A stretch of DNA of 64,000 nucleotides, taken from positions 42,578-106,577 of the forward strand of contig MFOT01000024.1 of NCBI GenBank assembly GCA_001782475.1, read 5' to 3'. The position numbers and the translations under genes are program-made. Of this stretch, positions 1 through 64,000 are shown one piece after another; position 1 is the first letter of the stretch, and every line of letters begins with the position of its first letter. The notes below the pieces were generated by a model. That model ran no database searches and was not told the DNA's origin. It saw only the letters and a program-made list of their open reading frames with translations. The DNA comes from Candidatus Levybacteria bacterium RIFCSPLOWO2_01_FULL_38_21. GTDB taxonomy: Bacteria; Patescibacteriota; Microgenomatia; Levybacterales; UBA12049.

Positions 1-18
1 GCCACGGAAAGATTTAGT

Positions 19-279
19 ATGGAATCTGGTGAGAGGTTAATAAAGAAGTTTTTTAAGAATGTGCAATTGCAAAAATACGCAAGTATAATTTCCGTAGATT
101 CTATTAACCCTTATCTTATCTACTGTAATACACTCCGCTATTTTTGGAATCAAGATTTTTCTGATTCCCAATGGAACGAAGTTATGGAATTTGTGAAAGA
201 GTACTTGCGGGAAATTTTAGCAAGACGTGGAGTAATAAAAGAAAGAAATATTTTTGGCATTTTTTTCGCTACAAGGTAA
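19..279 (+). CDS. hypothetical protein
   Basis: 86-aa ORF with no recognisable motif; sits directly upstream of the nucleotidyltransferase gene. Confidence 0.3.
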   Translation: MESGERLIKKFFKNVQLQKYASIISVDSINPYLIYCNTLRYFWNQDFSDSQWNEVMEFVKEYLREILARRGVIKERNIFGIFFATR

Positions 280-291
280 AAGATTAAGGAT

Positions 292-1002
292 ATGAAAAAA
301 GAAATTGAGGCTGTAATATTGGCGGGTGGACGAGGAAGAAGAATGGGCGAACTTACTGATTCAACTCAAAAATGTTTATTGCCCTTTAAAGACAAGCCAG
401 TACTCTTACATATTTTAGACACGATAAGCGATGCATTCGGATCAGCCAATGTTATAATAGCAACAGGCTATCATGGAGAAGATGTAAAAAAAATAGTTGG
501 AGATCAATATAGAAATATTCAAATAGAATACACCAATTCCCCTGAACAACTTGAAACTCGCAGAAGGCTTCTACTTGCAAAAAACTTACTGAAAGGACCT
601 TTTCTTCTGACTGCCGGAGATATAATTTATAATCCCGAACTCTTAACACAATTAGCTACTTCTTACGAAGCCAATAAAGTAGAAAGTATAATCGGCGCAA
701 TTTCAGTGAGCAGCCTCCACAAAGTAGCCCCTACTCACGCATTGATAGCTGTATCTGGAGGTTATGTAACGGAAATCACTTATCCTCCAACAACTACCTG
801 GCAAGCTAATCAGCTTAGAGAGATGGGTACTGCTTTTTATGATCATGATTTACTGCGCATCGCGGAACAGGCTTCTGCCAGCATTACACAAATAACAGAA
901 TTGATGATAGATGCTTTAAAAAATGGAGGGAAATTCCGAGCCGAACAGTATTTCTCGCAATGGTATCATTTTGCAACCCCAGAGGATTTAGTAAAATCTT
1001 GA
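292..1002 (+). CDS. sugar-phosphate nucleotidyltransferase (NTP_transferase family)
   Basis: N-terminal ILAGGRGRRMGELTDSTQKCLLPF matches the G-x-G-x-R signature of glucose-1-P nucleotidyltransferases. Confidence 0.7.
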   Translation: MKKEIEAVILAGGRGRRMGELTDSTQKCLLPFKDKPVLLHILDTISDAFGSANVIIATGYHGEDVKKIVGDQYRNIQIEYTNSPEQLETRRRLLLAKNLLKGPFLLTAGDIIYNPELLTQLATSYEANKVESIIGAISVSSLHKVAPTHALIAVSGGYVTEITYPPTTTWQANQLREMGTAFYDHDLLRIAEQASASITQITELMIDALKNGGKFRAEQYFSQWYHFATPEDLVKS

Positions 1003-1013
1003 AGATAGATAAC

Positions 1014-1040
1014 TCAAGCTCGACTTCTTCCCCGGATATA
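1014..1040. repeat. 27-bp direct repeat, left copy (TCAAGCTCGACTTCTTCCCCGGATATA)
   Basis: Exact 27-nt match with 3957..3983; the two copies bracket a 2.9-kb three-gene minus-strand cassette. Confidence 0.85.
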
Positions 1041-1069
1041 AATCGTAAATATTGGCAACAAACTTCCTT

Positions 1070-2071
1070 TCACCAATTTATACCCTTTTCTACTTCTTGA
1101 ATATACTGGTCAAAAGAATTAATTTCAACAATTGTCTTTCTACCAAAATAAAAAATAAATGCCTTTTTACGGAGAGCTTCATCATCTATGGCCCGACTTA
1201 TTTCAAACAACCATTTTCCATCCTGTCTTTGAATGGTTTGAGTACCAGCGTAAAAGAGCATTTTCTGTTCGTTCTCAGGCGAAATTGGTTCAACTTCCGT
1301 ATACGCTTGGATCATTTCACCGATAAATTGAGCCGCTTGCTGCGGAGTAATATATCCGAAGATGGAAAAGACGGGAATTTGACCGAAAAAGTTAGGTAAC
1401 ATATAGTCAGGGTCTCCAAAGTGGCAACAGTCAAAATCAATAGCCCTGACTGGTGAACCGGAATTGCCGAACAGGACGTTTTTTGGATGTCCGTCAGGCC
1501 AAACAAATTTTTGTTGACTTAAATACGTATTTCGCATCCGCTCTCCCCATGCGGGATATGCTAAATCTACCTCCATCCCCCGCGTCCAAATCTGTTCAAA
1601 CGGCTGCTCAATTGTAGAAAATGGCTGCCAATCGGCAGTTTCCTGTTTTAATTCTGCTAAAAATCTGCCTAGTGCGCGTGCGTGGATAGACTCTGCTTTA
1701 CCTTCAAGTAAATACGGGAAACCAAGTTGCGCATCTTGACCCACATCAGTCATAAGCAATACATCCTGCTCAGGATAAAACTGAAGCACATTCGGAACCA
1801 CAGTGGGAAAAAGCGGATGTAGATAAGTCAAAACTTCTGCTTCGGTGCGTATCCTCGTTTCAGACATAACTTGGCGTATGGGATAAAAGGAATCTCGATT
1901 CCTAGCGTGTTTAATAATTGTTGGTTGACCGTCTAATGCAGCCCTGAAGACCGTTGAAGTGTAACCGCCAGAAAGCAACTCAAAGTTGGTAGCTCTGATA
2001 CCTTGTTCAAATAGAAAAACTTGTAAACCGTCAGCTCCGTCAAGACTATAGGGATATTCTTTCATTTTCAT
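1070..2071 (-). CDS. phosphotransferase-family kinase (APH / MtnK / choline-kinase-like fold)
   Basis: DGHPKNVLFG ... VRAIDFDCCHFGDPDYML resembles the HGDxxxxN catalytic loop and IDFE/D motif of APH-family kinases. Start is probably at the MKMKEY Met (2071) rather than the ORF-track start (2107), because the next gene ends at 2046. Confidence 0.55.
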   Translation of the reverse strand: MKMKEYPYSLDGADGLQVFLFEQGIRATNFELLSGGYTSTVFRAALDGQPTIIKHARNRDSFYPIRQVMSETRIRTEAEVLTYLHPLFPTVVPNVLQFYPEQDVLLMTDVGQDAQLGFPYLLEGKAESIHARALGRFLAELKQETADWQPFSTIEQPFEQIWTRGMEVDLAYPAWGERMRNTYLSQQKFVWPDGHPKNVLFGNSGSPVRAIDFDCCHFGDPDYMLPNFFGQIPVFSIFGYITPQQAAQFIGEMIQAYTEVEPISPENEQKMLFYAGTQTIQRQDGKWLFEISRAIDDEALRKKAFIFYFGRKTIVEINSFDQYIQEVEKGINW

Positions 2072-3137
2072 TCGATTTCGCTTTCCAGTCTGGCCCAATA
2101 GATACAAGCGAAATAGCTGTCCTAAATTTATTTATGTCTATAGCTCCGTCGGTTGTTAGTGGTATAACTTCCCGCGTTTGTAGGAAGCAAGGAACCGCTG
2201 CTAATCCTACTGGCGTGGGAACGACCCGCATATGAATTTTGCGGCAGTTACCGCAATCCAAATCAGCGCAATGATCTTGAAAAAACTTGACTGCGGGTTT
2301 GGTTTTATCAGGATTTCCAGGCTCATGAAGATATACCTGGTTGAGTGATGGATAATAGTATGGCTCAAGATCAAATAAGTCGGCAATGTCGTTAAGTAAA
2401 GCCAGATATGCCTGTCTGGTTTCGTATTTAGTGCCCATAACTCCGTTGACTTCCAAGATATGTGTGGTCATAACTGGGCGATGCTTCATAGCCTCTCGTA
2501 GTACACTTAACACTCGTTCTTCATTGCCGGCATATACCACATTAATCTTTATGTCTCGGCCAGGCGTTTTCTCAAACTCCCCAGCTAAGGGAACTACTAC
2601 GTCCTGAAAAAGCTTGCGTCCCTCCGCACCGATAGTAGAATGATAAGGTTTAGACATTTCGCCTTCAATAAGTGAGTCAATGCCCAACGTTACTCTTTGA
2701 AGCGGAGAATCAACCATCATTGCTAGTTTTCGAGGACTTAAAAACGGAATCCCGTTAGTACTGATTCCCCATCTAATTCCTGGAAATTGCTCTTGCCAGT
2801 CATTACTAAGATTTCCAAGCAAAGTTTCTAAATGCCGGTATACTCCTGGATCACCGCCAGTCAACTTAATTGACTTAACTCCGAATTGCTGGGCAGTAGC
2901 GACTAATTGACCAATTGAATCTACGGAAACATCATATTCTGAAAGTTGTTCCCGTTTAGCCCAAGGAGGCGGTTGGCCTTCGTTGTGACAGTGTGGGCAA
3001 CGCAAATTACATCTAGGCGTGACTGACAGACGCAGATTGCGTCTACCTGGCATAACCGTTGGGGATGTTTCGACCTGAATTTGCTCAGGCGGAATGTTTT
3101 GAAAAACTTCGTTAGTAATTCGCTCTTTCATATACAC
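2046..3137 (-). CDS. radical SAM enzyme, MoaA/twitch-like, with a C-terminal auxiliary Cys cluster
   Basis: CNLRCPHCHNEG is a CxxxCxxC motif; KLTGGDPGV and GISTNG are MoaA-like; a second Cys cluster CADLDCGNCRK...C lies near the C-terminus. Confidence 0.7.
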   Translation of the reverse strand: MYMKERITNEVFQNIPPEQIQVETSPTVMPGRRNLRLSVTPRCNLRCPHCHNEGQPPPWAKREQLSEYDVSVDSIGQLVATAQQFGVKSIKLTGGDPGVYRHLETLLGNLSNDWQEQFPGIRWGISTNGIPFLSPRKLAMMVDSPLQRVTLGIDSLIEGEMSKPYHSTIGAEGRKLFQDVVVPLAGEFEKTPGRDIKINVVYAGNEERVLSVLREAMKHRPVMTTHILEVNGVMGTKYETRQAYLALLNDIADLFDLEPYYYPSLNQVYLHEPGNPDKTKPAVKFFQDHCADLDCGNCRKIHMRVVPTPVGLAAVPCFLQTREVIPLTTDGAIDINKFRTAISLVSIGPDWKAKSNENERISL

Positions 3138-3904
3138 GCAAGTATTGCTTTCGTCGATTTTTGATTTGTAACCAAAGTACTTTCTGAGTCTAATGTCCAG
3201 GCCCTACCATCAAGATCTAAAATTTCGCCGCCCGCTTCTTTGATAATGGACCATGCCGGGACAATTGCATAACGATCGGAATAATTATTTACCATTGCCT
3301 CAAGCCTTCCATGAGCCACATAGCAGATTGTTAATGCGACGGAACCGATGGCTCGTACAGTACATCTGCGACCAAGAGATGTAAACAAACGCACACCTTC
3401 CTCAATTTTTGCTTTACCCCTGCGCTTTTGCCAATCGACATTAATAAAAGCATGTTCGCCAAAAGGCCTTCGGGATACTGATATTTTTTTTCCGTTGCAA
3501 AAAGCACCTGTATGTTTTTGACCAATATATAGCTCGTCAAGCATTGGATCATATACGACTCCAAAAATTGGTTTTTTATTACGTATCAACCCCACCGCTA
3601 CCGCAAAGCCTGGTAGTCCATGGATAAAATTTCGTGTATTAGAAAGTGGATCGATATACCATTCGAACTCAGACGAGTTGGGCATTATGCCAGACTCCTC
3701 GCTGTAAACTGTATGGCTTGGATAAACAGCGGTAAGCGTTTTTATAATCAGTTTTTCAATCTGCGTATCAAAAGCGGTAACATAGCTTTGTTTTTCTTTT
3801 AGGGTATATCGTATCTTACTATCACAATTATTTCGAAGAAGAACACCTGCATCCCTAACAGCATCTATAACAGTCTTGTACATATATAAAAAAATCAGTG
3901 TCAA
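3128..3904 (-). CDS. inositol monophosphatase family phosphatase (IMPase / SuhB / CysQ-like)
   Basis: WYIDPLSNTRNF matches the WxIDPLDGT metal-binding motif; FGVVYDPMLDELY follows downstream. Start may instead be the MYKTV Met at 3883. Confidence 0.65.
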   Translation of the reverse strand: MTLIFLYMYKTVIDAVRDAGVLLRNNCDSKIRYTLKEKQSYVTAFDTQIEKLIIKTLTAVYPSHTVYSEESGIMPNSSEFEWYIDPLSNTRNFIHGLPGFAVAVGLIRNKKPIFGVVYDPMLDELYIGQKHTGAFCNGKKISVSRRPFGEHAFINVDWQKRRGKAKIEEGVRLFTSLGRRCTVRAIGSVALTICYVAHGRLEAMVNNYSDRYAIVPAWSIIKEAGGEILDLDGRAWTLDSESTLVTNQKSTKAILACI

Positions 3905-3956
3905 TTATACCAAATAGCACAAGGAAATGCGCGGATTCTAAAGCTGCAAAAGAACA

Positions 3957-3983
3957 TCAAGCTCGACTTCTTCCCCGGATATA
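3957..3983. repeat. 27-bp direct repeat, right copy
   Basis: Identical to 1014..1040. Confidence 0.85.
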
Positions 3984-4038
3984 CCTCCCCATAGCTTCGG
4001 TTCTTGACATTAGTCTTGATCTTGCCTAACATAAAAGA

Positions 4039-4758
4039 ATGGATACTAATCAGCTTCCTCAAGAACCACAAAAAAGGAAATTCAGCGGGCTATTGTTTTT
4101 GGAGGTTGGTTTAATTGAGGTATTCTCTGTTATTCTTGCACTGCTCCTGATTTTTGGAACCCTTAACTATTTTGGCATACTCCCCATCTCCGAATCCCTC
4201 CCCTTTCTTTCCTTTCTTCCGCAGAAACAAAAAACAATTACGAATAAAACTGTAAAAACCAGCACTCAATCAAAATCAAACAAGCAGTTGCCTATAGAGA
4301 TATTAAGAACCATCCCTGTCGTTGGCTGCCCAGTTGAACAAAATTTGTGTACGAATGGCGTAACTATTCCAGAATCTAAAGAAAATACCGCATCGCTTTC
4401 CGCAATCGCCTATAATTTAGAACAAGGGGCCACAGTCTCGGCTGTGATGAATGGTGATATAGAAATAAAAAATGAAAACATAAATGGACAAAAGCTGCTT
4501 ATATTAAGCATTATAAATAAATCAAGAAATATTAAGGTAAATTATGAATTTGAGATCAATTCATTCAGATATACAGCTTCTCAAGCTAATAAGACTGAGC
4601 AAGGAAAGGTCTTGGGGAATATAGTTGGTGAAGACACGATCAATCAATTTGGCAATAAATTTAATCTGATCTTTTCTGTCCAAAACCTAAATGCTCTCCA
4701 GTACCTCAAAATAAAACCTTCCCCAGACGGTAAAGGAATCCTCAACACTGGATTTTAA
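4039..4758 (+). CDS. hypothetical membrane-anchored protein
   Basis: N-terminal hydrophobic helix LLFLEVGLIEVFSVILALLLIFGTL; no catalytic motif. Confidence 0.35.
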   Translation: MDTNQLPQEPQKRKFSGLLFLEVGLIEVFSVILALLLIFGTLNYFGILPISESLPFLSFLPQKQKTITNKTVKTSTQSKSNKQLPIEILRTIPVVGCPVEQNLCTNGVTIPESKENTASLSAIAYNLEQGATVSAVMNGDIEIKNENINGQKLLILSIINKSRNIKVNYEFEINSFRYTASQANKTEQGKVLGNIVGEDTINQFGNKFNLIFSVQNLNALQYLKIKPSPDGKGILNTGF

Positions 4759-4919
4759 TTTTTAGTTCTTGACACAAATTTAGAATCCCATCTCTTGGAT
4801 AGTAGAATCGTACCAAAACACCCCTAGGGTATGCTCAAGAAAACTTCTTTAAAGTCTTACCGATGTGATCAGCCAGAACACTCCCTTGACTCACCCAAGA
4901 AACATGGTAAAATAATAGT

Positions 4920-5162
4920 ATGAATCAGACAATTACCGTATCTCAAGAAACAATCGAGGAAATTCTTACTCGTCTTGACAGACTCACTAGAGAAATAAAA
5001 GCTATTAGGACAAAACTTTTTGAAGAGGAACCGCCCTATGGAAGCGACGAGTGGTGGGAATGGTCTGATAAAAAATCGATCGAAGATTACAAAAAAGGTC
5101 GCTATACAGTGATTCGTTCAAAAAAAGAACTTAATGAATTTTTTAGTTCGTTAGGAAAATAA
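4920..5162 (+). CDS. putative antitoxin, partner of the RelE/ParE-like toxin
   Basis: 80-aa ORF; its stop lies 1 nt before the toxin gene start, the usual antitoxin-toxin gene order. Confidence 0.4.
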   Translation: MNQTITVSQETIEEILTRLDRLTREIKAIRTKLFEEEPPYGSDEWWEWSDKKSIEDYKKGRYTVIRSKKELNEFFSSLGK

Positions 5163-5163
5163 A

Positions 5164-5424
5164 GTGAAACAAATTCTTCTTACAAAAGGGACTGAGAGAT
5201 CTTTTAAACGGCTTCCAAAGAAGAATCAAGAAAAAACCAAGAAACAATTTGAACTTTTATTAGCCAATTATCGTCATCCTTCGCTTCGAGCACGCAAAAT
5301 GCCCGGAGCAAACTATTTCGAGGCAAGAATTGATATACACTACCGTTTTACTTTTAGTTTAGTGAGGAAAGGAATTTTAGTTCTGACTATTGGTCCCCAC
5401 GATGAAGGGTTAGGGAAAAAGTGA
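5164..5424 (+). CDS. RelE/ParE-family type II toxin
   Basis: C-terminal RKMPGANYFEARIDIHYRFTFSLVRKGILVLTIGPHDE follows the RelE/ParE pattern (G..L.e.R...YRiiy...d..v.vl.igHR). Confidence 0.6.
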   Translation: MKQILLTKGTERSFKRLPKKNQEKTKKQFELLLANYRHPSLRARKMPGANYFEARIDIHYRFTFSLVRKGILVLTIGPHDEGLGKK

Positions 5425-5433
5425 TTTAAACCT

Positions 5434-5462
5434 TGACAAAGACTATGAGATAGGATAGAATC
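5434..5462 (+). promoter_or_regulatory. sigma-70-like promoter (TTGACA, 17 nt, TAGAAT)
   Basis: cTTGACAaagactatgagataggaTAGAATcg lies 12 nt upstream of the ATG at 5474. Confidence 0.4.
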
Positions 5463-5473
5463 GCTTTTGTATT

Positions 5474-6262
5474 ATGGGGAATAGAATTGAAAAATCTCCA
5501 AGAAGAATGTCGAGAAGAAGGTTATTGAAGTTAGGAGGCTTGGCGGCTGGTGCTGTCGTCGCTAGCGCTTTGCTTGAAGCCTGCGGAGGCGGAGCTGAAA
5601 CGACAACTCCAAACCCAACTGCAGATGTATTGAAAACGGAAAGCCCGATGCCATCGGCAACCCCTATGGCAACCCAAGCTGCCGAATCCCCCATCCCAAC
5701 TGCTATTAGCACAGCGAAGCCGCCAGAACCAACCCCAACCCCAACAGAAGTATCTAAAGCCCCAGTCAATTGTGAAGTTCTCCCCCAGGAATTCTGCTCC
5801 CAGGGAAAAAGAATAACAATGGAACTTCAAGGGGAAAAACATGAGTACATTGCATTCAATTTACCCCCAGGTACTCCTATTCTTGCTCGATTTGATGGTC
5901 TTTTAGACAAAATCGAAGAGAGCGGTGATCCATTTTCCGGCTTTAGCGCAGTACTGACGCCTGATAACTATAGATCCTTTGATATTGCTAGAGGAGATAT
6001 CCATTTCGACGATATGATACAAAGGCAAGTAAGGCAGGGCGATGTAATTGGCTATGTGGGTGATGCAGGCATCAAGAATTTTGACTACAATGTTCTTTAC
6101 CTAATTAGTACTGCAAGTCCTGACGGACCGATTATTGATGAAGGAAAAATGAAGGAATTGTTTCCCGAGGCATTTGAAAAGGAGAGTGTAGAGATTACGT
6201 ATAATGGCCCTGTTAACCCCCCAGTATCCTACGACTATTCCTCTACCCCTCCAGGCCAATAA
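5474..6262 (+). CDS. Tat-signal lipoprotein with a degenerate (non-catalytic) LytM/M23 peptidase domain
   Basis: SRRRLLKLGGLAAGAVVASALLEAC is a twin-arginine signal with lipobox; a PT-rich linker follows; the C-terminal domain (HEYIAFNLPPGTPILARFDG ... QGDVIGYVGDAGIKNFDYNVLYL) aligns to the M23 HxxxD and G.IGyvGsTG..HLHFE motifs but lacks the catalytic Asp and His residues. Confidence 0.5.
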   Translation: MGNRIEKSPRRMSRRRLLKLGGLAAGAVVASALLEACGGGAETTTPNPTADVLKTESPMPSATPMATQAAESPIPTAISTAKPPEPTPTPTEVSKAPVNCEVLPQEFCSQGKRITMELQGEKHEYIAFNLPPGTPILARFDGLLDKIEESGDPFSGFSAVLTPDNYRSFDIARGDIHFDDMIQRQVRQGDVIGYVGDAGIKNFDYNVLYLISTASPDGPIIDEGKMKELFPEAFEKESVEITYNGPVNPPVSYDYSSTPPGQ

Positions 6263-6337
6263 AGCTAAGTGTAAGTAATTGTAGTAAAATTATTACTCCC
6301 CTTGACATATAATCTTTGCATATAGTAACTTTAGATT

Positions 6338-6910
6338 ATGGGGGTTTTATTTAAAAAACCAATTTTTTGGATTGGAATAATTATTGTATTAATAATTGGG
6401 CTTCTAATCCTTGTTCTCCAATCTACTAGTCCTAAGAATCTCAAAAATATTTCTCCAAAAATATCTGAGAAATCAAAATCAGGGCCAAAGCCCGGAACCT
6501 GCCTTATCTTAGAACAAAAATTCTGCTCCCAGGAAAAAAGAATAACAATAGAAGTTCAAGGGTTAAAACATGAGTACATTGCCTTCAATCTGCCCCCTGG
6601 CACTCCTCTTTTTGCTCGATTTGATGGTCTTTTAGACAAAACTAAAGAGAGTGATGCTCCATTTTCTGATTTTAGCGCGTCACTAACGTTTAATAATTAC
6701 AAATCTTTTGATATTATCAGAGGAGATTTTAGTTTCGACAGCATGCTACAGAAAAACGTAAAACAAGGCGAGATAATTGGCTATGTGGGCGATACAGGCG
6801 TCAAAGACTTTGGTTACAACGTTCTTTATCTAATTACTACTGCCGGCCCTAACGGACCGATTATTGATGAGGGAAAAATGAAAGAGTTATTTCCCAAGGT
6901 TCTAAAGTAA
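6338..6910 (+). CDS. membrane-anchored paralog with a degenerate LytM/M23 domain
   Basis: N-terminal TM helix; its C-terminal ~150 aa are near-colinear with 5474..6262 (HEYIAFNLPPGTPLFARFDG ... QGEIIGYVGDTGVKDFGYNVLYL). Confidence 0.5.
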   Translation: MGVLFKKPIFWIGIIIVLIIGLLILVLQSTSPKNLKNISPKISEKSKSGPKPGTCLILEQKFCSQEKRITIEVQGLKHEYIAFNLPPGTPLFARFDGLLDKTKESDAPFSDFSASLTFNNYKSFDIIRGDFSFDSMLQKNVKQGEIIGYVGDTGVKDFGYNVLYLITTAGPNGPIIDEGKMKELFPKVLK

Positions 6911-6911
6911 T

Positions 6912-9900
6912 ATGAAGTTAAGCAAATTTTTGGCTGTCCCCGCAGTAACTTTTCTATTTTTTGTCTTCTTATCTGGCAGTGCCTATGCTTCTTTCTCTTA
7001 CTCATACGATTCCTCTCCGCCCTCCGCCGACCAGGTAGCTGATTCATTCTGCGCTGGCTCCATCCAGACTTGTTGGAACAGTTCGTCTGTTGGTGTAACA
7101 GATTGTGGAACTGCTTGTACCGGCGGTAACGCCTGGGAAAAGCATGTATATTCAGGCTGTTATTATGTAGCTTTTTTAGGTTATAAGGCATGGCTTCCAT
7201 TTGCATCCGCTACCTGCTCAACCGGGGATAAGTGTACGAGTAGTTGGCCTTATCTAAACGCTGGATATTGCGATTGCTCAGTCGGAGGCATATATAAAAC
7301 CTGCTGTGATACTACGACAGGAAGAGCTGATGGGGCTTGCGTGGCATATGCTGTTGATACCACAAATCCTCCATGGGAAGGTTATTGTCCTGCGGGAACA
7401 GCGACGGAGTTCTGTGGCTTCGGAGGCTATCCTGCCTGCGGAGATGCGGCTTGCGCAAAGTACGCCCCCCCTCCAGATTGTAATACTGGGGTTTCTTGTT
7501 CTGGAGCCTGCAGCGCGCCGGCAAATACCTGCTCTACAAATAATGGAACGCAAACAAGCTGTGTCTATACAGCCTACAGCGGAGGAGGATCCTGCACTCA
7601 AACAACTGCTCCCAACCAACAATGCACAGTTAATAATTGTTCTGCGGGATATACTTGCCAGAGTGGCATTTGTACGGCAGGACCGAATCCTCCTACTGCC
7701 GCAATCAACGGACCCACTTCCATTACACTTGGCCAATCAGGCAGCTTTACTGCAACCGCCAACCAAGACTCAACCAGTTCGCTTGCATCCGGAGAAATTT
7801 ATTGGTCGCCAACCGGTTCTCAATCCTGGACTCTTCTTAATCCCGTAGCTGCGCTTTCGGGCTCAACTGGGTCATTTTCCAGAACGTGGACTCCGACTGC
7901 TACCGGTACTTACTACGTAGTTGTCAACGCTTACAATGTAAATGGCCAACAATGCACAGGTAATCCTTTCGGGATTGATCCCGGCTGGGTTAATTGCGGA
8001 TCAAACGATGCTGTAACTGTCACAGTCACAACTGTAGCAGCAACCCCAACCCCAACTCCCACACCTGCCTCTTCATGCAATGCTGCGTGCATTGCAAGTG
8101 GTTATTATTATGGAATATGCCAAGGTGCATGCGGTGGAAACTATGATGGATCGCCTAGTCAATATGAATGTGCAAGTAATATTGGTGCACCTCTTTGCTG
8201 TTGTTCACGTGTGCCAGCCACTCCAACTCCAACCCCGACTGGCGCTCCAACTCCCACTCCAACTCGAGCTCCCTCAACATACGACATTTCTGGTACTGTT
8301 TGGGTAGATACCAATGGGAATGGGTTTAAGGACATATTAGAAGATGGATTCCAGAGCGCTCGCATAACCATAACCGGCGGTGCTTTTAGGAATACAGACA
8401 ACTCTGGATTTTACCTTTTTTCAAGTCTAGCTTCCGGAACATATACAATTACTCTTACTGTACCTTCTGGCTATATCTTAACCACTTCAAATCCTGTCAC
8501 CAGAACCCTCCCGAACAATGCCACAGCTAATTTTGGGATACAACCCCTATCAACCATCTCTGGAACTGTATTTGTGGACACTAATGGGAGTGGGGCTAAG
8601 GACACAGGAGAACCGGGATACAGCGGGGCTACCCTAACCGGACCCGGCGGTGAGACTGATACTACAGGCGCCAGTGGATCTTACGGTTTTCCAGGTCTAG
8701 CTTCCGGAACCTATACAATTACTCTTACTGTACCTTCTGGCTATATCTTAACCACTTCAAATCCTGTCACCAGAACCCTCCCGCCCGATGCCACAGCTAA
8801 TTTTGGGATAAGATTCAACAAGCCAGACCTGGTTGTCTCAAATCTTAGTGTCCAGTCGGTTGCCGCAGGCCCGATAACACCAAGAGATGGCAGTAGCTTT
8901 GATACCAATGGCGGCTCGGGCGCAAGTTGGTCAAATCCAACCTATGCTCAGACTTCCAATAGCCAGCGCGCCTCTGTTTCACTGGACGGTAATCCCAGTT
9001 CCCGTTATCTTAAGGCTCAAGGCTTTGGTTTTAACATTCTACCCGGTTCTACCATCAATGGTATTCTCGTTGAGGTAGAACGCAGGGCCGAAGAAGAAGG
9101 CTGGGGCGGCAATCCCAGAATAGTAGATGATGTCATCAGACTTGTCAAAGCCGATGGAACAATTGGCGGAAGTAACAGAGCAGGCAGTAGTTACTGGCCA
9201 GAATCGGATGCTTATACAAGCTATGGCTCAGGTACCTACCTGTGGGTCCTAACCTGGACACCGGCCGATATCAATAATTCCAATTTTGGGGTGGCAGTCT
9301 CGGCCAGGAATGAGGGTGATGACGCAATTGCATACATTGACCATATCCGTATCACGGTGTATTTAGCTTCCGAAGCAGGAGAGTCGTTAGAAGCAGTCTT
9401 TACCTTAAAAAATAACAGTTCTATTACCACGCCACCCGGGGTTAATTTTAGGATTGATCTTTGGCCGGACCGCACCAGCTCTCCCAATCTTGGAGAACTA
9501 AGTGATTGTACCCCGACCCCTTGTAAGATAGACCAAACAGAAATGGCCGCCAATGAACAGAGATCCGTGACTATACCTTTCACCGCTCCCTTAACCGCTG
9601 GAACAAAGACGGTCCAAATTTTGGCTGATTCGCCGGACGTCATTGACGAAATGGAGGAGTTAACTAATAATAGGATATCTAAAATCTACTTTGTTACTGC
9701 ACCCCCAACATACACAATTTCTGGAAATGTATTTGTAGACGCCGATAAAAATCGGCTCAAGAATGGAGGGGAGACAAACTACACAGGCGCAATCACTATT
9801 TCCTCAACAGAAGGAACTGTATCTGCTCCCTCTGGTACTGGGGTTTACACTGTAGACGGTTTAATAGAAGGAACATATACAATTTCTTACACAGATCTTC

Positions 9901-10904
9901 CTTCTGGATATCAACTAACATATCCTCTAAACGGTCCCCCGCCCTCTTTTACGGTTACGGTTGGGGCATCTTGTTCTGTTGGCGGTTCAAACAGCGCAAC
10001 TTGCGGTGGAGGAAGCATTTCAAATCTTAACTTTGGCATAACCAATTCAAATCCATGGATCCAGTCAACCTGTACAGATATAAGATTTGATACTGGCTTT
10101 GATGACCCCATACCAATAACCGCTGATCCTGTTCTCTGTGGCGGGCCAAATGCATCTATCAATGCATCTATTTCAGTCGTTTGCACAACTCCGGGAATCA
10201 TTATGTCTGGAGACAGCTCATATTCCTTTGGTCAAGGACAGGCCTCATCTACGAACTGGGTCGTGGGGGGAACTACCTATCCGGAAGTTTTTGCTCCCAC
10301 AAGAGGAGGCGGCTTTGCAACTTCTTACGCATATGTCTTATCTGTTATAAAACAAGCAGGTCTAACACCAACGGATCTTTCAACCGTATGTACCCTTTCA
10401 AACTGCACTTTACCCGCAGGATTTTCTCACGGTCTTTACAAGGCAAATTCTGATCTCTACCTTAACGCTTTTACATTCCTAGCCTCATCAAATTATGTAA
10501 TCTTGGTCAACGGAAATCTCTACATTCGCGGTAAAATCCTCGTACCAAATGGTTCAACCGCAACCTTTATTGTCTCTGGCAACATTTATGTAGACCAAAC
10601 CGTAGGAGAAGCAGTTATTTCATCAACAACCCCTGATATTGAAGGCTTCTATAGTACGGATAAGAGTTTTATAATCCAGGGTACAAACGACTGCATGGTG
10701 GGAGCGGATTTACGACTAAATGTTGCCGGCACAATTGTAGTTAATGCAGGACTTACGGGCGGATCATTCCAAAACTTAAGAGATCTTTGCGGAGGAAATC
10801 TTTCCTGTCCTGTATTTTCGATATCAGAAAGGCCAGATTTTATTCTAAATGCTCCGGAGGTAATAAAAAGACAGAATGCAATTTATCAGGAAGTAGCACC
10901 CTAG
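6912..10904 (+). CDS. giant secreted/cell-surface protein (1330 aa) with Cys-rich N-domain, PT linkers and tandem Cna-B/SdrD-B-like repeats
   Basis: Signal peptide MKLSKFLAVPAVTFLFFVFLSGSAYAS; about 40 Cys in the first 400 aa; linkers ATPTPTPTPASS and PATPTPTPTGAPTPTPT; two near-identical repeats ...SGTYTITLTVPSGYILTTSNPVTRTLP..ATANFGI... (DNA 8404-8530 and 8665-8800). Confidence 0.6.
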   Translation: MKLSKFLAVPAVTFLFFVFLSGSAYASFSYSYDSSPPSADQVADSFCAGSIQTCWNSSSVGVTDCGTACTGGNAWEKHVYSGCYYVAFLGYKAWLPFASATCSTGDKCTSSWPYLNAGYCDCSVGGIYKTCCDTTTGRADGACVAYAVDTTNPPWEGYCPAGTATEFCGFGGYPACGDAACAKYAPPPDCNTGVSCSGACSAPANTCSTNNGTQTSCVYTAYSGGGSCTQTTAPNQQCTVNNCSAGYTCQSGICTAGPNPPTAAINGPTSITLGQSGSFTATANQDSTSSLASGEIYWSPTGSQSWTLLNPVAALSGSTGSFSRTWTPTATGTYYVVVNAYNVNGQQCTGNPFGIDPGWVNCGSNDAVTVTVTTVAATPTPTPTPASSCNAACIASGYYYGICQGACGGNYDGSPSQYECASNIGAPLCCCSRVPATPTPTPTGAPTPTPTRAPSTYDISGTVWVDTNGNGFKDILEDGFQSARITITGGAFRNTDNSGFYLFSSLASGTYTITLTVPSGYILTTSNPVTRTLPNNATANFGIQPLSTISGTVFVDTNGSGAKDTGEPGYSGATLTGPGGETDTTGASGSYGFPGLASGTYTITLTVPSGYILTTSNPVTRTLPPDATANFGIRFNKPDLVVSNLSVQSVAAGPITPRDGSSFDTNGGSGASWSNPTYAQTSNSQRASVSLDGNPSSRYLKAQGFGFNILPGSTINGILVEVERRAEEEGWGGNPRIVDDVIRLVKADGTIGGSNRAGSSYWPESDAYTSYGSGTYLWVLTWTPADINNSNFGVAVSARNEGDDAIAYIDHIRITVYLASEAGESLEAVFTLKNNSSITTPPGVNFRIDLWPDRTSSPNLGELSDCTPTPCKIDQTEMAANEQRSVTIPFTAPLTAGTKTVQILADSPDVIDEMEELTNNRISKIYFVTAPPTYTISGNVFVDADKNRLKNGGETNYTGAITISSTEGTVSAPSGTGVYTVDGLIEGTYTISYTDLPSGYQLTYPLNGPPPSFTVTVGASCSVGGSNSATCGGGSISNLNFGITNSNPWIQSTCTDIRFDTGFDDPIPITADPVLCGGPNASINASISVVCTTPGIIMSGDSSYSFGQGQASSTNWVVGGTTYPEVFAPTRGGGFATSYAYVLSVIKQAGLTPTDLSTVCTLSNCTLPAGFSHGLYKANSDLYLNAFTFLASSNYVILVNGNLYIRGKILVPNGSTATFIVSGNIYVDQTVGEAVISSTTPDIEGFYSTDKSFIIQGTNDCMVGADLRLNVAGTIVVNAGLTGGSFQNLRDLCGGNLSCPVFSISERPDFILNAPEVIKRQNAIYQEVAP

Positions 10905-10916
10905 CGCAAAGCGCTA

Positions 10917-10952
10917 AGGAAATTCTAAACACTAAATCCGAAATCCTAAACA
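10917..10952. repeat. left terminal inverted repeat of a MITE-like element (AAATCCTAAA-type arm)
   Basis: ttctaaacactaaatccgaaatcctaaac is the reverse complement of the arm at 55592-55622 and is inverted relative to 11322-11385. Confidence 0.5.
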
Positions 10953-10959
10953 AATAATA

Positions 10960-11319
10960 ATGGACCAGATCACAAATAATAAACGGTATGACCTAGAAGA
11001 ACGATGCTTAAATTTTGCCAAGAGGGCCAATAAGTATATAAACCATTTACCCAAGACTATTACTAATATCGAAAATGGAAAACAATTAGCAAGATCCGTA
11101 GGATCTGTTGGAGCAAATTATATAGAAGCAAATGAAGCGCTAAGCAAAAAAGATTTCATAATGAGAGCTAAAATTTGCAAGAAGGAAGCTAAAGAAAGCA
11201 GATTTTGGTTTACTCTTTCAGAACCTTTGCAAGGAGAACAAAAAGAAAAAGATCTGCTCATTCAGGAAGCAACAGAACTTATGAAAATCTTTGGATCGAT
11301 TCTTGAAAAATCTAAATAG
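10960..11319 (+). CDS. four helix bundle protein (TIGR02436-like; 23S rRNA intervening-sequence protein family)
   Basis: RSVGSVGANYIEANEALSKKDFIMRAKICKKEAKESRFWFTL is the hallmark of this family. Confidence 0.7.
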   Translation: MDQITNNKRYDLEERCLNFAKRANKYINHLPKTITNIENGKQLARSVGSVGANYIEANEALSKKDFIMRAKICKKEAKESRFWFTLSEPLQGEQKEKDLLIQEATELMKIFGSILEKSK

Positions 11320-11321
11320 TT

Positions 11322-11385
11322 CTGGGATTTGAGGATTTAGAATTTAAATATTGTTTAGTATTTAGATATTAGAATTTAGGATTTA
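11322..11385. repeat. right terminal inverted repeat of the MITE-like element
   Basis: gggatttgaggatttagaatttaaatattgtttagtatttagatattagaatttaggattta matches arms at 55497-55530 and 55590-55622. Confidence 0.5.
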
Positions 11386-12408
11386 ATTAAGATAAGTGAT
11401 TTCTTCCTCTAGTTCCAGCTTGTATTTTTCTTTTATAATCTCTTTTATTTCTCCAATTAAACTTCTTACATCTTCCGATGTCGCGTTGCCAAGATTGACA
11501 ATAAAATTAGGATGCTTTTCGGAGACCATTGCGCCTCCTTGTCTTTTCCCTTTTAAACCTGCTACTGCTAAAAGTTTAGCTGTTGGCAAAATAGGAAAAG
11601 GATCATCTTTTATCGAACTACTTAGTCCTCCTAATAATTTTTGGGGAACTTTTTCGATTGGGATGTTTTTGAAAATACTTCCTATATTTGGGTATTCTAG
11701 AGGATGTCTTTCTTTCCGATAATTGATCTTTTTCTCGATCTGTCTTTTAATTAAATCTTTATTGCCCCCTTGAAGTTTTAATTCCACTGAGATTATAATT
11801 TCACTTTTCCCCTCCCCGTCTTTAAAAATACTTGATCTATACCCAAAATTGCACTCTGAGTTTTTTCTTTTTCTAACCTCGTAGGTTGCGAGATTACCAA
11901 CCTCGTAGGTTGAGAGACTTTCGACTTCGTAAGCACTATCTTTTATTTCCCCTTTAAATGCTCCAGCATTCCCCCTGACAGCGCCGCCGATTGTGCCAGG
12001 AAGACCTCCTGCCCACTCAAGTCCGGATAGACAATTTTGAACACAAAAATTGAGCAAATCCTCCAATAAAACACCGGCGCCGGCTAAAATCTTAATATTG
12101 CCAGCCTCGCCAACCTCGCAGGTTTCGTGCGTGCAACCTGCGAGGTTACAATAACCCAATATCCTGATCTCTTTTATTTTATTGTGAATAACAAGTCCAT
12201 TAAATCCTTTATCGCTTACTAAGACATTCGTCCCCCCACCGAAGATAAACATATCCTGCGAAGGTGATTTTTTTGAGATTTTTTTCCATTGTTTAAGGCC
12301 TTCGATTAACTCCTCAACGCTTGAAACCTTAAGAAGATACTTGGCTCTGCCCCCGATTTTGAAATTGTTGAGGTCTTTTAAAGAGATATCTTTTTGAATC
12401 GAAACCAT
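11383..12408 (-). CDS. murB: UDP-N-acetylenolpyruvoylglucosamine reductase
   Basis: FAD-binding N-terminus (GGRAKYLL...FGGGTNVLV) and MurB C-terminal domain; contains in-frame palindromic insertions (YEVESLSTYEVGNLATYEV; CTHETCEVGEAG). Confidence 0.75.
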   Translation of the reverse strand: MVSIQKDISLKDLNNFKIGGRAKYLLKVSSVEELIEGLKQWKKISKKSPSQDMFIFGGGTNVLVSDKGFNGLVIHNKIKEIRILGYCNLAGCTHETCEVGEAGNIKILAGAGVLLEDLLNFCVQNCLSGLEWAGGLPGTIGGAVRGNAGAFKGEIKDSAYEVESLSTYEVGNLATYEVRKRKNSECNFGYRSSIFKDGEGKSEIIISVELKLQGGNKDLIKRQIEKKINYRKERHPLEYPNIGSIFKNIPIEKVPQKLLGGLSSSIKDDPFPILPTAKLLAVAGLKGKRQGGAMVSEKHPNFIVNLGNATSEDVRSLIGEIKEIIKEKYKLELEEEITYLN

Positions 12409-12411
12409 AAG

Positions 12412-13530
12412 CTACCTACTCGGGGCGGGTTTTAGAGCTGCTTTTGTGTCAATTGTCTTCCCATTTCTCCAAACTGTAATATTTATGCTGTCTTCTACTT
12501 TTTTTCTTGAAATTATGCCTGCAACGTCTGTTTTGCCCTCAATCCTTTTGCCGTCGATTTTTATAATTATATCTCCTTTCTCAATTCCTGCCTTTTCTGC
12601 CGAGGAACCAGCGATAACTTCCTGAACAAAAGCGCCCTCCGGGACATTATTTAAAAGAGCAACATCCCGATCTATAATCTTATAGGCAATTCCCAAATAC
12701 GGCCTGTTAAACTGGCCGCTTTCATTAAAATTTTTAAGCGAATCTTTAACAACGTTTATCGGAAGCGCAAATCCGATATTTTGTCCTCCCCTTGCAATTG
12801 CGGTGTTTATTCCGATAACTTGCGAAGAGGAGTTCAAAAGAGGGCCTCCGCTGTTTCCGGGATTAATTGCCGCAGATGTTTGTATAACATTATCAAGCCG
12901 CTCAACATACCCTTCAAATTCCGATCCTGCTGTAATCCCCCGGCCTAACCCAGATATTACTCCTGTTGTTACAGTATTTCTAAATTCACCAAGCGCTGTT
13001 CCGATTGCAATTGCAAACTGACCTACTACAAGTTTTGATGAATCGCCCATTTCAACAGGCTTTAATTTCTGAGGCGGATTTTGGGAGGGGTCGATTTTAA
13101 GAATTGCAATATCATTTAGCGGGTCTCTGTAGATTTTTTGAACATCGTATTTTTTATCGGCTGCGGTTATTATCTGATAAGAAACTCCGCTGTCTCCCAC
13201 GACATGTTTGTTTGTTACAATAAACCCGTCTTTTGAAACCATAAACCCAGATCCAATATTTTGGGACTGCGGTTGCGCGGGAGATTCAAAGATTGAAAAA
13301 GGTCCAAAAGAAAACTGACGGGAGGACGAGGAAACTTCAACAACTGTTACAACCGAGGGTCCAACTTTTTTAACAGCATCTATTACTATAGATTCTTCTG
13401 TAACAATTTTTACTTTTTCTTGCGAAGGCGCTTCGGGATTTTTAAGAGCCTGAGGCAGATAATTTGCTACAGCGCTTAAAATGAATAAAACAGCAACTAA
13501 AATAGCGGCAAGAATTATTAACCTTCTCAT
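12412..13530 (-). CDS. htrA: periplasmic serine protease HtrA/DegP (trypsin-like plus PDZ)
   Basis: GSGFMVSKDGFIVTNKHVV carries the catalytic His; INPGNSGGPLLN carries the catalytic Ser; a PDZ domain sits at the C-terminus; N-terminal TM anchor. Confidence 0.8.
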   Translation of the reverse strand: MRRLIILAAILVAVLFILSAVANYLPQALKNPEAPSQEKVKIVTEESIVIDAVKKVGPSVVTVVEVSSSSRQFSFGPFSIFESPAQPQSQNIGSGFMVSKDGFIVTNKHVVGDSGVSYQIITAADKKYDVQKIYRDPLNDIAILKIDPSQNPPQKLKPVEMGDSSKLVVGQFAIAIGTALGEFRNTVTTGVISGLGRGITAGSEFEGYVERLDNVIQTSAAINPGNSGGPLLNSSSQVIGINTAIARGGQNIGFALPINVVKDSLKNFNESGQFNRPYLGIAYKIIDRDVALLNNVPEGAFVQEVIAGSSAEKAGIEKGDIIIKIDGKRIEGKTDVAGIISRKKVEDSINITVWRNGKTIDTKAALKPAPSR

Positions 13531-13536
13531 GTGTGA

Positions 13537-14811
13537 TTATTTTACTAATTCTTCTATTGCTTTTTCAAGTTGAGAATCGCGGGGTTGGTCTTTTTGATCA
13601 AGCGAAACAGATATATCCGGGACCAGTCCTTTCCCGTTTATCCAAGTTCCGTTTGGCGTAAGCCATTTTGCAATAGTTATATGAAGCCCGGCTCCATTCC
13701 CCAAATCCCGAGCCTCTTGGATTGTTCCTTTTCCAAAAGATGTCTCTCCGACTAGTTTTGCTCTACCATTATCCCTTAAGGCTCCGGAGACAATCTCGCT
13801 TGCCGAGGCACTCCCTTTATTGATCAAAATCACAATTGGTGTATTTACAAATAACCCTCTTCTTGAAGCTTTAAGAATAGACCGCTCTGCCTGCCCACTT
13901 TCCTGTATCACAACAGGCGTCCCCTCCTTTAGAAATTCCGATGCTATAAAAGCTGCATCTGTTAAGTATCCTCCGGGATTATTTCGTACATCCAGAATTA
14001 TTCCTTTAAAATTTGGGTTGTTCGCAACTTTTAAGTTGAGGTTATTAACAAGAGCGAGCCAGTCTTTATTTGTGTTATCTCCAAACTGGGAGAGCTTAAG
14101 ATAAATAATCTCATCATTCTCATGGGATTTAAGAAGTGAGGATAATTTAATATTTTCTATATCTTTAACTTTTTTTATGAAACCGTCTATGCTTTTCACC
14201 ACAATTACATCTCTTATTATTTTTATATCCTGCGGAGTTTTTGAGTCTTTATGAAGGATAGAGAGCGTAACAACAGTTCCCTTAGCCCCTCTTATTTTCG
14301 AAACAGCCTGAGAGAGCGTCCAGCCTTCTATGGATGCGCCGTCTACCTTAAGAACTGTATCCCCTGCTTTTATGCCCGCCTTTTGCGCCGGGCTTGAGTC
14401 CAAAGGCGCAATAACAATAATCTTCTTATCTTTTATTCCAAGTTCTGCTCCGATTCCCTGAAATTGCCCTGCAAGCCCCTGTTTAAAATCATTATTTGAG
14501 ACAGGAGGAAGATAAATTGTATACGGGTCTCCGATGCTCTGAACTAGCCCCGATATCGCACTGTTTAGCATTTTAGAAGGATCTAATTTGGATTTATCAT
14601 AATAATTACTCTCAAGGCTCTGCCATACTGTCCAAAAGTTGGAAAAATCCAGATTAGATAAGGAAGGCGGAGGTTCTTTACTTGATATTGATAGGGCTGG
14701 TTTATAATTTTTCCAGTCTAAGGAAATTTTATTAAGCCCAAAATAATAGCCGCCAAAAAAAGCTATTAGAATAAGGATTATAATTTGAAAACCTCGCAGC
14801 CTATCCTTCAT
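13537..14811 (-). CDS. ctpA: carboxy-terminal processing peptidase (S41 family, CtpA/Prc-like)
   Basis: PDZ domain followed by GIILDVRNNPGGYL and the KGSASASEI catalytic Ser region. Confidence 0.8.
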   Translation of the reverse strand: MKDRLRGFQIIILILIAFFGGYYFGLNKISLDWKNYKPALSISSKEPPPSLSNLDFSNFWTVWQSLESNYYDKSKLDPSKMLNSAISGLVQSIGDPYTIYLPPVSNNDFKQGLAGQFQGIGAELGIKDKKIIVIAPLDSSPAQKAGIKAGDTVLKVDGASIEGWTLSQAVSKIRGAKGTVVTLSILHKDSKTPQDIKIIRDVIVVKSIDGFIKKVKDIENIKLSSLLKSHENDEIIYLKLSQFGDNTNKDWLALVNNLNLKVANNPNFKGIILDVRNNPGGYLTDAAFIASEFLKEGTPVVIQESGQAERSILKASRRGLFVNTPIVILINKGSASASEIVSGALRDNGRAKLVGETSFGKGTIQEARDLGNGAGLHITIAKWLTPNGTWINGKGLVPDISVSLDQKDQPRDSQLEKAIEELVK

Positions 14812-15565
14812 AAATAATAATTATCTTCTTTTCGCAGTCCATATAAATTTTTTTACCATTGTGCTTTGCAAGTTTTTCAAAATTTTCACCACTTACCACA
14901 AATACTGGTGTTTTTATCATCTTTTTTTCTAAATCATCCAAATCTTCATCTTTAATATTCACAGAAACTAGCCCCGCTATCCCAAGCCCTATTGATTTTG
15001 ATATTGCCTCTCTTGGAAAAGCTTTTCCTAAAATTATTTTTCCTCTAATCTCCCCATCCAAATCCTGCGAATCTACCTCTTTGTTGCCTATTAAAACCAG
15101 TTGAGCTTGTATAATTCCTTTTCCGCAAACCCTATCTGCCAAAATCGCATCTTTGTCAGTCTTTATTACAATTTTTTCATTATCGCACAATTTAACAACT
15201 CCATCAACAGGCGAAAATAAATTTTCTACATTTGCGCTCTTTTTTTCTCCTCTTATGTAGATAAATCCTGTCTTTTCATCAAACTTAAAAATTGTTCCTG
15301 TTATCGGACTTGCGATTTTTTTTCCTCCAATACCTAAGAATCCTTTTTTAACTGCGAGAATCGTGCCTTTTTCTGCTTTGTCTCCGGGTCTTTTGATAAG
15401 ATATTTTAAGACTTGACCGGGAGAAACGCCGAGAAGCTTGCCTAAATCTCCTCTTTCATCATTTTCTATGGTTCTTTCTGCTATAACCTGGCCTAAGGCT
15501 ACATTATCACCTGTTTTAACCTTTGGAACAAAATCTTCTTCAAGAGGTATGGACAACAAAGTCAT
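14801..15565 (-). CDS. hypothetical protein
   Basis: ORF-track start at 15667 overlaps rpsR; the internal MTLLSIPLEEDF Met at 15565 is the more likely start. No recognisable motif. Confidence 0.35.
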   Translation of the reverse strand: MTLLSIPLEEDFVPKVKTGDNVALGQVIAERTIENDERGDLGKLLGVSPGQVLKYLIKRPGDKAEKGTILAVKKGFLGIGGKKIASPITGTIFKFDEKTGFIYIRGEKKSANVENLFSPVDGVVKLCDNEKIVIKTDKDAILADRVCGKGIIQAQLVLIGNKEVDSQDLDGEIRGKIILGKAFPREAISKSIGLGIAGLVSVNIKDEDLDDLEKKMIKTPVFVVSGENFEKLAKHNGKKIYMDCEKKIIIIYEG

Positions 15566-15579
15566 TATCAAAAAAGGGT

Positions 15580-15822
15580 TTAAATTTCTCGAGCCGTAAA
15601 CGGCAATAAAGCCAAATGTCTTGCCTGTTTTATTTTTTTTGAAACAACTCTTTGATGTTTTGCACAAACACCGCTTCGACCTCTTGGAATAATCTTGTTT
15701 CGCTCGCTTAAAAATCTTTTAAGAACCGCTGTATCTTTAAACGACGGTTCTTTTTTGTCTTTACAAAAATAGCAGACTCCTTTTGTTTTAGGTTTACGAA
15801 TTTTTATTCTCTTTTTAGCCAT
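15580..15822 (-). CDS. rpsR: 30S ribosomal protein S18
   Basis: CYFCKDKKEPSFKD ... FLSERNKIIPRGRSGVCAKHQRVVSKKIKQARHLALLP. Confidence 0.85.
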   Translation of the reverse strand: MAKKRIKIRKPKTKGVCYFCKDKKEPSFKDTAVLKRFLSERNKIIPRGRSGVCAKHQRVVSKKIKQARHLALLPFTAREI

Positions 15823-15905
15823 AAACTAATTGCTAGACAGAATACAATTCTAACAATTTCTTCAAGATTTGACAACTGGTTAAAACTAGTTGCTAGGGGC
15901 TAGTG

Positions 15906-16424
15906 TTAAAATGGGATATCGTCCGGAGCAATTTCTTCGTTAGGAGCTTCTTCTGGTACTTCCTGGGATCCAGGCTCTTTTTTGCCCTTTGGCCCCGCCT
16001 TTGGCGGGGTTGATTTTCCTTTCAATTTTTTACCGCTTGTTTCTTCGGCTACTTCCTCTGGTTTTTCCTCCATTTTCTCTTCCTCGGGTCTTCTTGAGTC
16101 AAGTAAAATCATATCGGATATTATTATCTCTGTTGTTGATCTTTGTGTTCCGTCCTGAGCGTTCCAGGATCTTGTAGAAAGTCTCCCCTCGAGATAGACC
16201 TTTCGCCCTTTAACCAGAAACTGGCTGCAGATTTCGGCCAATTTATTCCATGCGACTACTCTGTGAAAATCAGCCTCGTCTCTTTTTTCTCCTGTTTCGG
16301 TAGTCCATCTTCTGTTTGTAGCAACACTAAAAGAGCAGACAGCAGTTCCGTTTGGAGTGTACCTAAGCTCCGGATCCCTCGTTAAATTTCCAATAATTTG
16401 TGCTCTGTTCAAACTCCTAGCCAT
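15906..16424 (-). CDS. ssb: single-stranded DNA-binding protein
   Basis: OB-fold N-terminus (MARSLNRAQIIGNLTRDPELRYTPNG) and acidic C-terminal tail ending DDIPF. Confidence 0.85.
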   Translation of the reverse strand: MARSLNRAQIIGNLTRDPELRYTPNGTAVCSFSVATNRRWTTETGEKRDEADFHRVVAWNKLAEICSQFLVKGRKVYLEGRLSTRSWNAQDGTQRSTTEIIISDMILLDSRRPEEEKMEEKPEEVAEETSGKKLKGKSTPPKAGPKGKKEPGSQEVPEEAPNEEIAPDDIPF

Positions 16425-16509
16425 ATCCTTAAAATTTCTAATTACTAATTTCTAATTGACCTAAGCGCTTAGAATAATTAGAGCGATTAGGTTAATTAGG
16501 TCAATTTTC

Positions 16510-16788
16510 TTACTTCTTTTTAAGAAGTAAGTGTCTTAAAATATTGTCGTTTGTAATAAGTTTTTTTTCAAAATCTTTTGGGAGCTCTCCTTTTAGCTCA
16601 AAAACCCAATTGAGATAGTATCCTGCGATCTCCCTTGTAATAGAATAGGCAAGGGGTTTTTGCCCCCATTCTTCTTCTTTGACAATTTTAAAATCAGGCA
16701 AAAAGCCTTTAATGGTCTCTAAAAGTTTTTTTCTGTTTGTCTCCGAAAGCGAGGTTTTAAGAACTAAAACTAATTCGTAAACGCGCAT
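16510..16788 (-). CDS. rpsF: 30S ribosomal protein S6
   Basis: MRVYELVLVLKTSL...; sits in the conserved rpsF-ssb-rpsR arrangement. Confidence 0.7.
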   Translation of the reverse strand: MRVYELVLVLKTSLSETNRKKLLETIKGFLPDFKIVKEEEWGQKPLAYSITREIAGYYLNWVFELKGELPKDFEKKLITNDNILRHLLLKKK

Positions 16789-16875
16789 TGCCCACTCATC
16801 CTAGCATATTTAAAAATGAAAAAGCAAGCCCCCACTCTTGTCTTTCATCTTCCTTTATGATATAAAAGGAGCATC

Positions 16876-17427
16876 GTGAGGAATTTATTTATTGGTATTG
16901 CTGTTGGCATCATTCTAATTGCATTTGTAGGAGGAGCTTATTATTTTGGCAAAAACCAAAATGAGATACCGCCAAATCCAACTCCCGCCCCGACACAATA
17001 CATAAGCTCAGCACCAACACAAATCCTAACAGAAGGCATGTCTCCTACCTCGGTTCCAAAAAATACAAGAAGTTATGTTTCTGAGAACATTATTGCAGCT
17101 GTATCTTCCAAAAATTATGCGGCTTTAGAAGGATATATGTCCGATACTGTGAGTGTCATTCTATACGCTTCAGAATGTTGTGGACAGATCAGTAAAGCGA
17201 AGGCAACAGGGCAAATGTCATATCTTAACTCAAGTAGCGGAACTTGGGATTTTTCCGAAAACAACTCCACAAGAGCAAAGCTTATACAAAATAACCCTCA
17301 AAATTTTTCCTCCGATATGATAATTGGAATTTCTTCTGATAAGTATGCGGTCGGCTTTAAATTAAATTCGCAGAATGAGATTGAAAAAATAATTCTCGTA
17401 TCGAACTATTCGCTTATAGTTCCCTGA
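16876..17427 (+). CDS. hypothetical membrane-anchored protein
   Basis: N-terminal TM helix FIGIAVGIILIAFVGGAYYFG. Confidence 0.35.
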   Translation: MRNLFIGIAVGIILIAFVGGAYYFGKNQNEIPPNPTPAPTQYISSAPTQILTEGMSPTSVPKNTRSYVSENIIAAVSSKNYAALEGYMSDTVSVILYASECCGQISKAKATGQMSYLNSSSGTWDFSENNSTRAKLIQNNPQNFSSDMIIGISSDKYAVGFKLNSQNEIEKIILVSNYSLIVP

Positions 17428-17443
17428 TCCGGGGGCAAAATTA

Positions 17444-18379
17444 CTATCCGATTTTAAATTCAATCACGTCTCCGTCTTTTACTATATAATCCCTTCCTTC
17501 AAGCCTTATTTTCCCTTCCTCTTTTGCATTTTTCCACCCGCCAACAGATAATAAATCCCCAACTAAAATTACTTCTGCTTTAATAAAGTGTTTGGCAAAA
17601 TCTGTGTGGACTAAATTCGCCGCATCGATAATGTTTGCGCCGTTTTTAATTGGCCATGCTTGAGTCTGTTTCCCGCCAACAATCGTAAAGAAAGTTATTA
17701 AATTTAATAATTTGTAAGATTCTACAATAACTTGATCTAATCCTGAACTTGCTTGCCCTGAGTTTGTCGAATGGGCCGAAGGATCAACACCTAGCTCCCT
17801 AAGATAGCCCTCCTGTTCTGATTCTGAAAGATCTGAAAGTTCTGCTTCTAGTTTTGCGCAGATTTTAATGAATGAAAACGGAAGGCTGAAATCCTGCCTG
17901 CCGGCAGGCATGGCTTTTTTTAAATCTTTTTCGGAAACATTTAATACATAAATCGTTGGCTTTTTTATGCTTGCTAATTCAAGTTCTTGATTAACAGTTT
18001 CAACATCGATTATTGGGTCAATTTTCTGATAAGGATGCAAAACACTCGGGTTTTCAAAGACCCTTACAATATGTAAAATCGCATCTGCTTCTCTTATATG
18101 AGCTAAGAACTGATTTCCTAAACCTTCGCCGGCATGCGCCCCTTTGATCAGACCTGCTATATCTATAAATTTTATTGAAGCAGGTACTTTTTTATTAATA
18201 TTTGCGACTGCGGCAATTTTATCAAGTCTTTCGTCAGGCACCTCAACTACACCCACATTTGGTTCAATTGTCGTATACGGATATTCACCAACTTGTGCGA
18301 TCTGTCTTTTTAAAAGCGCATTAAAAAGTGTGGACTTCCCACTATTTGGCAGGCCAACGATCCCGATTGATAAGGACAT
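17444..18379 (-). CDS. ychF: ribosome-binding ATPase YchF (Obg-like)
   Basis: GIVGLPNSGKSTLFNAL ... YPYTTIEPNVGVV ... FIDIAGLIKGAHAGEGLGNQFLAHIREADAILHIVR; TGS-like C-terminus. Confidence 0.85.
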   Translation of the reverse strand: MSLSIGIVGLPNSGKSTLFNALLKRQIAQVGEYPYTTIEPNVGVVEVPDERLDKIAAVANINKKVPASIKFIDIAGLIKGAHAGEGLGNQFLAHIREADAILHIVRVFENPSVLHPYQKIDPIIDVETVNQELELASIKKPTIYVLNVSEKDLKKAMPAGRQDFSLPFSFIKICAKLEAELSDLSESEQEGYLRELGVDPSAHSTNSGQASSGLDQVIVESYKLLNLITFFTIVGGKQTQAWPIKNGANIIDAANLVHTDFAKHFIKAEVILVGDLLSVGGWKNAKEEGKIRLEGRDYIVKDGDVIEFKIG

Positions 18380-18462
18380 AAGAGGATTATATCCTAATGG
18401 AGGTCAAGATTCGAGCTCTCTACTTTATAACCGACCTATAAGTTGAAAAAAGGCTTTTGTTA

Positions 18463-18954
18463 CTAGGCTGCTTGAGTTAGTACAAATTTACCTCGCTTTG
18501 CATAGCCTTCGAGACGGTTATATTCTTTGTTTTCTGCGTCAGTCAGAACTGATTCAATTTTTTTTCTGCCCAGCAATCTGTATCTTTCTGCTGATGCTTG
18601 TGGATCAATTAATTCTTTAGCTTCTGCTTCGATAAGAGCTTTGTATGCTGCATCTTTTGCCTCTAATTGTTTCTCTGACAAATTTGCTTCGAACAATCCA
18701 AAACTCGCCATCTGATTCAGGTTTTCGCGCTCCCTTCTTTCTTCCTCGCTTAAAACACCGTCAAGCTGTTTTTGCCCCAATTCCCTAAATCTTGCCGCAA
18801 GTCCTGAGTATTTTTCTCCCAAAGGTAAGCTCTCTGGCGTAACAGCCACTCCTGACGGCGGACTAAACTCCGCTTGGGTGGTAACGGGTTCCGTGCTGTC
18901 CAACGTTCCTCGTTGTTGGGGCTCAACTGCCTCTGGTGTTCCATTATCCTGCAT
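18463..18954 (-). CDS. hypothetical protein
   Basis: 163-aa acidic/charged ORF, no motif. Confidence 0.3.
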   Translation of the reverse strand: MQDNGTPEAVEPQQRGTLDSTEPVTTQAEFSPPSGVAVTPESLPLGEKYSGLAARFRELGQKQLDGVLSEEERRERENLNQMASFGLFEANLSEKQLEAKDAAYKALIEAEAKELIDPQASAERYRLLGRKKIESVLTDAENKEYNRLEGYAKRGKFVLTQAA

Positions 18955-19064
18955 TACTTATACCTCCTTAAGAATATCTATATATTATTAATAACAGTTA
19001 TCTATAGCATCGTCAAGTCTACAGTCCCGACTGACAAGTTGATATTGAAAATTATAGCAGATTT

Positions 19065-19093
19065 CAAATGATTGTTGACAAAAGCTACGATAA
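19065..19093 (+). promoter_or_regulatory. strong sigma-70-like promoter (TTGACA, 17 nt, TACAAT)
   Basis: gTTGACAaaagctacgataattctTACAATcaag. Confidence 0.5.
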
Positions 19094-19157
19094 TTCTTAC
19101 AATCAAGTCAAGTTAATATCTTTTATCAATTGAGTTAAATTGCTGACCGCAAACGGA

Positions 19158-19192
19158 GGCAATCCCAGTTCAAACGGGGTTGCCTTTTTTTT
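19158..19192 (+). terminator. intrinsic terminator/attenuator hairpin in the 5' leader of the ugd-like gene
   Basis: ggcaatccc-agttcaaac-ggggttgcc forms a 9-bp stem followed by TTTTTTTT. It lies about 60 nt downstream of the promoter and 14 nt upstream of the ATG at 19206. Confidence 0.5.
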
Positions 19193-19205
19193 GCAGGCTT
19201 TATCG

Positions 19206-20456
19206 ATGAATTACAAAAAGATTTTATCTGAAAAAATTAAAACAAGAAAAGCTGTTGTTGGCATTATTGGAATTGGGTACGTCGGTGGAGCACTTGCTCA
19301 AGGAGCTGCTACTGCAGGATTTCGGGTTTTTGGATTCACCAGAAGTACGACCCGCGCTAATCATGTTAACAAACAAAAAATCCATAATTATACCGCTACT
19401 ACCGACATTACTCTACTCTCAAAATGCAGTATCATTTGTATCTGTGTTCCTACTCCGATACACGAGAACAAGTCACCCGATCTTGAACCTCTTCAGGACG
19501 CGCTTTCGAAGACAGCCGAATATTTAAAACCCGGATCACTTGTTATTATCGAGAGCACCGTAGCACCCGGTACCACCCGAAATATTGCTCTTCCAATGCT
19601 TCAGACGTCAGGGTTAAAAAAAGAAGAAGAAGAGTTTTTTCTATCTTTTTCTCCTGAGCGAGTCGATCCGGGAAATAAAAAATATACTATATGTAATACT
19701 CCAAAAGTAGTAGCCGGTTTAAGCAACACATCCAGTGATCTTGCCTGTAAGTTTTTTCAGAGTTTTGTTGAAAAGGTAGTCCCCGTTTCCTCTATTGAGG
19801 CAGCCGAAATGTCCAAGATTCTTGAGAATACGTTCCGACTTGTCAATATAAGCTTTATTAATGAACTTGTTCCATACGCAAAAAGTCTGGGTGTTGATAT
19901 ACATGAAGTGATAAATGTGGCAGCCACAAAACCATATGGATTTCTGCCGCATTATCCCGGTCCTGGGGTTGGCGGACACTGTATCCCAGTTGATCCATAT
20001 TACCTGCTTTCGGATGCGCGAAAACGGGGAATCTCACTTACCATAGTTGAAGACGCAGGTAGAGTGAATGAAGAACAACCAAAAAAAGTAGTCACCAAAG
20101 CTCTTGAGATTTTGAAAAAAACAAACGGACACAAGGCAACTTACAAGGTTTTGCTTCTCGGGCTTACATATAAAAAAGACATCGGCGATCAACGCGAATC
20201 AGCATCGCTTAAAATTTGGAAACTCTTGGAAGAAAAGAATGTCAATGTTTCTTACCACGACCCATATGTACCTTCATGGAACGACCACGTATCTGTGGAG
20301 CTGACCGATAAAACGCTTTCTGAAAATGACGTTATTATTATCACGACAGACCATGAGAATATCGACTATGCAAAACTTACCTCGCATCAAAAGCCTATCC
20401 TTGATACACGTAATGTACTGCGCAAAAACGGTTTTCCGTTTGTGTATGGAATATGA
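19206..20456 (+). CDS. nucleotide-sugar dehydrogenase (UDP-glucose / UDP-ManNAc dehydrogenase family)
   Basis: VVGIIGIGYVGGALA Rossmann motif; GPGVGGHCIPVDPYYL holds the catalytic Cys. The ORF-track start at 19140 lies inside the leader; 19206 is the more likely start. Confidence 0.75.
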   Translation: MNYKKILSEKIKTRKAVVGIIGIGYVGGALAQGAATAGFRVFGFTRSTTRANHVNKQKIHNYTATTDITLLSKCSIICICVPTPIHENKSPDLEPLQDALSKTAEYLKPGSLVIIESTVAPGTTRNIALPMLQTSGLKKEEEEFFLSFSPERVDPGNKKYTICNTPKVVAGLSNTSSDLACKFFQSFVEKVVPVSSIEAAEMSKILENTFRLVNISFINELVPYAKSLGVDIHEVINVAATKPYGFLPHYPGPGVGGHCIPVDPYYLLSDARKRGISLTIVEDAGRVNEEQPKKVVTKALEILKKTNGHKATYKVLLLGLTYKKDIGDQRESASLKIWKLLEEKNVNVSYHDPYVPSWNDHVSVELTDKTLSENDVIIITTDHENIDYAKLTSHQKPILDTRNVLRKNGFPFVYGI

Positions 20457-21394
20457 AACATGTTTTAGTAACAGGCGGCGCGGGTTTTATAGGCGCAAGT
20501 TTAGTTCGAAAGCTTCTTGAAAATGGCGATAAGGTTGTAGTAATTGATAATCTAATTACTTCAAACGGGGAAAGTATTAAACCGCTACTTAAAAATCCCA
20601 ATTTCAAATTTATCAAACGCGACATAATAAAACCTTTGCCTTCATCAATCATCAATCATCAATCATCAATTGGGCATATCTTCCATCTTGCCTGTCCGAC
20701 CGGCGTTCCGAATCTCACAAAACTTGCCAGAGAAATGCTACTTACCTCCGCGATCGGAACAATGAATGTTTTAGAACTTGCCAGAAAACACAAGGCAAAG
20801 TTTATATTCACAAGTTCTTCTGAAGTTTATGGTGATCCCAAAGTTTTTCCGCAGAACGAAAACTATACAGGCAATGTCAGCTCTGTAGGTATTAGAAGTC
20901 CATATGAAGAAGGAAAAAGATTTGCCGAAAGTCTGATTATGACTTACGTTCGAAAATATAATTTGGATGCAAGAATTGTCCGGGTGTTTAATACCTACGG
21001 ACCCCTGATGTCTATTAACGATACGCGCGTTATTCCAAAATTCTTAAAACAAATTAGTAAAAACCAGCCTCTGACAGTTCAAGGAGATGGCAGGCAAACA
21101 AGAACATTTTGTTACGTTGACGATCTAATAAAAGGTTTAGTTCTTCTTATGGACAAGGGGGGGGAGGGCGAAGTTTATAATCTCGGGAGTAACAAAGAAA
21201 TAAGTATAAATACCCTGGCTGGGCTCATGATAAAAATTACAAAATCTAAAAGTAAAACAATAAATATTAGTCGTCCGTCTCATGACCACAACCGCCGTCT
21301 CCCCGACCTGAGAAAAGCAAACAAACTTAATTGGTACACTAAGGTAGGCCTTGATGAAGGTTTAGAAAGGACCGTACGATGGTTTGGGTTTTAG
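20453..21394 (+). CDS. NAD-dependent epimerase/dehydratase (UDP-glucuronate decarboxylase/UXS-like)
   Basis: VLVTGGAGFIGASLVRKL ... PYEEGKRFAE (YxxxK). Contains an in-frame heptanucleotide tandem repeat encoding SSIINHQSSIG. Confidence 0.65.
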   Translation: MKHVLVTGGAGFIGASLVRKLLENGDKVVVIDNLITSNGESIKPLLKNPNFKFIKRDIIKPLPSSIINHQSSIGHIFHLACPTGVPNLTKLAREMLLTSAIGTMNVLELARKHKAKFIFTSSSEVYGDPKVFPQNENYTGNVSSVGIRSPYEEGKRFAESLIMTYVRKYNLDARIVRVFNTYGPLMSINDTRVIPKFLKQISKNQPLTVQGDGRQTRTFCYVDDLIKGLVLLMDKGGEGEVYNLGSNKEISINTLAGLMIKITKSKSKTINISRPSHDHNRRLPDLRKANKLNWYTKVGLDEGLERTVRWFGF

Positions 21395-22602
21395 CGTTCC
21401 TTACGCTTGCAGGATATAATTTTTCTTTTTGGCTAATTGTAGGAATAGCTAGATTTTTGTTCGAGAGAATCCCGCATTCTGATAAAAGAAAGAGGGGTCG
21501 GCCGTCAAAACCAATTTTGCCAAAAGACGTTGCGGCAGTCATTCCCGCGCATAATGAACAACGAACGATCGCAAAAGCAATAAGATCTCTTAGGAAGATT
21601 TTACCTGTGGGAAATATTTATGTTGCTAGCGACTACTCAACCGATAAGACGGTTAAAATTGCCAGATCTTTTAAAGTCAAGGTTTTAGACATTAGACCAA
21701 ACAGAGGAAAAGCAAGAGCATTGGTTTACATAATGAAACGCTATCATCTATTAAGCCGCTTCAAAGCAATAATTATTCACGACGCGGACGTTGAGGTTAG
21801 TAAAGATTATTTGAAAAATGCATTGCCATTTTTAAAAGACCAAAACGTAGCGGCGGTAGCAACTCACGGAGTAACAAGACTTAAGAACTACAAAGTGCTT
21901 GAGAGATTTTATATTACTTATAGGTTGAGACTTTGGAGAATTCTACAATACGGAATGCGTTTTGGTCAGACATGGAAATACACCAATGTAACTTATATCA
22001 TCCCCGGCAGTTTATCTCTCTATAGAACGAGGGTTCTTAAGAAACTTAAAATTGATGCACCTGATCTTATTATTGAAGATTTTAATATGACTTTTGAGGT
22101 GCGCAGAAAAAAACTTGGAATAATTGCCTATAATCCATCAATTTTTGGAGTTCATCAGGACCCTTACACATTTAGAGATTATACTAAACAATTAAGACGC
22201 TGGAATTTAGGTTTTTGGCAGACAGTTAAGAAAAACGGCATTTGGCCAAGTCTTTTCTGGCTTTCTATGGGGTCTTTTCTCATAGAACTTCTTCTTTATA
22301 CGTTTTTCATATTGTCCGTGCCAATTTTAATATTTATTTTCATTCTTCATTCCTTCAATCCGATAAGCATTCCCCTTGTATCATCTTACTTAACATTCCT
22401 TGATCTTCTCATTGGACTATTCCTTATGGATTATGTCCTTACTATAATTGCAGCGGCTGCGGAGAGAAAACCTGAAATGCTTATTTATGGTCTTGGCTTT
22501 TTCTTTCTTCGCTATGTTGATGCTATCATCTATACATATACTCTGCCTTTGGCATTTCTGGTTAAATCGAAGGGCACGTGGAGCAGTCCGGAGAGAAAGT
22601 AA
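21379..22602 (+). CDS. processive family-2 glycosyltransferase (NodC/HasA/PgaC/CesA-like, QxxRW)
   Basis: D, DAD, IEDFNMT (ED) and QLRRW motifs; one N-terminal and about four C-terminal TM helices. Confidence 0.7.
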   Translation: MVWVLAFLTLAGYNFSFWLIVGIARFLFERIPHSDKRKRGRPSKPILPKDVAAVIPAHNEQRTIAKAIRSLRKILPVGNIYVASDYSTDKTVKIARSFKVKVLDIRPNRGKARALVYIMKRYHLLSRFKAIIIHDADVEVSKDYLKNALPFLKDQNVAAVATHGVTRLKNYKVLERFYITYRLRLWRILQYGMRFGQTWKYTNVTYIIPGSLSLYRTRVLKKLKIDAPDLIIEDFNMTFEVRRKKLGIIAYNPSIFGVHQDPYTFRDYTKQLRRWNLGFWQTVKKNGIWPSLFWLSMGSFLIELLLYTFFILSVPILIFIFILHSFNPISIPLVSSYLTFLDLLIGLFLMDYVLTIIAAAAERKPEMLIYGLGFFFLRYVDAIIYTYTLPLAFLVKSKGTWSSPERK

Positions 22603-23667
22603 TTAGAAAAGCAATTTAAGGGCTTTTGTAATGGTAGAAATCTCATCTTCAGTTAAGCTTGGGTGGATAGGAAGAGCAAGGGTCGTATTTGATATATCCT
22701 CTGCATTTGGAAAATCTTTCTTAGGCAATTTCAGGTAACGATGTAAAAGCTGATAGTTTTCAATGGGAATGACTGTTGAGATTCCTTTTTTTGCAAGATT
22801 TAATTTAAACGAATCTCTGGTTTTTTTATCTTTGAATTTAATTATAAAGCGATAGTGATTTAAATTTTTATCCTCTTTTTTTGGCCAAAACTCAATTTCT
22901 TTTTGTTTTTTAAGCACAGGGGTGTATTTCGAAGCAATATATCTTCTTTTCTTAAATAAATTATCAATCCTTTTAAACTGCACATTGCCAATAGCGGCGG
23001 CAAAATCTGTCAGCTGATAATTATATCTTACTCTGTAATTCTTACGACGATCATAATGGATCAGATCTCTGACGATTTTGTAATATTTTTTATTATTAGT
23101 TACAAGCATTCCTCCATGACCCGTGGTTATTACTTTTGTTGCATAAAATGAGAAGATGGTTATGTCTCCGAATGATCCCAGAGGTTTACCTTTATAGAAA
23201 CCTCCAAGAGAGTGCGCACAGTCTTCGACTATCAGAAGTTTAAATTTCTTGATCTCATCGATTTTTGCCGGAAATCCAAGAACATGAGGAACAATAATTG
23301 CTTTTGTTTTCTTATTAATTTTTTTCTTAATCTCCAGAGGATCAATTGTGAACCAATTTTTTTCAATATCTACGACTACAGGAGCAGCACCCATATAATA
23401 TATTGCGTTAAGAAGTGCAGTACAGACATAAGTTGGAACTATAACCTCATCTCCTTTTTCAACCCCGAGTGCGATTAGACTTAGATGAAGAGCGGCAGAA
23501 CCTGAACTTGTCGCAACGGCATATTTTCCTTTGACATAATTTTTAATATTGTTCTCAAGTTTCCTAGCTTCCTTATTTGGTATAAGCCACTTACTCCTCA
23601 GAGTCCTTGCAACTGCTTTTATTTCTTGCTCATCAAGGTAAGGCGTATTATGTAAAATCTGTTTCAT
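22603..23667 (-). CDS. DegT/DnrJ/EryC1/StrS-family PLP-dependent sugar aminotransferase
   Basis: KYAVATSSGSAALHLSLIALGV...DEVIVPTYVC...; the PLP lysine region is conserved. Confidence 0.8.
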   Translation of the reverse strand: MKQILHNTPYLDEQEIKAVARTLRSKWLIPNKEARKLENNIKNYVKGKYAVATSSGSAALHLSLIALGVEKGDEVIVPTYVCTALLNAIYYMGAAPVVVDIEKNWFTIDPLEIKKKINKKTKAIIVPHVLGFPAKIDEIKKFKLLIVEDCAHSLGGFYKGKPLGSFGDITIFSFYATKVITTGHGGMLVTNNKKYYKIVRDLIHYDRRKNYRVRYNYQLTDFAAAIGNVQFKRIDNLFKKRRYIASKYTPVLKKQKEIEFWPKKEDKNLNHYRFIIKFKDKKTRDSFKLNLAKKGISTVIPIENYQLLHRYLKLPKKDFPNAEDISNTTLALPIHPSLTEDEISTITKALKLLF

Positions 23668-23671
23668 AAAA

Positions 23672-25015
23672 CTAATGCTTCATTCCTCCGCTTAGAAAAA
23701 GAAGTGCATTTAATCGCATGCCTTCATTGGTAGAATAATCAGGGCTTCTTAGTGTAATTGTATTTTCCAAAAGATGTTTTTGATATCCTGGTTTAGTGGA
23801 GATAACCGCCGCCATTGCTGCTGTGGCGACAAAGGCTACCTCGACGTATTCAGTTTCCAGTGGGGTACCGGTTTTAGGATCATAACCTCCTCGGATTTGA
23901 TCTGGATTTTCTGTCTCAAAAAATGCATTAATCTGCTGTAGTTGAGCTATCGCGTCTTTATCTTCATACCATAGCGCTGCCATCCCTTGTCTCCATGGGA
24001 TACGAATTGCTTCATATCCGAATTTATCGTTGTTCCCTCCTCTTTGAGGCACCATACTTCCATCTGCAGTTGTCCAATCTGGCGGCAGAAGAGTTTGGCG
24101 TTTTGCTTTGATTGCAGCAAAAACTTGCCGTCCGGCCTCTGTGACGCGATCCCAATCGGTATTTCCTGTGTACTCTTTAAACAACTGATAATATGCAGGG
24201 GAATAGTATGAAGGGTTTGTTTCATAAAATCCTCCCCAATCATTCCCGCCTTTTAAAACATATGACCCCGGCTCAACGTCATGCTTTAAAATATTTTCAA
24301 TCATTCTCGTTGCGTCATCTCTGTATCCACCCCATATGTTATCAGCAATAATAAGTCCATAAGCTATATCCAGATCAGCGTCTGCTGCGGAACTATCATC
24401 AGCCGGAGTATTATCTGCATTTATTTCATTGCTCATAAGCCCATCCGAATTTAAATGAGACTTGGCATATTTCCATAACGAGTCAAATGTAGGCTTATCT
24501 TCAGCATTAACTGCGTATATCATACTGTATGCAACAACTTCTGAATTTGAATTTCTTTTATCTTTGTCCCATATCGCACGAAGTTCATCAGCGTCTCCTA
24601 ATCCCTCATTTCTAACCCAGGCGCTTTTCCATTCTTCGTATCCTTTTTGAAAAGCTTCTTTTGCAATTTGTCGTATTTCGGGATCAATTGAGATACCTTC
24701 TACTGGCGCTGTAGTAGTGGATTCTGTTACAGTTGGCGTTGTTGGGGGCCCTGCGGTGATAGTTGGTTCTGTTGTGGCTGACTCTGTTGTAATTGAGGTT
24801 GCTGTTGGATCTACTATTGGCTCCGCTGAAGGAATAACAGATACAGTGTCAACATTTCGCGTTGGGGCTGAACTACCTCCATTACTTGAAGAGCAAGCCT
24901 TCAGTGCTAAATCCAAGCCAGCGATCCCTGTTAATTTAAAAGCTCCTCTTCTAGAAATAACTGGACCATTTAACAAATGATCTAATTTTTCTGCTAATCG
25001 TTCAATTCTATCCAT
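23672..25015 (-). CDS. Tat-lipoprotein glycoside hydrolase family 8 (endoglucanase / chitosanase / xylanase family)
   Basis: AADADLDIAYGLIIADNIWGG matches the GH8 signature ATDADxDIAyAL..A...WG; Tat signal plus lipobox (SRRGAFKLTGIAGLDLALKAC); PT-rich linker. Confidence 0.6.
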   Translation of the reverse strand: MDRIERLAEKLDHLLNGPVISRRGAFKLTGIAGLDLALKACSSSNGGSSAPTRNVDTVSVIPSAEPIVDPTATSITTESATTEPTITAGPPTTPTVTESTTTAPVEGISIDPEIRQIAKEAFQKGYEEWKSAWVRNEGLGDADELRAIWDKDKRNSNSEVVAYSMIYAVNAEDKPTFDSLWKYAKSHLNSDGLMSNEINADNTPADDSSAADADLDIAYGLIIADNIWGGYRDDATRMIENILKHDVEPGSYVLKGGNDWGGFYETNPSYYSPAYYQLFKEYTGNTDWDRVTEAGRQVFAAIKAKRQTLLPPDWTTADGSMVPQRGGNNDKFGYEAIRIPWRQGMAALWYEDKDAIAQLQQINAFFETENPDQIRGGYDPKTGTPLETEYVEVAFVATAAMAAVISTKPGYQKHLLENTITLRSPDYSTNEGMRLNALLFLSGGMKH

Positions 25016-25023
25016 AATTAAAA

Positions 25024-26160
25024 CTAATTCTTAAGCTTACCTACTTCTTCCCAGACTCTTGGGTCTTCTCCGCCCAATCTCCAGAAGGCAAGGCCTCCGA
25101 CTCTAAATTCCTTTGCCAAATCAAAACGGGCTGAAGCACTCTCTGAATTTTCGAACCATATTACATACTTTTGTCCACTTTGTAAATACTCAAGGTAAGG
25201 GCTTTTTGAAGGACTGTCCCATTTAGTCTCCGCTCCATTTTCTTGTGCGGTAGATAAAATATCGAAGAACTTAAGGTCGTCACTTATCCCTGCATAAGAT
25301 TTGTCTGATCCGACTCGCCATTTAACCCCATCAAGTCCTATGCCAAGAAAGACCTTCTCAGGCGGCACTCCTACTTCGCCAATTGCGTAACTTAGCACTC
25401 TTCTTATCCACCCAAATTCCCCGATTGAGCCGGGTTCTGAGAATAGTTCGTGCTGGGTATAGGTCATAAAATACATTTGATCTGCCGCTTTAGAAATCCG
25501 TAATAAATCCTGAGCATGTGCACCGTTGTTTTCCTGGGGGTCATTTTCTGAAGTCTTAGGGTGGATAGCAACTCCCAATACTTTCCCCTTTTTATGTAAG
25601 CTTTTCGAAAGTTCCTCAATAAATAGACTAAAGTTTTCCCTTTCTGATACCTTCAATGCTTCATAATCAATATCAATTCCATCTAAATTATTTTCATCTA
25701 CTAGAGTGAGCAAATCATTTATGTGCTTGACTCTTTTCTCTTGAGTTGAGATAACTCTGGCAACCCTGCTATCATCGAAACCCTCTCCTTCTCCATAGTC
25801 TACTAAATTCGCTACAACTGCCAACACTTTTACATTGTGCGCGTGAGCAAAATCTATTATTGATTTGTCGACAATTGTCGATTTATAAGTTCTGAGATTT
25901 CCGCTTGCATCGACTCTGTACCAAAAAAACGAAACAAAATCAAAAGCAGATGTGTTCTTTGAGAAACTCTCAAACGCAGCTTCCTGATCCCAAAAAGGAA
26001 TCCATCCAATAACCTTCGGGTTAAATCTTAAAACTTGCTGGCTTGGCACTTGTTTTTCTTTATAAAATTTATGTCTGTTGTATGACATAGCAATTAATAA
26101 CGCAGTCCAAACTAAAAAAAATACTGCGGAAAATAATAAAAACTTTCTAAATCGCATCAA
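25024..26160 (-). CDS. membrane-anchored glycoside hydrolase family 18 (chitinase-like)
   Basis: LDGIDIDYE matches the GH18 DxxDxDxE catalytic motif; N-terminal TM helix. Confidence 0.6.
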   Translation of the reverse strand: MMRFRKFLLFSAVFFLVWTALLIAMSYNRHKFYKEKQVPSQQVLRFNPKVIGWIPFWDQEAAFESFSKNTSAFDFVSFFWYRVDASGNLRTYKSTIVDKSIIDFAHAHNVKVLAVVANLVDYGEGEGFDDSRVARVISTQEKRVKHINDLLTLVDENNLDGIDIDYEALKVSERENFSLFIEELSKSLHKKGKVLGVAIHPKTSENDPQENNGAHAQDLLRISKAADQMYFMTYTQHELFSEPGSIGEFGWIRRVLSYAIGEVGVPPEKVFLGIGLDGVKWRVGSDKSYAGISDDLKFFDILSTAQENGAETKWDSPSKSPYLEYLQSGQKYVIWFENSESASARFDLAKEFRVGGLAFWRLGGEDPRVWEEVGKLKN

Positions 26161-26797
26161 GTACCCACTTCTTTCCTTTGGTGAATAAATAGTGAATGCT
26201 TGAGTACGGGTACATTGCAGTTAAATTATTATTTACAAACTCATGATTTAAGCCTTGATTTTTTATTTCATTTAATCTTGTCTCATCCAAGTATTCTCTT
26301 GCTCCAACACCGGATAAATATATATCGCCTTTGTATTTCTTACATATGTTTATTAAAAGCTCATGTTTTATTCCCGAAACTTCCTCATCGATCACAACAG
26401 GTGTTTTTATGTTTAAAATGTCTCTGATCGTTAATATCATCTCAGCATTTAAATCTATAAGTCTCTTCCAATTTTTCTTGTAAACCGAAGTGATCTCTGA
26501 AATGTACTCCTTACCTTTGGATTTTCCATAAATCATCTCAAGCGTCTTTATGTGTTTTTTTCTCCAGTCAGCTTGGTTATTTATCAAAACATCCTTAACC
26601 TTTTGATTTTGCGACCCAAAAACCGGCACTGTAAGCCATATATCATTATTGAGTCCTTTTATTTTGTGTCTTTGCTGCCAACCTTCTTGCTTTTCAAATT
26701 GAAGATTACTAATTACGACAAAAAGGTCGGAAAGTCTCATTTTATTAAAGAATGCAAGATTAGGCAGAAAATTTGGCTGGTGAGCTGCTATTTTCAT
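26147..26797 (-). CDS. WbqC-like family protein
   Basis: MKIAAHQPNFLPNLAFFNKM is the characteristic WbqC N-terminus. Confidence 0.65.
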   Translation of the reverse strand: MKIAAHQPNFLPNLAFFNKMRLSDLFVVISNLQFEKQEGWQQRHKIKGLNNDIWLTVPVFGSQNQKVKDVLINNQADWRKKHIKTLEMIYGKSKGKEYISEITSVYKKNWKRLIDLNAEMILTIRDILNIKTPVVIDEEVSGIKHELLINICKKYKGDIYLSGVGAREYLDETRLNEIKNQGLNHEFVNNNLTAMYPYSSIHYLFTKGKKWVLDAI

Positions 26798-27540
26798 AAG
26801 CCGTGCGCGTATCTATGAATAAAAAAACCTTCTGAGAAATCGTTGCCGCTCTGTGTCCCTCGAAGTTTTGCTAAGGTTTTAAGTGCTTCTGGAGAACGTG
26901 GATTTGGGAAGTTTCGAAGCTGAGATCTGTATAACCTTATTGCTTTTGATTTATTCTCAATCTCCTTTTCGTTAAGTGGAATAAAGAAATTCGGTATGAG
27001 CTGTTCTCCGCTATTCCAAAAATCTACCAATTCCTCATATCCCAGAACAATTGACACAAAGTGTTTTACATCTTTTTCCGAAGGACGAAGGCCTGCATGC
27101 GCTGCGTAAGCTGCGACCCGATGATCTTGATTGTACGAGTGGAATGATGGAAAAGCAACGATTGAGGGTCGGACCCTCTCAAGAGAAACAATACCTCCCC
27201 GCTCTATCGTATCCATTATCGGAAGTTGTCCGAGTCTATCGAGCTTTAGATGATATTTATTTCCAGGGAATGCGATGGCGTAATTATCGTATTTTAGAAA
27301 TGCCGCAACTTTTTTTATTTCTTTTTTCCGCTCTGAGGTTTTTGAGACTCCGTTTTTTGAAAAATCTTGGGCATCGCCCAGCGTCAAGAACAAGACATAA
27401 ACTTTCCCGCCTTCTTTTTTAATTTTTTGAATGAGTCCGCCGCACCCAATGACCTCATCATCCGGATGCGGAGCAATTACTAACAATCTCTGCCCTTTAA
27501 AATCCATCATGTAAAAGGGCAGTATCGCATAGGATATCAT
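26794..27540 (-). CDS. PIG-L/LmbE-family N-acetylglucosaminyl deacetylase
   Basis: LVIAPHPDDEVIGCGG (AHPDDE motif). Confidence 0.75.
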   Translation of the reverse strand: MISYAILPFYMMDFKGQRLLVIAPHPDDEVIGCGGLIQKIKKEGGKVYVLFLTLGDAQDFSKNGVSKTSERKKEIKKVAAFLKYDNYAIAFPGNKYHLKLDRLGQLPIMDTIERGGIVSLERVRPSIVAFPSFHSYNQDHRVAAYAAHAGLRPSEKDVKHFVSIVLGYEELVDFWNSGEQLIPNFFIPLNEKEIENKSKAIRLYRSQLRNFPNPRSPEALKTLAKLRGTQSGNDFSEGFFIHRYAHGL

Positions 27541-27582
27541 AGAAGAAAACTTCTTTCAAGAAGAATTTCTAGAATGAGAGGT

Positions 27583-28416
27583 TTATAATTTTTTCGCTAT
27601 CTTGTAGAGTCCGAATAAAACGGCAATAAGAAAAAGAATATTAATGACTATGTTTCCTCCAACTGCCTGATTTACGAAACCTCCGGCATTGGTAATCATT
27701 TTGGTAAATCCCTCAAGATTTTTCATTCCCAGATTGCCGGTTGCATTAAGGTATATAATAATACCTCCCGTTAAAAAGAAGATGATACTTGCTATTAAGT
27801 TACTCATAATTAGCGTTCTTTCCCTGCCAAGAAAGTGAAACTTAAGAACCGGTTTTCTAAGCACCATAAATCTATCCATCTTTCCCGAAAGAAAAACCGA
27901 AATGATAAGAAGAGGTGTTACCATCCCAAGAACATATAATGCGCCGATACCTAATGCGCCGAGAAAATTGGGTGAGAGAAAAGTAAGAGTCAGAATTCCA
28001 ATAAGAACCGGCGCGCAGCAGGCGCTTGTTATTCCGGAAAAAATACCCAAAGTGAAGATCGATAAAACATCTGTTTTCCCCGAAGCTCCTTGAGAAAGAT
28101 GCGGCATGGGAAGTTTAATATCAAGAAATGTTACTAGAGCTGTTGCAAGCATTACTAAACCGCCAATAAAGTAGATCGTATCATGATAGACAAACAAAGC
28201 CTTTGAAAGAAGAGCAACCCCTAGAACTGCAGGCATCATTACTATAAAGATGCCAAAGCCAAATACAAGCGTCATTAAAAGTACTTTTTCTTTTTCCTTA
28301 AATACACCACCAAGATAGGCAGGGAGAAGAAACGTTATGCAGCATGGAGCAAAAAGGGCAACAGTTCCTGCGGCAAATGCCGCGATAAGAGATGTCTGAA
28401 AAAGTGCATTTTCCAT
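27583..28416 (-). CDS. polytopic membrane protein with two vicinal-Cys motifs in TM helices (MerT/DsbD_2-like)
   Basis: FAPCCITFLLPAYLGG and TSACCAPVLIGIL each embed a Cys pair in a hydrophobic helix; about 7 TM segments. Confidence 0.4.
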   Translation of the reverse strand: MENALFQTSLIAAFAAGTVALFAPCCITFLLPAYLGGVFKEKEKVLLMTLVFGFGIFIVMMPAVLGVALLSKALFVYHDTIYFIGGLVMLATALVTFLDIKLPMPHLSQGASGKTDVLSIFTLGIFSGITSACCAPVLIGILTLTFLSPNFLGALGIGALYVLGMVTPLLIISVFLSGKMDRFMVLRKPVLKFHFLGRERTLIMSNLIASIIFFLTGGIIIYLNATGNLGMKNLEGFTKMITNAGGFVNQAVGGNIVINILFLIAVLFGLYKIAKKL

Positions 28417-29364
28417 TTATGCTCCGCACCCTCCCGGAGCAGCGAAACCTGGAATATTCTGTACTTGTTGGTGCACTTTTTGCATACCTTGCAAAGATGA
28501 ATACTCGGCTGCAAGAACTTTTTTTGCGTCAACGGTATTCCATTTTGCCCCTTGCTTATCAAGATATGCTGCAAGCTCAACGTATTGCTGAGGAAACCAG
28601 AATGAATTAAGCGCTAAAACGTCTTTGTATATTTGACGCTCAGACACACCTTGTTTTACCGCAAGCTCAATGTATCCTAAGGCTGCCATGCCGTGATTGC
28701 AGTCCGGAAATGATGTTGGATTACCACAACAAGGTCTATAAATATTCTGCGCTATTTTTTTAACAATTTCCTGTTGCTGTGGCGTTAGCTTAATAATCTC
28801 TTGCGATGAATAGAGTTGGCTGGTGGGTTTTGAGCCCAGATTCCATCCTCCGGTTGAAGCATAAGCCATGGGGTCTTTGTTTCCATACGTTTTCATTGCT
28901 CCCTCCGAAAGAATAGGATTTTTATTCACAAGTCCTAATGCCCATAATGTATTTACCATAAAACGTGAGTTTTTTTCACTAATCATCATGTGGTTACCAG
29001 ATGGATTATTAAGGTATTTCATCTGCTCTTTTGCAAAAGAATCCTGAGCAAACAACTCTGCGTATTTTACCTTATCTATTACGCCTGATGAAATAAGCTG
29101 TTTTCCAATATCGTTCCATTTTACCGAAAGTATATAGCCTTGTTGAGGCACTACCTGCTGCTTTAATATCTGCACAAATTCTTCGGGACTTTTTGTTTTT
29201 TGGTAAAGAGCAGCAATCTGGTTATTGAAGTTTCTTTTCATAAGATAGTATTCAAAAAGACCAACTGCCGCAGATGATTCGATTATCAATATTACTACCA
29301 GGTAAAGAGGGATTGCCTTATTAAGAACTGACTTTAACTTTTTTCTGGTCCTCTTACTTCTCAT
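28417..29364 (-). CDS. membrane-anchored extracytoplasmic protein with a Cys-rich motif
   Basis: N-terminal TM helix; RPCCGNPTSFPDCNHG; C-terminal GGCGA. Confidence 0.35.
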   Translation of the reverse strand: MRSKRTRKKLKSVLNKAIPLYLVVILIIESSAAVGLFEYYLMKRNFNNQIAALYQKTKSPEEFVQILKQQVVPQQGYILSVKWNDIGKQLISSGVIDKVKYAELFAQDSFAKEQMKYLNNPSGNHMMISEKNSRFMVNTLWALGLVNKNPILSEGAMKTYGNKDPMAYASTGGWNLGSKPTSQLYSSQEIIKLTPQQQEIVKKIAQNIYRPCCGNPTSFPDCNHGMAALGYIELAVKQGVSERQIYKDVLALNSFWFPQQYVELAAYLDKQGAKWNTVDAKKVLAAEYSSLQGMQKVHQQVQNIPGFAAPGGCGA

Positions 29365-29365
29365 A

Positions 29366-29866
29366 TTATTTAATAACTGTCCCTGTTAATGTAAAAGTTA
29401 ATTTTGAATTTCTGCTATCATTTGTTTCTATTAGAACAAATCTGTTGATTGGTCCAATTCCCTGCACTCCGTGAAAAGCCGGGTCAAAAATAGCAGTAAG
29501 CTTTGCTTTGTCTCCTGCAGGCACTTCCCCCACCCACGAAGAAATGCTATCCATGCCAAAGTCCGGACTATCCTCTTCGGCAATTGTTACGCGTGCCTTT
29601 GTGCAATGACATGATGTTTTTACATTAAAAACCTTAAGCACCCCGCTTCCTGCGTTTTTGATAGTAAAAGTTTTTGTTACATTTCCGCCGTTTATTGGTA
29701 CGTTGCCCAAGTCAAAGCTTGTTGGTTCTAAGGTATATGCTTTGGCGTCTTTTGAGGCACCTGCTTTCGGCGTATTATTTGTTGTTGAGCCTAGAACGAA
29801 TACACCGCCAAAAATAATAATAACCGTTATAACAATCACTAAGATGATCAACTTTTTTTCATTCAT
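29366..29866 (-). CDS. DUF1573-like membrane-anchored protein (CxC motif)
   Basis: N-terminal TM helix; KTFTIKNAGSGVLKVFNVKTSCHCTKARV resembles the DUF1573 beta-sandwich with a conserved SCgCT. Confidence 0.4.
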   Translation of the reverse strand: MNEKKLIILVIVITVIIIFGGVFVLGSTTNNTPKAGASKDAKAYTLEPTSFDLGNVPINGGNVTKTFTIKNAGSGVLKVFNVKTSCHCTKARVTIAEEDSPDFGMDSISSWVGEVPAGDKAKLTAIFDPAFHGVQGIGPINRFVLIETNDSRNSKLTFTLTGTVIK

Positions 29867-30144
29867 ACACTTTTCCCATTATTTCTAAAGATTCGCATAA
29901 TCTCTTCTACCGATTGCTTGGTCTTTCCGCTTTTTATAAAATCGACAATACATCTTTTTAGGTGGTTTTGCAAAAGAAGATAGTCAACTTCTCTAAGTGC
30001 ACTTTGGACTGCCCGGGATTGGTTGATGATATCGATGCAGTATTGATCTTCCTTGATCATTTTTGTGACTTTCTCAAGATGCCCTCTTGTTATCTTTAAG
30101 CGATGGAGAATTCGTTCTTCTATATTTCTTGGTCTATATGCCAT
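29863..30144 (-). CDS. CsoR/RcnR/FrmR-family metal-sensing transcriptional repressor
   Basis: ILHRLKITRGHLEKVTKMIKEDQYCIDIINQSRAVQSALREVDYLLLQNHLKRC carries the C-H-C metal-ligand pattern; the start is probably the MAYRPRN Met. Confidence 0.65.
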   Translation of the reverse strand: MAYRPRNIEERILHRLKITRGHLEKVTKMIKEDQYCIDIINQSRAVQSALREVDYLLLQNHLKRCIVDFIKSGKTKQSVEEIMRIFRNNGKSV

Positions 30145-30226
30145 ACCTGTGCTGAGTATACCGAAGTATATCCCCCTCCTGGGGATATTATCACAAAAAT
30201 AAAAATACATTGCAAGTAGGAAAAGG

Positions 30227-31558
30227 CTATGTGGGCTGATTGCCGTTGTCACGCTTGTTTCTCCTAATTGCAAGCTCTTGTGCGCCAGTGGTTCTTATTG
30301 CTTTTGGATCTTCATCAAAATATGGACGGAGTTTTTCGGCTCGGGTGGGATCGCGGAGTTTTCCTAAGGCTTGTGCTTCAATTTGACGAATTCTTTCTCG
30401 AACTACATTAAACTCCCGACCAATCTCTTCCAGAGTTCTCCCTCTGCCATCCTCAAGGCCATAACGCAATATAAGAACTTTTTGCTCTTTCGGTGGTAGG
30501 GTTGCTAACGTTTCCATTAATGCTTTTTTACGTTCTGCCTCAAAGCTTTCTTCGTGAACGTCTGGTCCTCTATCTGGTATAAATTCGCCAAACTCGTCTA
30601 CTCCTTCGCCTACTGGTTCATTAAGTGAGACAATTTGTTGTGCTTTAATGGCAGCCAGAAGTACTGCCCCGCCTGCATCAAGCTCATCAGCCATGTCTTC
30701 AAGGCTTGGCTCGTAACCGAGCTCTTGAGCAAGCTGAGCTTTTACCTCCTTATACCGACGGAGCTTCTCTTTGGCGTGGGCAGGTATACGAATTGCTGAT
30801 CCATAATTAGCAATTCCCCTGATAATCGCTTGGCGAATCCACCAGACAGCATAAGTTGAAAATCTATACCTTGGTCGATTATCGTATTTTGCCGCAGCAA
30901 TCATAAGACCAATGTTACCGAAACTAATTAACTCGGGGAGCGATAAGCCCAGTCCTTGATATTTCTTAGCCCAAGAAACAGAAAGTCGCAAATTAGTATT
31001 AACCAAATCATTGTATGATTCAAGACCTTTGTACAGACGGTTAGTCTGCCGATCGATAAATTCCTGGAGAGTCCGTTCTCTTAGCTGGGTAGTCTCAATT
31101 TGCTCAATAGTCTCAAGCCTCTCTCTTACCTGGTCAACGTAACTTTCCGCAATTTTCACTAACTTGTTGTTAAAGTGGTCGAGAAGAAATCGGGCTTGTC
31201 GTGCTTGTAGTGATTGTTTATCTTCAAATAGGAAACTGATCTTTTCTTTCTGGGGTGGTGTTAGCAAGCTCGACTGGACTGTTTCCCTAAGAGCCAGAAG
31301 GGCCAGTTGACCAGCAAAAATTCGGCGAGCGCACCGCCATTGTTCCTCAGTTTCAAGTATCTTGAATTGACCAATCTCTTCTAGATAAAGACTGACCGGA
31401 TTGATATCTTCCCCATCATCCTCCGCATCTGGATGGTAATCAATCGCTCCAACTGCTTCTCCGAGTCGTCCAATTAGTGATTTTGGGCCGCTTAAAGTCT
31501 CGGGGACAATGTCCTTTGTAGGCAAAATATTTCCTCGCTCAACCCCAGCGCTCATCAT
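30227..31558 (-). CDS. rpoD: RNA polymerase sigma-70 factor
   Basis: Region 2 (YAVWWIRQAIIRGI) and region 4 (TLEEIGREFNVVRERIRQIEAQALGKLR). Confidence 0.85.
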   Translation of the reverse strand: MMSAGVERGNILPTKDIVPETLSGPKSLIGRLGEAVGAIDYHPDAEDDGEDINPVSLYLEEIGQFKILETEEQWRCARRIFAGQLALLALRETVQSSLLTPPQKEKISFLFEDKQSLQARQARFLLDHFNNKLVKIAESYVDQVRERLETIEQIETTQLRERTLQEFIDRQTNRLYKGLESYNDLVNTNLRLSVSWAKKYQGLGLSLPELISFGNIGLMIAAAKYDNRPRYRFSTYAVWWIRQAIIRGIANYGSAIRIPAHAKEKLRRYKEVKAQLAQELGYEPSLEDMADELDAGGAVLLAAIKAQQIVSLNEPVGEGVDEFGEFIPDRGPDVHEESFEAERKKALMETLATLPPKEQKVLILRYGLEDGRGRTLEEIGREFNVVRERIRQIEAQALGKLRDPTRAEKLRPYFDEDPKAIRTTGAQELAIRRNKRDNGNQPT

Positions 31559-31645
31559 CTGAATTCTAGATAGCTTTTTAACATTTGTAAAGAGACAAAA
31601 CTAAGTTTTCTGCCGACGGGCTAGAATTTTTCCAAGAGGGCTTCT

Positions 31646-32110
31646 TTACTGAGAGAATTGGGATGCATCAGCAGTATTTTTGTCAAGATCCGCGCCGACT
31701 GCATCGGGATTTGAATTTTCCACTTGCTGCAAGGCATTTAGAACATCCTGTTGGCTTGTGATTGGTTGTTTTGATACTATTTCTTGATTCTGATCGCTCG
31801 GCGTTGGCGTTATAATTTGCTGAGCCTGTGGTGTTGGAACAGCAGGCTTATTGGACTTACCCAGCGTTCTCGAAAATATTATTACGATAAGTATTATAGC
31901 TAGTACTAAAACTGCACCAATGATTAAAAACATTAATTTATTATCGCTCTTGGGCGATTTGCTCTCTTTAGGATCATCTGCTGAAGCTGAATTGTCAGCT
32001 TGTGGTTGGTCAAGCGGTTGAGAAGCCACTTGTTGATTTTCAACTGGTTGAGTGTTTTGTTGCGTACTATCCATTGTATTGTTTACTTGCGTATTATCTT
32101 GATTATCCAT
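31646..32110 (-). CDS. hypothetical Q/N-rich membrane protein
   Basis: Single TM helix LMFLIIGAVLVLAIILIVIIF; low-complexity regions. Confidence 0.3.
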   Translation of the reverse strand: MDNQDNTQVNNTMDSTQQNTQPVENQQVASQPLDQPQADNSASADDPKESKSPKSDNKLMFLIIGAVLVLAIILIVIIFSRTLGKSNKPAVPTPQAQQIITPTPSDQNQEIVSKQPITSQQDVLNALQQVENSNPDAVGADLDKNTADASQFSQ

Positions 32111-32116
32111 ATTATT

Positions 32117-32824
32117 TTATTGTGATAAAGTTGGCAAAGCTGTCGGCTCTATGCTTGGCTGAGTGGCCGACCCAGTAGCATTCCCTTCTCCAGTTCCTCT
32201 TATTGAAGCAACTGCAACAATTAAGTTTCTCACAGACTTTTTATAAGCCTTAAGTCCTGCAATAACTGCGTGCATGTCTTCTTTGAATTGATCCAATTGC
32301 CCTTTAGGATCATTTCCATCGCATTTGAAATTCGCAATATCTGTCTGTATTGCCTGTAAAAGTGGTGCTATTGCGTTTTTATTTGTTTGAATATCCAAAA
32401 CTAAAGCATTATAGTTTGACAAAGTCTTTCCTTGCGGAACCAATCTTGTCAAATAATAGTTTTGAATTCTTGTTGCTATTGAATCAAATACTTCTACCAT
32501 ACGGTTTGCATGGCGGATCATTTGATTTGAGCGATTAACTATATTTTTTTCGCGCAGCCGGCATACACGCAGTTTGGCTTCTTCAAGACGGCCTTTACCA
32601 AATGGAGGCGTACCCGATGGCCTATTGAATGGCAAAGCTCCTCCCGGTGAAGCAGGTTTTCCCCAAACTGTCGTATACGTCTGCTTTTTCAACAAACCCG
32701 GTGGAACATTCTGACCTGATGCTGAATTATCAACCGCAGAGACTTGAGAAGCAAAAACAAGTAATGAAACTGCAAGAATTATCAAAGATATTATAAAAAA
32801 ATGTGAATTTAAAACTTTCCTCAT
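32117..32824 (-). CDS. hypothetical secreted protein
   Basis: N-terminal signal/TM helix FFIISLIILAVSLLVFASQVSA. Confidence 0.3.
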   Translation of the reverse strand: MRKVLNSHFFIISLIILAVSLLVFASQVSAVDNSASGQNVPPGLLKKQTYTTVWGKPASPGGALPFNRPSGTPPFGKGRLEEAKLRVCRLREKNIVNRSNQMIRHANRMVEVFDSIATRIQNYYLTRLVPQGKTLSNYNALVLDIQTNKNAIAPLLQAIQTDIANFKCDGNDPKGQLDQFKEDMHAVIAGLKAYKKSVRNLIVAVASIRGTGEGNATGSATQPSIEPTALPTLSQ

Positions 32825-32880
32825 CTTCTTAAAGAATACGAGATATTAAAGCATTTTGTCAAGTAACCTTTTTAAAAAAA

Positions 32881-34308
32881 CTACTTAATTCTTTCTACGC
32901 TCGTTGTTCCGTCTTCATTGTCCTGAATCTCATACCCTAATTTTTTAATCTTGTGCCTTACTTGATCTGCGAGATGATATCTTTTTTTCTTTCGCAATTC
33001 ATTTCTCTCCTCAACTAATTTTTGAATATTTTCCGGAATTTTTTCTTCCTCTTTTTTTATGTAATTTTTTGCATTTTCCAAATCAAGTCCCAAAACTTTA
33101 TCAAATTTAAAAAGGCTTTCTGCCTTAGCCCTCATTGGATAGTCTGATTTAACAAGGTCCCAAACTATGCTTAATGCCTGCGGGATATTTAAATCATCGT
33201 TAATCGCATTAAGAAATTTTTCTTCATATTCTGCGCATCCGATTTTTGGTGTGTCATAAGTTGAAACAATTTCTCTTAAATGATTTAAAGCAGTTTGAGC
33301 TCCCTTAAGTGCTTTAAATGTAAAATTCATTTTAGAACGATAGTGAATTGTTAGTGTGAGGTAGCGAAAGGAGAGGGGGTCGAATCCTTTTTTTTCAAGA
33401 TCAGAAATTGTGTAGATATTTCTCTTGGAACGAGACATTTTCTCTTCATTCACCAATAAATGCCCAGCGTGAACCCAGTAGTTTACAAATTTACTGCCGG
33501 TTGCAGCCTCGCTTTGTGCAATTTCATCCTCATGATGAGGAAAAATTAAATCCTCTCCGCCTGTATGGATATCGAAAGTATCACCTAGGTATTTGATGCT
33601 CATCGCAGAGCACTCAATATGCCAACCCGGAAAGCCAAGCCCCCAAGGGCTGTCCCATTTCATGAGCCTCTCTTTTTCTGCTTTTTTCCAGAGCGCAAAA
33701 TCAGCACTGTCTTTTTTATCAGTCTCAAGCGATACTCTAACTGCCTTTAAAAGATTGTCCATCTTCGAAAGAGTATTTCCCGAAAGCTTTCCATAGTTTT
33801 TAAACTTTTTAACATCAAAATAGACTGTTCCGTCAACCTCATATGCGAAGCCTTTTTTAAGAAGGACTTTGATAATTTCGATCATCTCCTTAATATTTTC
33901 GCTGGCCTTAGGATAGACAGTTGCAGGCAGAATATTTAATTTCTTTTCGTCCTCAAGATAAATTTTTGTAAAATGATCAGCAATCTCTTCGGGTGTTTTT
34001 TCCATCTTTATTGCTTCCTCTATTATCGGATCTATCTGTTCGACTTGTGGTGAGCCTGTCGAACCATGATGTCCTGTACCGATATTCCGCATATGTCCTA
34101 CATCGGTTATGTTCTTGATATATAAAACTCTATAACCGTTGTACATTAAAACCCGCCGCAAAAGATCCGAAGTGATATATGTTCTAAAGTTTCCTATATG
34201 AACTTCTCTATAAACCGTAGGTCCGCAGGTGTAAATACTAACCTTATCTTTATCAATTGGCTTAAACTCTTCAATTTTCCGGGAAAGTGTGTTATAAATT
34301 CTTAACAT
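32881..34308 (-). CDS. cysS: cysteine--tRNA ligase
   Basis: [17 protein letters not shown] (HIGH) and KMSRSKRN (KMSKS). Confidence 0.9.
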
Positions 34309-34315
34309 AAGAGGC

Positions 34316-34807
34316 TTATCCGCTTGTGCCGGGAAATTTCTCTACTCTCTCTCGAATTTTTTGAACAAGGGGCGGCGGTTCCTTTTTCTTTTTTTCCGCA
34401 AGCTCAACCATCTCCTCTCTTTCCTCCCGCTCAACTTTCTCAGTAGGCCTTTCTTCCTTCTGAGATTTAGGTGGATTTACTAAAGGTTCGTAATAAACTG
34501 CTTTATGAAGCTCTCGTCTTAACTCTTCAAGCTTTTTTTTCTTTTCTATTGCCTGCGGAGTATTATCCTCGGGCTGTTGAAGGTTTTGATTCGTTGATTT
34601 ATTTGGCAACTGACCTACCTTCTCATCGCTTTCTTTATATAATGACTTAACAATATCTTGCGTATCTTGACTTCGCCCACTTATTTGTGATCCGGCCGCT
34701 TTTGCCGTATCGGAAACTGCAGCAGCAGCAACTTTTCCTGATTTTTTTATCAGGGAGATTCCCGACTCCAGTGCCTCCTCCCCGCTTAAAACTCCCCCCT
34801 TACTCAT
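34316..34807 (-). CDS. hypothetical charged protein
   Basis: K/E-rich low-complexity sequence. Confidence 0.3.
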   Translation of the reverse strand: MSKGGVLSGEEALESGISLIKKSGKVAAAAVSDTAKAAGSQISGRSQDTQDIVKSLYKESDEKVGQLPNKSTNQNLQQPEDNTPQAIEKKKKLEELRRELHKAVYYEPLVNPPKSQKEERPTEKVEREEREEMVELAEKKKKEPPPLVQKIRERVEKFPGTSG

Positions 34808-35438
34808 AAACTTGTCTTCCCTCCATAGCCCTTTGAAGTGTTATTTCATCTGCATATTCAATATCTGCTCCAACCGGAAGTCCTCTTCCAATCCTAGTAA
34901 TTGTTAATTGTTGATTGTTAATTGTTGATTGTTCGCGAAATTTTTTCGCGATATACATCGCAGTTGCCTCCCCCTCCATTGTAGGATTTGTTGCTAAAAT
35001 TATCTCTTTAATTCCTTCTTTCTTAAATCCATTTGATGATTCCTTGACTCTTTCCAAGAGTTCTTTTACGTAAATCTCATCCGGCCCGATATTGTTTAAC
35101 GGATCAATTCTTCCATGAAGAACATGATAGACCCCGTTGTATTTTCCGCTTTTTTCAAAAGACAAAACATCCAAAGGGCTTTCAACAACACAAATTGTTG
35201 AGCTGTCTCTTTTTTCATCAGAACAGATATGGCACGGATCGCTTTCCGCAACCAAAAAACAGATTGAACACAAAACTGTATCTCTTTTTAGATTTTGGAC
35301 TGATAAAGAAAACTTGTCCAATTCACCTTGAGGTACATGCAAGAGATAAAAAGTTAAACGCTGGGCAGTCTTAGGACCAATCCCTGGTAATCTCTCGAAA
35401 GATTCAACCAGATTTTGTATTGCTTTTGGAATTTTCAT
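34800..35438 (-). CDS. recR: recombination protein RecR
   Basis: HhH motif (LPGIGPKTAQRL), C4 zinc finger (CSICFLVAESDPCHICSD) and Toprim domain; carries an in-frame heptad-repeat insert TINNQQLTITR. Confidence 0.85.
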   Translation of the reverse strand: MKIPKAIQNLVESFERLPGIGPKTAQRLTFYLLHVPQGELDKFSLSVQNLKRDTVLCSICFLVAESDPCHICSDEKRDSSTICVVESPLDVLSFEKSGKYNGVYHVLHGRIDPLNNIGPDEIYVKELLERVKESSNGFKKEGIKEIILATNPTMEGEATAMYIAKKFREQSTINNQQLTITRIGRGLPVGADIEYADEITLQRAMEGRQVYE

Positions 35439-35509
35439 AAAAATTATTGCTCAATTACTTTATTGTTCGATCGCTTCAACAATTTAGCAATGAAACAATT
35501 TAACAATTT

Positions 35510-36433
35510 TTATTCTAGCTCTTTGGCTATCATCTCTGATATCGACAGAATTTCTAGCTTACCAAAACGCTTCTCTTCCGGAACATCAATCGTATCTGTT
35601 ACGAAAATTTTTGATGCTCTTAAATTTTGCAAAATATTCTTTGCATCGTTTGAAAAAACAGGATGGGTTGCAAAGACAATATTTTCTTCTATTCCGTTTT
35701 TAACTAAAAGGTCAACAGCTGAGGCAATTGTTCTTCCAGTTGAAATCATATCATCAACAATAATAGCTCTTTTTACTCGTTTTTTCCAGCCTGAAGAAGC
35801 GCTATCTATTCTATTTGACTTGATATCTCCGCTTACCAAGTCTCTATCTTTAACTATTGATATAAAAGGCATATTTGAAAGCAGTTCTGATAAAATTTTT
35901 ATTCTTCTTATTCCTCCCATATCCGGAGAAACTAGAATAGTATCTTTTAAAAAATGGGGGGTGGCGATCTCCTTTATTTTCTCTGCAATAATAGGAAGAG
36001 CGGAAAGATGGACAATGGGAATTGAAAAAAGCTCGGGTATTTTTATTGAATGAAGATCAAAGGTAATAAGCTTATCCATTCCAACTGCCTCAAGAGTTTC
36101 TATAATCACTTCCAAAGAAACTGCTTCGCCGTCTCGAAAAACATGATCTTGTCTCTGATACCCAAGATACGGAACAACTGCTGTTATTGATTTTGCTCCG
36201 CTTCGTTTTAGCGCATCTACAATAAAAAACAGCTCCATATAGTGAGTATCGGGATTTGGGGAGGTAGACTCAATAATAACAGTATCCTCATCTACTACTC
36301 TATCGGTAACCCGGACTCTTCTTTCTCCGTCTGGAAAAATAACAATTTCAAGAGGCGAGATTAGGGTATTTAAACTTTTTGTAATTTTTTCTGCCAACGG
36401 CTTATTGGAGGATCCGGAAAAAACCTTCATCAA
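35510..36433 (-). CDS. prs: ribose-phosphate pyrophosphokinase
   Basis: IIVDDMISTGRT PRPP-binding motif; overall Prs architecture. Confidence 0.85.
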   Translation of the reverse strand: MMKVFSGSSNKPLAEKITKSLNTLISPLEIVIFPDGERRVRVTDRVVDEDTVIIESTSPNPDTHYMELFFIVDALKRSGAKSITAVVPYLGYQRQDHVFRDGEAVSLEVIIETLEAVGMDKLITFDLHSIKIPELFSIPIVHLSALPIIAEKIKEIATPHFLKDTILVSPDMGGIRRIKILSELLSNMPFISIVKDRDLVSGDIKSNRIDSASSGWKKRVKRAIIVDDMISTGRTIASAVDLLVKNGIEENIVFATHPVFSNDAKNILQNLRASKIFVTDTIDVPEEKRFGKLEILSISEMIAKELE

Positions 36434-36454
36434 CTTTTATTGTACTATGAAGTT

Positions 36455-37249
36455 CTACTTTTTCCTAGGACCTCCTCGTCTTAAACTGACCCCGATAGAT
36501 TTTAATCTATTCGAAATTGTTTGACCGCTAACATGCATAATTTCTTCAATTTCTTCTAATGACTTATTATCATCGACATACAATTGCCTCATTAAGGATA
36601 AGTCTAAATCTAATTTTCTTCGACCTCCAGGTCTTGTTTTAACTCCGGCTTCGCTTAATCTTTGCAAAACAGTTTTAGCTGATATATCTAATGGCTTTGC
36701 TATTTCATCTGCAGACATTTCTTCAGCTATATATTGCCGAGCTAATAAATTAATATTGATTTTAATTTTTCTTCTTCCCCTTCTAGTTGGTGTACCAGCT
36801 GCTCTCAGTCGACCAGAGATAACGTCCTTACTGCAAGTCATCAGATCCGCTATTTCTCTCATTGTCTTTTCTTCTACGGTGTATAATCTGACTACCTCAT
36901 TTACATCTATATCGTCGCGTGGTCTGCCCGCATTCGTCTGTCTTTTTCCTTCCAACAATCTTCTAATTTTTCTTAACGCTCGGGCTTCTTTTTGTCTTAC
37001 TGCTTCTCTTGTTATATTCGTATCAGAACCTATATCAGAAAGGCTACGAGGCTTTCCCTCTCCTGGATAACGTTGTAGCAGAACTTCTTGCAAACCAGAA
37101 GGTAGTTCATCAATAAGCCCCTTTTCCTCTCCCGCTCTTACCAACTCTACATTCGCAGGTTTTAAAACTGGAACTCCTTTTATATATCCTCTTCTTTTTT
37201 GCATTGATTCACTTATTTCCCCCACAGGAGGACCTTCAATTCTTCCCAT
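36455..37249 (-). CDS. atypical DNA-binding protein: sigma-70 region-4-like N-domain plus three tandem HTH repeats
   Basis: N-terminus RSLSDIGSDTNITREAVRQKEARALRKIRRLL resembles sigma region 4. It is followed by three ~40-aa repeats of the form E(E/M)..(E/D)IA..(L/M)..S..T(V/I)..RL...G(V/T)..R.GG.RK. Confidence 0.4.
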   Translation of the reverse strand: MGRIEGPPVGEISESMQKRRGYIKGVPVLKPANVELVRAGEEKGLIDELPSGLQEVLLQRYPGEGKPRSLSDIGSDTNITREAVRQKEARALRKIRRLLEGKRQTNAGRPRDDIDVNEVVRLYTVEEKTMREIADLMTCSKDVISGRLRAAGTPTRRGRRKIKININLLARQYIAEEMSADEIAKPLDISAKTVLQRLSEAGVKTRPGGRRKLDLDLSLMRQLYVDDNKSLEEIEEIMHVSGQTISNRLKSIGVSLRRGGPRKK

Positions 37250-37300
37250 AAATTTATCTTATAGTATAACTTAGATGAGTTCTGAAGTCAACGATGGAAA

Positions 37301-37582
37301 TTATTGGCCGCCGCCCAAAAGGCCAGCAAGTCCTCCGCCCATTTGCGAAAGTTTTTTAGCCGCAACCTCTTGAGATTTTTTAATTGCTTCATTTATTGCC
37401 TCTTTTATGTCGTTGTCGGACATGCCGTTAGTATTTAGTTCTTTAATTTTCTGATCACCGGTAATTAGAATATCGACTCCGTTTTTTGATACACTTACCT
37501 CCTCTGACTGCAATTCCCTTTGAATTTGCATAGCCTGATCTCTCATTTTCTTTAAATCCTGCAACTTTTGAAATGGATTCAT
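37301..37582 (-). CDS. ybaB: nucleoid-associated protein YbaB/EbfC
   Basis: 93 aa, MNPFQKLQDLKKMRDQAMQIQRELQ; conserved dnaX-ybaB-recR context. Confidence 0.8.
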   Translation of the reverse strand: MNPFQKLQDLKKMRDQAMQIQRELQSEEVSVSKNGVDILITGDQKIKELNTNGMSDNDIKEAINEAIKKSQEVAAKKLSQMGGGLAGLLGGGQ

Positions 37583-37595
37583 AAAATCACCTCCC

Positions 37596-39065
37596 CTAAG
37601 ATTTTAACATAACCGAAACCGGAATTCTTTTTCCGCCGATCTGAAATAGAGCCTTTTCTATTATTTCCTTTGATTTTTTTTCATCCAGTTTTTCTTTGTG
37701 AAATTTAAATCTTGCTTCAATAACGAACTTTTTTTCATTATAACTTTTAAGACTGCAGCCTCTAAGAACTCCGGCAATAGAATGGTTTTGCGATTTAACT
37801 TTATTGATCAGCTCATGCCATAGAGTATTGTTACTTTGCCCATCTGAAGGAGAACTGAACGCCGACTTAGATTTATTTTCGAAATTCTTTTTTTCTGATT
37901 GTCGGCGTTCACTTAGCGAGCGGGGATTTTGTCGAGATTGTAATAAATCATTGCGAGCGTCTCCTGCAGTATGCGGCAAAGTAACAGAAGACTGATCCTG
38001 CGTAGACCACTCTATAATCGCAATCTCCAAAGGCAGCTGGGGTAAAACAGAATATTTAAGTTTTGAATAAGCATTTGTCAATAAATCCATAAGCATTCTG
38101 ATATCCTCAATACTTAGAATATCCATACCTGATTGCTCCCCTGAAACACCAACTTTTACAAGCAGAAGCTCGTGAAGTTTAAGCATAAGCTTCTCTAGGA
38201 AATACTTCATATCAACGCCTGTTGTTGTAATTTTGTCAACAAGAAGCATTGCTTTTTTTACATTTTTTTCGGAAAGAAACTTAATCATTTCCCCTATTTT
38301 ATAATCTAAATTTACCGCCTGATGCATCTTTTCAACCGTCTCTTTTGTAATTTTTTTATTTCCAACCTCCGAATAAATTTCCTCTAAAATTTTTACTCCG
38401 TCTCTAAAACTGCCATCTGAAAATTCCGAAATCTTAAAGAGCGCCTCTTTGTCTACGGAAATCTTTTCTTTTTTGGCAATCCGCAAAAACGCGCGAACAA
38501 GTTCGTTCGCTGTTGCCTTTTTAAAGGCCATATGAAAACAGCGCGACGCAATGGTTTGGGGAACTTTATGAGGCTCAGTCGTGCAAAGTATAAAAATAAC
38601 ATGATTTGGAGGCTCCTCTAGGGTTTTTAACAAGGCGTTAAAGGCCTCTGTTGTAAGCATATGAACTTCATCTATTATGTAAACTTTTTTTAGTGCCTGG
38701 AAAGGAGACAATCTAATCTTTTCCCGAAGGTCTCTTATTTCATCTATTCCCCTGTTTGAAGCTCCGTCTATTTCCAAAACATCTATATTTGTTCCGTTTG
38801 TTATGGAGACACACTGATCGCATTTATTGCATGGCTCAACTGATAACTTACGGCTTTTAGCTGTCTGCTTTTGGTTAAGTTTTTCGCAATTGACCACTTT
38901 TGCAACTATTCGCGCAGCAGAGGTTTTACCAAGACCCTTGGGGCCTGTAAAAAGGAGAGCGTGAAAAGAAGAAGGTCTTGACAAAATATTAGTCAGTTTA
39001 TCTCTGACAACTTCACTATCCAGTTCTTCTATTGTTTGGGGTCTGTACTTGCGGTAAAAAACCAT
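37596..39065 (-). CDS. dnaX: DNA polymerase III subunit gamma/tau
   Basis: YRPQTIEEL ... LFTGPKGLGKTSAARIVAK (Walker A) ... zinc module CNKCDQC. Confidence 0.85.
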   Translation of the reverse strand: MVFYRKYRPQTIEELDSEVVRDKLTNILSRPSSFHALLFTGPKGLGKTSAARIVAKVVNCEKLNQKQTAKSRKLSVEPCNKCDQCVSITNGTNIDVLEIDGASNRGIDEIRDLREKIRLSPFQALKKVYIIDEVHMLTTEAFNALLKTLEEPPNHVIFILCTTEPHKVPQTIASRCFHMAFKKATANELVRAFLRIAKKEKISVDKEALFKISEFSDGSFRDGVKILEEIYSEVGNKKITKETVEKMHQAVNLDYKIGEMIKFLSEKNVKKAMLLVDKITTTGVDMKYFLEKLMLKLHELLLVKVGVSGEQSGMDILSIEDIRMLMDLLTNAYSKLKYSVLPQLPLEIAIIEWSTQDQSSVTLPHTAGDARNDLLQSRQNPRSLSERRQSEKKNFENKSKSAFSSPSDGQSNNTLWHELINKVKSQNHSIAGVLRGCSLKSYNEKKFVIEARFKFHKEKLDEKKSKEIIEKALFQIGGKRIPVSVMLKS

Positions 39066-39146
39066 AAGCTAAGATTTATGATTTATGAATTATGATTTAT
39101 GAATTTTAAAATGGTCAATGGTAAATGATAAATTGTCAATCGTTTG

Positions 39147-39533
39147 CTATTCATGGTTTATTCCAAGTAAGTGCATTATTCCGTGTTCTACAAGTTCTCC
39201 GATCTTTTCATCCACCAGAACTTCTTCAGCCGCTGCCTCTCTTATTACCTCAGGGTAGGATATAACAACATCACCCAAGAAAAGGACGTCGGAGGAAGTC
39301 CCAACTCTCTCTCCCTCGGCCTGGGAAAACGAAAGCACATTTCTTGTTTTATCTTCGCCTTTATATTTTTTACTAAGGGAGCGCATTTTTCTATCTCCGA
39401 CAATTGCAATAGAAACTTCAACTTTTCCTACAACTCCCTTTTTTTTTAATAAATTATTAACCAAGGATCTAATACGTTTTCTATTTATTTTATATCTGCT
39501 TTCTACAAAAATTGGGACTAAAACTTCTTCCAT
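39147..39533 (-). CDS. ybeY: rRNA maturation endoribonuclease YbeY
   Basis: HGIMHLLGINHE (HxxxHxxxxxH zinc motif). Confidence 0.8.
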   Translation of the reverse strand: MEEVLVPIFVESRYKINRKRIRSLVNNLLKKKGVVGKVEVSIAIVGDRKMRSLSKKYKGEDKTRNVLSFSQAEGERVGTSSDVLFLGDVVISYPEVIREAAAEEVLVDEKIGELVEHGIMHLLGINHE

Positions 39534-39534
39534 A

Positions 39535-39717
39535 TTAAATCCAGGTTTTCTTTATTCGTCTTGCTTCCTCTTGCTTTTGCTTGCGAGCCAAGGACGGTTT
39601 AAGATAAAATTCTCTTCTTTTTGCCTCTTGGATTATTCCTCCGGCAATTACTTTCCTTGAAAATTTTCGAATCAAAGACTCATCACTTTCTCCCGGCATT
39701 TTTTTAACAAATACCAT
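39535..39717 (-). CDS. rpsU: 30S ribosomal protein S21
   Basis: MVFVKKMPGESDESLIRKFSRKV...KRREFYLKPSLARKQKQEEARR. Confidence 0.8.
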   Translation of the reverse strand: MVFVKKMPGESDESLIRKFSRKVIAGGIIQEAKRREFYLKPSLARKQKQEEARRIKKTWI

Positions 39718-39779
39718 AAAAACACCCCCTTTTACCCGCCAAAGCCTTGGCGAAGGCGGGCTTACATTCTTTACCTATT

Positions 39780-40127
39780 TTACTCTATTGAAACCTTTTT
39801 TCCAAGAGGACCGATCAGGTGAAAATGGAGATGATTTATAATCTGCGCACCGCCCCCATTTACAATAATTTTGTATCCTCTGTCTTCCAGTTTTTGATTT
39901 TTGATTAATTTTTGGATAACAGTTTTTAATTTACCAAAAAGCAGATTGTCTTCGAGATCCAAAAAATCTACGATGTGTTTCTTGGGCATAATAAGAAGGT
40001 GGACAGGCGCGATCGGATTAATGTCCGGAAAAACCATCATTTCTTGATCTTTGTATATAAATTCTTTTAGAATTTCTTTCTTTGCGATTTTGCAAAAAAT
40101 ACAATCCATAAGCCAGTTACTAGCCAC
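39780..40127 (-). CDS. HIT-family (histidine triad) hydrolase
   Basis: CIFCKI... and HLHFHLIG histidine triad. Confidence 0.8.
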   Translation of the reverse strand: MASNWLMDCIFCKIAKKEILKEFIYKDQEMMVFPDINPIAPVHLLIMPKKHIVDFLDLEDNLLFGKLKTVIQKLIKNQKLEDRGYKIIVNGGGAQIINHLHFHLIGPLGKKVSIE

Positions 40128-40141
40128 TAGTTGCTAGTTGC

Positions 40142-41089
40142 TTAAATCTTTTCCAATACTTTAATTATTTCTGTCAAAGATAGCTTCGTTGGCTTCATTT
40201 TTGGATTTTTGACAGAGCCGTTTAAAAGCATTTTCCGACCGATATGAAGAAACCAAGTTGCTTGAGGGTCCATTTTTTTTAATCTTTCATAAACTAACGT
40301 CAAATCTATATTCTTGTTGATTGTTGATTGTTGATTGTTGATTGTTGATAAAGGCTTTGCCTTTATCCTAACATACCCTTTTCGCGGGTCTTTGCGAACA
40401 ACAATTACATATCCCATTTTTTGAGACAATTTTATAACGGTGTCATTAATCGTTTCAAAACCTATTCCACGGCCGTACCGCGTTTTAAATTTTTTTCCTT
40501 TTTCTTTAATCTCCCGCTCTGCCCAAATTCTGTTTTCAAATTCGTGCAAAACCGCATCAAGGCATTGCATTACGAAACCTACATAATATTCATCCTGATC
40601 GGGCCTTTGAACCTTAAGTCCATCTAAAATGCCTACTAGAGAAAATTCATGGTAATCCGCCGTTGGGTCTTTCCAAAAAACTTCTTTAAAATGATCAACA
40701 TCCACAACTACCTTAACCATTCTTCCTACAGCTTCCATCCGGTCTTTTACTCCTTCTGAACTCTGAATTCTGAACTCTGAATTCTGAACTCGTTTGACGA
40801 AGTCAAACGTAAGGCTTGCCGCACACACATTTGTATCGGCTACTTGATGATGATCCAAAGGACCAAGGCCCGTATCTACATGAATAACCTCATCATCTCC
40901 TATTTTCTCTATCGCATTGCGCGGGGAGCCCCGCCCGGGCGGGGCGACCTCAGCGCTTTTTCCAATTCGTTCTCCGGCTGGAACGAATCGGACGACCGCA
41001 TCTTCCCATCCCGGTAAAAATCTTTTTATAAGCCAAACAGAAGTTATCGCATCCAAATCCGGCGAACTATGCCCAATTATAATTTTCAT
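40142..41089 (-). CDS. DHH-family phosphoesterase (NrnA-like)
   Basis: MKIIIGHSSPDLDAITS and HVDTGLGPLDHH motifs; contains three in-frame repeat insertions (heptad STINNQQSTINK, ctgaact repeats, GC-rich palindrome). Confidence 0.65.
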   Translation of the reverse strand: MKIIIGHSSPDLDAITSVWLIKRFLPGWEDAVVRFVPAGERIGKSAEVAPPGRGSPRNAIEKIGDDEVIHVDTGLGPLDHHQVADTNVCAASLTFDFVKRVQNSEFRIQSSEGVKDRMEAVGRMVKVVVDVDHFKEVFWKDPTADYHEFSLVGILDGLKVQRPDQDEYYVGFVMQCLDAVLHEFENRIWAEREIKEKGKKFKTRYGRGIGFETINDTVIKLSQKMGYVIVVRKDPRKGYVRIKAKPLSTINNQQSTINKNIDLTLVYERLKKMDPQATWFLHIGRKMLLNGSVKNPKMKPTKLSLTEIIKVLEKI

Positions 41090-41194
41090 AAATTAAACTC
41101 AATAGTAAATGGTCGATTGTAAATTGTCAATTGTTAATTGTCGATGGCGGGGTTGACAAAAATAAAAAAATGAACCAATATATAATTACAGAGT

Positions 41195-41452
41195 ATGAAT
41201 CCTAAAACTGCGGATTTAGATCCAAAACTTAAAGAGACCTATGAGCGGGTAATGGGGACAGTAACTCCTACAGCATCAAATATGCCTCAAGCATCAACTG
41301 ATACTCCAAAACCTCAAACTCAAGTGGTTACGGCTAAGAACAGGGGAAGACTTTCTCCCATTCTTCTTGCGATTGTAATTGTTTTGTTTTTTATAATCTA
41401 TACTTTTGTCTGGACAATAGTTTTTAAACTAAAACTCCCCTTCTTACCCTAA
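41195..41452 (+). CDS. hypothetical small membrane protein
   Basis: C-terminal TM helix ILLAIVIVLFFIIYTFVWTIVF. Confidence 0.3.
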   Translation: MNPKTADLDPKLKETYERVMGTVTPTASNMPQASTDTPKPQTQVVTAKNRGRLSPILLAIVIVLFFIIYTFVWTIVFKLKLPFLP

Positions 41453-42742
41453 TCGTTTAATCGCTTGATCCACAGAAATAATCTCTGTCTTATCTTCATC
41501 TCTTTTTTTCCATTCCACTTGTCCTCCAGAGACTTTATCTGAGATTACAAGCCGAACGGGAATTCCGATTAAATCCGCATCCGCAAATTTCTCTCCAGCA
41601 CTCACATCTTCTCTATCATCATAAAGAACCTCAACTCCTGTTTTCACAAGCTTATCGTACACCTCGGAGGTGGCCGACTCGCCCGGCGAAGCCTTGGCGA
41701 AGCGAGGATGGACTCCTCCGAGGTGGATTAAATGGACCTGATAGGGCGCAACAGATTTTGGCCAAACAATCCCTTTTTTATCGTTGTGAACTTCAGCAAT
41801 TGCTCCCATTGTTCTTGATATTCCTATCCCATAACAACCCATAACAACATATTTTTCTTTTCCGCTTTTATCTTTAAAAGTAAGTCCGAATGCTTTGGAA
41901 AATTTGTCTTTAAGAGGAAAAATATTTCCTACCTCGATTGTCTTTACTTTTTTCAAAGGTCCATGGCCAAGATCACATTCCTTGCCTTCCTTAACTTTGG
42001 TGATTTCTGAATTTTGCGAAAAATCTCCGCTGGGACAATAAATAATCTCATCTTCTCCGTTCCCACAGATAACCTGAAACTCATGGGAAAATTTGGAAAA
42101 TGTCCCGCCTGAAGCAAGTGTTTCTATAGCATTAAGCCCCAATCTTGAAAAAGTTTTTTTATAGACCTTTTTCATCAGCTCATAATAATCCACTAGATCT
42201 TTTTCGCTTTGGTGGAATGAATAAAGATCTTTCATAAGAAATTCTCTTCCTCTTAAAAGTCCTGCCTTCGATCTTGCCTCATCCCGAAATTTATTCTGAA
42301 TTTGATAAAGTTTTAACGGAAGATCTCTGTATGAATTCGCAAAGTTTTTTACCAGAGGCACTAAGACCTCTTCATGAGTAGGACCTAAGGCATACTCAAA
42401 ATCATATCTGCTTTTAACTTTAAAAAGCGCGTCAAAAGAATCCCACCTTCCGGTTTTTTCCCAATTTGCTTTATTTTGAAAGGAAACTAATAGAAGTTCC
42501 TGCGCTCCTGTATTATCCATCTCATCCCGTATAATATTTGAGATTTTATTTAATACCCTAAGTCCTAAAGGCAGAAAATTATAAACTCCGGCAACTTCTT
42601 TTCTTATAAATCCTGCCTGAATTAACAATCGTGCATTTACCGAAGATTCATCTTTGGGGGATTCTTTTATTGTTTTACCAAAAAGCTTTGAATATAGCAT
42701 AGAATATCCTGAGTTTACCGAAGGATAAAACGAGTATAGCAT
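41444..42742 (-). CDS. proS: proline--tRNA ligase
   Basis: Class II aaRS motifs (GPTHEEVLVPL..., FRDE, GCYGIGISR); contains an in-frame GC-rich repeat insertion (GGVHPRFAKASPGESATSEV). Confidence 0.85.
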   Translation of the reverse strand: MLYSFYPSVNSGYSMLYSKLFGKTIKESPKDESSVNARLLIQAGFIRKEVAGVYNFLPLGLRVLNKISNIIRDEMDNTGAQELLLVSFQNKANWEKTGRWDSFDALFKVKSRYDFEYALGPTHEEVLVPLVKNFANSYRDLPLKLYQIQNKFRDEARSKAGLLRGREFLMKDLYSFHQSEKDLVDYYELMKKVYKKTFSRLGLNAIETLASGGTFSKFSHEFQVICGNGEDEIIYCPSGDFSQNSEITKVKEGKECDLGHGPLKKVKTIEVGNIFPLKDKFSKAFGLTFKDKSGKEKYVVMGCYGIGISRTMGAIAEVHNDKKGIVWPKSVAPYQVHLIHLGGVHPRFAKASPGESATSEVYDKLVKTGVEVLYDDREDVSAGEKFADADLIGIPVRLVISDKVSGGQVEWKKRDEDKTEIISVDQAIKRLG

Positions 42743-42743
42743 A

Positions 42744-43724
42744 TTATTTCTTCTTAACTTCCCTGCCCTGAGCTTTTATCCTGAGCGGAGTCGAAGGATG
42801 CCGAATGGGGTGGCCGCCGAAAGCGTTTCGAAGAGCAGAAATCATTTTTGCGGTAAAGGAATTTTGAATTTTTGGATTCTCTTGAGATCTTTTTCTAAAA
42901 TCAAGCGATCTTTCAATAATCTCAACCGGGACGTTTTCTTCTTTCGCCTGATCAATCGTCCAATCTGCTTCTCCCGAGCTTTCGATAAAACCTGAAGATT
43001 TTGATAAATTCGGATCTTTTTTTAAAACATCGACTACCCTATCAAGCATAAAGCCTGAAACCAGTGTCCCTTTTTGCCAAAGCTTTGCAACTTTAAGAAG
43101 ATCAAATTCGTACGGAGCTTTTTCTAAAACCTCAAACCCTTCCGAAAGACTTTGCATAATTCCATATTCTATTCCGTTATGAACCATTTTTATAAAGTGT
43201 CCTGCTCCTCCCTCTCCAAAATATTCATATCCTCCATTGGGTTTTGAGAGAGTATCCAAAATTGTAGTGATGTATTGATACGCTGAGACATCGCCGCCGA
43301 CCATTAGAGGGTATCCAGTTTTTTCGGCAATAATTCCCCCCGAAACTCCAATTCCCAAAAATCTTATCCCTTTTATCTTTAACTGCCTATATCTTCTTGC
43401 AGTATCTTTAAAATAAGAATTTCCTCCATCTATAATAATATCTTCTGTTTCTATAAATTTGACAACTTCATTTAAAGTACTCTCTGTTACGGAACCTGCC
43501 GGAAGCATTAACCAAATAACTCTTGGTTTTTCAAGACTTTTAACCATCCACTCTATAGTTTTAAATAGTCTGTATTTTGCGCCTTTAAAAGAAGCCAGTT
43601 TCGCTTCTAATTTTTTAAAAGGCTCCTCTGATCTATTCCATATTGAAACTTCGTGTCCGTCCAAGATAAGTTTTGCCACTATCCGACTTCCCATTTTTCC
43701 AAGTCCAATAAACCCGACTTTCAT
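42744..43724 (-). CDS. gnd: 6-phosphogluconate dehydrogenase, decarboxylating (short YqeC/GntZ-like form)
   Basis: MKVGFIGLGKMGSRIV NAD-binding N-terminus; 6PGDH C-domain; adjacent to zwf and pgl. Confidence 0.7.
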   Translation of the reverse strand: MKVGFIGLGKMGSRIVAKLILDGHEVSIWNRSEEPFKKLEAKLASFKGAKYRLFKTIEWMVKSLEKPRVIWLMLPAGSVTESTLNEVVKFIETEDIIIDGGNSYFKDTARRYRQLKIKGIRFLGIGVSGGIIAEKTGYPLMVGGDVSAYQYITTILDTLSKPNGGYEYFGEGGAGHFIKMVHNGIEYGIMQSLSEGFEVLEKAPYEFDLLKVAKLWQKGTLVSGFMLDRVVDVLKKDPNLSKSSGFIESSGEADWTIDQAKEENVPVEIIERSLDFRKRSQENPKIQNSFTAKMISALRNAFGGHPIRHPSTPLRIKAQGREVKKK

Positions 43725-43804
43725 AATTTCTAATTACTCCAATTCCTAATCAAATCTCAAATTTTATCAGTATTTATTCACTATTCTTAAATCTCAAATC
43801 TTAT

Positions 43805-45232
43805 TTAGAGCCATTTTCGCCCGTCTCTGTCGATAAGCTCTTGTGCTTCTTTTGGACCCCAAGTCCCAGGCGTATAAATTTTCAATTTAGAACCGTCTTC
43901 CTCCCATCCCTTTAAAATTTTTGTTATAAACTCCCAAGAACTTGCCAGCTCATCTGATCTATTAAAAAGCATCTGATCGCCTGAGAAAATGTCGATGAGC
44001 ACTTTCTCGTAAGCTTCCGTCCCTTTTGTCATGAACGATTCTTCATAAGTAAAATGCATATCTGCAGTTTCTAAAGCAAGTTTTGACCCGGGCTTTTTTG
44101 CAATAACTCGAAGATAAATCCCCTCATCGGGCTGAATTTTTATTGTCAACACATTTCCCATCTCAGGGCATCCGTATTCTTTAAACAATATGTGGCAGGT
44201 TTGAAGAAAGACAATTGAAATTGTTACCTCATCTTTTGGCATTTTTTTACCAGCTCTTACATAAAACGGGACTCCTGAGAGTCTTTCTGATTCGATATTG
44301 AACTTAAAAGCAACAAAAGTTTCGGTATTTGAGCCAGGCAATACATCTTTCTCTTTTATATAATCTTGATACTGACCCCTAACTACTTCTTTTGCTACTT
44401 CCTTGGGCTCAATGCATTTTATCGATCTTATTACTCTTGCTCTTTCGTCTCTTAAGTCTTCTTTTGTAAAACTTTTTGGCATTTCCATGCCAACTGCTGC
44501 AATAAGCTGCATCAAATGATTTTGCCCCACATCCCGAAGTATTCCCACTCCGTCAAAAAACTTCCCTCTTGCCTCAACCCCTTTTTTCTCGGCAAATGTT
44601 ATCTGCACATGGTCTATAAAGTTTTTATTCCAAACAGGTTCAAAAATTCCGTTCGCAAAGCGGAAGGCAAGCATATTCTGTAAAGTCTCTTTCCCCAGAT
44701 AATGATCTACTCTAAAGATTTGTTTTTCCTCAAAAATTTTTGAGAGTTTTTTATCTAAAGTTATTGCGGTTTCCAGATCTTTTCCAAAAGGTTTTTCGAT
44801 GATTACACGCGTCCATTTGTTTGATCCCTGACCGCAACCTTCGGCAAGTTCTGTGGATGAGAGAAAATTTAAAATCATTTCATAATTCTCTGGAGGCGTT
44901 GCGAGATAAAAAAATCGAGTGATACAAGCTCCCATTTTCTTATCGAATGAGTTTAATTTTTTAATAAGCCCTAGATATCCTTGCTCTTTTGTAAAATCTC
45001 CTTTTTGATAATAGAGATGCTTTGAAAAATCTGACCATTCCGGCTTTTGAGAAAGTTCCCCAAAATGCTCTCTGAATTCATCATCTGAAAGCTCTCGTCT
45101 TGAAAAACCAACAATATAAAAATCTTTTGGCAAAAAGTTTTGATTAAAAAGAGTAAGAAGAGCCGGCATAAGGCGGTTTTGAGACAAATCTCCGGTTGCG
45201 CCAAAAATAACCATTACAAAAGCTGATTGCAT
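43805..45232 (-). CDS. zwf: glucose-6-phosphate 1-dehydrogenase
   Basis: IFGATGDLS and RVDHYLGKE signatures. Confidence 0.9.
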   Translation of the reverse strand: MQSAFVMVIFGATGDLSQNRLMPALLTLFNQNFLPKDFYIVGFSRRELSDDEFREHFGELSQKPEWSDFSKHLYYQKGDFTKEQGYLGLIKKLNSFDKKMGACITRFFYLATPPENYEMILNFLSSTELAEGCGQGSNKWTRVIIEKPFGKDLETAITLDKKLSKIFEEKQIFRVDHYLGKETLQNMLAFRFANGIFEPVWNKNFIDHVQITFAEKKGVEARGKFFDGVGILRDVGQNHLMQLIAAVGMEMPKSFTKEDLRDERARVIRSIKCIEPKEVAKEVVRGQYQDYIKEKDVLPGSNTETFVAFKFNIESERLSGVPFYVRAGKKMPKDEVTISIVFLQTCHILFKEYGCPEMGNVLTIKIQPDEGIYLRVIAKKPGSKLALETADMHFTYEESFMTKGTEAYEKVLIDIFSGDQMLFNRSDELASSWEFITKILKGWEEDGSKLKIYTPGTWGPKEAQELIDRDGRKWL

Positions 45233-45304
45233 ATTTATAATTTACTATTGACTATATACCATTTTAAATCATAAATGGTCAATGATAAATGGTCAATTAT
45301 ATTT

Positions 45305-46135
45305 CTATAACTTTTGATCTGTAATTAAAAGAGTTTTTTTGGAAACTTGGGGAGTTTTTAGAAATCTAGCCGGAATTTCTTCTATTGGTCCTTTCGAAAA
45401 CAAAAGCTCTAAGGCCTTCTTCTTTTCCTTTCCAAAAACAAGAAGAATTAAAAGATCCATTTTTGAAAGGGCATGAATTGTCAAAGTGATTCTTTCCCCA
45501 AAGCCAAAAGGCGGAGCCGGAGAACCTTCTTTTGACATTGACTTAGGATCTCTAAATTCCGAAACAAATAAATTTTTTCTTTCTCTTTTGAAAAGTGGAT
45601 TTTTAAAGTCAGGCCGATTTGGAGCGATACTTGCAGTATGACCATCGACTCCTAGGCCTAAAATCGAAATGCATTTTGGAAATTGTGTAAATAATTGACT
45701 CACAATGCTATTATATCTCTCCGCCACCTTCCTTCTTTTCCTCATATTTGTATCTCCACCCTTGGGGTGGAATCGTAGGTCTTGGTGAAGGATTGGGAAA
45801 AACGGAATGTGCTCAGATGCAAAATAACCAAGAAGTCCTGTTTTCTTAATTGATAGTTCATTGCTTATCCTATGAAGCGCTGGCCCAAATCGCTCATCTA
45901 CCATCGCAACTGTCCCGGGTTTTAAAATTTTCTCTTTTGCTAAGATTTGGTATAGAGGTTTTGGGGTGGACCCGCCTGACAAAAACAAAACAGTTCTTTC
46001 ATCAACAATTTTATATATCTCCCTTTTTGCAAGCTCAACCCCTGGGGTTGAGCCGTAAACTTTAAGTATTGAAATCCCATCTTTATTGTTGACCCCGATT
46101 GAATCGAGGTTGACTTTTGAACTTAAATTTTTCAC
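45305..46135 (-). CDS. pgl: 6-phosphogluconolactonase
   Basis: VLFLSGGSTPKPLY motif; GlcN6P-isomerase/6PGL fold. Confidence 0.75.
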   Translation of the reverse strand: MKNLSSKVNLDSIGVNNKDGISILKVYGSTPGVELAKREIYKIVDERTVLFLSGGSTPKPLYQILAKEKILKPGTVAMVDERFGPALHRISNELSIKKTGLLGYFASEHIPFFPILHQDLRFHPKGGDTNMRKRRKVAERYNSIVSQLFTQFPKCISILGLGVDGHTASIAPNRPDFKNPLFKRERKNLFVSEFRDPKSMSKEGSPAPPFGFGERITLTIHALSKMDLLILLVFGKEKKKALELLFSKGPIEEIPARFLKTPQVSKKTLLITDQKL

Positions 46136-46161
46136 TTTTAATTTTTAATTTTTAATTTATT

Positions 46162-47298
46162 TTATGGTTTTGGAAGAATTGGCTGGCCAGAGATAAAACG
46201 AATAATATCGCTTAGGGTAATAGCTGCGATTAAGGCAAGAAGAATTGCCATTCCAATTGCGTGCGCATAACTTTCAAATTTTGTAGAAACTTTTCTGCCT
46301 GTTACGGCTTCTATTAGAATAAAAAAAAGTCTTCCCCCATCAAGCGCCGGAATCGGCAAGATATTCAAAATCGCAAGATTCAAAGACAGGAGCGATACAA
46401 AAGATAAAACCGCCAAAGGACCTATTGCTACAAACTGTCCGGTTAATTGAGCAATTCCAACAGGTCCTGCAACTCCTTTTGGCGCTTGTGCATGGACAAG
46501 TAACTGATAAACAATTCCTGCAAGACCCGACAAAATAAGCCAAGAGTATTTAAGAGCTTCTAAGAGCCCTACAAACGGTGCTTGATATAGTGAATATTTT
46601 TTAGTAATAACATTGGAAGTTATTCCTACTCCCATTGGTCCTTGATCGGATGGATAATTTTTTCGCGGAATTACCTCTACATTTCTTTCTTTTTTAGATT
46701 TGTCTAAAACTCTGAGAGCTAATTTCTGCCCTAAATGCTGTTTTGTGACTGATACTAATTGAGAAGGGCTTGTAATTTTTTCACTATTGATAGTAACAAT
46801 CTGATCTCCTGTTTTAAGTCCCGCTTTTTGAGCAGGAGAATCCTTTACTATCTCTGTTATAAAAACCTTATCGCCGGGAGTCTGGACGCCTGATATTCCA
46901 TAAAAATAAGTGAGTATAAAAACTGCTAAAAGAAAATTCATTACAACCCCAGCTATTACAACCAATGCTCTTTGCCAAACAGGTCTTGAGAAGAATGCTC
47001 TTTGAGCATCTTCAACTTTCAACTTTCCACTTTCAACTTTCAACTTTCCGCCGCCAGCGCTGTCTTCTCCGTAAAGTTTTACAAATCCTCCGATAGGCAA
47101 AAAGTTTATTGAATATATTGTTTCTCCTCTTTTTATTCCGAACGCTCGGGGCGGAAGACCAAATCCAAATTCCTCAACTCTTATCCCTAACTTTTTCGCC
47201 ACAAAAAAATGCCCCGCCTCATGTATTAGAACGAGAACCGTCAATATTATCAAAAAAACTAAAATTGTTATTAGCATAAAATTTAAGTCAAAAGGCAA
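46162..47298 (-). CDS. rseP: RIP metalloprotease RseP (site-2 protease, M50)
   Basis: LIHEAGHFFVAKK (HExxH), PDZ domain, LDGG motif; contains an in-frame caacttt heptad repeat encoding GGGKLKVESGKLKVED. Confidence 0.8.
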   Translation of the reverse strand: MPFDLNFMLITILVFLIILTVLVLIHEAGHFFVAKKLGIRVEEFGFGLPPRAFGIKRGETIYSINFLPIGGFVKLYGEDSAGGGKLKVESGKLKVEDAQRAFFSRPVWQRALVVIAGVVMNFLLAVFILTYFYGISGVQTPGDKVFITEIVKDSPAQKAGLKTGDQIVTINSEKITSPSQLVSVTKQHLGQKLALRVLDKSKKERNVEVIPRKNYPSDQGPMGVGITSNVITKKYSLYQAPFVGLLEALKYSWLILSGLAGIVYQLLVHAQAPKGVAGPVGIAQLTGQFVAIGPLAVLSFVSLLSLNLAILNILPIPALDGGRLFFILIEAVTGRKVSTKFESYAHAIGMAILLALIAAITLSDIIRFISGQPILPKP

Positions 47299-47409
47299 AA
47301 GTCAAAGGTCAAAAGTTAAAGTAAAAAGTTAAAAGTTTTTGAATTTTGAATTGCTCTTCGGTCTTGAGCTCAGGGTCGAAAGATAATTTTGAATTTTGCA
47401 TTTTGAATT

Positions 47410-47970
47410 TTAAATTTGGAGGAGTTCTTCTTCTTTTTTCTTCCCCATTCCCTCAATATCTTCCATGAGTTCATCTGTCAGTTTTTGAACTTCTTTTTCC
47501 ATTCTTCCCGCCTCATCTTCTGAGATTGACTTATTGTTTTGCTGTTTTTTAATATCGGCCATTGCCTCATGTCTTACTTGGCGAACCATAATCCTCCCGT
47601 TCTCAAGTTTTTGTTTCATTAAATGGATTAGCTCCTGACGCCTCTCCTCAGATAATCTTGGGATAGAAATTCTTATTATCTGTCCATCAATTACGGGATT
47701 TAAGCCAAGATTTGCTTCAAGAATTCCTTTTTGAATTTCTCCGATTATTGAATGGTCAAAAGGAGTAACAGCGAGGGTCTGCGGATCAGATGTTGTAATA
47801 GTTGTAAGCTCCATTACTTTAAGTCTTTGAGTTGCGCCATATGCATTTATAACTATATTTTCTACAAGAGAAGGGGCTGCCCGCCCGGTTCGAACTGTTG
47901 AAAGATCATTTCTTACAACCTCAAGTATCTTGTTCATTTTTGACCGGGCATCCGCAATTAGCTGATCCAT
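47410..47970 (-). CDS. frr: ribosome recycling factor
   Basis: VRTGRAAPSLVENIVINAYG... characteristic RRF sequence. Confidence 0.9.
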   Translation of the reverse strand: MDQLIADARSKMNKILEVVRNDLSTVRTGRAAPSLVENIVINAYGATQRLKVMELTTITTSDPQTLAVTPFDHSIIGEIQKGILEANLGLNPVIDGQIIRISIPRLSEERRQELIHLMKQKLENGRIMVRQVRHEAMADIKKQQNNKSISEDEAGRMEKEVQKLTDELMEDIEGMGKKKEEELLQI

Positions 47971-48009
47971 TTGAGAAAAAGTATACGACAGATCCTGTGA
48001 TTTAGCAAA

Positions 48010-48462
48010 TTAAATTTCGAATCTCTCAAACCTTTTGAGAACAATATTTTCCCCAAGCCTTGAGATTGCTTGTTTTATAAAATCTTGAATCGTTAAGGAT
48101 GGGTCTCTTATGTATTCTTGCTTAAGGAGTGAGTTAACATCCCTAGGTTTCATTGCGGCAATCTGCATTGCAATTTCGTGCGCTAAGTTTTTAAATTCAC
48201 TTGTTCTTGCAACAAAATCAGTCTCGCACAAAAGCTCAACTATTGCTCCAACTTTTCCGTTTTGATGGATGTAGCTTTCGATAATTCCCTGAGCAGTTTT
48301 TCTATCTCTTTTCTTCTCTGCCTTTTTAATACCATGTTTTTTAATCCACGCAAGAGCTTTTTTATAATCGTTATTCGTCTCTTCCAAAGCTTTTCTTAAA
48401 TCCACAATTGATACAGATGTTTCATTTCTTAACTGCTTTAATAACTTAATGTCTGTCTTCAT
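48010..48462 (-). CDS. tsf: elongation factor Ts (short form)
   Basis: LVKQLRNETSVSIVDLRKALEETNNDYKKALAWIKKHG UBA-like N-terminus; rpsB-tsf synteny. Confidence 0.8.
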   Translation of the reverse strand: MKTDIKLLKQLRNETSVSIVDLRKALEETNNDYKKALAWIKKHGIKKAEKKRDRKTAQGIIESYIHQNGKVGAIVELLCETDFVARTSEFKNLAHEIAMQIAAMKPRDVNSLLKQEYIRDPSLTIQDFIKQAISRLGENIVLKRFERFEI

Positions 48463-48465
48463 ATT

Positions 48466-49350
48466 TTACTTTTTACTTCTCGCCCTGAGCGAAGCCGAAG
48501 GGTTGACTTTTGTTTTTGGCCTTCGGTCTTTAACTTTTGACACCGCTGAACTTTTACTCTTTATCTCTTTCTTTTCTTCTTTATTTTTTAATTTCTCGCC
48601 CTGAGCTTGTCGAATGGGTTCTTTTTCATTTTTTATTTTATTCCGCCCCTCAATCCATGCATCTATTATATAACTTGTTATAAGTTTTATCGATCCTGTC
48701 GCATCATCGTTTGCCGGAATTGGATAATCAATAATTTCGGGGTTTGCGTTTGTATCAACGATTGCGACTGTTGTAACGCCCATTTTTCTTGCCTCATCAA
48801 TTACCAAGTCTTCAAGATGAGAGTCTATTACAAATACTGCATCCGGAATTTTTTTAAGATCTGCGATTCCTCCGTATAATAATGCGAGTTTTTGCCTTTC
48901 CTTTTCCCAGAGCCCTATCTCTTTCTTAGTATATTTTGATCTTTCTTCCTCACTTCTAAGTTTTTCGGCAAGATCTTTCAATTTTTTAAAGTTCTTTGCA
49001 ACCTCGGAAAAATTAGTAAGCGTTCCGCCTACCCATCTTTCTGTTACATAAAAAATTTGATTTTCTATTTTACCTGAAGATTGCTGTTTTGCCTTTTTAA
49101 CTTCTTCCTCCACAACCGACCGGGCTTGTCTTTTTGTTCCAACAACAATTAAGCTTCCGTTTTTTTGCGAAAGATTGAAAATAAATTTTCCAGCTTCTTC
49201 AAGACCTGCTTTGGTTTTGGTAAGATCAACTATATGAATATTATCGCGGGCTTCAAAGATGTAGTCTCGGGCTTTTGGATTTCCGCGCGTTACCTGATGT
49301 CCAAAATGGCATCCTGCCTCAAGAAGTTCTTCAAGCGTAATTTCCCTCAT
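48466..49350 (-). CDS. rpsB: 30S ribosomal protein S2
   Basis: MREITLEELLEAGCHFGHQVTRGNPKARDYIF. The ORF-track start at 49488 adds a 46-aa hydrophobic extension that is probably not translated. The C-terminal tail carries two GC-rich repeat insertions. Confidence 0.85.
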   Translation of the reverse strand: MREITLEELLEAGCHFGHQVTRGNPKARDYIFEARDNIHIVDLTKTKAGLEEAGKFIFNLSQKNGSLIVVGTKRQARSVVEEEVKKAKQQSSGKIENQIFYVTERWVGGTLTNFSEVAKNFKKLKDLAEKLRSEEERSKYTKKEIGLWEKERQKLALLYGGIADLKKIPDAVFVIDSHLEDLVIDEARKMGVTTVAIVDTNANPEIIDYPIPANDDATGSIKLITSYIIDAWIEGRNKIKNEKEPIRQAQGEKLKNKEEKKEIKSKSSAVSKVKDRRPKTKVNPSASLRARSKK

Positions 49351-49524
49351 AATCCTTAACCTCCGTCCTAAAAGTTTTAAATCAGGATTATTCTGAATAG
49401 GACGTGTATAATAGTAGCAATAATACAAAAAATTAGCAGAAAAAACAACAAGTAAAATTATACAAATATTGACAACCAAAAAAAACATAACTACGATAGA
49501 TATTGCTGGTTAACGAAGTCTAAA

Positions 49525-50394
49525 TTGAATATGAAACTATCAAGAGGCGGAATTGGAATAATGGCTATGATTATGATAATACTCCTTGCCAGTATTTTTA
49601 TAGTCGGCGGAATATTCCCAAAACCCTCAACAACAGATCCAAATGCAGAAAAATTTACTGTCATAACAGGAATACCGCTTGACAGCCACAATACTCTTCA
49701 GCTTAAAACTATAAAATTTAATTCTTGCGCTTCAACCGCCGCCGTTGATTTTTTGGTGGACAGATCTGGCTCCATGCGGTTTGGATCCAAACTTGATAAC
49801 GTAAAGGGGGCGCTTAAAGTTTTTGCCGATAACTTTCCGAATGAAGGTATAATAGCAATGCAAACTTTTAGTGATTTTCCAAGCGCGGATGTGCCCTTTG
49901 ATTATTTTAGAAATGTTAAATCTCAATTTATAAATGCAGTTTATTCAATTTACGCCGATGGAGGCACATCTACAAAAGACGCTTTTACTTTTACAAAATC
50001 TAAATTAGATAACGCAATGCCCAAATTCCCAAATCAAAAATTCTCTCTAATTTTTATATCAGATGGAGTCCCGGAAACTTTGGCAACCAACATAGCGCTT
50101 TGTCCTGGTGGAAACCCAGATCCAACTTATTGCACATACAGCCCGACTACTCCTGGCGCATGCAGATGTTTTGATACAAACCAAGATCCGACTCAGGTCG
50201 CAGATGAGATTAAAAAATCCGGAGTTCGTATTTTTACCATCGGCTTTATACATGATGAGGATTTAAAATTCCAAAACGATTTAACAGAGCTTATGAAACG
50301 CGTTGCGTCTTCTCCAAATGACTTTTACCAGGCACCTATCAATAATCAGCTCACAGACATCCTCCAGCAAATATCGGTAAAAATCTGCAATTGA
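49525..50394 (+). CDS. membrane-anchored von Willebrand factor A (vWA) domain protein
   Basis: N-terminal TM helix; DFLVDRSGSMRF MIDAS motif (DxSxS). Confidence 0.6.
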   Translation: MNMKLSRGGIGIMAMIMIILLASIFIVGGIFPKPSTTDPNAEKFTVITGIPLDSHNTLQLKTIKFNSCASTAAVDFLVDRSGSMRFGSKLDNVKGALKVFADNFPNEGIIAMQTFSDFPSADVPFDYFRNVKSQFINAVYSIYADGGTSTKDAFTFTKSKLDNAMPKFPNQKFSLIFISDGVPETLATNIALCPGGNPDPTYCTYSPTTPGACRCFDTNQDPTQVADEIKKSGVRIFTIGFIHDEDLKFQNDLTELMKRVASSPNDFYQAPINNQLTDILQQISVKICN

Positions 50395-50402
50395 TACTAG
50401 CT

Positions 50403-50768
50403 TTATCCCGCTGACGTTCTTGTGAAGTCAACAATTGTTATTTCATATCCGTCAATTCCGTCAACCCCGATTGATCTTTCATATTCGCCGACATGTTTTA
50501 AGAAATAAGAAGTTTCCTCCAGAGTAGGATTTCCATTAATCAAATGGCTAAGGCATCTGTCAAATTGTTGCCTAGACAATGTTCCATCATTAAACTGTCT
50601 TGCTTGTTCCTTTCTTCTTTCTGCTTTTACCCCCTTACTGTTAGGTCTCCCTAACACCTTATTTGCTGTATCCAAACCTCCTCTGATTCTTCTTTGGTTT
50701 AACGAATGTCCAGCCAAGGGACTTCCGCTTACTCTTATTTCCCATCTTACTTCTTTTGCTCTTGACAT
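50403..50768 (-). CDS. hypothetical protein
   Basis: 121-aa ORF, no motif. Confidence 0.3.
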   Translation of the reverse strand: MSRAKEVRWEIRVSGSPLAGHSLNQRRIRGGLDTANKVLGRPNSKGVKAERRKEQARQFNDGTLSRQQFDRCLSHLINGNPTLEETSYFLKHVGEYERSIGVDGIDGYEITIVDFTRTSAG

Positions 50769-50849
50769 ATGATTTTTTTAATTTGCGTAGCGCAATCTGA
50801 TTTTACCATAACTTGCTAGAATTATTAGAAGGGTTAACATATTGAACGT

Positions 50850-52217
50850 TTATGGAACTGGAAAATTACTACAAAACTCCTTTACTTGCCTATTAATTTC
50901 CAAAAGTTTTTTGTTCCTTACAATCTTTCTTTTAAACTCCTTCCAAAACTCGCTTCTTTTTTCTCTTGTGGTGAGCTTGCCGAATCCATTTTGTAATCGA
51001 CCCCCCTTTATTTCTTCAATTACCTGATTGATCCATTCAGCAATTTTTACCATCTCTTTTTCCTTCATGCCTCTTGTTGTCAGAACTGGAGTTCCTAAAC
51101 GAATTCCCGATGGGTAAAACGGCGGCATTGGATCATTTGGTACGGCATTTTTGTTAACAACTATTCCCGCAACCTCCAGAGCAAAAGCTGCCAAAGCGCC
51201 GTTTACCTTCCTATTCGAAAGATCAATCAACAAAAGATGATTATCCGTTCCTCCGCTTACAAGATTAAATTTAAATTTCCTGAGCTCTTCAGCGAGGACT
51301 TTTGCATTTTTGACCACCTGCTGACTATATTTTTTAAATGACGGGAAACCTGCTTCTAAAAGACTAACTGCAATTGCCGCGGTTTGATTATCATGCGGCC
51401 CTCCCTGTAATCCCGGAAAGACTGCTTTATCAATTTTTTCTCCCAACTGTGAATCTTTTTTTAGCCCCTCACCAGTCACCATGATGATAGCTCCCCTTGG
51501 ACCCCTAAGAGTCTTATGTGTCGTCGTCATAACAATATGGGCATAAGGAACTGGTGAAGGGTGAGCGCCAGCGACTATTAATCCTGCAATATGGGAAATA
51601 TCGGCTAAAAGATATGCTCCTACTCTGTCTGAAATCTTTCCAAATCTTTTAAAATCTATAATTCTAGGATATGCGGTTGCTCCACAGACAATTATTTTTG
51701 GTTTTTCTTTTAAGGCAAGTTTTTCAACTTCATCATAATCGATTAATCCGTTTTTATCCAAATGATATGGCACCACTTTATAGTATTTTCCCGAAATTGA
51801 AACAGGCGATCCGTGGGTTAAATGACCTCCAAAGGCAAGCGAGAGTCCCATTATTTTATCTTTAAAAGGTTTAAGAAGCGCAAGATAAACTGCAGTATTT
51901 GCAGGAGATCCGGAATAAGGCTGGACATTAACATAAGAAACTCCAAACAATTTTTTCGCCCGCTCCTCTGCCAAGATTTCTACACTATCTATAATGGTAT
52001 TCCCCTGATAATATCTTTTCTTAGGATACCCTTCCGAATATTTATTTGTTAGAACACTTCCCAATGCCTCCATTACAGCCTTTGAAGTATAATTTTCAGA
52101 GGGAATCATCTCCAAAACCTCTTCCTGCCTTTTTTCTTCCTCTTTTATTAAATTGTAAATCTCAGGATCTGTCTGTTTTAATTTTCTCATAATATTATTT
52201 CCGAGCGTTTTGAACAT
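50850..52217 (-). CDS. glyA: serine hydroxymethyltransferase
   Basis: LTNKYSEGYPKKRYYQGN and the TTHKTLRGPRG PLP-lysine region. Confidence 0.9.
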   Translation of the reverse strand: MFKTLGNNIMRKLKQTDPEIYNLIKEEEKRQEEVLEMIPSENYTSKAVMEALGSVLTNKYSEGYPKKRYYQGNTIIDSVEILAEERAKKLFGVSYVNVQPYSGSPANTAVYLALLKPFKDKIMGLSLAFGGHLTHGSPVSISGKYYKVVPYHLDKNGLIDYDEVEKLALKEKPKIIVCGATAYPRIIDFKRFGKISDRVGAYLLADISHIAGLIVAGAHPSPVPYAHIVMTTTHKTLRGPRGAIIMVTGEGLKKDSQLGEKIDKAVFPGLQGGPHDNQTAAIAVSLLEAGFPSFKKYSQQVVKNAKVLAEELRKFKFNLVSGGTDNHLLLIDLSNRKVNGALAAFALEVAGIVVNKNAVPNDPMPPFYPSGIRLGTPVLTTRGMKEKEMVKIAEWINQVIEEIKGGRLQNGFGKLTTREKRSEFWKEFKRKIVRNKKLLEINRQVKEFCSNFPVP

Positions 52218-52721
52218 TTACCTCTCTAAATTAATGAATCTGAATTTAATTCCGTTTGATTCTCCGGTTTCTTCGCTTACTACTTTTTTAAACTGCGAAT
52301 AATCCGGGAAAAATGTATCGCAACTAAAGTCCCCCTCAACTTTTGTTAAGTATATTCTATTTACAATACCTTTTTCCAGTACTTCGCGAAAAACATGTGC
52401 TCCCCCAATTATAAAAATCTCGCGATTTTCAGACTTTTTTGCTTTATTAATAGCATCTTCCAACGAATTCGAAATTACTATTCCCTCTTTTTTAAAATCT
52501 GGATTTTGTGTCACAACTATATTTACTCTGTTCGGAAGTGGCTTTCCAATATACTCCAGAATTGATTCAAAAGTTTTTCTCCCCATTATAACAGGGTGTC
52601 CGGTCGTAAGTTTTTTAAATCTCTTAAGATCCTCAGAAATATGCCATGGAATTGTATTATCTTTACCGATTCCGCCTCTGCTGTCTATTGCTACGATTAA
52701 ACTAATTCTTGGTTTGCTCAT
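52218..52721 (-). CDS. folA: dihydrofolate reductase
   Basis: ISLIVAIDSRGGIGKDNTIPWH ... GRKTFESI. Confidence 0.85.
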   Translation of the reverse strand: MSKPRISLIVAIDSRGGIGKDNTIPWHISEDLKRFKKLTTGHPVIMGRKTFESILEYIGKPLPNRVNIVVTQNPDFKKEGIVISNSLEDAINKAKKSENREIFIIGGAHVFREVLEKGIVNRIYLTKVEGDFSCDTFFPDYSQFKKVVSEETGESNGIKFRFINLER

Positions 52722-53274
52722 TGCATTTTTTTCTCAAAACAAGTATATTATACCAATTGCGAGGTGGCAAGCATTCATAAACAAAACAGAAATTTCTATC
52801 CCATATAGAATAGATCGAAACCCTGACACGACTGACGTTGAGAGGGTTTTCATAAATCCAGAGGCAGGCACCAATTGCGAACTTTTAGTTCATTCAATCG
52901 TTTCTGCAAGGGGTTTTGAACTCCCCCGACTTAGATCTTCTGATCTATACGAAGATACTAATTATACTAGTCTCGTTGAAGACATATCACAAGCTCAAAC
53001 TGGAGATATAATAGGTCTTAGCCCAATAAATAAAAATGGTTTTAGAGGAATTCACGTCGCAATGATATGGATTGACGATAGCAAAAAAATACACATAGTT
53101 CATAATGCAAGACACACAGGAGGAGTACGATTGCAGACACTCGAGGATGCAATGCAACATCCTGAGCATGCAAGAATTGCATGGATTAAAAGACCAATTA
53201 GAGAAAATCCTACTCTCTTACAATCAGAGAAACTCAGAGAGCTTGATTTTGGCTATTTAGCAAGAGATCTTTGA
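52714..53274 (+). CDS. hypothetical protein
   Basis: 186-aa ORF; no confident motif. Confidence 0.3.
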   Translation: MLIAFFSQNKYIIPIARWQAFINKTEISIPYRIDRNPDTTDVERVFINPEAGTNCELLVHSIVSARGFELPRLRSSDLYEDTNYTSLVEDISQAQTGDIIGLSPINKNGFRGIHVAMIWIDDSKKIHIVHNARHTGGVRLQTLEDAMQHPEHARIAWIKRPIRENPTLLQSEKLRELDFGYLARDL

Positions 53275-53441
53275 GCAACCCTAACAGCGTCTTCCTCCCG
53301 GAAGTCCGTATATTCCTGTCAGATACCCTGCTTTCTCGGTGTGTTTTACTAAAAGAACCTCATCGTCTTTAATAATTAAAACAGCGACAGTCGGGATTAT
53401 TTCTATCATTTATTAAAAATATTAACCGTTGGATTGTAGTG

Positions 53442-53455
53442 ATGTATCAATACAT
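53442..53455. promoter_or_regulatory. candidate operator palindrome ATGTATCAATACAT (downstream of the TrpR-like gene)
   Basis: Part of a 20-nt exact match GTGATGTATCAATACATCAA shared with 61058-61077. Confidence 0.4.
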
Positions 53456-53464
53456 CAATATGAG

Positions 53465-53851
53465 TTAGCTAAACCATCTTTTTACGAATTTTGAACCACC
53501 GTACGGTCCCTTTTTTAGAAAGTCTTTCTTTTCTCTATCCATTTGTTTTTCTATTCTTTCTAAAGCTAGAATAATTCCGCCCTCTCCCTCTTCAATTATT
53601 CTTTTCATCCTCGAAACGGTTTGAGTACTTGTTTTTGCTTTCAATGCAACAGTTCTTAAGTCCAGACCTTTTATCAAAAGGCTTGCTATGTGCCATCTTC
53701 TTTTTAGCATTCGAAGCTCAGATTTTGTCAGGATATCTTTTAAAAATTTTTTAATTTCCTCCGTATCTTTTAAAGAATTTATAATCTCATAGAGAAAATG
53801 AATCTCTCTAAAATAATCTTCATTTTGAATTTCCTCCCTTGGTTTTGACAT
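53465..53851 (-). CDS. TrpR-like (YerC/YecD family) DNA-binding protein
   Basis: LTKSELRMLKRRWHIASLLIKGLDLRTVALKAKTSTQTVSRMKR fits the Trp-repressor-family HTH. Confidence 0.55.
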   Translation of the reverse strand: MSKPREEIQNEDYFREIHFLYEIINSLKDTEEIKKFLKDILTKSELRMLKRRWHIASLLIKGLDLRTVALKAKTSTQTVSRMKRIIEEGEGGIILALERIEKQMDREKKDFLKKGPYGGSKFVKRWFS

Positions 53852-53895
53852 AAAATAATTATACCAATAACTTATAGCCTATCAATTTTGTTTCC

Positions 53896-53909
53896 ATGTA
53901 TCAATACAT
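53896..53909. promoter_or_regulatory. candidate operator palindrome ATGTAT-CA-ATACAT (upstream of the TrpR-like gene)
   Basis: Inverted repeat with 2-nt spacer; identical copies at 53442-53455 and 61064-61077. Confidence 0.45.
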
Positions 53910-53985
53910 CATTATAGTATCACAACAAAACAAACGATAATAGTTCTAAAAAATACAAGGAGTATTCGAACTAAATCGCAAAATT

Positions 53986-54954
53986 TCAGAAGCCTCCGAC
54001 AACTGTGACTTCTCCTTTGATTGGAGGGTGGGAATCATATCCTTCCAAAGTGAAATCTTCAAATTTTATATCGTCTATGTCTTTTAATTTTGGATTGATT
54101 TTCATTTTGGGAAACGGCCGTGGTTTTCTTTTAATTTGCTCTTTGACCTGATCAAAATGATTGCTGTAGATATGCGCATCTCCAAAGGTGTGAACGAAAT
54201 CCCCGGGAGGATAACCCGTCAGATGGGCAAAAATCATCGTAAAAAGCGCATAGCTTGCTATATTAAACGGAACGCCCAAAAAAAGATCAGCGCTTCTTTG
54301 ATATAGCTGGCAGGAAAGCCGGCCATTTATTACATTAAACTGGAAAAGCGTATGGCAGGGCGGAAGAGCAACCGATTGTCCCGGCTTTGCCATTTCATAT
54401 ACAAACTCCGGATTCCAGGCAGAAATTACAATATGCCGCCTCTCCGGTGTTTTTTTTATCTTTTGAATCGCCCATTTTACCTGATCGATTTTCCGCCCAT
54501 CTGATGCCGGCCATCTTCTCCACTGGACTCCATAAACAGGCCCCAATTCTCCATATTTTTTAACAAACGGATGATCGGATGATGAGCTTTTTATTTTTAC
54601 AACATACTCTTCCTGCGTCAATATTTTTGAGTTTTGAGTTTTGAGTTTTGAGTTTTGGGCTACTTTGTAGCCCTTGTATCCCCATTCATCCCAAATATGA
54701 ACATCGTTATCAACTAGATATTTTATATTTGAATCGCCTCTTAAAAACCAGATCAACTCATGCAAAATTCCCCTAAGAAAAACTTTTTTCGTAGTCAAAA
54801 GAGGAAAACCGGTTGATAAATCAAAGCGAATTTGCCTTCCAAAAACACTCCTAAACGTTATTCCGGAATTAAACTCATGCTTCTCAAACCCATTTTCCAT
54901 GACATCTGTAAGTAAATCTAGATATTGATATTCCGGATGAAGATTTTTTTTCAT
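53986..54954 (-). CDS. thyA: thymidylate synthase
   Basis: [25 protein letters not shown] (catalytic Cys); in-frame ttttgag heptad-repeat insertion ([11 protein letters not shown]). Confidence 0.9.
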
Positions 54955-55490
54955 ACTTGTTTCTCTCTTTTTAGCACGCTAACGCGTCCTCCCTGCCACT
55001 GACCACGATATAAACTTCCTCCACCCAAAACCTGCTCAAATTGGGCGTGAACAAACCGTGCTCCCATCTCAATTGCAACCGGAATAGGCCCTTCATTTTT
55101 AAGCCCGAACGTTAATTTTCCTTTATATCCGGGTGCGACATTTCCCGTCCTTAGGAAAAGACCCGATCGAAAAGTCGTTGTCCTTGGCTTAAAATTAATT
55201 GTGATATCAAACGGCGTATTCACGCTTTCTATTGTCGTGACAAGATAAAAATCCCCAGGCTTGATTAAAATACTCCTGTTCTCTCCCTCTACATATTTTT
55301 CAACAAGCTTGATATCTGCGGTTTTACGGTGGGTTTCTCCAAGGAAAGCATCGCCCGAAATTTTATAGACTTCTCCAAGTCTCAAATCAAATCCGGCACC
55401 TTCAGGATTCTCAAGCTCTCTTTTGGATAAACCCTCGACGAGTTTTTTCGTCTTTACTAATTGCAATAATTTTCTCGGCCCAAGTACCAT
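54951..55490 (-). CDS. dCTP deaminase/dUTPase-fold protein (divergent Dcd paralog)
   Basis: [42 protein letters not shown] matches the dUTPase-superfamily beta-barrel motifs. Confidence 0.6.
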
Positions 55491-55496
55491 AAATGC

Positions 55497-55622
55497 TAAA
55501 TTCTAATATCTAAATCCTAAATAAATTCCAATTTTCAAGATAGCAAATTCGAAACAGTTTTGTATTTATAAATTGTGATTTTGATATTATTTAGGATTTC
55601 GGATTTAGTGTTTCGAATTTAC
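55497..55622. mobile_element. empty MITE-like element (paired inverted repeats, no cargo)
   Basis: Arms ctaaattctaatatctaaatcctaaata (left) and tttaggatttcggatttagtgtttcgaattt (right) match the arms flanking the four-helix-bundle gene at 10917-11385. The right arm supplies the last 9 codons and the stop of tmk. Confidence 0.5.
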
Positions 55623-56283
55623 CGATAATATCGGCTGTTACTTTCTCCTGCGACCTTTCTCCATCTATCGCAGTTATTTCTTTAGAAAATTTCTTTGCGA
55701 TCCAGTCATATCCTGCTTTTATATTTTTAAGTTTTTCCGCTGTTTCGTAATATTCCTGTTTCTTTCTCATTTTAGAAAGTCTTGATATTGCAGTAGTCTC
55801 TGAGACATTAATATAAAAAGTTACATCCGGAACTATAAACTGGTGGTACATAGAAATAATGCTTTCCGAAACTAGAAGAATTTCTTCATTTTTTAATTTA
55901 TGCAGGTCTTCTTTTTTGTCTGAAATCCCATATGCAACTGACGACCAAAAACATCTATCCGAAATTACGATTCTACCTTTTTGAAGTGGTGGCTCAACAA
56001 CAGTTTTCATATGAATCGCTCGGTCTGCAGCAAAAAGGTATTGAACAGAGACCGGTGGCAGATCTATCTTTTCTTGTATAAAATCGTGAATTAGAGTCCC
56101 TATTGGAGGGATGTTTGTAGGTTCTTTTGTATAAACTACCTTCTTTTTTTTATCTTCGAAGTATTTTTTTAAAATAGAAGCTTGAGTTGTTTTACCAACC
56201 CCATCTATTCCTTCAAAAGCAACATAAACCCCTTTATATGGATTTTTTCTAAGCTCGATATCAAAAGAAACATGATGCTTCAT
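55591..56283 (-). CDS. tmk: thymidylate kinase
   Basis: VAFEGIDGVGKTTQ P-loop, DR(C/Y) motif. Confidence 0.85.
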   Translation of the reverse strand: MKHHVSFDIELRKNPYKGVYVAFEGIDGVGKTTQASILKKYFEDKKKKVVYTKEPTNIPPIGTLIHDFIQEKIDLPPVSVQYLFAADRAIHMKTVVEPPLQKGRIVISDRCFWSSVAYGISDKKEDLHKLKNEEILLVSESIISMYHQFIVPDVTFYINVSETTAISRLSKMRKKQEYYETAEKLKNIKAGYDWIAKKFSKEITAIDGERSQEKVTADIIGKFETLNPKS

Positions 56284-56849
56284 TTTTCTTCGTGAATTTT
56301 GCTCTCATCCGGCTCTCTTTGCGTCCTGTATTTTGCGGTTTTCTTTTGCGAATATGGAGTTTCTGCCTCGCTTGACAACTGCTCAAAACTCATTGCGCAA
56401 ATTCTCATGCCGGGGGTAAGCTTTACTGCCATTCGTCCCAAATTGCCAAGCTCCAAAACACACTTCCCGTCCCACCCCGCATCAAAAATTGACGCTGTTG
56501 AATGTACAACTATCCCAAGCCTACCCAAGGAGGACCTACCCTCAAGCCTTCCCATCATATTATTCGGAATTTTAACTCTCTCAAGCGTCACTGCCAAAGC
56601 AAAATCCCCGGGCTGCATAACAAATCCCTCGCCGTTTCTAACAACCACTTTTTTGGTTATTTCACTTGAGAAATTTTTTTTGGAAGGATCGATATACGGA
56701 TATTTGCTATGTTCAAAAACGCGAAAAACATTTCCCAACCGAAGATCAATAGAACAAGTTCCCAGCTGTTTGGAAAAATCAGGAAGAGGTTTTATCACTA
56801 TTTTTTTTGTTTTAATAGCTTTTTTAAGATCTCTATCCGACAAAACCAT
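56280..56849 (-). CDS. dcd: dCTP deaminase
   Basis: MVLSDRDLKKAIKTKKIVIKP ... GRLEGRSSLGRLGI ... canonical Dcd. Confidence 0.8.
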   Translation of the reverse strand: MVLSDRDLKKAIKTKKIVIKPLPDFSKQLGTCSIDLRLGNVFRVFEHSKYPYIDPSKKNFSSEITKKVVVRNGEGFVMQPGDFALAVTLERVKIPNNMMGRLEGRSSLGRLGIVVHSTASIFDAGWDGKCVLELGNLGRMAVKLTPGMRICAMSFEQLSSEAETPYSQKKTAKYRTQREPDESKIHEEK

Positions 56850-56953
56850 AGCAAAAGTTTAACACCAAAACTAAGAATTTAAAAGTAGTAAATTTGATAC
56901 CGCTTGACAAGTTAATAAAAATACCCTACTGTGTTTATAGAACTTATCTAAAA

Positions 56954-57628
56954 ATGGCAAAACAAGCAAAAACAAATCGATCAAGAACATTAGGTCTCTT
57001 TATACTATTTTTAATCGTCGCCGCAATCCCCCTGACCGTTATAATTTCCCAACAGCAACAGGAAACCCGCCAGCGTGCCGCCGGAATAATTGCAACTCCT
57101 GCTCCGGGATCTCGTCCTCCCCCCTGCTATATACCGCAAATAATTATTGACAAAATCAGATCCTCTACCAATAATCAAAATTTAAATACTCAATGGAGAC
57201 GACTCTTTGGCTATGGAGATGTAGATCTGGATGGATCTGTCACCGCTAGGGATGCTGAGCTTGTTTTGAAATTCGTTGTAAATTCTTATAAACTTACTCC
57301 CTTGCAAATAGAAGCAGCAGATGTAAATGGAACGCCAAATGTTCTTTCGGGAAAGTCAGATGTTGATTCAGTTGATGCGCTGAAGATACTCAGATATACT
57401 ACCGGTCGTTTTGAAAAAACTTTCCCCGTCTGCGGCAATTGGCAAGTAACTCCCACCTGTCGGCCTAGACCCCCATGTCTGGACGCAACACCAAAGTGTC
57501 TTATTGCAGAAACAGCTGACATGTGTCCACGCCCGACGCCTACCTGCCGTCCGAGGCCAGCCTGTTTGGATGCAACTCCAAGATGCTTGATTGCGGAAAC
57601 TTCAGATATGTGTCCCCGAACTAAGTAA
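56954..57628 (+). CDS. membrane-anchored dockerin-domain protein with tandem Cys/Pro-rich C-terminal repeats
   Basis: TM helix then ETRQRAAG; YGDVDLDGSVTARDAELVLKFVV ... ADVNGTPNVLSGKSDVDSVDALKILRY are two dockerin-like Ca-binding repeats; duplicated TPTCRPRP(P/A)CLDATP(K/R)CLIAET(A/S)DMCPR. Confidence 0.5.
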   Translation: MAKQAKTNRSRTLGLFILFLIVAAIPLTVIISQQQQETRQRAAGIIATPAPGSRPPPCYIPQIIIDKIRSSTNNQNLNTQWRRLFGYGDVDLDGSVTARDAELVLKFVVNSYKLTPLQIEAADVNGTPNVLSGKSDVDSVDALKILRYTTGRFEKTFPVCGNWQVTPTCRPRPPCLDATPKCLIAETADMCPRPTPTCRPRPACLDATPRCLIAETSDMCPRTK

Positions 57629-57707
57629 AAAAGCTCTCCGATTTTAGTACATATTCATAATTCTATTGGATATGTAACAACAATTTTAGAGAACCCAAGA
57701 TCAGGTA

Positions 57708-59618
57708 TTGACAAAGAGCGCAGTTTTGCGTACCTTTAAAGATATAGGGTTTCTTATGGATAAGGACACAAAAGAGAATTCACCCGCCAAGCCTGCCTCA
57801 GAACCTGTTTCCTATGCGAGAAGCAATAATTTCTTACCGAAATTCTTCGATAAGTTTTTCTCCTTTTTCACCAAAAAAACTGTTGCCGGTCTTGCTATTT
57901 TAGTTTTAGTAATAGGGATCGGAGCAACAATAATTGCAGTCCAGCGCTCAACAGAAATAAGACAACGAGCCGCTACCTCAACCTATTCTCTTTCTGGAGG
58001 GCAGGGAGATCTTTCGGGAAATGACAAACAGCACAAGATTCTTTATGCTTGGCAGCCCCCCAGCAGTCCTGGAGGGCAATATCATATTCTACTTGTCCGT
58101 AAAAACTATAATCCAGAGTGGAATAAGTTTGATTACAGAGTTGGCGAAATAGGAGGTTTGTCATTCATAACATTTACCTATGGCCAACCTTCCAGTACCT
58201 ATAAAGCGGCAATTTTCAACGGTCTCACAGGTGCAATACTTTCCAATGTAGTCTCTGTTACCACCGCTGCTACCTCAACACAAGGAGCACCTGATCTAAT
58301 TATTCAAAGTCTTACTCTTTCTACCTATAATCCTACTCCTGGTCAAACAGTCACTACCACTGTTGTTATCAAGAACCAAGGATCTGTCGCTGTAAACTCC
58401 CTGTTTGCCACTGCTTTGTGGGCGGATCGAGGTTCTGCTCCACCCTGTAATGATAAAACTTATAACCAGAGGAAATCAACTTATAATTCGCTGGCAGCAG
58501 GCGCAACTCAGACATTAGATATGCCTTTTTTTGCGCCCTCAACTAATGGATCAAAAACCGCCTGGGTTTTCGTTGATGACAGCTGTATAATCTCAGAAAG
58601 TAATGAGGGAAATAATACAGCCAGTGTAAACTATACTGTCGGGGCTTCAGCCATAAATTATACCGTCAGTGTCTATGTTTTTGTGGATAAAGATGGAGAT
58701 GGGATAAAAGATGGATCCACCGACCCTTATTATCTTAACGCAACAGCAACTCTAACAGGTGGAGGGTTAAATATTACACGTTCTATGCCTAATGGAAGTT
58801 ATGCTTTTAAAGTACCCGCTGGAACTTATACAATAACTGTCCCCACTCCTGCCGGATACAGGGCGACTACTCCCAATCCTACCTCAAGGACAGTACCGCT
58901 AGATGCCTACGTTGGTTTTGGTATACAGCGCGCACCAACTCCAACCCCAACTCGAGCCCCAACCAGAACACCCACCCCAACTCGTACACCTACTCCAACC
59001 GTGCCTCCTAATCAGACCCCAACTCCAACTGGAGTTGTAACCCCAACCCCAGGCGGAGGAACTCAATTTGCCCTATCTATAGGCCTTGACGGAATAGGAA
59101 GTGTAGGAGATAATGCCACTCCAAATGATAGCAGCGGCTCAAACAAGAATCCCACACGAACAACAAGAAACGCTGTGGTACAAATTTATAATGCGACAAA
59201 CAATCTAGTTGCATCAACAAGCGGAACTGTTGCTTATAATTCCACTCAAGGAATATTTATCGGCAATGTAAGCCTAGGTACAAACACAGATATACAAAGT
59301 GGAAGTTTCATTGTAAAAGTGAAATCAGACGGGTATCTTAGAAGGCGAACTCCAGGAATTCAAAATGTAGTATTGGGGCAAGTCAATACTATACCACAGA
59401 TTAATCTTGTTACCGGAGATATAAATGGGGATAATGCAATAAATATCCTCGATTACAACATTCTCATAAGCTGCTCCATCTTCTCAACCGATAATCATGC
59501 AACCTGCAATAGTAACAGCCAATACGCTACGCTTTCTGACCTTGATGATAACGGAGCAATTAATCAATTTGATTACAACTTGTTCCTAAGAGAACTCTCT
59601 GTCCAAAACGGAGACTAA
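57708..59618 (+). CDS. membrane-anchored surface protein with Cna-B-like domain, PT linker and a C-terminal type-I dockerin
   Basis: TM helix then EIRQRAAT; VFVDKDGDGIKDG...GSYAFKVPAGTYTITVPTPAGY (Cna-B/SdrD-like); APTPTPTRAPTRTPTPTRTPTPT linker; C-terminal GDINGDNAINILDYNILIS ... SDLDDNGAINQFDYNLFLREL dockerin repeats. Confidence 0.55.
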   Translation: MTKSAVLRTFKDIGFLMDKDTKENSPAKPASEPVSYARSNNFLPKFFDKFFSFFTKKTVAGLAILVLVIGIGATIIAVQRSTEIRQRAATSTYSLSGGQGDLSGNDKQHKILYAWQPPSSPGGQYHILLVRKNYNPEWNKFDYRVGEIGGLSFITFTYGQPSSTYKAAIFNGLTGAILSNVVSVTTAATSTQGAPDLIIQSLTLSTYNPTPGQTVTTTVVIKNQGSVAVNSLFATALWADRGSAPPCNDKTYNQRKSTYNSLAAGATQTLDMPFFAPSTNGSKTAWVFVDDSCIISESNEGNNTASVNYTVGASAINYTVSVYVFVDKDGDGIKDGSTDPYYLNATATLTGGGLNITRSMPNGSYAFKVPAGTYTITVPTPAGYRATTPNPTSRTVPLDAYVGFGIQRAPTPTPTRAPTRTPTPTRTPTPTVPPNQTPTPTGVVTPTPGGGTQFALSIGLDGIGSVGDNATPNDSSGSNKNPTRTTRNAVVQIYNATNNLVASTSGTVAYNSTQGIFIGNVSLGTNTDIQSGSFIVKVKSDGYLRRRTPGIQNVVLGQVNTIPQINLVTGDINGDNAINILDYNILISCSIFSTDNHATCNSNSQYATLSDLDDNGAINQFDYNLFLRELSVQNGD

Positions 59619-59688
59619 AATGAATACTACCAATACTACCAATAAACCAATATTGGAATATTTGTAGTATTTGTAGTATTCTTATCTT

Positions 59689-60294
59689 ATGTCCAGACGA
59701 ACTATTATATTAATAATAATACTTATAGGAATAACTGCGATTCTTTTGGCAATTGCATTAACGCCAAAGCAGGCTCCAGTCCCGGTAAAACAACGGCCAA
59801 CTCCCAGCATTTCTTATGCGCAAACCACGCTTAGGATAAGTAACAATCCTGCTTTGGTGAATTCTACCTCCTCAGCAGTTCCTCTTTACTCAGCAGACGT
59901 AACAATAATAACCGGAGACAATAAAGTAAATGCCGTTCAACTTGAGTTAGCTTTTGACGTAGCTCGTCTTTATAATGTCGATATAAAACCAGGTTCTCTG
60001 TTCCAAAATTCGGTGGAGTTGCTTAAAAAAGTAGATAATCAAAAAGGGACTATTTCTTATGCTCTTGCAGGAGGACTTGGTCAAAAGGGAGTGACGGGAG
60101 GAGGAACCGTAGCTGTAATAACTTTTCAGGAAAAAGGAAAGGCTGGAGAAATTGCGAGTATAAATTTCCTGCCAAAAACTTTGGTAACAGCTCAGGGCAC
60201 AGATAAATCGGTTCTTAAAACCGCAGTCGGCGCTACATTCCCAATTCAGGAATCGCCATCTCGGTTAAATACCGGCACTCCATCCGCTCAGTAA
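59689..60294 (+). CDS. membrane-anchored cohesin-domain protein (mini-scaffoldin)
   Basis: N-terminal TM helix; beta-sandwich sequence VNAVQLELAFDVARLYNVDIKPGSLF...GTISYALAGGLGQKGVTGGGTVAVITFQEKGKAGEIASINF follows the cohesin pattern (v.a.q..l.yD...l..v...g.l....g.g..g.G.la.itF). Confidence 0.5.
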   Translation: MSRRTIILIIILIGITAILLAIALTPKQAPVPVKQRPTPSISYAQTTLRISNNPALVNSTSSAVPLYSADVTIITGDNKVNAVQLELAFDVARLYNVDIKPGSLFQNSVELLKKVDNQKGTISYALAGGLGQKGVTGGGTVAVITFQEKGKAGEIASINFLPKTLVTAQGTDKSVLKTAVGATFPIQESPSRLNTGTPSAQ

Positions 60295-61031
60295 CCGCCT
60301 TTTTTAAAGCGCGCGTTTTTAAGAAAAGGGGCGTATAGATCTTCCTTAAGTATAATTTTAATTTTTCCCAAATCTTTTTTTGTTGGGCTTTTTTTTTGAA
60401 AAACAATACCGGGTATTCTTTCTATTACTACAATCGGAGTCTGCTCGTTCCCCTCTCCCATAACCATTACTGCCGCCGCTGCCAAATTGTCTACAACACT
60501 TAACTTTGTAAACTCAAGTTTTCTTCCAAAAATATCCTTCGTCCCAATATAATTTTTAAGCGGCTCAAACCCGCTGTAGGCGACTGAAAATCCTGTTACT
60601 CCCCATCTTAAAGGTGTAGTCCTGCTGTCGGTTATAATCACTCCCACATTTTCAAGGTTGAATCTTGATTTGAGCCATTTTCTAATCCGATTTGCAGATT
60701 TTTGCGGATTTTTTGGCCAAAGAATATAATAACCATTACCGTTTGATTCATCAATCCCTGCACTTGCAACAAGCGCTCCCCCTGTTATGGTAAGACTTAC
60801 GTTGTACGGATTTTGCGATCTTGGAAGATAATATTGCGATTCTCTTTTTATCAACTCGTCCTTATCAATTGTTCCTATTTTGATAATTCGTCCCTCTGTT
60901 ATGGCAACAATTTTTGATGCAATCGCAACAACTGATTTCTCAGAAAGCTTTTTCACATAGCGATCTAAAATCCTGAAGATGTCCTTATCTTTTTGGGTAA
61001 TTTTATGAGTCTTAATCCCCGTAACTTTCAT
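60288..61031 (-). CDS. CofE-like gamma-glutamyl ligase family protein (F420-0:gamma-glutamyl ligase homolog)
   Basis: IITDSRTTPLRWGVTGFSVAYSGF ... DNLAAAAVMVMGEGNEQTPIVVI matches CofE-family motifs. Confidence 0.6.
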   Translation of the reverse strand: MKVTGIKTHKITQKDKDIFRILDRYVKKLSEKSVVAIASKIVAITEGRIIKIGTIDKDELIKRESQYYLPRSQNPYNVSLTITGGALVASAGIDESNGNGYYILWPKNPQKSANRIRKWLKSRFNLENVGVIITDSRTTPLRWGVTGFSVAYSGFEPLKNYIGTKDIFGRKLEFTKLSVVDNLAAAAVMVMGEGNEQTPIVVIERIPGIVFQKKSPTKKDLGKIKIILKEDLYAPFLKNARFKKGGY

Positions 61032-61063
61032 ATTTTACTTTAATGTACCGGATATCTGTTGTG

Positions 61064-61077
61064 ATGTATCAATACAT
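61064..61077. promoter_or_regulatory. candidate operator palindrome ATGTATCAATACAT upstream of the cofE-like gene
   Basis: 20-nt exact match to the site next to the TrpR-like gene; lies about 33 nt upstream of the start at 61031. Confidence 0.45.
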
Positions 61078-61094
61078 CAAATCACAAACGCAGA

Positions 61095-61493
61095 TTATAA
61101 TTCTTCTACTATCCATTCTCCGTTTATTTTTTTTATATAAACAGGGAAAACTGAAACTTTTGGAAATATTAATGACATAAGATCTGAAGTTTTTCTTATG
61201 TCCTTCTTGTGTATTTCTTCTGAAACCGGATTCCCTGCGCAATCTTCATGTCCTGAAACAACTATATTTTTTGATTTATGTTTTTCCAAAGAAATTTTTA
61301 TTTTATTCGCAAGGGAATCAATCAAGTACTTGTCTGGGTGATCTTTTGAGAAAAGCCCAACAAGTCCTGCTTCTGTAATTGTGTCCGGGTATTTCGCGCC
61401 GAATTTTTTCCAGCCGAAATCAGCAATGGGTTTTTGAACCCGGCCATCTATACACCCAACGCTTGTAAAAAATGTATCGCTTGATGAGGACAT
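61095..61493 (-). CDS. hypothetical protein with beta-carbonic-anhydrase-like Cys/His motifs
   Basis: CIDGR and GHEDCAG resemble the CxDxR / HxxCG zinc ligands of beta-CAs; the start is probably MSSSSD, since the longer ORF-track start overlaps a tRNA fragment. Confidence 0.3.
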   Translation of the reverse strand: MSSSSDTFFTSVGCIDGRVQKPIADFGWKKFGAKYPDTITEAGLVGLFSKDHPDKYLIDSLANKIKISLEKHKSKNIVVSGHEDCAGNPVSEEIHKKDIRKTSDLMSLIFPKVSVFPVYIKKINGEWIVEEL

Positions 61494-61520
61494 AATTGTG
61501 ATACTATAACAAAAAGTTGG

Positions 61521-61585
61521 TGGGTCGGGATGGAATCGAACCATCTACCTGTCGCCTCAGGCGACCGTTCTGCCCATTGAAACAG
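61521..61585 (-). tRNA. tRNA-like gene, 3' portion (positions ~8-73, encoded CCA follows at 61518-61520); lacks the 5' acceptor strand; aberrant anticodon arm
   Basis: Minus-strand reading: CTGTTTCAATGGGCAGAACGGTCGCCTGAGGCGACAGGTAGATGGTTCGATTCCATCCCGACCCA + CCA. The T-arm GATGG-TTCGATT-CCATC is canonical. The anticodon arm is a perfect GTCGCC-TGA-GGCGAC hairpin, giving a 3- or 5-nt loop. Confidence 0.5.
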
Positions 61586-61657
61586 TGGGCACGGATAGAA
61601 TCGAACTATCCACCTCTTCTTTATCAGAGAAGCGTTCTACCAATGAACTACGTGCCC
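61586..61657 (-). tRNA. tRNA-Ile (anticodon GAU)
   Basis: GGGCACG-TA-GTTC-ATTGGTA-GAAC-G-CTTCT-CTGATAA-AGAAG-AGGTG-GATAG-TTCGATT-CTATC-CGTGCCC-A forms a canonical cloverleaf; CCA is not encoded. Confidence 0.8.
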
Positions 61658-61890
61658 AAAATTTGCTTTAAAAGCTCTCTTCCTTTTCCGCTTTTCAAAA
61701 ATCTTTCCCTACGACTTGCCCCTAATTTTGTATTATATGTCTCCTTATAAATTAACTCAAACGGTCCAGCCTGGCTCGTATATTTAGTTTGACCGTTATT
61801 ATGTTCAGCAATTCTCCTGTTTAGATTATTTGTCGAACCGGTATAATGCCTACCGTTCTTCAAGCTTTTCAAAACATAAACGTACCACAT
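61648..61890 (-). CDS. GIY-YIG nuclease domain protein (stand-alone URI-domain endonuclease)
   Basis: MWYVYVLKSLKNGRHYTGSTNNLNRRIAEHNNG covers the GIY..YIG, Arg and Glu/Asn catalytic motifs. The ATG lies 6 nt after the breakpoint of the tRNA-like 5' fragment. Confidence 0.65.
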   Translation of the reverse strand: MWYVYVLKSLKNGRHYTGSTNNLNRRIAEHNNGQTKYTSQAGPFELIYKETYNTKLGASRRERFLKSGKGRELLKQILGT

Positions 61891-61892
61891 TT

Positions 61893-61947
61893 TGAACCAT
61901 CTAGCTGTCGCCTCAGGCGACCGTTCTAGCCGGTGAACTACCGACCC
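61893..61947 (-). tRNA. tRNA-like gene, 5' portion (positions 1-56), truncated within the T-loop
   Basis: GGGTCGG-TA-GTTC-ACCGGCTA-GAAC-GGTCGCCTGAGGCGACAG-CTA-GATGGTTC, then diverges (AAAATG...). Positions 21-56 are duplicated at 61533-61568 with one mismatch. Confidence 0.5.
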
Positions 61948-62064
61948 ATTTCAAACCATTATATTACAATTAGGATCAATTTAAAAGGCGAGGGTACAAA
62001 ATTTTCTTAGCACGACAAGCGAACTGCGTGTGCAAGAAAATTTTCGTGCCCGAGCCGAGGTCCT

Positions 62065-62445
62065 CTACTTTATCAAATCCCAAACCTCTTTTGGAATTCT
62101 TTCGTTCCCAAGCTGTTCTTTTGGCTCCCAAACCAAGCAGTTCATCAAAATTTCCTGAATGAGACGTAGCTTCCGAAGCTCATCAAGCATTTTCTTAGCT
62201 TCCTTAGGATTACCGCTTACAAATTTATAATATAGTACAATCAATTGATTGAGCCTATTAGAAACTGCCTGATAAGTTGCGATTATTTTCCCCTGCCTTG
62301 ATCTTTTTTGATAAGTTTTAATTTTTTTAAGATTCTGCCACTCTCCTGCCCTTATTTCAATATCCAAATCCAATTCTTTTTCGGAAAATCCGCCTTCTCC
62401 TTTTTCTTCCGAATTGTCTCTCTCTTTATCCATTTTATTTTGCAA
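62065..62445 (-). CDS. hypothetical protein
   Basis: 126-aa charged ORF followed by a long terminator-like hairpin (61990-62055). Confidence 0.3.
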   Translation of the reverse strand: MQNKMDKERDNSEEKGEGGFSEKELDLDIEIRAGEWQNLKKIKTYQKRSRQGKIIATYQAVSNRLNQLIVLYYKFVSGNPKEAKKMLDELRKLRLIQEILMNCLVWEPKEQLGNERIPKEVWDLIK

Positions 62446-62578
62446 AAATCTTAATAAGACCTATGATCCCAGCAATTATTCCGCCAAAAATAGCTATATT
62501 TTTGAGTTTTTCAGTAAAACTTGGCTGTCCCTCTTTCATAATTTTTAATTCTAAGCTTTGAATTCTAAATTCTATTAG

Positions 62579-62651
62579 AGGCGCGAAGGGGACTTGCACC
62601 CCTGAATGGCTGTTCTGCAGACAGCTGTGTTAGCTACTTCACCACCGCGCC
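62579..62651 (-). tRNA. tRNA-Cys (anticodon GCA)
   Basis: GGCGCGG-TG-GTGAAGTAGCTAACAC-A-GCTGT-CTGCAGA-ACAGC-CATTC-AGGGG-TGCAAGT-CCCCT-TCGCGCC-T. U73 discriminator and G7-U66 are typical of tRNA-Cys; CCA is not encoded. Confidence 0.7.
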
Positions 62652-62764
62652 ACGTTACAATTTGCTTTGCAAATTTACGTGGCTGGAACGTTTTCGCCAA
62701 CAGCGAATTACGTTCCGCCAATATAGAACCAAGTATACCAAAAAGCTTTGATTCTTGCCAACAA

Positions 62765-62795
62765 AAAATCCCTCACCAATTTGGTGAGGGATTTT
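62765..62795 (-). terminator. rho-independent terminator downstream of the 16S rRNA gene
   Basis: Minus strand reads AAAATCCCTCACC-AAATT-GGTGAGGGATTTT followed by TTGTTGG. Confidence 0.5.
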
Positions 62796-63283
62796 AATCT
62801 TAACGACCAAGAAGTGGTAGGAAAACTATTGAATAGAATTCGTCTCGCCCTAAGTATTAACGGGCTAACCAAGCGCTATTCACTCCCGCTTTTGAGCGGA
62901 ATTCGCTTGTGGCCATTACACTTTGTTCCAACTATTAACATTTCACTTTTAACAATTAACAAAAGTTAACTGTAAATTGTTACTGGTTAATTGTTAGTTA
63001 GGTGTCTTCTCTCAATCTAAACTCTATTCCCTCATAAATCTGAAGTTTTGAATTTAGAAAGGAGGTGATCCATCCCCAGCTTCGGCTAGGGATACCTTGT
63101 TACGACTTAAGCCTCATCGCCGATTTTAGACTCCCCCTCACCTTTGTCAACGATAAGCTTTGAAACTCCCATCGTAGAGAGCCGAAGGCTCCTTGCCAGG
63201 CTTTCCCTTCGGTAAATTCAAATGTCTTTCTAAACAAAGGTGAGGGGTTCGTCTACCACCGACTTTGCTGCCTTGACGGGCGG

Positions 63284-64000
63284 ATTTCGATAACTTGGGT
63301 TGTTTCGAGTTCCCACTAGACAAGCGGTTTTCCCGCATCTAGCGAGCCCCTGTTCATCTGTGATTTTAACTGTCGAATCTTCTTATATCCTTCATTACTT
63401 TTATGTTCTCCATTCTTTACCATTAAAGCGATTCGCCGAAAGAGTAAATAATTTTTAAGCTTTTTGCTATGAAGCTGGTTCTTATCAAAAAAAGGTATTA
63501 TTTTTTCATGTAAATCTTTTTGAGCAGTTACGCCAAATCTGTAACAATTTTTTTGATTTGCACGATATTCCTTTTGATAATATACTCCACCGCAATCAAA
63601 AAACTTCTGAACTTTCTTGAGTAATGGAAGTTCGTCTTCCCGAAGTTTTATGAAAAAGTGCATTTCTACTCGAGATTTATGAGTTCTGTTTGGAACTCTA
63701 GTCGCTACATAAAAACACCCTTCTCCATCAGTTAATCCTACGATATAATCATCAGATAAACGATTAGGTTTTTCCCTTCCCCCGCTAAGCGGGGTACTAT
63801 GGATCTGCTGACTTCTCTTCTTCAAGTTCATCTACCTTGAGAATAGATAAACAATTACCCAATTGTCAAGAAGAGATCTCCTAAGGTCACTTACCAAACA
63901 ATTCCTGGCATCCTAATTAGACTTTTTATATGTTCTTCCCTTAGACACACCTGATTAAGGTCGAACGTCTATTTTTTATTAGGCTGTCATTTGCTTCAGG
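63284..64000 (-). mobile_element. 16S rRNA intron (probably group I) inserted near E. coli position ~1400, continuing beyond the window
   Basis: The expected TGTGTACA following CCGCCCGTCA is replaced by more than 700 nt of non-rRNA sequence that contains a LAGLIDADG ORF. Confidence 0.6.
63316..63831 (-). CDS. LAGLIDADG homing endonuclease encoded within the 16S intron
   Basis: DYIVGLTDGEGCFYV is a single LAGLIDADG motif in a 171-aa protein (homodimer type). Confidence 0.75.
   Translation of the reverse strand: MNLKKRSQQIHSTPLSGGREKPNRLSDDYIVGLTDGEGCFYVATRVPNRTHKSRVEMHFFIKLREDELPLLKKVQKFFDCGGVYYQKEYRANQKNCYRFGVTAQKDLHEKIIPFFDKNQLHSKKLKNYLLFRRIALMVKNGEHKSNEGYKKIRQLKSQMNRGSLDAGKPLV

Follow-up and report, generated by a model that had tools for sequence, protein, structure and literature searches.

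A conserved locus in a Levybacteria genome as a candidate system for the synthesis, modification and trimming of a cell-surface glycan with amino sugars

A region of eight genes (19206-27540) in the analysed window, a stretch of 64,000 nucleotides from Candidatus Levybacteria bacterium RIFCSPLOWO2_01_FULL_38_21 (contig MFOT01000024.1, positions 42,578 to 106,577), is read as a conserved, uncharacterised system to make, tailor and trim an amino-sugar cell-surface glycan, a reading to which we give a probability of roughly 0.55. The locus is akin to the PNAG and hyaluronan systems, yet it is no plain chitin or PNAG locus. All eight open reading frames listed in an earlier sequence-only reading proved to be real genes lying where that reading had placed them, and each exceeded its Pfam gathering score. 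They form two convergent operons, dehydrogenase-SDR-GT2 on the forward strand and PIG-L/WbqC/GH18/GH8/DegT on the reverse strand, in both of which neighbouring genes are 0-8 nt apart or overlap, with successive stop and start codons overlapping through the forward operon. The features are as follows.

19075..19103, + strand: promoter-like site TTGACA-17-TACAAT upstream of the dehydrogenase-SDR-GT2 operon; at 11/12, the region's best consensus match
19206..20456, + strand: nucleotide-sugar 6-dehydrogenase of the predicted UDP-N-acetylhexosamine dehydrogenase clade, with three UDPG_MGDP_dh domains
20453..21394, + strand: UXS-like SDR, predicted UDP-uronic-acid decarboxylase; start overlaps the dehydrogenase stop
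21379..22602, + strand: membrane-embedded synthase-type GT2; start overlaps the SDR stop
22603..23667, - strand: DegT/DnrJ/EryC1 PLP-dependent sugar aminotransferase, accessory within the module
23672..25015, - strand: exported, CelA-like GH8 hydrolase (GH8a), a rare accessory gene
25024..26160, - strand: membrane-anchored, extracytoplasmic GH18, a core gene, with DGIDIDYE complete
26147..26797, - strand: cytoplasmic WbqC-family protein, predicted nucleotide-dependent ligase, a core gene
26794..27540, - strand: cytoplasmic PIG-L/LmbE (CE14) de-N-acetylase, a core gene; from orthologue N-termini, a start at 27507 is likelier than one at 27540

The regional total of promoter-like sites was not above that in shuffles, so the site at 19075..19103 is weakly supported. 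The dehydrogenase ATG at 19206 fits the lengths of its orthologues (415-416 aa).

The grouping of these genes is not due to chance, as these families are found again beside GT2 orthologues at 84 loci from several phyla. This sample comprised 13 CPR, eight 'Gamma' MAG, six Rhizobiales and 57 Actinomycetota/other loci, and a gene counted as a partner if it lay no more than 6 kb from the GT2. The SDR was present at 9/13, 6/8, 6/6 and 51/57 of these, respectively, and the dehydrogenase at 5/13, 4/8, 6/6 and 16/57. GH18 was near GT2 at 9/13 CPR, 6/8 'Gamma' MAG and 29/57 Actinomycetota/other loci, PIG-L at 10/13, 5/8 and 21/57 and WbqC at 10/13, 4/8 and 21/57, and none of the three (0/6 each) was found at the Rhizobiales loci, which held the dehydrogenase, SDR and GT2 only. 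Loci of the L003 type carried GT2, GH18, WbqC and PIG-L with neither dehydrogenase nor SDR nearby, DegT occurred at some CPR-type loci only and GH8 at 2 of the 84 loci. The module is widely shared among CPR lineages, which speaks against its initial description as an unexpected capacity for a reduced genome. In Mesorhizobium the GT2 gene overlaps one for a Tat-exported protein that combines a CE4-like region with DUF3131 in a PgaB-like layout. Genes of GT-C and GtrA type were seen near related CPR loci.

By its sequence the GT2 is a synthase-type enzyme of IcaA/PgaC/HAS architecture, as had been proposed. It matched the Pfam models Glyco_trans_2_3 (70 bits) and Glycos_transf_2 (65 bits) and aligned with IcaA/PgaC over 96% of its length. 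One N-terminal TM is followed by the GT-A domain, a QLRRW interface helix and three C-terminal helices, and the motifs D85/D89, D135-A-D137, E233-D234 and Q271-L-R-R274-W275 were invariant in a family alignment of 30 sequences. With hhalign, PgaC matched at 98.8% in an alignment of 256 columns that takes in QxxRW and the first C-terminal TM, and ArnC aligned over just 95 columns at the N-terminus. Grouping with dolichol-phosphate-sugar transferases, named beforehand as the case against a synthase, was not seen, nor was grouping with undecaprenyl-phosphate ones, and the best whole-chain matches were true polymer synthases. Processivity and self-export are putative, since the enzyme has only about 1+3 TM-type helices and is structurally equidistant, PcManGT (a 'minimal cellulose-synthase-like' mannosyltransferase) being as close as BcsA.

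Model scores place the dehydrogenase in the HexNAc type. Its three UDPG_MGDP_dh domains gave 73-103 bits (Pfam) and TIGR03026 gave 362 bits (cut-off 190), WecC-type models scored 192-252 bits against 39 for the E. coli Ugd model, and no equivalog cut-off was reached among the NCBIfam-type models scored. The closest PDB entries were the UDP-ManNAc dehydrogenase 4r16 (5e-59) and Cap5O, and the catalytic Cys motif GGHCIP was present. The SDR (Pfam Epimerase, 178 bits) matched human UXS1 at 240.9 bits (1.6e-70), with epimerases as the next family at 138 bits, and carried the motifs SSSEVYGDP, YEEGKR and QTRTF, of which YEEGKR was retained in orthologues scoring at least 250 bits from CPR, 'Gammaproteobacteria' MAG and Rhizobiales loci. 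The dehydrogenase and the UXS-like decarboxylase accompany GT2 more widely than any other gene, and their translation is coupled to that of GT2. The sugar donor is therefore probably a HexNAc derivative that has been oxidised or decarboxylated rather than plain UDP-GlcNAc, which argues against the plain poly-GlcNAc or chitin-like product first suggested. The two enzymes would turn UDP-N-acetylhexosamine into a uronic acid and/or a 2-acetamido-pentose (UDP-XylNAc-like), and GT2 would assemble such donors, with or without UDP-GlcNAc, at the membrane into a beta-linked glycan with N-acetyl-amino sugars. A route from UDP-GlcNAc through UDP-GlcNAcA to UDP-XylNAc has been published (Gu et al. 2010, cited in PMC12407052). 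The donor may vary by lineage, since at L003-type loci both the dehydrogenase and the SDR are missing from the neighbourhood, and in actinobacteria the SDR near GT2 is of a more distant type.

PIG-L (Pfam 70.7 bits) had TT1542, diacetylchitobiose deacetylases and BshB as its closest PDB entries, and its orthologues carried PHPDDE (32/37) or PHADDE (the rest). WbqC (Pfam 155 bits; 216 aa) has a BshC/class I aaRS-like fold that also matches MshC, from which a ligation step is predicted; its likeness to BshC is confined to the fold, the identity being 10% and a sequence search giving no match. PIG-L lay within 1 kb of 31 of the 35 WbqC genes of GT2 loci, and the pair also occurred in a Wzx/GT4 cluster and beside another synthase-like GT2, while a GT4-WbqC-lmbE operon has been published for Streptomyces. 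DegT (Pfam 299 bits) was closest among NCBIfam models to the C4 aminotransferases LegC, PseC and ArnB (205-232 bits, all under cut-off), and its PDB matches included ArnB and perosamine synthase. Sequence prediction gave no export signal for PIG-L, WbqC, DegT, the dehydrogenase or the SDR, and for PIG-L neither a signal peptide nor a TM segment. As a cytoplasmic CE14 enzyme lacking an export signal and paired with a cytoplasmic WbqC, PIG-L therefore cannot act on an exported polymer like PgaB, IcaB and NodB-type CE4 enzymes, the role it had initially been given. The wider notion of a synthase, deacetylase and hydrolase toolkit holds in that the theme recurs and includes the Mesorhizobium PgaB-like protein, but the cytoplasmic PIG-L/WbqC pair departs from it.

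PIG-L would instead strip the N-acetyl group in the cytoplasm and WbqC would re-acylate the freed amine in a nucleotide-dependent reaction, probably with an amino acid or other carboxylate, while DegT would aminate a 4-keto intermediate to give another sugar amine. All three would work ahead of export, their substrate being a nucleotide-linked intermediate, a primer- or lipid-linked one, or a released oligomer. PIG-L enzymes are not known to take a UDP-sugar as substrate. A polymer extruded while being made would be beyond the reach of cytoplasmic enzymes.

Both hydrolases exceeded their Pfam cut-offs (GH18, 92.8 bits against 29.6; GH8, 137.5 against 24), the point on which these assignments had been staked. 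GH18 has the motif DGIDIDYE and, as an anchor, a hydrophobic stretch at its N-terminus (residues 7-25), and its orthologues kept xGxxxDYE in 36/45 and a hydrophobic N-terminal segment in 43/45. The family and anchor were thus as described, but in place of a chitinase the closest PDB entries were YdhD, YaaH/SleL and a cortical-lytic enzyme (3e-27 to 4e-22), which by sequence puts it in the YdhD/YaaH(SleL) clade acting on peptidoglycan rather than with classical chitinases. It is functionally linked to GT2, given that adjacency is kept in two gene orders and that the protein is nearly always exported. GH8 had been likened to chitosanases and BcsZ, but CelA was far closer (5e-50 against ~1e-8 and ~1e-5, respectively) and the gene is rare among the loci; the equivalents of CelA E95 and D152 are retained, and both this protein and its L002 orthologue have Glu in place of the base D278. 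Its N-terminus has a twin-arginine SRRGAFK followed by LKAC and a Thr/Pro-rich linker, so that of the suggested Tat-lipoprotein the Tat signal is plausible, but the lipobox is atypical and not conserved in the L002 orthologue. As dedicated hydrolases do in other synthase systems, the anchored GH18 may cut or trim the product outside the membrane, in the cell envelope, and the Tat-exported GH8 may add product trimming in this genome.

Of the known systems, PNAG synthesis (PgaABCD in E. coli; IcaADBC in staphylococci) contains the closest characterised relatives of GT2, IcaA/PgaC, which share its size, topology and D, DxD, ED and QxxRW motifs, and the theme of synthase, de-N-acetylase and glycoside hydrolase is common to both, down to the exported two-domain protein of Mesorhizobium. 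Unlike PNAG loci, however, the identity is just 22-25%, the PgaC_IcaA equivalog model gave 58 bits against a cut-off of 422, and the window holds no PgaD/IcaD, CE4 PgaB/IcaB or PgaA, the tightly packed locus leaving no space for a small PgaD- or IcaD-like partner. The deacetylase is of another kind (CE14, with WbqC), GH18 and GH8 stand in place of GH153 as hydrolases, and a dehydrogenase, decarboxylase and aminotransferase are added. In streptococcal hasABC the hasA synthase is in one operon with the nucleotide-sugar 6-dehydrogenase hasB, an arrangement that the locus shares and that by analogy would imply a uronic-acid-derived donor. Class I hyaluronan synthases are, however, only 14-17% identical to GT2, which has fewer TM helices; the dehydrogenase is not a UDP-glucose dehydrogenase and is followed by a UXS-like decarboxylase, and an alternating GlcA/GlcNAc product finds no support at the locus.

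A HexNAc dehydrogenase followed by a UXS-like decarboxylase also resembles the Bacillus cereus UDP-XylNAc route (UGlcNAcDH and UXNAcS; precedent cited in PMC12407052). The aminopentose routes (ArnA/ArnB; CalS8/CalS9/CalS13) likewise have a HexNAc/hexose-type dehydrogenase followed by a UXS-like decarboxylase, to which the module optionally adds DegT, and CalS8 and ArnB were among the PDB matches of the dehydrogenase and DegT searches; ArnA, ArnB and ArnC had no equivalog-level counterpart at the locus, and its GT2 is not ArnC-like. Cellulose (BcsA/BcsZ), Listeria Pss and B. subtilis YdaJ-N differ in that GH8 is rarely found with GT2, the locus has no BcsB, PilZ domain or c-di-GMP module, and its GH8 is of CelA rather than BcsZ type. 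In bacillithiol synthesis a GT adds GlcNAc, the PIG-L-family BshB frees the amine and BshC directly follows as the ligase adding an amino acid, although BshC activity has yet to be reconstituted in vitro (PMC4360819), and in mycothiol synthesis the PIG-L-family MshB is likewise directly followed by MshC (PMC9736012). The locus has the same logic of GT, deacetylase and class I aaRS-like Rossmann-fold ligase, PIG-L matching BshB1 and WbqC matching BshC/MshC by fold. Unlike BshA and MshA, its GT is a membrane GT2 synthase and not a soluble GT4, WbqC has neither the extra domains of BshC nor sequence-level homology to it, and the context would be an envelope glycan rather than a low-molecular-weight thiol. 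NodC, too, is a small GT2 of the membrane (1+3 TM-type helices) whose product is then cytoplasmically de-N-acetylated and N-re-acylated, and the likeness of the Nod factor core (NodC-NodB-NodA) to the locus is one of topology and pathway. NodB (CE4) and NodA (an acyltransferase) are unrelated to PIG-L/WbqC, and no NodIJ exporter is encoded.

This likeness bears on an alternative in which GT2 exports no polymer and instead either produces a short oligosaccharide in the cytoplasm, like NodC, or glycosylates a lipid or a lipid-linked acceptor, in the manner of PcManGT and the glycolipid synthases, after which PIG-L and WbqC deacetylate and re-acylate it to an N-acylated glucosamine envelope glycoconjugate. 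Such NodC-NodB-NodA or MshA-MshB-MshC logic would account for substrate access of the cytoplasmic pair, the PIG-L enzymes known so far all take small GlcNAc glycosides that a preceding glycosyltransferase step supplies, and the GT, WbqC and LmbE trio recurs with soluble GT4 enzymes. We consider it doubtful but credible, as the exported GH18, GH8 and Mesorhizobium PgaB-like protein imply a longer extracytoplasmic glycan, neither a NodIJ-like exporter nor a flippase is at the locus, and GT2 best resembles true polymer synthases over its whole chain. Polymerisation of plain UDP-GlcNAc to a chitin/PNAG-like homopolymer, part-deacetylated by PIG-L and trimmed by GH18/GH8, is unlikely. The full-length architecture match to IcaA/PgaC, the L003-type loci, the diacetylchitobiose deacetylases among PIG-L relatives and the intact motif of GH18, a family whose catalysis needs a 2-acetamido sugar, are consistent with it, but PIG-L is not an exported CE4 enzyme like PgaB/IcaB, the equivalog score is below cut-off, GH8 is rare and CelA-like, and WbqC, DegT, the dehydrogenase and the SDR are left with no role even though the last two are coupled to GT2.

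The locus might also be a mosaic, with dehydrogenase-SDR-GT2 making one glycan, PIG-L/WbqC/DegT serving another pathway such as nucleotide-sugar tailoring for S-layer or wall glycosylation, and GH18/GH8 acting as autolysins or scavengers of host peptidoglycan or cellulose. The three-gene Rhizobiales loci, the portable PIG-L/WbqC cassette that is also found in the Wzx/GT4 cluster, the peptidoglycan hydrolases and cellulase closest to GH18 and GH8, and the GT-C and GtrA-type genes near related loci would agree with this. It is nevertheless very unlikely, as the genes are closely packed in two operons and GH18, PIG-L and WbqC are repeatedly found by GT2, in varied orders and orientations, across CPR, Actinomycetota and other MAGs, the usual signature of functional coupling.

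The eight open reading frames of a locus that a sequence-only reading had proposed as a chitin- or poly-GlcNAc-like synthesis and remodelling locus were all found in place at window positions 19206-27540, and every family assignment was above its curated Pfam threshold. The locus was composed of two convergent operons:

19206-20456, plus strand: nucleotide-sugar dehydrogenase, plus-strand operon
20453-21394, plus strand: UXS-like SDR, plus-strand operon
21379-22602, plus strand: GT2 synthase, plus-strand operon
22603-23667, minus strand: DegT aminotransferase, minus-strand operon
23672-25015, minus strand: GH8 hydrolase, minus-strand operon
25024-26160, minus strand: GH18 hydrolase, minus-strand operon
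26147-26797, minus strand: WbqC, minus-strand operon
26794-27540 (true start probably 27507), minus strand: PIG-L deacetylase, minus-strand operon

Stop and start codons overlapped within the plus-strand operon, while the minus-strand genes overlapped or were separated by gaps of 4-8 nt. The GT2 stop codon (TAA, plus strand) and the DegT stop codon (minus strand) met at window 22600-22605 with zero bases between them, which leaves no room for a terminator between the operons. The GC content of the cluster (0.386) matched that of the window (0.39) and therefore does not suggest a recent transfer. A promoter and terminator scan of the region returned sites at chance level, and its sole noteworthy promoter-like site, an 11/12 consensus match, was located upstream of the dehydrogenase (19075..19103, plus strand). 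The N-termini of orthologues indicated that PIG-L probably starts at MDFKGQ (27507) rather than at 27540, in which case a promoter-like TTGAAA-17-TATCCT sequence with a TG extension (27559-27531, minus strand) is located just upstream of it.

The GT2 matched a protein of Candidatus Levybacteria bacterium RIFCSPLOWO2_01_FULL_38, from which the window derives, at 100% identity. More than 690 homologues of the GT2 were identified, mostly in lineages of the CPR (Patescibacteria). The neighbourhoods of four relatives shared a core of the GT2 followed by convergent GH18, WbqC and PIG-L genes, with the dehydrogenase, SDR, DegT and GH8 variable. A reference-genome scan added 80 loci for a total of 84, including loci from cultured Mesorhizobium, Chelativorans, Nocardiopsis, Arthrobacter, Rhodococcus, Mycobacterium, Saccharopolyspora and Lentzea, where the GT2 was 35-46% identical over its full length. 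The eight window proteins were searched against the ORFs of the 84 loci and matches within 6 kb of the GT2 were counted; phmmer matches to stop-to-stop ORFs were used, as ORF calling in the high-GC actinobacterial loci gave spurious long ORFs.

Table. Loci with a match to each window protein within 6 kb of the GT2, in the order CPR (n=13); "Gammaproteobacteria" metagenome-assembled genomes, MAGs (n=8); Rhizobiales (n=6); Actinomycetota/other (n=57)
SDR: 9/13; 6/8; 6/6; 51/57
Dehydrogenase: 5/13; 4/8; 6/6; 16/57
GH18: 9/13; 6/8; 0/6; 29/57
PIG-L: 10/13; 5/8; 0/6; 21/57
WbqC: 10/13; 4/8; 0/6; 21/57
DegT: 4/13; 2/8; 0/6; 0/57
GH8: 1/13; 0/8; 0/6; 0/57

Some loci had neither the dehydrogenase nor the SDR near the GT2, and GH8 was a rare accessory gene of the module, found at two loci in total with the window itself counted. 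The Pseudonocardiaceae carried SDR-GH18-GT2 on a single strand, an order that differs from the convergent CPR layout and thereby lends weight to the association of GH18 with GT2. On a plasmid of Mesorhizobium sp. AR02 (locus L091, 1275-4106) the GT2 overlapped a gene for a 943-aa protein with a Tat signal (MNITRRTALLGG), and a second Rhizobiales case was located at 11261-14071 of locus L010. This protein combined a weak DUF2334/CE4 (polysaccharide-deacetylase)-like region with DUF3131, a two-domain layout like that of PgaB, and the DUF3131 domain may be the cognate hydrolase. The theme of the family is therefore a synthase accompanied by enzymes that oxidise and decarboxylate sugar nucleotides, to which lineages add their own deacetylase and hydrolase solutions.

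Three of the loci labelled "uncultured Gammaproteobacteria" (L006, L007 and L021) had approximately 35% GC and the CPR gene order, with GT2 identities to the window of 53-54% for L006 and L007 and 42% for L021. These labels look doubtful and the contigs are possibly mis-binned CPR sequences. In the related CPR locus L002 (1-6684), genes for a second dehydrogenase, three SDRs, a GT2-GtrA fusion and a PMT_2 GT-C enzyme formed an Arn-like set for lipid-linked glycosylation beside or inside the module; in the CPR locus L001 (13575-15002) a PMT_2 GT-C enzyme took this place.

The catalytic motifs of the GT2, namely D85/D89, D135-A-D137, E233-D234 and Q271..R274-W275 (D, DxD, ED and QxxRW), were invariant in a 30-sequence family alignment. 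Its AlphaFold model (pLDDT 88.7, pTM 0.87) consisted of one N-terminal TM helix, a GT-A domain, a QLRRW interface helix and three long C-terminal helices, and the fold of the processive-synthase group extended over the whole chain, with the interface helix and with TM helices that pack against the GT domain. Chlorella virus and Xenopus hyaluronan synthases were the top Foldseek matches (E down to 5e-14, TM 0.62-0.68), followed by BcsA, PcManGT and chitin synthases. A comparison by hhalign with E. coli PgaC (98.8%, E 1.2e-16) extended over 256 columns through QxxRW into the first C-terminal TM, compared with 66.8% over 221 columns for E. coli BcsA, while E. coli ArnC reached 85.9% but over just 95 N-terminal columns. 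In tblastn against plasmids, IcaA/PgaC aligned across 96% of the length, with identities of 22-25%. Grouping with non-processive dolichol-phosphate sugar transferases, named in the sequence-only reading as the outcome that would overturn it, was not observed; over the catalytic domain and C-terminal TM hairpin, polyprenyl-phosphate sugar GT2 enzymes (ArnC/GtrB/DPMS) were not the closest. On the predicted structure the GT2 is a member of the synthase fold class. As PcManGT, a mannosyltransferase with a "minimal cellulose-synthase-like fold", was an equally good structural match, the assignment extends to fold class and not to processivity.

An Arn-like pathway (Ugd-ArnA-ArnB-ArnC-ArnD) was also considered for the GT2 and was ruled out as the likeness to ArnC was confined to the N-terminal GT-A half, although the chemistry of the dehydrogenase, UXS-like SDR and DegT may be analogous. 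A further motif, G399-x-W401-x-S403-P404-x-R406, was invariant in the family alignment at the extreme C-terminus of the GT2 (residues 399-406, window 22573-22602) and is perhaps analogous to the loops that gate or prime hyaluronan and chitin synthases.

At 362 bits, the dehydrogenase passed the subfamily model for nucleotide-sugar dehydrogenases. It scored higher against HexNAc-type models (WecC-type 192-252 bits, TviB 168), with no equivalog cut-off reached, than against those for UDP-glucose dehydrogenases (AglM 132, TuaD 107 and E. coli Ugd 39 bits). The PDB ranking agreed with the HexNAc type, headed by 4r16 (UDP-ManNAc/GlcNAc-type, 5e-59) and Cap5O in a clade that also holds the TDP-glucose dehydrogenase CalS8. 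The SDR scored 240.9 bits to human UXS1 versus at most 138 for other SDR families, and its SSSEVYGDP, YEEGKR and QTRTF motifs are presumably the UXS catalytic Ser/Thr-x-Glu, Tyr-x3-Lys and Arg. It is a predicted UXS-family decarboxylase, and the SDRs of the actinobacterial loci were of a more distant type without YEEGKR. In Bacillus cereus, UDP-2-acetamido-2-deoxyxylose is reached through a HexNAc dehydrogenase and then a UXS-type enzyme, a route that PMC12407052 cites from Gu et al. 2010. DegT resembled the C4 aminotransferases LegC, PseC, ArnB and perosamine synthase and could, by analogy with ArnB, capture a released 4-keto intermediate. The Sinorhizobium APS cluster (uxs1-uxe-apsS-apsE-apsH) was rejected as a homologue, with no Sinorhizobium among the 30 tblastn matches listed against plasmids or in the ten most frequent genera, and is at most an analogue.

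Both hydrolases were above their HMM thresholds, the check on which the sequence-only reading had staked its GH8 and GH18 assignments. GH18 scored 92.8 bits against a gathering threshold of 29.6 with a complete DGIDIDYE catalytic motif, so that its family and motif stood as read. Its best PDB matches, however, were the spore-cortex peptidoglycan hydrolases YdhD, YaaH/SleL and a cortical-lytic enzyme (3e-27 to 4e-22) and not classical ChiA/ChiB-like chitinases, which matched partially at 1e-9 or weaker, and Pfam detected no carbohydrate-binding module in it. The pattern xGxxxDYE was present in 36 of the 45 orthologues, the other nine falling outside the search pattern. The window protein had an N-terminal anchor, 43 of the 45 orthologues had a hydrophobic N-terminal segment and one had SLH domains, features that mark GH18 as a predicted conserved extracytoplasmic enzyme. 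Catalysis by GH18 requires a 2-acetamido group on the substrate and, given the conserved linkage of GH18 to GT2, this argues for a GT2 product containing a beta-linked N-acetyl-amino sugar. A MurB gene was located at window 11383-12408 (minus strand), which indicates that the organism makes peptidoglycan, and an additional action of the YdhD/SleL-type GH18 on the cell wall is a possibility.

The GH8 family assignment was also upheld (137.5 bits, gathering threshold 24), and within this family, which the sequence-only reading described as including chitosanases and BcsZ-like endoglucanases, the closest relative was the C. thermocellum cellulase CelA (5e-50), with xylanases and Rex enzymes at approximately 1e-12, chitosanases at approximately 1e-8 and BcsZ at approximately 1e-5. 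The acid Glu (CelA E95) and the Asp (D152) were kept in the CelA alignment ("SEvvaY" and "DADlDIA"), while the base position (CelA D278) was Glu ("fgyEAiR"), a conservative change, in the window and in the sole orthologue (L002). Both copies had a twin-arginine N-terminus.

PIG-L, assigned to the PIG-L/LmbE (CE14) deacetylases, scored 70.7 bits (gathering threshold 28.2) and its metal-site motif was PHPDDE in 32 and PHADDE in 5 of 37 orthologues. Its nearest solved relatives were TT1542, the archaeal diacetylchitobiose deacetylases and BshB, and no equivalog cut-off (BshB, MshB) was reached. WbqC had the class I aaRS-like (HUP) Rossmann fold of BshC/MshC-type ligases, without the canonical nucleotide-binding motifs HIGH and KMSKS; an invariant "HQPN" that follows strand 1, and "SGxGAxxY", are positional analogues only. 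Neither the protein nor its profile had a PDB match at E up to 10, and a sequence-level link to BshC was dropped in favour of the fold-level evidence. PIG-L was within 1 kb of WbqC for 31 of the 35 WbqC genes in the 84 loci. Three more distant WbqC homologues each directly followed a PIG-L gene, one in a Wzx/GT4 glycan cluster and another adjoining a different synthase-like GT2, so the pair is a tight and portable cassette that also occurs in O-antigen-type clusters.

BshC and MshC attach cysteine to the amine of glucosamine once the PIG-L-family enzymes BshB and MshB have freed it (PMC4360819; PMC9736012), although the BshC reaction has never been reconstituted in vitro (PMC4360819). On this precedent, the WbqC fold and the synteny with PIG-L, we predict a "deacetylate, then ligate" cassette that swaps the N-acetyl of an amino sugar for another acyl group, probably an aminoacyl. 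The literature found gives no function for WbqC and still describes the family as uncharacterised. The one informative item was a figure of Streptomyces and Kitasatospora tRNA-ProX operons, where GT4-WbqC-lmbE precedes murG and is flanked by a ProRS paralogue and by an unusual tRNA-Pro with a mutant anticodon (PMC10404621, Fig. 2). This context and the aaRS-like fold raise the question of whether some WbqC proteins use aminoacyl-tRNA or work together with a dedicated synthetase.

These results are best accounted for by a synthase-dependent envelope glycan system with UDP-HexNAc-derived donors, cytoplasmic tailoring and extracytoplasmic cleavage, to which we assign a probability of roughly 55%. 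A UDP-HexNAc would be oxidised by the dehydrogenase and then decarboxylated by the SDR, and the GT2 would build the glycan from such donors. PIG-L/WbqC and DegT would tailor amino groups in the cytoplasm, with a UDP-sugar, a primer or lipid-linked intermediate, or a released oligomer as candidate substrates of the cassette, and GH18, joined by GH8 in the window organism, would cleave the product outside the membrane. The system has a working likeness to the PNAG, hyaluronan and cellulose synthase systems and resembles the bacillithiol and mycothiol pathways in its tailoring cassette, and it was a member of none of the curated equivalog families tested.

The main flaw of the plain chitin or PNAG model of the sequence-only reading was PIG-L as the enzyme trimming an exported polymer. 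No signal peptide or TM segment was detected in PIG-L, WbqC, DegT, the dehydrogenase or the SDR, so PIG-L cannot have this role. The GT2 scored 58.2 bits against a cut-off of 422.3 in the PgaC/IcaA equivalog TIGR03937 despite a full-length alignment (16-406 versus 13-406 of 407) and is therefore not a PgaC/IcaA orthologue. No gene for a PgaD/IcaD-like small membrane subunit was present in the locus, where genes overlap or are 0-8 nt apart and leave no room for a small ORF, and no protein of the locus had a CE4 domain of the PgaB/IcaB type. We consider this model quite improbable. It is unlikely, to a somewhat lesser degree, that the GT2 is a non-exporting, NodC/Nod-factor-like or PcManGT-like enzyme whose product is deacetylated and re-acylated in the cytoplasm; the structural match to PcManGT and the predicted location of PIG-L and WbqC are consistent with this, and the conserved, putatively extracytoplasmic GH18 points the other way. 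A mosaic of unrelated modules is very unlikely, and the recurrence of the GT2, GH18, WbqC and PIG-L core speaks against it.

A bolder form of the envelope glycan reading is a long shot. Here the locus would make an undescribed glycan class, a beta-linked polymer or oligomer that the synthase assembles from oxidised or decarboxylated HexNAc and that is aminoacyl-swapped by PIG-L/WbqC. Its units would be HexNAcA and/or 2-acetamido-2-deoxy-pentose, a "chitin without C6", with acetyl replaced by aminoacyl only in part. WbqC (PF08889), which as yet has no function assigned, would be a relative of BshC and the founder of a sugar-amine ligase family, and the glycan would be a widespread CPR envelope component, common also to the actinobacterial and rhizobial relatives.

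No publication was found on such a synthase system in CPR or elsewhere. CPR bacteria live attached to other cells and their envelopes are, to our knowledge, biochemically almost unknown, which makes a conserved surface-glycan system a concrete candidate for a part in the structure of the envelope or in contact with hosts. The WbqC Pfam family gains a testable predicted function as the ligase partner of the PIG-L deacetylase. The system is widespread, uncharacterised and open to experiment, and the presence of the GT2 family in culturable Nocardiopsis, Arthrobacter, Rhodococcus, Mycobacterium and Mesorhizobium makes genetic and biochemical study possible without CPR cultivation.

Other regions of the window included a gene at 6912-10904 (plus strand) for a 1330-aa protein with SdrD B-like/SpaA prealbumin-fold repeats, which has the look of a large protein of the surface or adhesin type; as a candidate for host attachment it is more direct than the glycan locus. 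Directly upstream of PIG-L, the region 27583-30273 (minus strand) encoded two proteins that had no Pfam match, one multi-TM with a CC motif (277 aa) and one Cys-rich (315 aa), as well as a DUF1573 protein and a metal-sensing repressor of the CsoR-like type. These genes possibly form a metal or thiol-disulfide operon, and were placed outside the module as they were not conserved beside it in the related loci L001-L004.

Follow-up and report, generated by a model that had tools for sequence, protein, structure and literature searches.

The window analysed here, a 64,000-nt stretch of the genome of Candidatus Levybacteria RIFCSPLOWO2_01_FULL_38_21 (Microgenomates, CPR; groundwater), contains tandem arrays of 7-nt units within housekeeping genes and in the spacers between genes. 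The array-bearing genes, whose identities were confirmed by Pfam, are a UDP-glucuronate-decarboxylase-like (UXS-like) gene on the plus strand (20453-21394) and, on the minus strand, recR (34800-35438), a DHH-family gene (40142-41089), rseP (46162-47298) and thyA (53986-54954). The UXS-like gene holds 4.1 copies of TCATCAA (20642-20670, plus strand; peptide SSIINHQSSIG). The remaining coding arrays lie on the minus strand: 5.1 copies of TAATTGT/TGATTGT in recR (34898-34933; sense ACAATCA/ACAATTA; encoding EQSTINNQQLTIT), 5.1 copies of TTGTTGA (site 1, 40314-40349; sense TCAACAA) and 5.3 copies of TCTGAAC/TCTGAAT (site 2, 40755-40791; sense GTTCAGA/ATTCAGA) in the DHH-family gene, 5.4 copies of TTCAACT in rseP (47011-47048; sense AGTTGAA; encoding GKLKVESGKLKVE) and 4.7 copies of TTTTGAG in thyA (54625-54657; sense CTCAAAA). 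Copies within arrays are identical in DNA although each is read in another frame, which indicates duplication at the DNA level.

All six arrays of the original prediction were found, with the peptides it gave and at coordinates that were exact or 1-7 nt off; its list was incomplete, about ten further period-7 arrays being present in the window, mostly intergenic. The ybeY-dnaX spacer holds GATTTAT in 4.3-4.7 copies (39070-39102, core 39073-39102) and AAATGGT in 3.4-3.6 copies (39109-39133); this spacer comprises only a few nucleotides in L101 and L104 (TAG-TT-ATG) and about 80-150 nt in several other relatives, with heptamer runs, sometimes two in opposite orientations. Further intergenic arrays are AATTTCT (3.6 copies, 16433-16457), a degenerate TCAATTG array directly upstream of the DHH gene start (6.3 copies, 41099-41142), a 14-nt unit, AATCATA AATGGTC, between zwf and pgl (2.5 copies, 45267-45301) and two adjoining degenerate arrays at 62930-62996 (AACAATT, 4.7 copies; GTTAATT, 4.6 copies). 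Degenerate arrays also lie in and around the tmk-dcd spacer (TAAATTC, 4.7 copies, 55490-55522; ATTTAGG, 2.9 copies, 55589-55621). At gene junctions, AATTTTT runs from the rseP stop to the pgl start (4.7 copies, 46126-46158), AAGTCAA/AAAGTAA lies upstream of, or at, the rseP 5′ end (7.6 copies, 47285-47337) and AATTTTG covers the frr 3′ end and adjoining spacer (4.7 copies, 47385-47417). Many intergenic arrays adjoin start codons.

No repeat period other than 7 is enriched in the window, and chance is excluded as the source of this enrichment. A self-match scan, which required 19 or more matches within 21 nt at each lag, returned seven regions at lag 7, seven at lag 14 and one at lag 21, with no regions at other lags from 2 to 20 in the window and zero regions in shuffled sequence. 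Exact repeats of at least three copies in the window numbered four at period 7 and one at period 4, with none at periods 5-6 and 8-15. Independent ENA, JGI and NCBI assemblies matched the arrays base for base, ruling out an assembly artefact.

Lineage distribution

Heptanucleotide arrays are a lineage trait of Levybacteria. Period-7 arrays of at least three copies occurred at 0.19 per kb in the window and 0.31 per kb in Levybacteria relatives, compared with 0.03 in other Microgenomates, 0.08 in other Patescibacteria and 0.007 outside the CPR, and additional Levybacteria loci carried up to about one per kb. Levybacteria DNA totalling 204 kb contained 38 period-7 arrays of at least 28 nt, while periods 5, 6, 8 and 9 were almost empty above 29 nt. 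A few unit families recurred at unrelated sites (CAATCAA in recR and DHH; CTCAAAA in thyA, recR and DHH), which could stem from constraint, from common descent or from one array being copied to another. No earlier report of heptamer arrays in a CPR lineage was found in the literature searched.

Shared sites with different units

Relatives carry arrays of similar length but differing units at the same thyA, rseP, recR, UXS and both DHH sites, and every coding array is located in a loop also used by orthologues. Compared with human UXS1 (4gll), the UXS array adds 7 aa (21 nt), in a loop that shows 7-aa periodicity in the majority of 120 homologues examined; L148 has 5.4 copies of GAAATTG/A there, and one unit occurs in two allele lengths, contracted in P0228 (PNNFEL) and expanded in P0243 (PNNFELLTLNFEL). 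The recR array adds 6 aa compared with RecR 3vdp, with CTCAAAA at this site in L103 and L105 and the same ACAATCA/ACAATTA unit as the window in L099. Units at DHH site 1 in relatives are CTCAAAA, ATCTCAA, TGAAAAT/GGAAAAT and TTAAAAG; the alignment is gap-free in L104, L142, L101 and L103 and 2-3 aa off in L097 and L105/L102, L099 additionally holds the 24-nt insert described below, and the outgroups L111, L108 and L106 are without the array and 11 aa (33 nt) shorter. DHH site 2 holds ACAATCA-type arrays in L099, L101, L103 and L105 and decayed TTCAGA arrays in L097 and L142. At the rseP site, Levybacteria L002 has an AAATTCA-type array in a loop equal in length to that of the window, and L010 and L012 have no array. 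Other Microgenomates carry TTCAGAG, ATGGAAA, GTCAAAA or GCGAAAA arrays at the thyA site, which an AlphaFold model places in an interhelical loop (residues 105-113) at low confidence (pLDDT = 62 for residues 101-110).

Copy number and array size

The original prediction regarded the arrays either as contingency-like slipped-strand switches in essential genes or as repeats that the genes would tolerate only in multiples of three units, and strain variants bore out the second possibility. Over 20,015 aligned columns, L001 and the window share 99.87% identity; across these 20 kb they are separated by five SNPs and a single indel, a loss of exactly three units (21 nt) in the L001 thyA array, which leaves 1.7 copies. 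The closest outgroups, P0002 and P0006, carry the long thyA form, so the L001 allele is a contraction, the one copy-number polymorphism found. Seven near-identical array-spanning contigs from six samples (L001, L085, L094-L096, L146 and L147), all consensus assemblies in which minority alleles are hidden, had equal copy numbers except for this in-frame change. None of the 171 orthologous array sites that the related loci covered, a count that includes several near-identical copies, was frame-broken. Two of the five L001 SNPs fall at or near the frr array (47411, inside; 47420, 3 nt past it).

The 7-aa UXS insert and a gap in coding array sizes likewise fit tolerance at multiples of three units. 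Array sizes were tallied over 188 kb of Levybacteria DNA, from phylogenetically non-independent loci of only two genomic neighbourhoods, with coding and non-coding arrays split by crude gene calls (greedy selection of ORFs of at least 70 aa). Coding arrays numbered 3 at 18-20 nt, 3 at 21-24 nt, 0 at 25-28 nt, 20 at 29-36 nt and 7 at 37-41 nt; the corresponding non-coding counts were 14, 5, 6, 8 and 0, and the difference at 25-28 nt was significant (0 versus 6; Fisher's exact test, p = 0.0007). Coding arrays concentrate at 29-40 nt, with upper sizes near 40 nt. Non-coding arrays occupy every class up to 36 nt, with upper sizes near 33 nt, and their continuous series (18-20, 21-24, 25-27 and 29-33 nt) argues for stepwise growth. 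About two thirds of arrays of at least 29 nt sit in conserved housekeeping genes, and in 27 of the 27 coding arrays of at least 25 nt the A-rich strand serves as sense.

Origin of the arrays

The arrays are translated and are not phase-variation switches; very probably, they are slippage-prone heptanucleotide microsatellites that stem from a lineage-wide mutational bias and are filtered by selection for reading frame. This bias, which would be especially strong in Levybacteria and also present in other Patescibacteria, most likely acts through strand slippage in replication or repair. Non-coding arrays would grow and shrink by single units, to about 33 nt. Genic arrays would be retained only where their units are stop-free in all three phases, which in practice makes the A-rich strand the sense strand, and only in surface loops accepting 7-12 extra hydrophilic residues, with length changes limited to three units (21 nt, 7 aa), which preserve the frame. 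Over time, a loop array may contract, re-expand and decay, an 'accordion' with unit turnover through which related species would come to share a site and a similar length with different units. Simple slippage cannot add 21 nt onto a 12-nt seed in one step, and three-unit expansions may occur as one event or as a rapid series; turnover of the arrays is probably neutral. Persistence only in tolerant loops and at frame-keeping sizes points to mutational by-products that remodel loops, not to on/off switches.

Contingency loci, in which gain or loss of a single 7-nt unit switches genes off and on, are an extremely improbable explanation. Each single-unit change would shift the frame, as 7 is not a multiple of three, and contigs L086 and L087 end within the recR array, where the RecR protein entries P0124 (from L087) and P0125 also stop, which may hint at population heterogeneity. 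However, the hosts (thyA, recR, rseP, sugar-nucleotide decarboxylase and DHH-family genes) have housekeeping rather than surface or restriction functions, the tracts are merely 4-5 units long, copy number is uniform among near-identical contigs bar one in-frame three-unit change, none of the 171 spanned sites is frame-broken and the sizes expected from single-unit steps are those that coding arrays avoid. The premise that the array genes are essential was weakened by a thyA null allele in three assemblies, which implies that loss of thyA is survivable and to that extent suits switching; yet the premature stop is a TCA-to-TAA point mutation unrelated to the array, whose 4.7 copies are intact.

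Two other origins bear on the same observations. An enzymatic or mobile process might paste pre-formed arrays of about 30-35 nt in single events, which fits the tight range of 4.3-5.4 copies in Patescibacteria, including a Peribacteria locus of 60% GC, the 33-nt insert at DHH site 1 relative to outgroups, the reappearance of unit families at unrelated sites and the entry of a 24-nt element into arrays without target duplication. This is nonetheless quite improbable: the continuous non-coding size series is that predicted by unit-by-unit growth, unit diversity is very high, the polymorphism seen is a loss of whole units, the UXS site has contracted and expanded alleles of one unit and no associated gene was identified. 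A selected function, as peptide modules of the loops, for example heptads or surfaces for interaction, as targets, set in 7-nt register, of a protein that binds RNA or DNA, or as translation signals, could draw on the added loop length that many Microgenomates keep at the UXS, thyA and DHH sites and on the start-codon positions of many intergenic arrays, as with TAACTGA repeats in Beggiatoaceae, but we consider it very improbable. Peptides at the UXS site are unrelated across species (SSIINHQ, KWKMIND, ISNFQFS and RNWKLEI) and without a heptad hydrophobic pattern, copies are DNA-identical despite their different reading frames, non-coding DNA shows equal period and size, array-bearing spacers are missing altogether in close relatives and the thyA loop is modelled at low confidence.

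Comparison with known repeats

The STRR heptamers of heterocystous cyanobacteria, said to have been described by Mazel et al. in 1990 as intergenic repeats of CCCCAGT, TTGGTCA and CAACAGT, are, like the window arrays, tandem heptanucleotide repeats scattered through the genome; they differ in their defined units, intergenic location and cyanobacterial hosts, and none of these three units is tandem in the window. Coding repeat units in the Borg study are reportedly divisible by three in length, unlike the 7-nt unit of the window, with which three DNA copies in three different frames together make up one peptide period. Like the window arrays, Borg repeats are recent, fast-evolving tandem repeats within ORFs that add low-complexity peptide segments, and they give rise to disordered regions of proteins (PMC9879509).

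The heptanucleotide repeat class has been known since 2007, when Mrazek, Guo & Shah, as related in later papers, found that it outnumbers every other long-SSR class in most bacterial genomes, proposed polymerase slippage as its cause and observed a preference of coding regions for unit lengths divisible by three (PMC4679880, PMC4692102). As far as these accounts go, the two sets agree in the excess of 7-nt units over all other lengths, sporadic, lineage-specific abundance and proposed slippage; the window arrays differ in their CPR host, their frequent location in housekeeping genes and the directly visible three-unit filter. Xanthomonas GGGAATC and Nostoc GGGGA(C/T)T repeats likewise form heptamer arrays, most having about four units, that differ in length and sequence between related species at shared intergenic positions and include some inverted pairs, but they have one G-rich, quadruplex-prone motif in common and are intergenic, whereas the window has many AT-rich, often coding units (PMC4692102). 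TAACTGA repeats of Beggiatoaceae, cyanobacteria and Bacteroidetes, for which a translational role was suggested in Beggiatoaceae, share 2-6 copies, frequent positions upstream of start codons, strain differences in 7-nt increments and a minority within ORFs in stop-free orientation encoding 7-aa peptide repeats; they favour one unit, whereas units here are site- and lineage-specific (PMC4679880). No tandem TAACTGA occurs in the window. Contingency loci, such as the tetranucleotide ORF repeats and 7-bp hmw promoter repeats of Haemophilus influenzae, are likewise slippage-prone simple repeats with units that are not multiples of three, but their tracts are long, hypervariable within populations and located in surface or restriction-modification genes (PMC2651432, PMC8262952). 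The window arrays are short, stable in copy number and always in frame, and would remodel loops of housekeeping proteins as mutational by-products rather than switch genes.

One by-product associated with the arrays is a 24-nt GC-rich element, CCCTTCGGCTTCGCTCAGGGCGAG (48479-48502, minus strand), which forms an in-frame insert (PSASLRAR) at the C-terminus of rpsB; it lies within a short AAAGTAA array and is not itself a heptamer repeat. Nostoc small dispersed repeats (SDR), attributed to Elhai et al. in 2008, a paper listed as reference 43 of PMC3116915, are reportedly dispersed elements of 21-27 nt, often embedded in tandem heptamer repeats. The 24-nt element would resemble them in being very small, dispersed and present at only some orthologous sites, and differs in lying in-frame within coding arrays of a CPR bacterium. 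An identical copy is found inside the L105 recR array and variants inside L099 arrays, and insertion without target duplication indicates that small-insert mobility exists in these genomes.

Heptanucleotide arrays in the window

Nearly all strong tandem repeats in the window have a period of 7 nt or its multiple 14 (Tandem Repeats Finder, 72 rows). The arrays named in the original prediction were all found, at about the positions proposed for them and with the units and peptides described. Pfam assigned the host genes to a UDP-glucuronate-decarboxylase-like (UXS-like) epimerase/dehydratase (array at 20642–20670, +), RecR (34898–34933, −), a DHH-family protein with two arrays (site 1, 40314–40349; site 2, 40755–40791; both −), the M50 protease RseP (47011–47048, −) and thymidylate synthase (thyA, 54625–54657, −), and placed the intergenic array between DnaX and YbeY. 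The original prediction had missed some ten others, most of them in short spacers between genes.

The preference for 7 nt is specific. In a scan of 21-nt windows, the threshold of 19 or more self-matches was reached in seven regions for lag 7, in seven for lag 14 and in one for lag 21, but nowhere for the other lags from 2 to 20 and nowhere in shuffled sequence. Exact repeats of at least three copies occurred four times at period 7 and once at period 4, and were absent at periods 5–6 and 8–15 in the window. Arrays of 25–40 nt were observed, compared with none in shuffled sequence, and other periods were essentially absent from the window and from all fetched loci. No Rfam RNA family overlapped any array in the window, and an ENA scaffold was 100% identical to the window over 20.8 kb.

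Coding arrays carry the mark of the reading frame

We compared coding and non-coding arrays in 188 kb of non-redundant Levybacteria DNA, about 90% of which is coding by a crude ORF-based call. Coding and non-coding counts were 3 and 14 at 18–20 nt, 3 and 5 at 21–24 nt, 0 and 6 at 25–28 nt, 20 and 8 at 29–36 nt, and 7 and 0 at 37–41 nt. The size series is thus continuous in non-coding DNA, whereas coding DNA is nearly empty between chance-level matches of 14–16 nt and 29 nt (25–28 nt versus 29–41 nt, coding versus non-coding, Fisher’s exact test, p = 0.0007), a gap predicted by three-unit steps from seeds of 8–19 nt. Arrays of at least 25 nt were 4.5 times denser per kb in non-coding DNA. In coding arrays of that length the sense strand was always the A-rich strand (27 of 27), the orientation required if no phase is to contain TAA, TAG or TGA.

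None of 171 orthologous sites was frame-broken at the array, counting sites in the fetched loci, several of them near-identical copies, that a single tblastn alignment spans. A clean series of ThyA loop lengths 7 aa apart was sought among 120 homologues and rejected; loops of 13–50 aa occur, since other indels also happen.

Arrays are mutable but not hypervariable

A near-identical strain contig (L001) matched window positions 64000–43986 at 99.87% identity, with five substitutions and one indel. The sole indel falls in the thyA array and spans 21 nt (three units), L001 having 1.7 copies and the window 4.7. The long form is also that of the nearest outgroup proteins, so the change in L001 is a three-unit contraction. 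Whole-unit copy-number change between strains was therefore seen, as a single event. Copy numbers were unchanged at every array in six other near-identical contigs (L085, L094–L096, L146 and L147; 3–21 kb, 0–4 SNPs), which, together with the one indel, indicates that the arrays are mutable and not hypervariable. Exact-protein look-ups, cluster members and an all-against-all megablast of the fetched loci yielded no close-strain polymorphism beyond this 21-nt indel.

Several other features of the strain sequences were recorded. Substitutions between near-identical strains fall in tight pairs, 2–10 nt apart, several of them at or near heptamer arrays: positions were 19838/19841, 20619/20621 (about 21 nt upstream of the UXS array), 46007/46017, 47411/47420 (the former within an array, the latter just past it) and 54662 (five nt past the thyA array). 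Either multi-nucleotide mutation events or artefacts of the consensus could account for the pairs. L086 and L087, contigs from other samples, both terminate inside the recR array (window 34894–34910), and RecR entries called on L087 (P0124) and in a separate run (P0125) stop at this array; the tail of L087 is a divergent array of ACAATCA, ACAATTC, ACAATTA and ACTATTA. These ends could reflect population heterogeneity or contig-end noise.

A truncated ThyA (P0135, 211 aa) was considered as a frameshifted array allele and discarded, as it derives from a TCA-to-TAA nonsense change about 90 nt upstream of an intact 4.7-copy array. The nonsense allele (window 54731, codon 75) is present in three independent assemblies (L094, L095 and L096), with the array unchanged, and gene callers render it as ORFs of 74 aa and 211 aa. 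Some strains of this organism may be able to do without thyA or may be losing it.

The same loops hold different units in different species

Relatives carry a heptamer array at the same coding sites, built from a different unit, in thyA, rseP, recR and both DHH sites. At thyA, CTCAAAA (4.7 copies) in the window is replaced by TTCAGAG/A (L002), ATGGAAA (L006), CTCAAAA/GTCAAAA (L010) or GCGAAAA (Daviesbacteria L012), and three relatives (L016, L008 and L013) have no array at this site. The rseP unit is TGAAAGT in the window and AAATTCA-type in L002, with loop length unchanged; the recR unit is ACAATCA/ACAATTA in the window and CTCAAAA in L103 and L105. At DHH site 1, TCAACAA in the window corresponds to CTCAAAA, ATCTCAA, TGAAAAT/GGAAAAT or TTAAAAG in relatives. 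Length there is similar, with four relatives gap-free in alignment and L097 and L105/L102 off by 2–3 aa, and the array is absent from three outgroups, which are 11 aa (33 nt) shorter. DHH site 2 has GTTCAGA in the window and ACAATCA-type units in relatives.

The UXS loop shows the same turnover at the protein level. Among 120 inspected homologues from Microgenomates, most have a peptide with 7-aa periodicity at this loop, with unrelated sequences (for example SSIINHQSSIGH, KWKMINDKWKID, ISNFQFSISNFQY and RNWKLEIRNWKFD); one unit occurs in both a contracted form, PNNFEL, and an expanded form, PNNFELLTLNFEL, and the site in one relative reads GAAATTG/A in 5.4 copies at the DNA level. A few unit families turn up repeatedly at unrelated sites.

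Outside genes, the ybeY–dnaX spacer (window 39066–39146) comprises only a few nucleotides (TAG-TT-ATG) in two relatives and about 80–150 nt with heptamer runs, sometimes two in opposite orientation, in several others. Runs were observed in the window, L099, L103, L105, L106 and L142, some pairs being roughly reverse complements; the L105 spacer has AAATTCN in five copies followed by AGGATTT in four. Paired opposite runs could form long hairpins.

The arrays occupy loops of conserved enzymes. The UXS array inserts 7 aa that human UXS1 lacks, and the recR array inserts 6 aa that are absent from a solved RecR. The thyA array lies within the Lactobacillus casei-type ‘small domain’, which E. coli-type enzymes lack; in an AlphaFold model (mean pLDDT 84) it forms a loop at residues 105–113 between two helices, and residues 101–110 (pLDDT 62) are among the lowest-scoring blocks of the chain. 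Away from the current array, at about residues 133–139 (NGFKKEG), RecR carries another insertion, exactly 7 aa long when compared with the solved structure 3vdp; it may be what is left of an older heptamer array.

Distribution across lineages and relation to known repeats

We retrieved loci surrounding thyA in reference genomes (80) and proS in metagenomes (49). Per kb, period-7 arrays of at least three copies had a density of 0.19 in the window, 0.31 in Levybacteria relatives, 0.03 in other Microgenomates, 0.08 in other Patescibacteria and 0.007 in non-CPR bacteria, with further Levybacteria contigs reaching 0.5–1. Typical copy numbers in Patescibacteria were 4.3–5.4, including a Peribacteria locus of 60% GC, and array lengths stop at about 33–40 nt. 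Longer arrays were observed in a non-CPR Bacteroidales locus (UBA4417; L069, 1621–2480), with TTTACGA in 6.9 copies, CACTAAG in 17.3 and TATAACT in 10.1, so the Patescibacteria ceiling of about five copies is not universal.

Period 7 was the commonest period in each of these groups, in agreement with published work in which heptanucleotide repeats outnumber every other long-SSR class in most bacterial genomes (Mrazek et al. 2007, as summarised in PMC4679880 and PMC4692102). The phenomenon belongs to this class, described in 2007 and since explored in Xanthomonas and Nostoc (PMC4692102) and in Beggiatoaceae and cyanobacteria (PMC4679880). Arrays in those organisms are mostly intergenic with one favoured unit, whereas the present arrays have diverse units and are in many cases coding. 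The STRR, TAACTGA and GGGAATC units do not occur even twice in tandem within the window, and the hmw unit ATCTTTC is not tandem there. Coding repeats of Borgs reportedly have units divisible by three, one DNA unit giving one peptide unit; the present arrays differ, as with a 7-nt unit a 7-aa peptide period takes three DNA units. We found no literature report of heptamer repeats in CPR/Patescibacteria.

A 24-nt element interrupts heptamer arrays

A GC-rich 24-nt element, CCCTTCGGCTTCGCTCAGGGCGAG, lies in frame (eight codons) in a short array at the rpsB C-terminus (48479–48502, −), with diverged copies at about 48595–48618 (−) and 42774–42797 (−). L105 has an exact copy within its recR array (14922–14945), and variants break arrays at three places in L099; a mismatch scan recovered variants with 1–4 mismatches in L099 and L008 and no matches in shuffles of the window. 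As in small dispersed repeats (SDRs) of 21–27 nt, the element occupies several unrelated places, and single sites are filled or empty between relatives (recR, present in L105 and absent in L103; DHH site 1, present in L099 and absent in L103). Taking the element out makes the array continuous again, with no target duplication. Its complement has GCGAAGC and CCGAAGG motifs. The element itself folds only into a weak hairpin of 4–5 bp (z-score about −0.6 to −1.1); one variant alters both sides of a hairpin pair, which is suggestive and not significant. The element resembles a tiny mobile element that targets heptamer arrays and is reminiscent of the cyanobacterial SDRs reportedly described by Elhai in 2008. 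A separate 38-nt hairpin insert was observed in recR of L099 (fold z-score −3.9).

A proposed reading: slippage filtered by frame selection rather than a switch

We propose that slippage-prone heptanucleotide microsatellites form everywhere and that selection then decides which persist. Spacers would change length one unit at a time; arrays in genes would survive only with a stop-free unit, in a loop that tolerates them, and with length changing by three units. Cycles of contraction, decay and renewed expansion at one loop would leave different near-perfect arrays at the same loop across species. From whole-unit changes and the stepwise non-coding size series, we infer polymerase slippage as the origin. 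Array turnover is presumably neutral, and three-unit expansion would have a 12-nt seed gain 21 nt.

The original prediction read the arrays as contingency-like switches or as tolerated only at multiples of three units. The switch reading has in its favour a unit not divisible by three, placed inside ORFs. It would entail coexisting frame-shifting alleles, yet in assembled sequences all 171 sites were unbroken and near-identical contigs keep their copy numbers; it would also place the arrays in variable surface, restriction or host-interaction genes, and the hosts are thyA, recR, rseP, UXS-like and DHH-family genes. On two of the three defining features of a contingency locus the arrays thus fall short, and tolerance at multiples of three is supported by the 21-nt thyA indel and the coding size gap. 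A further reading, an unusually active 7-nt-specific process in Levybacteria and Patescibacteria more widely, would make the arrays a distinct lineage-specific engine of loop and spacer evolution. It holds jointly that about 30–40 nt are rewritten continually at fixed loops of conserved housekeeping proteins, that arrays are kept near-perfect over deep divergence while genes gain or lose three units at once, that arrays serve as a landing pad for the 24-nt in-frame mobile element and that the process is possibly tied to the reduced replication/repair machinery of minimal genomes. Such a process would exceed the generic slippage background of other bacteria; we consider it unlikely, and favour slippage filtered by the reading frame.

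The cause of the 7-nt preference in bacterial long simple repeats was an untested hypothesis as of the 2015 papers. Small, gene-dense CPR genomes, where the arrays are abundant, offer a clean natural experiment: non-coding DNA displays the raw stepwise mutation spectrum, and coding DNA the same process after frame selection, with its size gap, three-unit steps and stop-free A-rich units. Our data show that a non-triplet microsatellite can steadily supply loop insertions of 7–12 residues in conserved enzymes. Such inserts are to be expected when CPR proteins are annotated or their structures modelled, and a non-triplet repeat inside a gene need not be a phase-variation switch.

Other features of the window

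A match to group II intron domain D1–D4 in Rfam (63773–63851, in region 63316–63851, −) scored 38 bits, barely over threshold, and overlaps the start of a 171-aa LAGLIDADG-type ORF. A gene for a 23S-rRNA-intervening-sequence protein lies at 10960–11319. Hexanucleotide CCAACC-type repeats (5729–5745, 8041–8272 and 58935–59000), encoding Pro-Thr on the + strand, occur inside large + strand ORFs adjoining dockerin/cohesin-like genes; they form a separate class from the heptamer arrays: ordinary, triplet-compatible linker repeats.

Follow-up and report, generated by a model that had tools for sequence, protein, structure and literature searches.

The Scs system of Salmonella, Proteus and Caulobacter (ScsB/ScsC/ScsD with CueP) is a copper-induced envelope thiol system arranged around a DsbD/CcdA-type transporter. 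The Salmonella system, which is DsbD-like and induced by copper, binds Cu(I) and passes it to CueP, and ScsB, a member of the DsbD family, has Ig-fold Cys domains (PMC10907172). Cytochrome c thio-reduction proceeds from CcdA/DsbD through CcmG/ResA to CcmH. The B. subtilis copZA and M. tuberculosis cso operons are autoregulated by a CsoR repressor at a G/C-tract palindrome that overlaps the promoter, and the Mer relay (MerP, MerT/MerF/MerC) links Cys pairs into a chain that crosses the membrane. The operon described here shares features with each of these. It lies in a window of 64 kb from a tiny, uncultured member of the Levybacteria, which is the whole stretch of DNA that was analysed, and consists of the following features.

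27583..28416, minus strand: 7-TM CcdA/DsbD_TM-like membrane protein, 277 aa, with vicinal Cys pairs C25-C26 and C133-C134
28417..29364, minus strand: P315, a membrane-anchored protein of 315 aa from an unnamed family, with RPCCGNPTSFPDCNHG and PCCGN...DCNHG...GGCGA
29366..29866, minus strand: DUF1573 protein, 166 aa, membrane-anchored, with an Ig-like (PapD/ASH-type) beta-sandwich and a TSCHCT CxC site
29863..30144, minus strand: csoR, 93 aa, Cu(I)-sensing repressor by signature, with an x-C-H-C site (C36, H61, C65) and second-shell Y35 and E81
30168..30188, no strand assigned: candidate CsoR-type operator, a perfect inverted repeat ATATCCCC-N5-GGGGATAT
30187..30215, minus strand: promoter-like site in the rpoD-csoR spacer, TTGCAA, 17-nt spacer, TG-extended GATAAT

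The four ORFs described in the first-pass annotation were all confirmed on the minus strand at 27583-30144, in the order csoR-DUF1573-P315-ccdA-like. The stop codon of csoR and the start codon of DUF1573 share an ATGA, and the next two spacers measure 1 nt (DUF1573/P315) and 0 nt (P315/7-TM). The rpoD gene (30227-31558) lies directly upstream of csoR across an 82-nt spacer, as had been noted, but this adjacency occurs in 1 of 80 related loci, and a functional link to rpoD was therefore rejected. The downstream PIG-L/BshB-like, WbqC and GH18 genes were likewise rejected as members of the module (PIG-L, 0 of 80 loci). No terminator was found in the 42-nt gap 3' of the operon, so transcription may read through into these downstream genes.

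The regulator belongs to the CsoR family, as the first-pass annotation had proposed. It matches PF02583 (Trns_repr_metal) at E 7e-22 (78 bits, cutoff 22.8), and in the PDB it matches Geobacillus CsoR (4m1p) at E 7e-16 and M. tuberculosis CsoR (2hh7) at E 9.3e-15; residues 11-84 align to residues 11-84 of the latter in residue-for-residue register. The mechanically called ORF reaches upstream to a TTG at 30273. Because csoR homologues are 86-95 aa long and the ATG at 30144 gives the register of the M. tuberculosis protein, the start was set at that ATG. Judged by the Cu(I)-sensor signature criteria of PMC8643695, the ligand set is complete, with Cys36, His61 and Cys65 at the X-Y-Z positions, Tyr35 and Glu81 in the second shell and no N-terminal W ligand. 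By this signature the protein is a genuine CsoR-type Cu(I) sensor; nothing points to mercury, which the earlier reading had also considered. In the closest relative, L001, csoR has lost its 5' half, which counts against the mechanism proposed below.

The promoter-like site scores 9 of 12 consensus matches plus the TG in a consensus scan and would act as the promoter of the operon. Operators of the CsoR family are pseudo-palindromic, with G/C tracts of four or more nucleotides, and lie at the regulated promoter (PMC10318464). A search upstream of 30144 for an operator-like inverted repeat, which the first-pass annotation had suggested as a check, identified one at 30168-30188. The predicted operator is a pseudo-palindrome with such G/C runs; its arms, 8 nt each, are 100% complementary. 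Placed 24 nt ahead of the csoR ATG, the box adjoins and overlaps the -10 element, and no second site of this kind occurs in the 64-kb window. Supporting the suggested co-transcription of csoR with the three Cys-rich envelope genes are the overlapping or abutting genes and the operator box at the promoter. The CsoR signature, the palindrome overlapping the promoter and the predicted autoregulation liken the operon to copZA and cso, and in relatives CopA and CopZ-like genes occur in the same locus, as in canonical CsoR operons. The regulon in the window, in contrast, consists of three Cys-rich envelope proteins only; CopA, CopZ, HMA and cupredoxin genes were not found within the 64 kb. The window thus holds no CopA, HMA or cupredoxin gene as a source of surface Cu(I), another point against the mechanism proposed below.

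Seven hydrophobic segments were predicted in the 7-TM protein, which has no soluble domains, and one N-terminal TM segment was predicted in each of DUF1573 and P315. The 7-TM sequence alone matches CcdA (5vkv) at E 1.3e-6 in phmmer, and the family profile does so at E 8.5e-15. PF02683 is matched by 7 of 16 family members (best E 9.5e-13). The window protein itself gave no PF02683 match above the Pfam threshold and is consequently taken as a divergent CcdA/DsbD_TM member; its position below the Pfam DsbD_TM threshold also weighs against the proposed mechanism. The CcdA/DsbD_TM arrangement of one Cys each in TM1 and TM4, after Pro or a small residue and in an inverted repeat, is present here. 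The Cys pairs are C25-C26 in TM1 (FAPCCITF, APCC) and C133-C134 in TM4 (TSACCAPV, CCAP). The first Cys of each pair (C25, C133) aligns with the CcdA catalytic Cys, whereas the extra neighbouring Cys (C26, C134) is not a feature of the CcdA/DsbD_TM family. All 59 homologues from the 80 related loci keep both pairs, at identities down to 37%.

The resemblance to MerT/MerF-type transporters seen in the first-pass annotation did not extend to homology. No Mer family appeared among the Pfam matches of the window 7-TM protein (E up to 10) or of 16 family members (E up to 1), and none of merR, merP and merA was recognised either in the 30 neighbour families that recur most often in the 80 loci or in the ORFs scanned nearby. 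MerT/MerF homology was rejected on this basis in favour of homology to CcdA; by sequence, the 7-TM protein belongs with CcdA/DsbD as a divergent homologue and not with MerT. In MerT and MerF, vicinal Cys pairs inside TM helices are followed by Pro in CC-x-x-P motifs, and the protein described here has CCAP where Mer has CCxxP. Because no MerT/MerF homology was detected, the resemblance is limited to short CC-x-P motifs: a Cys-pair chain across the membrane is common to both systems, but the operon differs in its CcdA-like fold and in its lack of sequence homology and of a merR/merA/merP context. A CcdA/DsbD protein, a separately transcribed csoR and a missing operator had been named in advance as findings that would speak against a metal-handling operon; the first was obtained, but the genes are packed together and the box is present.

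The DUF1573 protein matches PF07610 at E 1.3e-12 (48 bits against a gathering cutoff of 26.1). TSCxCT is invariant in 78 of 78 DUF1573 copies, and 40 of them have Met or His between the two Cys of the CxC. Thus, the CxC part of the SCHCT motif pointed out earlier is conserved but its His is not, and this His was rejected as a conserved ligand. Close orthologues all share FGM (M105) and FDPxxHG (H132). DUF1573 also exists as a selenoprotein, with UGC at the CxC site (PMC9312934, PMC13188914). In other loci a CcmH domain is fused to DUF1573, and rhodanese domains are fused to some paralogues. Structural closeness of DUF1573 to DsbD-alpha was looked for and the two were not close, a distance that likewise counts against the proposed mechanism.

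P315 matched no Pfam family; 4431 homologues were detected, which form 576 clusters at 50% identity. Its Cys/His site reads R-P-C212-C213-G-N...D-C222-N-H224, and the C-terminal tail bears Cys313 (GGCGA). Among 47 diverse relatives (~30-40% identity), C212, C213, D221 and C222 never vary, and conservation of H224 and C313 is 90% or higher. The invariance among homologues shows that the Cys motifs of the three envelope proteins are not due to chance. Residues ~205-249 are probably a remote CcmH-like segment, for which the hallmark used in comparison was a three-helix bundle with the motif R-C-P-x-C-Q-N...D-S-N-A. P315 aligned with an E. coli CcmH fragment at E 0.33; PF03918 (CcmH) was not matched in the 47 relatives at E up to 1, nor was CcmH matched by the P315 profile in the PDB. 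The His of the P315 DCNH corresponds to a Cys in the ECTC of the CcmH-like fusion domain, and fusions to HMA, cupredoxin or rhodanese domains occur in some relatives of P315. A profile match to All4940/CTDH (E 0.08) was weak and was treated as noise.

At least 598 species genomes, most of them from Patescibacteria, carry the conserved module, with 60-80% identity across Microgenomates. Neighbourhoods were counted over 80 sampled species loci, of which 51 have all three core genes. In 40 loci CsoR is no more than 3 kb from P315, in 40 a CopA P-type ATPase is no more than 3 kb from the module, and 59 loci have a regulator of the CsoR, ArsR-YHS, response-regulator or BlaI type. Cupredoxin_1, DsbD_2-Cupredoxin_1 and HMA proteins are also found among the neighbours. 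The link to metals that the first-pass annotation had drawn from one locus therefore recurs in many genomes; its remark that the gene order does not match classical cop operons is true locally, but not of relatives with CopA, HMA or cupredoxin genes nearby. No description of the module was found in the literature on DUF5676, on CsoR in the candidate phyla radiation or on CcdA with CsoR. Since it recurs in hundreds of related species, often beside CopA, the module probably serves copper defence as an accessory part that has not been described before. Patescibacteria genomes are very small, yet the module is kept in all these species, and its retention at such identity makes it look core to copper coping in the group.

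In 7 loci, a TM-anchored AhpC-TSA/Redoxin protein with CxxC stands beside the 7-TM gene instead of DUF1573, and csoR precedes in 4 of the 7. Together with the CcdA homologue and the probable CcmH-like segment of P315, this CcmG/ResA-type redoxin completes the triad of cytochrome c thio-reduction, and its adjacency indirectly supports the analogy by which the 7-TM protein would transfer electrons from thioredoxin to extracytoplasmic thiol oxidoreductases. The module differs from the cytochrome c pathway in adjoining copper regulators and CopA, in having CC, CxC and CC...C-x-H where CxxC is expected, and in its surroundings: the 30 neighbour families met most often in the 80 loci include none identified as heme-handling, ResB/ResC/Ccs or cytochrome c.

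We lean, with some reserve, towards a copper-inducible operon whose three envelope proteins form an extracytoplasmic thiol relay of cytochrome-c-maturation-type parts, comparable to Scs. From the gene organisation, the sensor signature, the conserved operator, the homologies, the motif invariance and the linkage to cop genes and metal regulators, we infer copper induction, Cu(I) binding, the direction in which electrons flow and the sequence of relay steps, as follows. At low copper, CsoR would sit on the ATATCCCC-N5-GGGGATAT box and repress its own operon; as cytoplasmic Cu(I) rises, its binding to C36/H61/C65 would release CsoR from the DNA. The 7-TM CcdA homologue would then move reducing equivalents, presumably from cytoplasmic thioredoxin, over the membrane via its TM1 and TM4 cysteines and hand them to the membrane-tethered CxC domain of DUF1573, which would fill the slot taken in some relatives by the CcmG/ResA-type redoxin. 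From DUF1573 the equivalents would go on to P315, to its CcmH-like Cys/His site and its tail Cys. Once reduced, the thiolates, together with His and Met, could bind Cu(I) at the cell surface, for instance Cu(I) expelled by CopA; alternatively or in addition, the relay could reverse copper-catalysed mis-oxidation of surface thiols.

The likeness of this relay to Scs would be functional, by analogy. The ScsB architecture of 8 TM segments with an Ig-like alpha and a thioredoxin-like gamma domain was not found: the transporter of the module is CcdA-like, consists of its seven TM segments only, bears CC pairs and has neither an alpha nor a gamma domain fused to it. Its partners are DUF1573 (CxC, PapD-like) and a CcmH-like protein, in contrast to the thioredoxin-fold ScsC/ScsD, and the window operon has no thioredoxin-fold gene. 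The regulator is a cytoplasmic CsoR, whereas that of Scs is CpxR, and the organisms with the module, unlike the Scs hosts, have no outer-membrane-bounded periplasm. One testable function would thereby join three pieces about which little is understood: DUF1573, the unnamed P315 family and a CcdA subfamily with paired cysteines.

Motifs of the CC and CxC type are poor formers of intramolecular disulfides and typical Cu(I)/Hg(II) ligands, which argues against an electron relay, and their replacement of CxxC everywhere favours a different, still tentative reading in which the relay carries metal. The scaffold of CcdA, CcmG-like/DUF1573 and CcmH-like parts would have been rebuilt in Patescibacteria as a Cu(I) relay, redox Cys and CxxC giving way to CC/CxC ligand pairs and the CcdA fold becoming a conduit for thiophilic metal. 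The four membrane cysteines (CC in TM1, CC in TM4) would form an alternately exposed Cu(I) site, and Cu(I) would move by ligand exchange among the 7-TM protein, the DUF1573 CxC and the CC/C/H/tail-Cys of P315, as Hg(II) does along MerP-MerT/MerF-MerA, under CsoR control and in the direction of export or surface sequestration. Such a role would explain the invariance of an extra Cys beside each catalytic Cys where CcdA requires one per half, and it is in line with CC or CxC in all partners, with Met or His so often inside the CxC and Met105 and His132 nearby, with the Cys-to-His exchange in DCNH, a ligand-type swap, with the HMA or cupredoxin fusions of P315 relatives and with the lack of CopA in the window. 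CopG, a thioredoxin-fold protein, is a CxCC Cu-cluster protein. The CcdA catalytic Cys positions are kept, however, no homology to MerT, MerF or MerC was detected, no energy coupling is evident, CopA already stands beside the module in half of the loci, and the CxxC redoxin that replaces DUF1573 fits electron transfer better. If metal is nevertheless what is relayed, the 7-TM CcdA-fold protein would be an unrecognised class of Cu(I) translocator with a membrane tetrathiolate site, passing Cu(I) to DUF1573 and P315; this would amount to a 'Mer-like' system for copper and to a first assigned function for the large DUF1573 family. The disulfide-relay scaffold described here suggests that such scaffolds can be re-used for soft-metal handling.

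It is improbable that the module serves maturation and not defence, either by reducing or metallating the Cys copper sites of exported cuproproteins (cf. TlpA/Sco/PcuC), with cupredoxins and CuA-type domains as clients, or as a branch of cytochrome c thio-reduction. The CcdA-like and CcmH-like parts would suit this role, as would the Cupredoxin_1 and DsbD_2-Cupredoxin_1 genes of many loci and the high-GC locus L081, where a P315 fusion adjoins COX2/cupredoxin and cytochrome c genes. CsoR, however, sets the operon to copper excess and not to copper need, the window has no cupredoxin homologue, the commonest neighbour families include none identified as heme-handling or cytochrome c, and Patescibacteria generally have no respiratory chains.

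A sulfur reading, with a CstR-like regulator that senses persulfides and a module that moves sulfane sulfur or persulfides at the surface, is very unlikely, despite the rhodanese fusions of DUF1573 paralogues and some P315 relatives, the weak match of the 7-TM protein to the rhodanese/DsbD fusion TsoB (E 0.006) and the control of Thermus sox genes by a CsoR-family regulator (PMC10318464), since CstR sensors are x-C-x-C without the Y-position His where H61 is present here with Y35 and E81, the neighbours are CopA, HMA and cupredoxin genes and not sqr, cstA/B or tauE, and rhodanese is absent from the window and the main orthologues.

The predicted operator is itself conserved. By a strict pattern, 22 of 43 loci have a homologous box upstream of csoR, and most of the others have close variants, which makes the box usable for regulon prediction in uncultured bacteria. 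In L023 and L025, where csoR is last in the operon, the box lies between the -35 and -10 elements ahead of the DUF1573 gene.

Four minus-strand genes directly downstream of rpoD form an operon encoding a CsoR regulator, a DUF1573 protein, P315 (a 315-aa membrane-anchored protein of an unnamed family) and a seven-transmembrane (7-TM) protein:

Genes of the operon and its upstream neighbour
30227-31558, minus strand: rpoD, directly upstream of the four-gene operon
29863-30144, minus strand: csoR, 93 aa counted from the ATG
29366-29866, minus strand: DUF1573 gene, start ATG overlapping the csoR stop (ATGA)
28417-29364, minus strand: P315 gene, 315 aa, 1-nt gap from the DUF1573 gene
27583-28416, minus strand: 7-TM gene, 277 aa, 0-nt gap from the P315 gene

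The coordinates and quoted motifs of the first-pass annotation were all correct in an ORF check on the minus strand. Hydropathy analysis gave one N-terminal TM segment each for the DUF1573 protein and P315, and seven for the last protein. The genome is that of a Candidatus Levybacteria member (Patescibacteria), and the 7-TM and DUF1573 proteins show 100% identity to proteins of 'Candidatus Levybacteria bacterium RIFCSPLOWO2_01_FULL_38...'. The 64 kb window contains no accessory copper genes; its operon is the minimal four-gene form of a module carried by other genomes.

The regulator matched PF02583 in a Pfam search (E 7e-22). Its residues 11-84 aligned position by position with residues 11-84 of M. 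tuberculosis CsoR, and Geobacillus CsoR was also aligned. It carries Y35, C36, H61, C65 and E81, corresponding to the x-C-H-C Cu(I) site and the two second-shell residues (Y35 and E81) linking Cu(I) binding to release from DNA; CstR persulfide sensors lack the His of this site (PMC8643695). The 82-nt spacer after rpoD contains a promoter-like TTGCAA-17-TGtGATAAT, identified by consensus match. A search for a CsoR operator upstream of csoR, suggested by the first-pass annotation, located a perfect inverted repeat at this promoter, ATATCCCC-N5-GGGGATAT (30168-30188), which abuts and overlaps the -10 element. Operators of the CsoR family are pseudo-palindromes with G/C tracts that overlap promoters (PMC10318464), and this box, occurring once in the 64 kb window, is a candidate CsoR operator. 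Of 43 related loci, 22 had the strict pattern upstream of csoR, and most of the remainder had close variants such as ATACCCTAGGGGGGTAT. At two loci from other genomes, L023 and L025, csoR is the last operon gene and the box lies between TTGACA and TATAAT directly 5' of the DUF1573 gene, so that the structural genes are predicted to be direct CsoR targets. We regard as secure the prediction that the operon is CsoR-controlled and hence copper-responsive, and likewise the functional assignment of its three envelope proteins to copper homeostasis. The original idea of a Cu/Hg-type metal operon was largely right for copper.

In the closest relative, Levybacteria RIFCSPHIGHO2_01_FULL_37_33 (L001:3680-3826), the operator ATATCCCCGATAGGGGGATAG is retained, approximately the first 52 csoR codons are deleted, the remaining 3' half runs directly into the DUF1573 start, and rpoD is missing at this position; following the csoR 5' loss, the module is probably constitutive in that genome. 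CsoR of loci L002, L012, L041, L043, L053, L059 and L062 has His for the second Cys (x-C-H-H, the Thermus-type copper sensor pattern), and the operators of x-C-H-H csoR loci are ATACCC...GGGTAT variants. Two x-C-H-H homologues start with MKHH or MKSH, which could provide an RcnR-like N-terminal ligand.

A Pfam search with the 7-TM protein alone gave no match. Phmmer aligned it with Thermus CcdA (5vkv) at E 1.3e-6, a profile of 16 family members matched 5vkv at E 8.5e-15, and 7 of the 16 matched PF02683 (DsbD_TM; best 9.5e-13). C25 in TM1 and C133 in TM4 align with the two catalytic CcdA cysteines; C26 and C134 are additional relative to CcdA. All 59 homologues adjoining P315 genes, at identities down to 37%, keep LFAPCC and CCAPVL unchanged. 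The MerT/MerF analogy first drawn for this protein comes down to motif resemblance: Mer-family homology was not detected, and the homology is to CcdA.

The DUF1573 protein matched PF07610 (1.3e-12). In its AF2 model (pLDDT 88) it folds as a PapD/ASH-type beta-sandwich, and a hairpin carries the CxC. All 78 copies have TSCxCT, with different residues in the middle position (M in 29, G in 13, H in 11, A in 11 and T in 10); FGM and FDPxxHG are further motifs kept by close orthologues. A marine selenoprotein form has UGC at the CxC site (PMC9312934, PMC13188914), arguing that the CxC is a chemically active site. DUF1573 is missing from seven loci (L039, L041, L053, L054, L066, L073 and L077), where an AhpC-TSA/Redoxin gene adjoins the 7-TM gene. 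The redoxin, membrane-anchored with CYPAC and a conserved SSMHxGxxPGH stretch (e.g. L054:6604-7194), looks like a non-orthologous replacement of DUF1573; these loci hold a triad of CcdA, CcmG-like and CcmH-like proteins, with csoR ahead of it at four of them.

Other lineages (L063:4080-6179, L057, L061, L075, L036 and L028) have three or four consecutive DUF1573 paralogues, often behind a two-component regulator. One paralogue of these arrays carries a fused CcmH-like CPCC...PCCG domain, another a fused rhodanese domain (CRSG loop), and a further copy an N-terminal cytoplasmic HDCC tail.

P315 had no match in Pfam, NCBIfam or PDB sequences; clustering its 4431 homologues at 50% identity gave 576 clusters. 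Across 47 diverse relatives there is little or no variation at R210-P-C212-C213, D221-C222-N-H224 and a C-terminal tail Cys (GGCGA). The AF2 model (pLDDT 77) is mostly helical, with lower confidence in the Cys loop and C222 at a helix N-terminus. At other loci DUF1573 carries a fused domain that matches CcmH structures at 2e-5, and hhalign aligned P315 residues 205-249 with this domain (E 1.2e-6 and 7.8e-6), pairing RPCCGN...DCNHGMAA of P315 with RCPCCEN...ECTCPLAA. Direct comparison with an E. coli CcmH fragment was not significant and gave the same register. Judged from these alignments, P315 probably contains a remote CcmH-like segment, in which CxxC probably became PCC and a Cys/His pair replaced the Ser/Ala of the CcmH D-S-N-A. 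Fusions to HMA, cupredoxin or rhodanese domains are rare among P315 relatives; in others the fusion partner is a 4-TM domain with GCPxCG in the membrane.

That 4-TM domain, which belongs to no Pfam family and has a second pair, CDVC, is fused N-terminally to P315 on a high-GC, non-Patescibacteria contig (L081:410-7189) and in proteins P0261, P0264, P0266 and P0334. Downstream at L081 lie genes for CcmH-DUF1573, two more DUF1573 proteins, a PCYCGC-family protein, COX2/cupredoxin proteins and a cytochrome c. A free-standing 4-TM protein accompanies P315 at L033 and L035.

We lean towards a copper-induced reductive cysteine relay as the most likely mechanism. The CcdA-like 7-TM protein would move reducing power outward, DUF1573 would act as the CcmG-type partner and P315 as the CcmH-like end, and the reduced thiolates would bind Cu(I) or repair surface thiols oxidised by copper. 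In Salmonella the analogous Cu-induced ScsB/ScsC/ScsD system works in this way with CueP (PMC10907172). The main rival, which we hold as a tentative possibility, is that Cu(I) itself passes along the chain: CC or CxC, classic soft-metal ligands, stand in place of each canonical redox motif; the 7-TM protein has four invariant cysteines, twice the number CcdA requires; and Cys and His ligands are swapped between P315 and its CcmH-like relatives. Relay and Cu(I) transfer are compatible, because ScsB and ScsC both reduce and bind copper. Maturation of a cuproprotein or cytochrome appears unlikely, and sulfur trafficking very improbable.

With one genome scanned per species, the P315 gene was found in at least 598 genomes, most of them named Patescibacteria (Levy-, Davies-, Curtiss-, Roizman-, Woese-, Beckwith- and Amesbacteria, WWE3 and Parcubacteria). 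Most loci under other names have a G+C of 35-45%, some with the same gene order, which fits Patescibacteria; L078 and L081-L083 are among a few high-GC outsiders. Among the 80 best loci, DUF1573 lies within 1.5 kb of P315 in 63 and the 7-TM gene in 56, all three core genes being together in 51. CsoR is within 3 kb of P315 in 40/80, and a CsoR, ArsR-YHS, response-regulator or BlaI-type regulator is present in 59; rpoD occurs once and a PIG-L gene at none. A CopA-type ATPase (DKTGT and HMA) within 3 kb of P315 in 40 of the 80 qualifies the first-pass view of an operon apart from cop operons, which holds in the window but not elsewhere. DUF5676, Cupredoxin_1, DsbD_2-Cupredoxin_1 and CopZ-like HMA proteins are further recurrent neighbours. 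No description of the csoR-DUF1573-P315-7-TM module was found in the literature searched, and its parts appear at NCBI as 'CcdA', 'DUF1573 domain-containing' and 'hypothetical'. We place the module as a new variant among the known copper-responsive envelope thiol systems and accessories of cop operons, not in a new category.

A recurrent gene pair adjoins the module at L020:5599-6033, L041:8055-8528 and L064:6748-7618, encoding a small membrane protein with ACCVHH (no Pfam family) and a ~140-aa exported protein with GGHH and a weak DUF5643 match; these may be further copper-handling parts.

Read-through from the operon could reach three downstream genes in the window, the first following after 42 nt without a predicted terminator; in other genomes none of the three shows linkage to the module. 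These and other features of the window are:

Further features of the window
26794-27540, minus strand: PIG-L/BshB-like deacetylase
26147-26797, minus strand: WbqC-like protein
25024-26160, minus strand: GH18 protein
31646-32824, minus strand: two low-complexity exported/anchored proteins of 154 and 235 aa that belong to no family, located between cysS and rpoD and both kept in L001
61585-61657, minus strand: tRNA-Ile(GAT), found by Rfam at the gathering threshold
62578-62651, minus strand: tRNA-Cys(GCA), not found by Rfam at that threshold
63773-63851, minus strand, near the window end: Rfam group II intron D1-D4 (RF01998), 38.2 bits against a gathering score of 35
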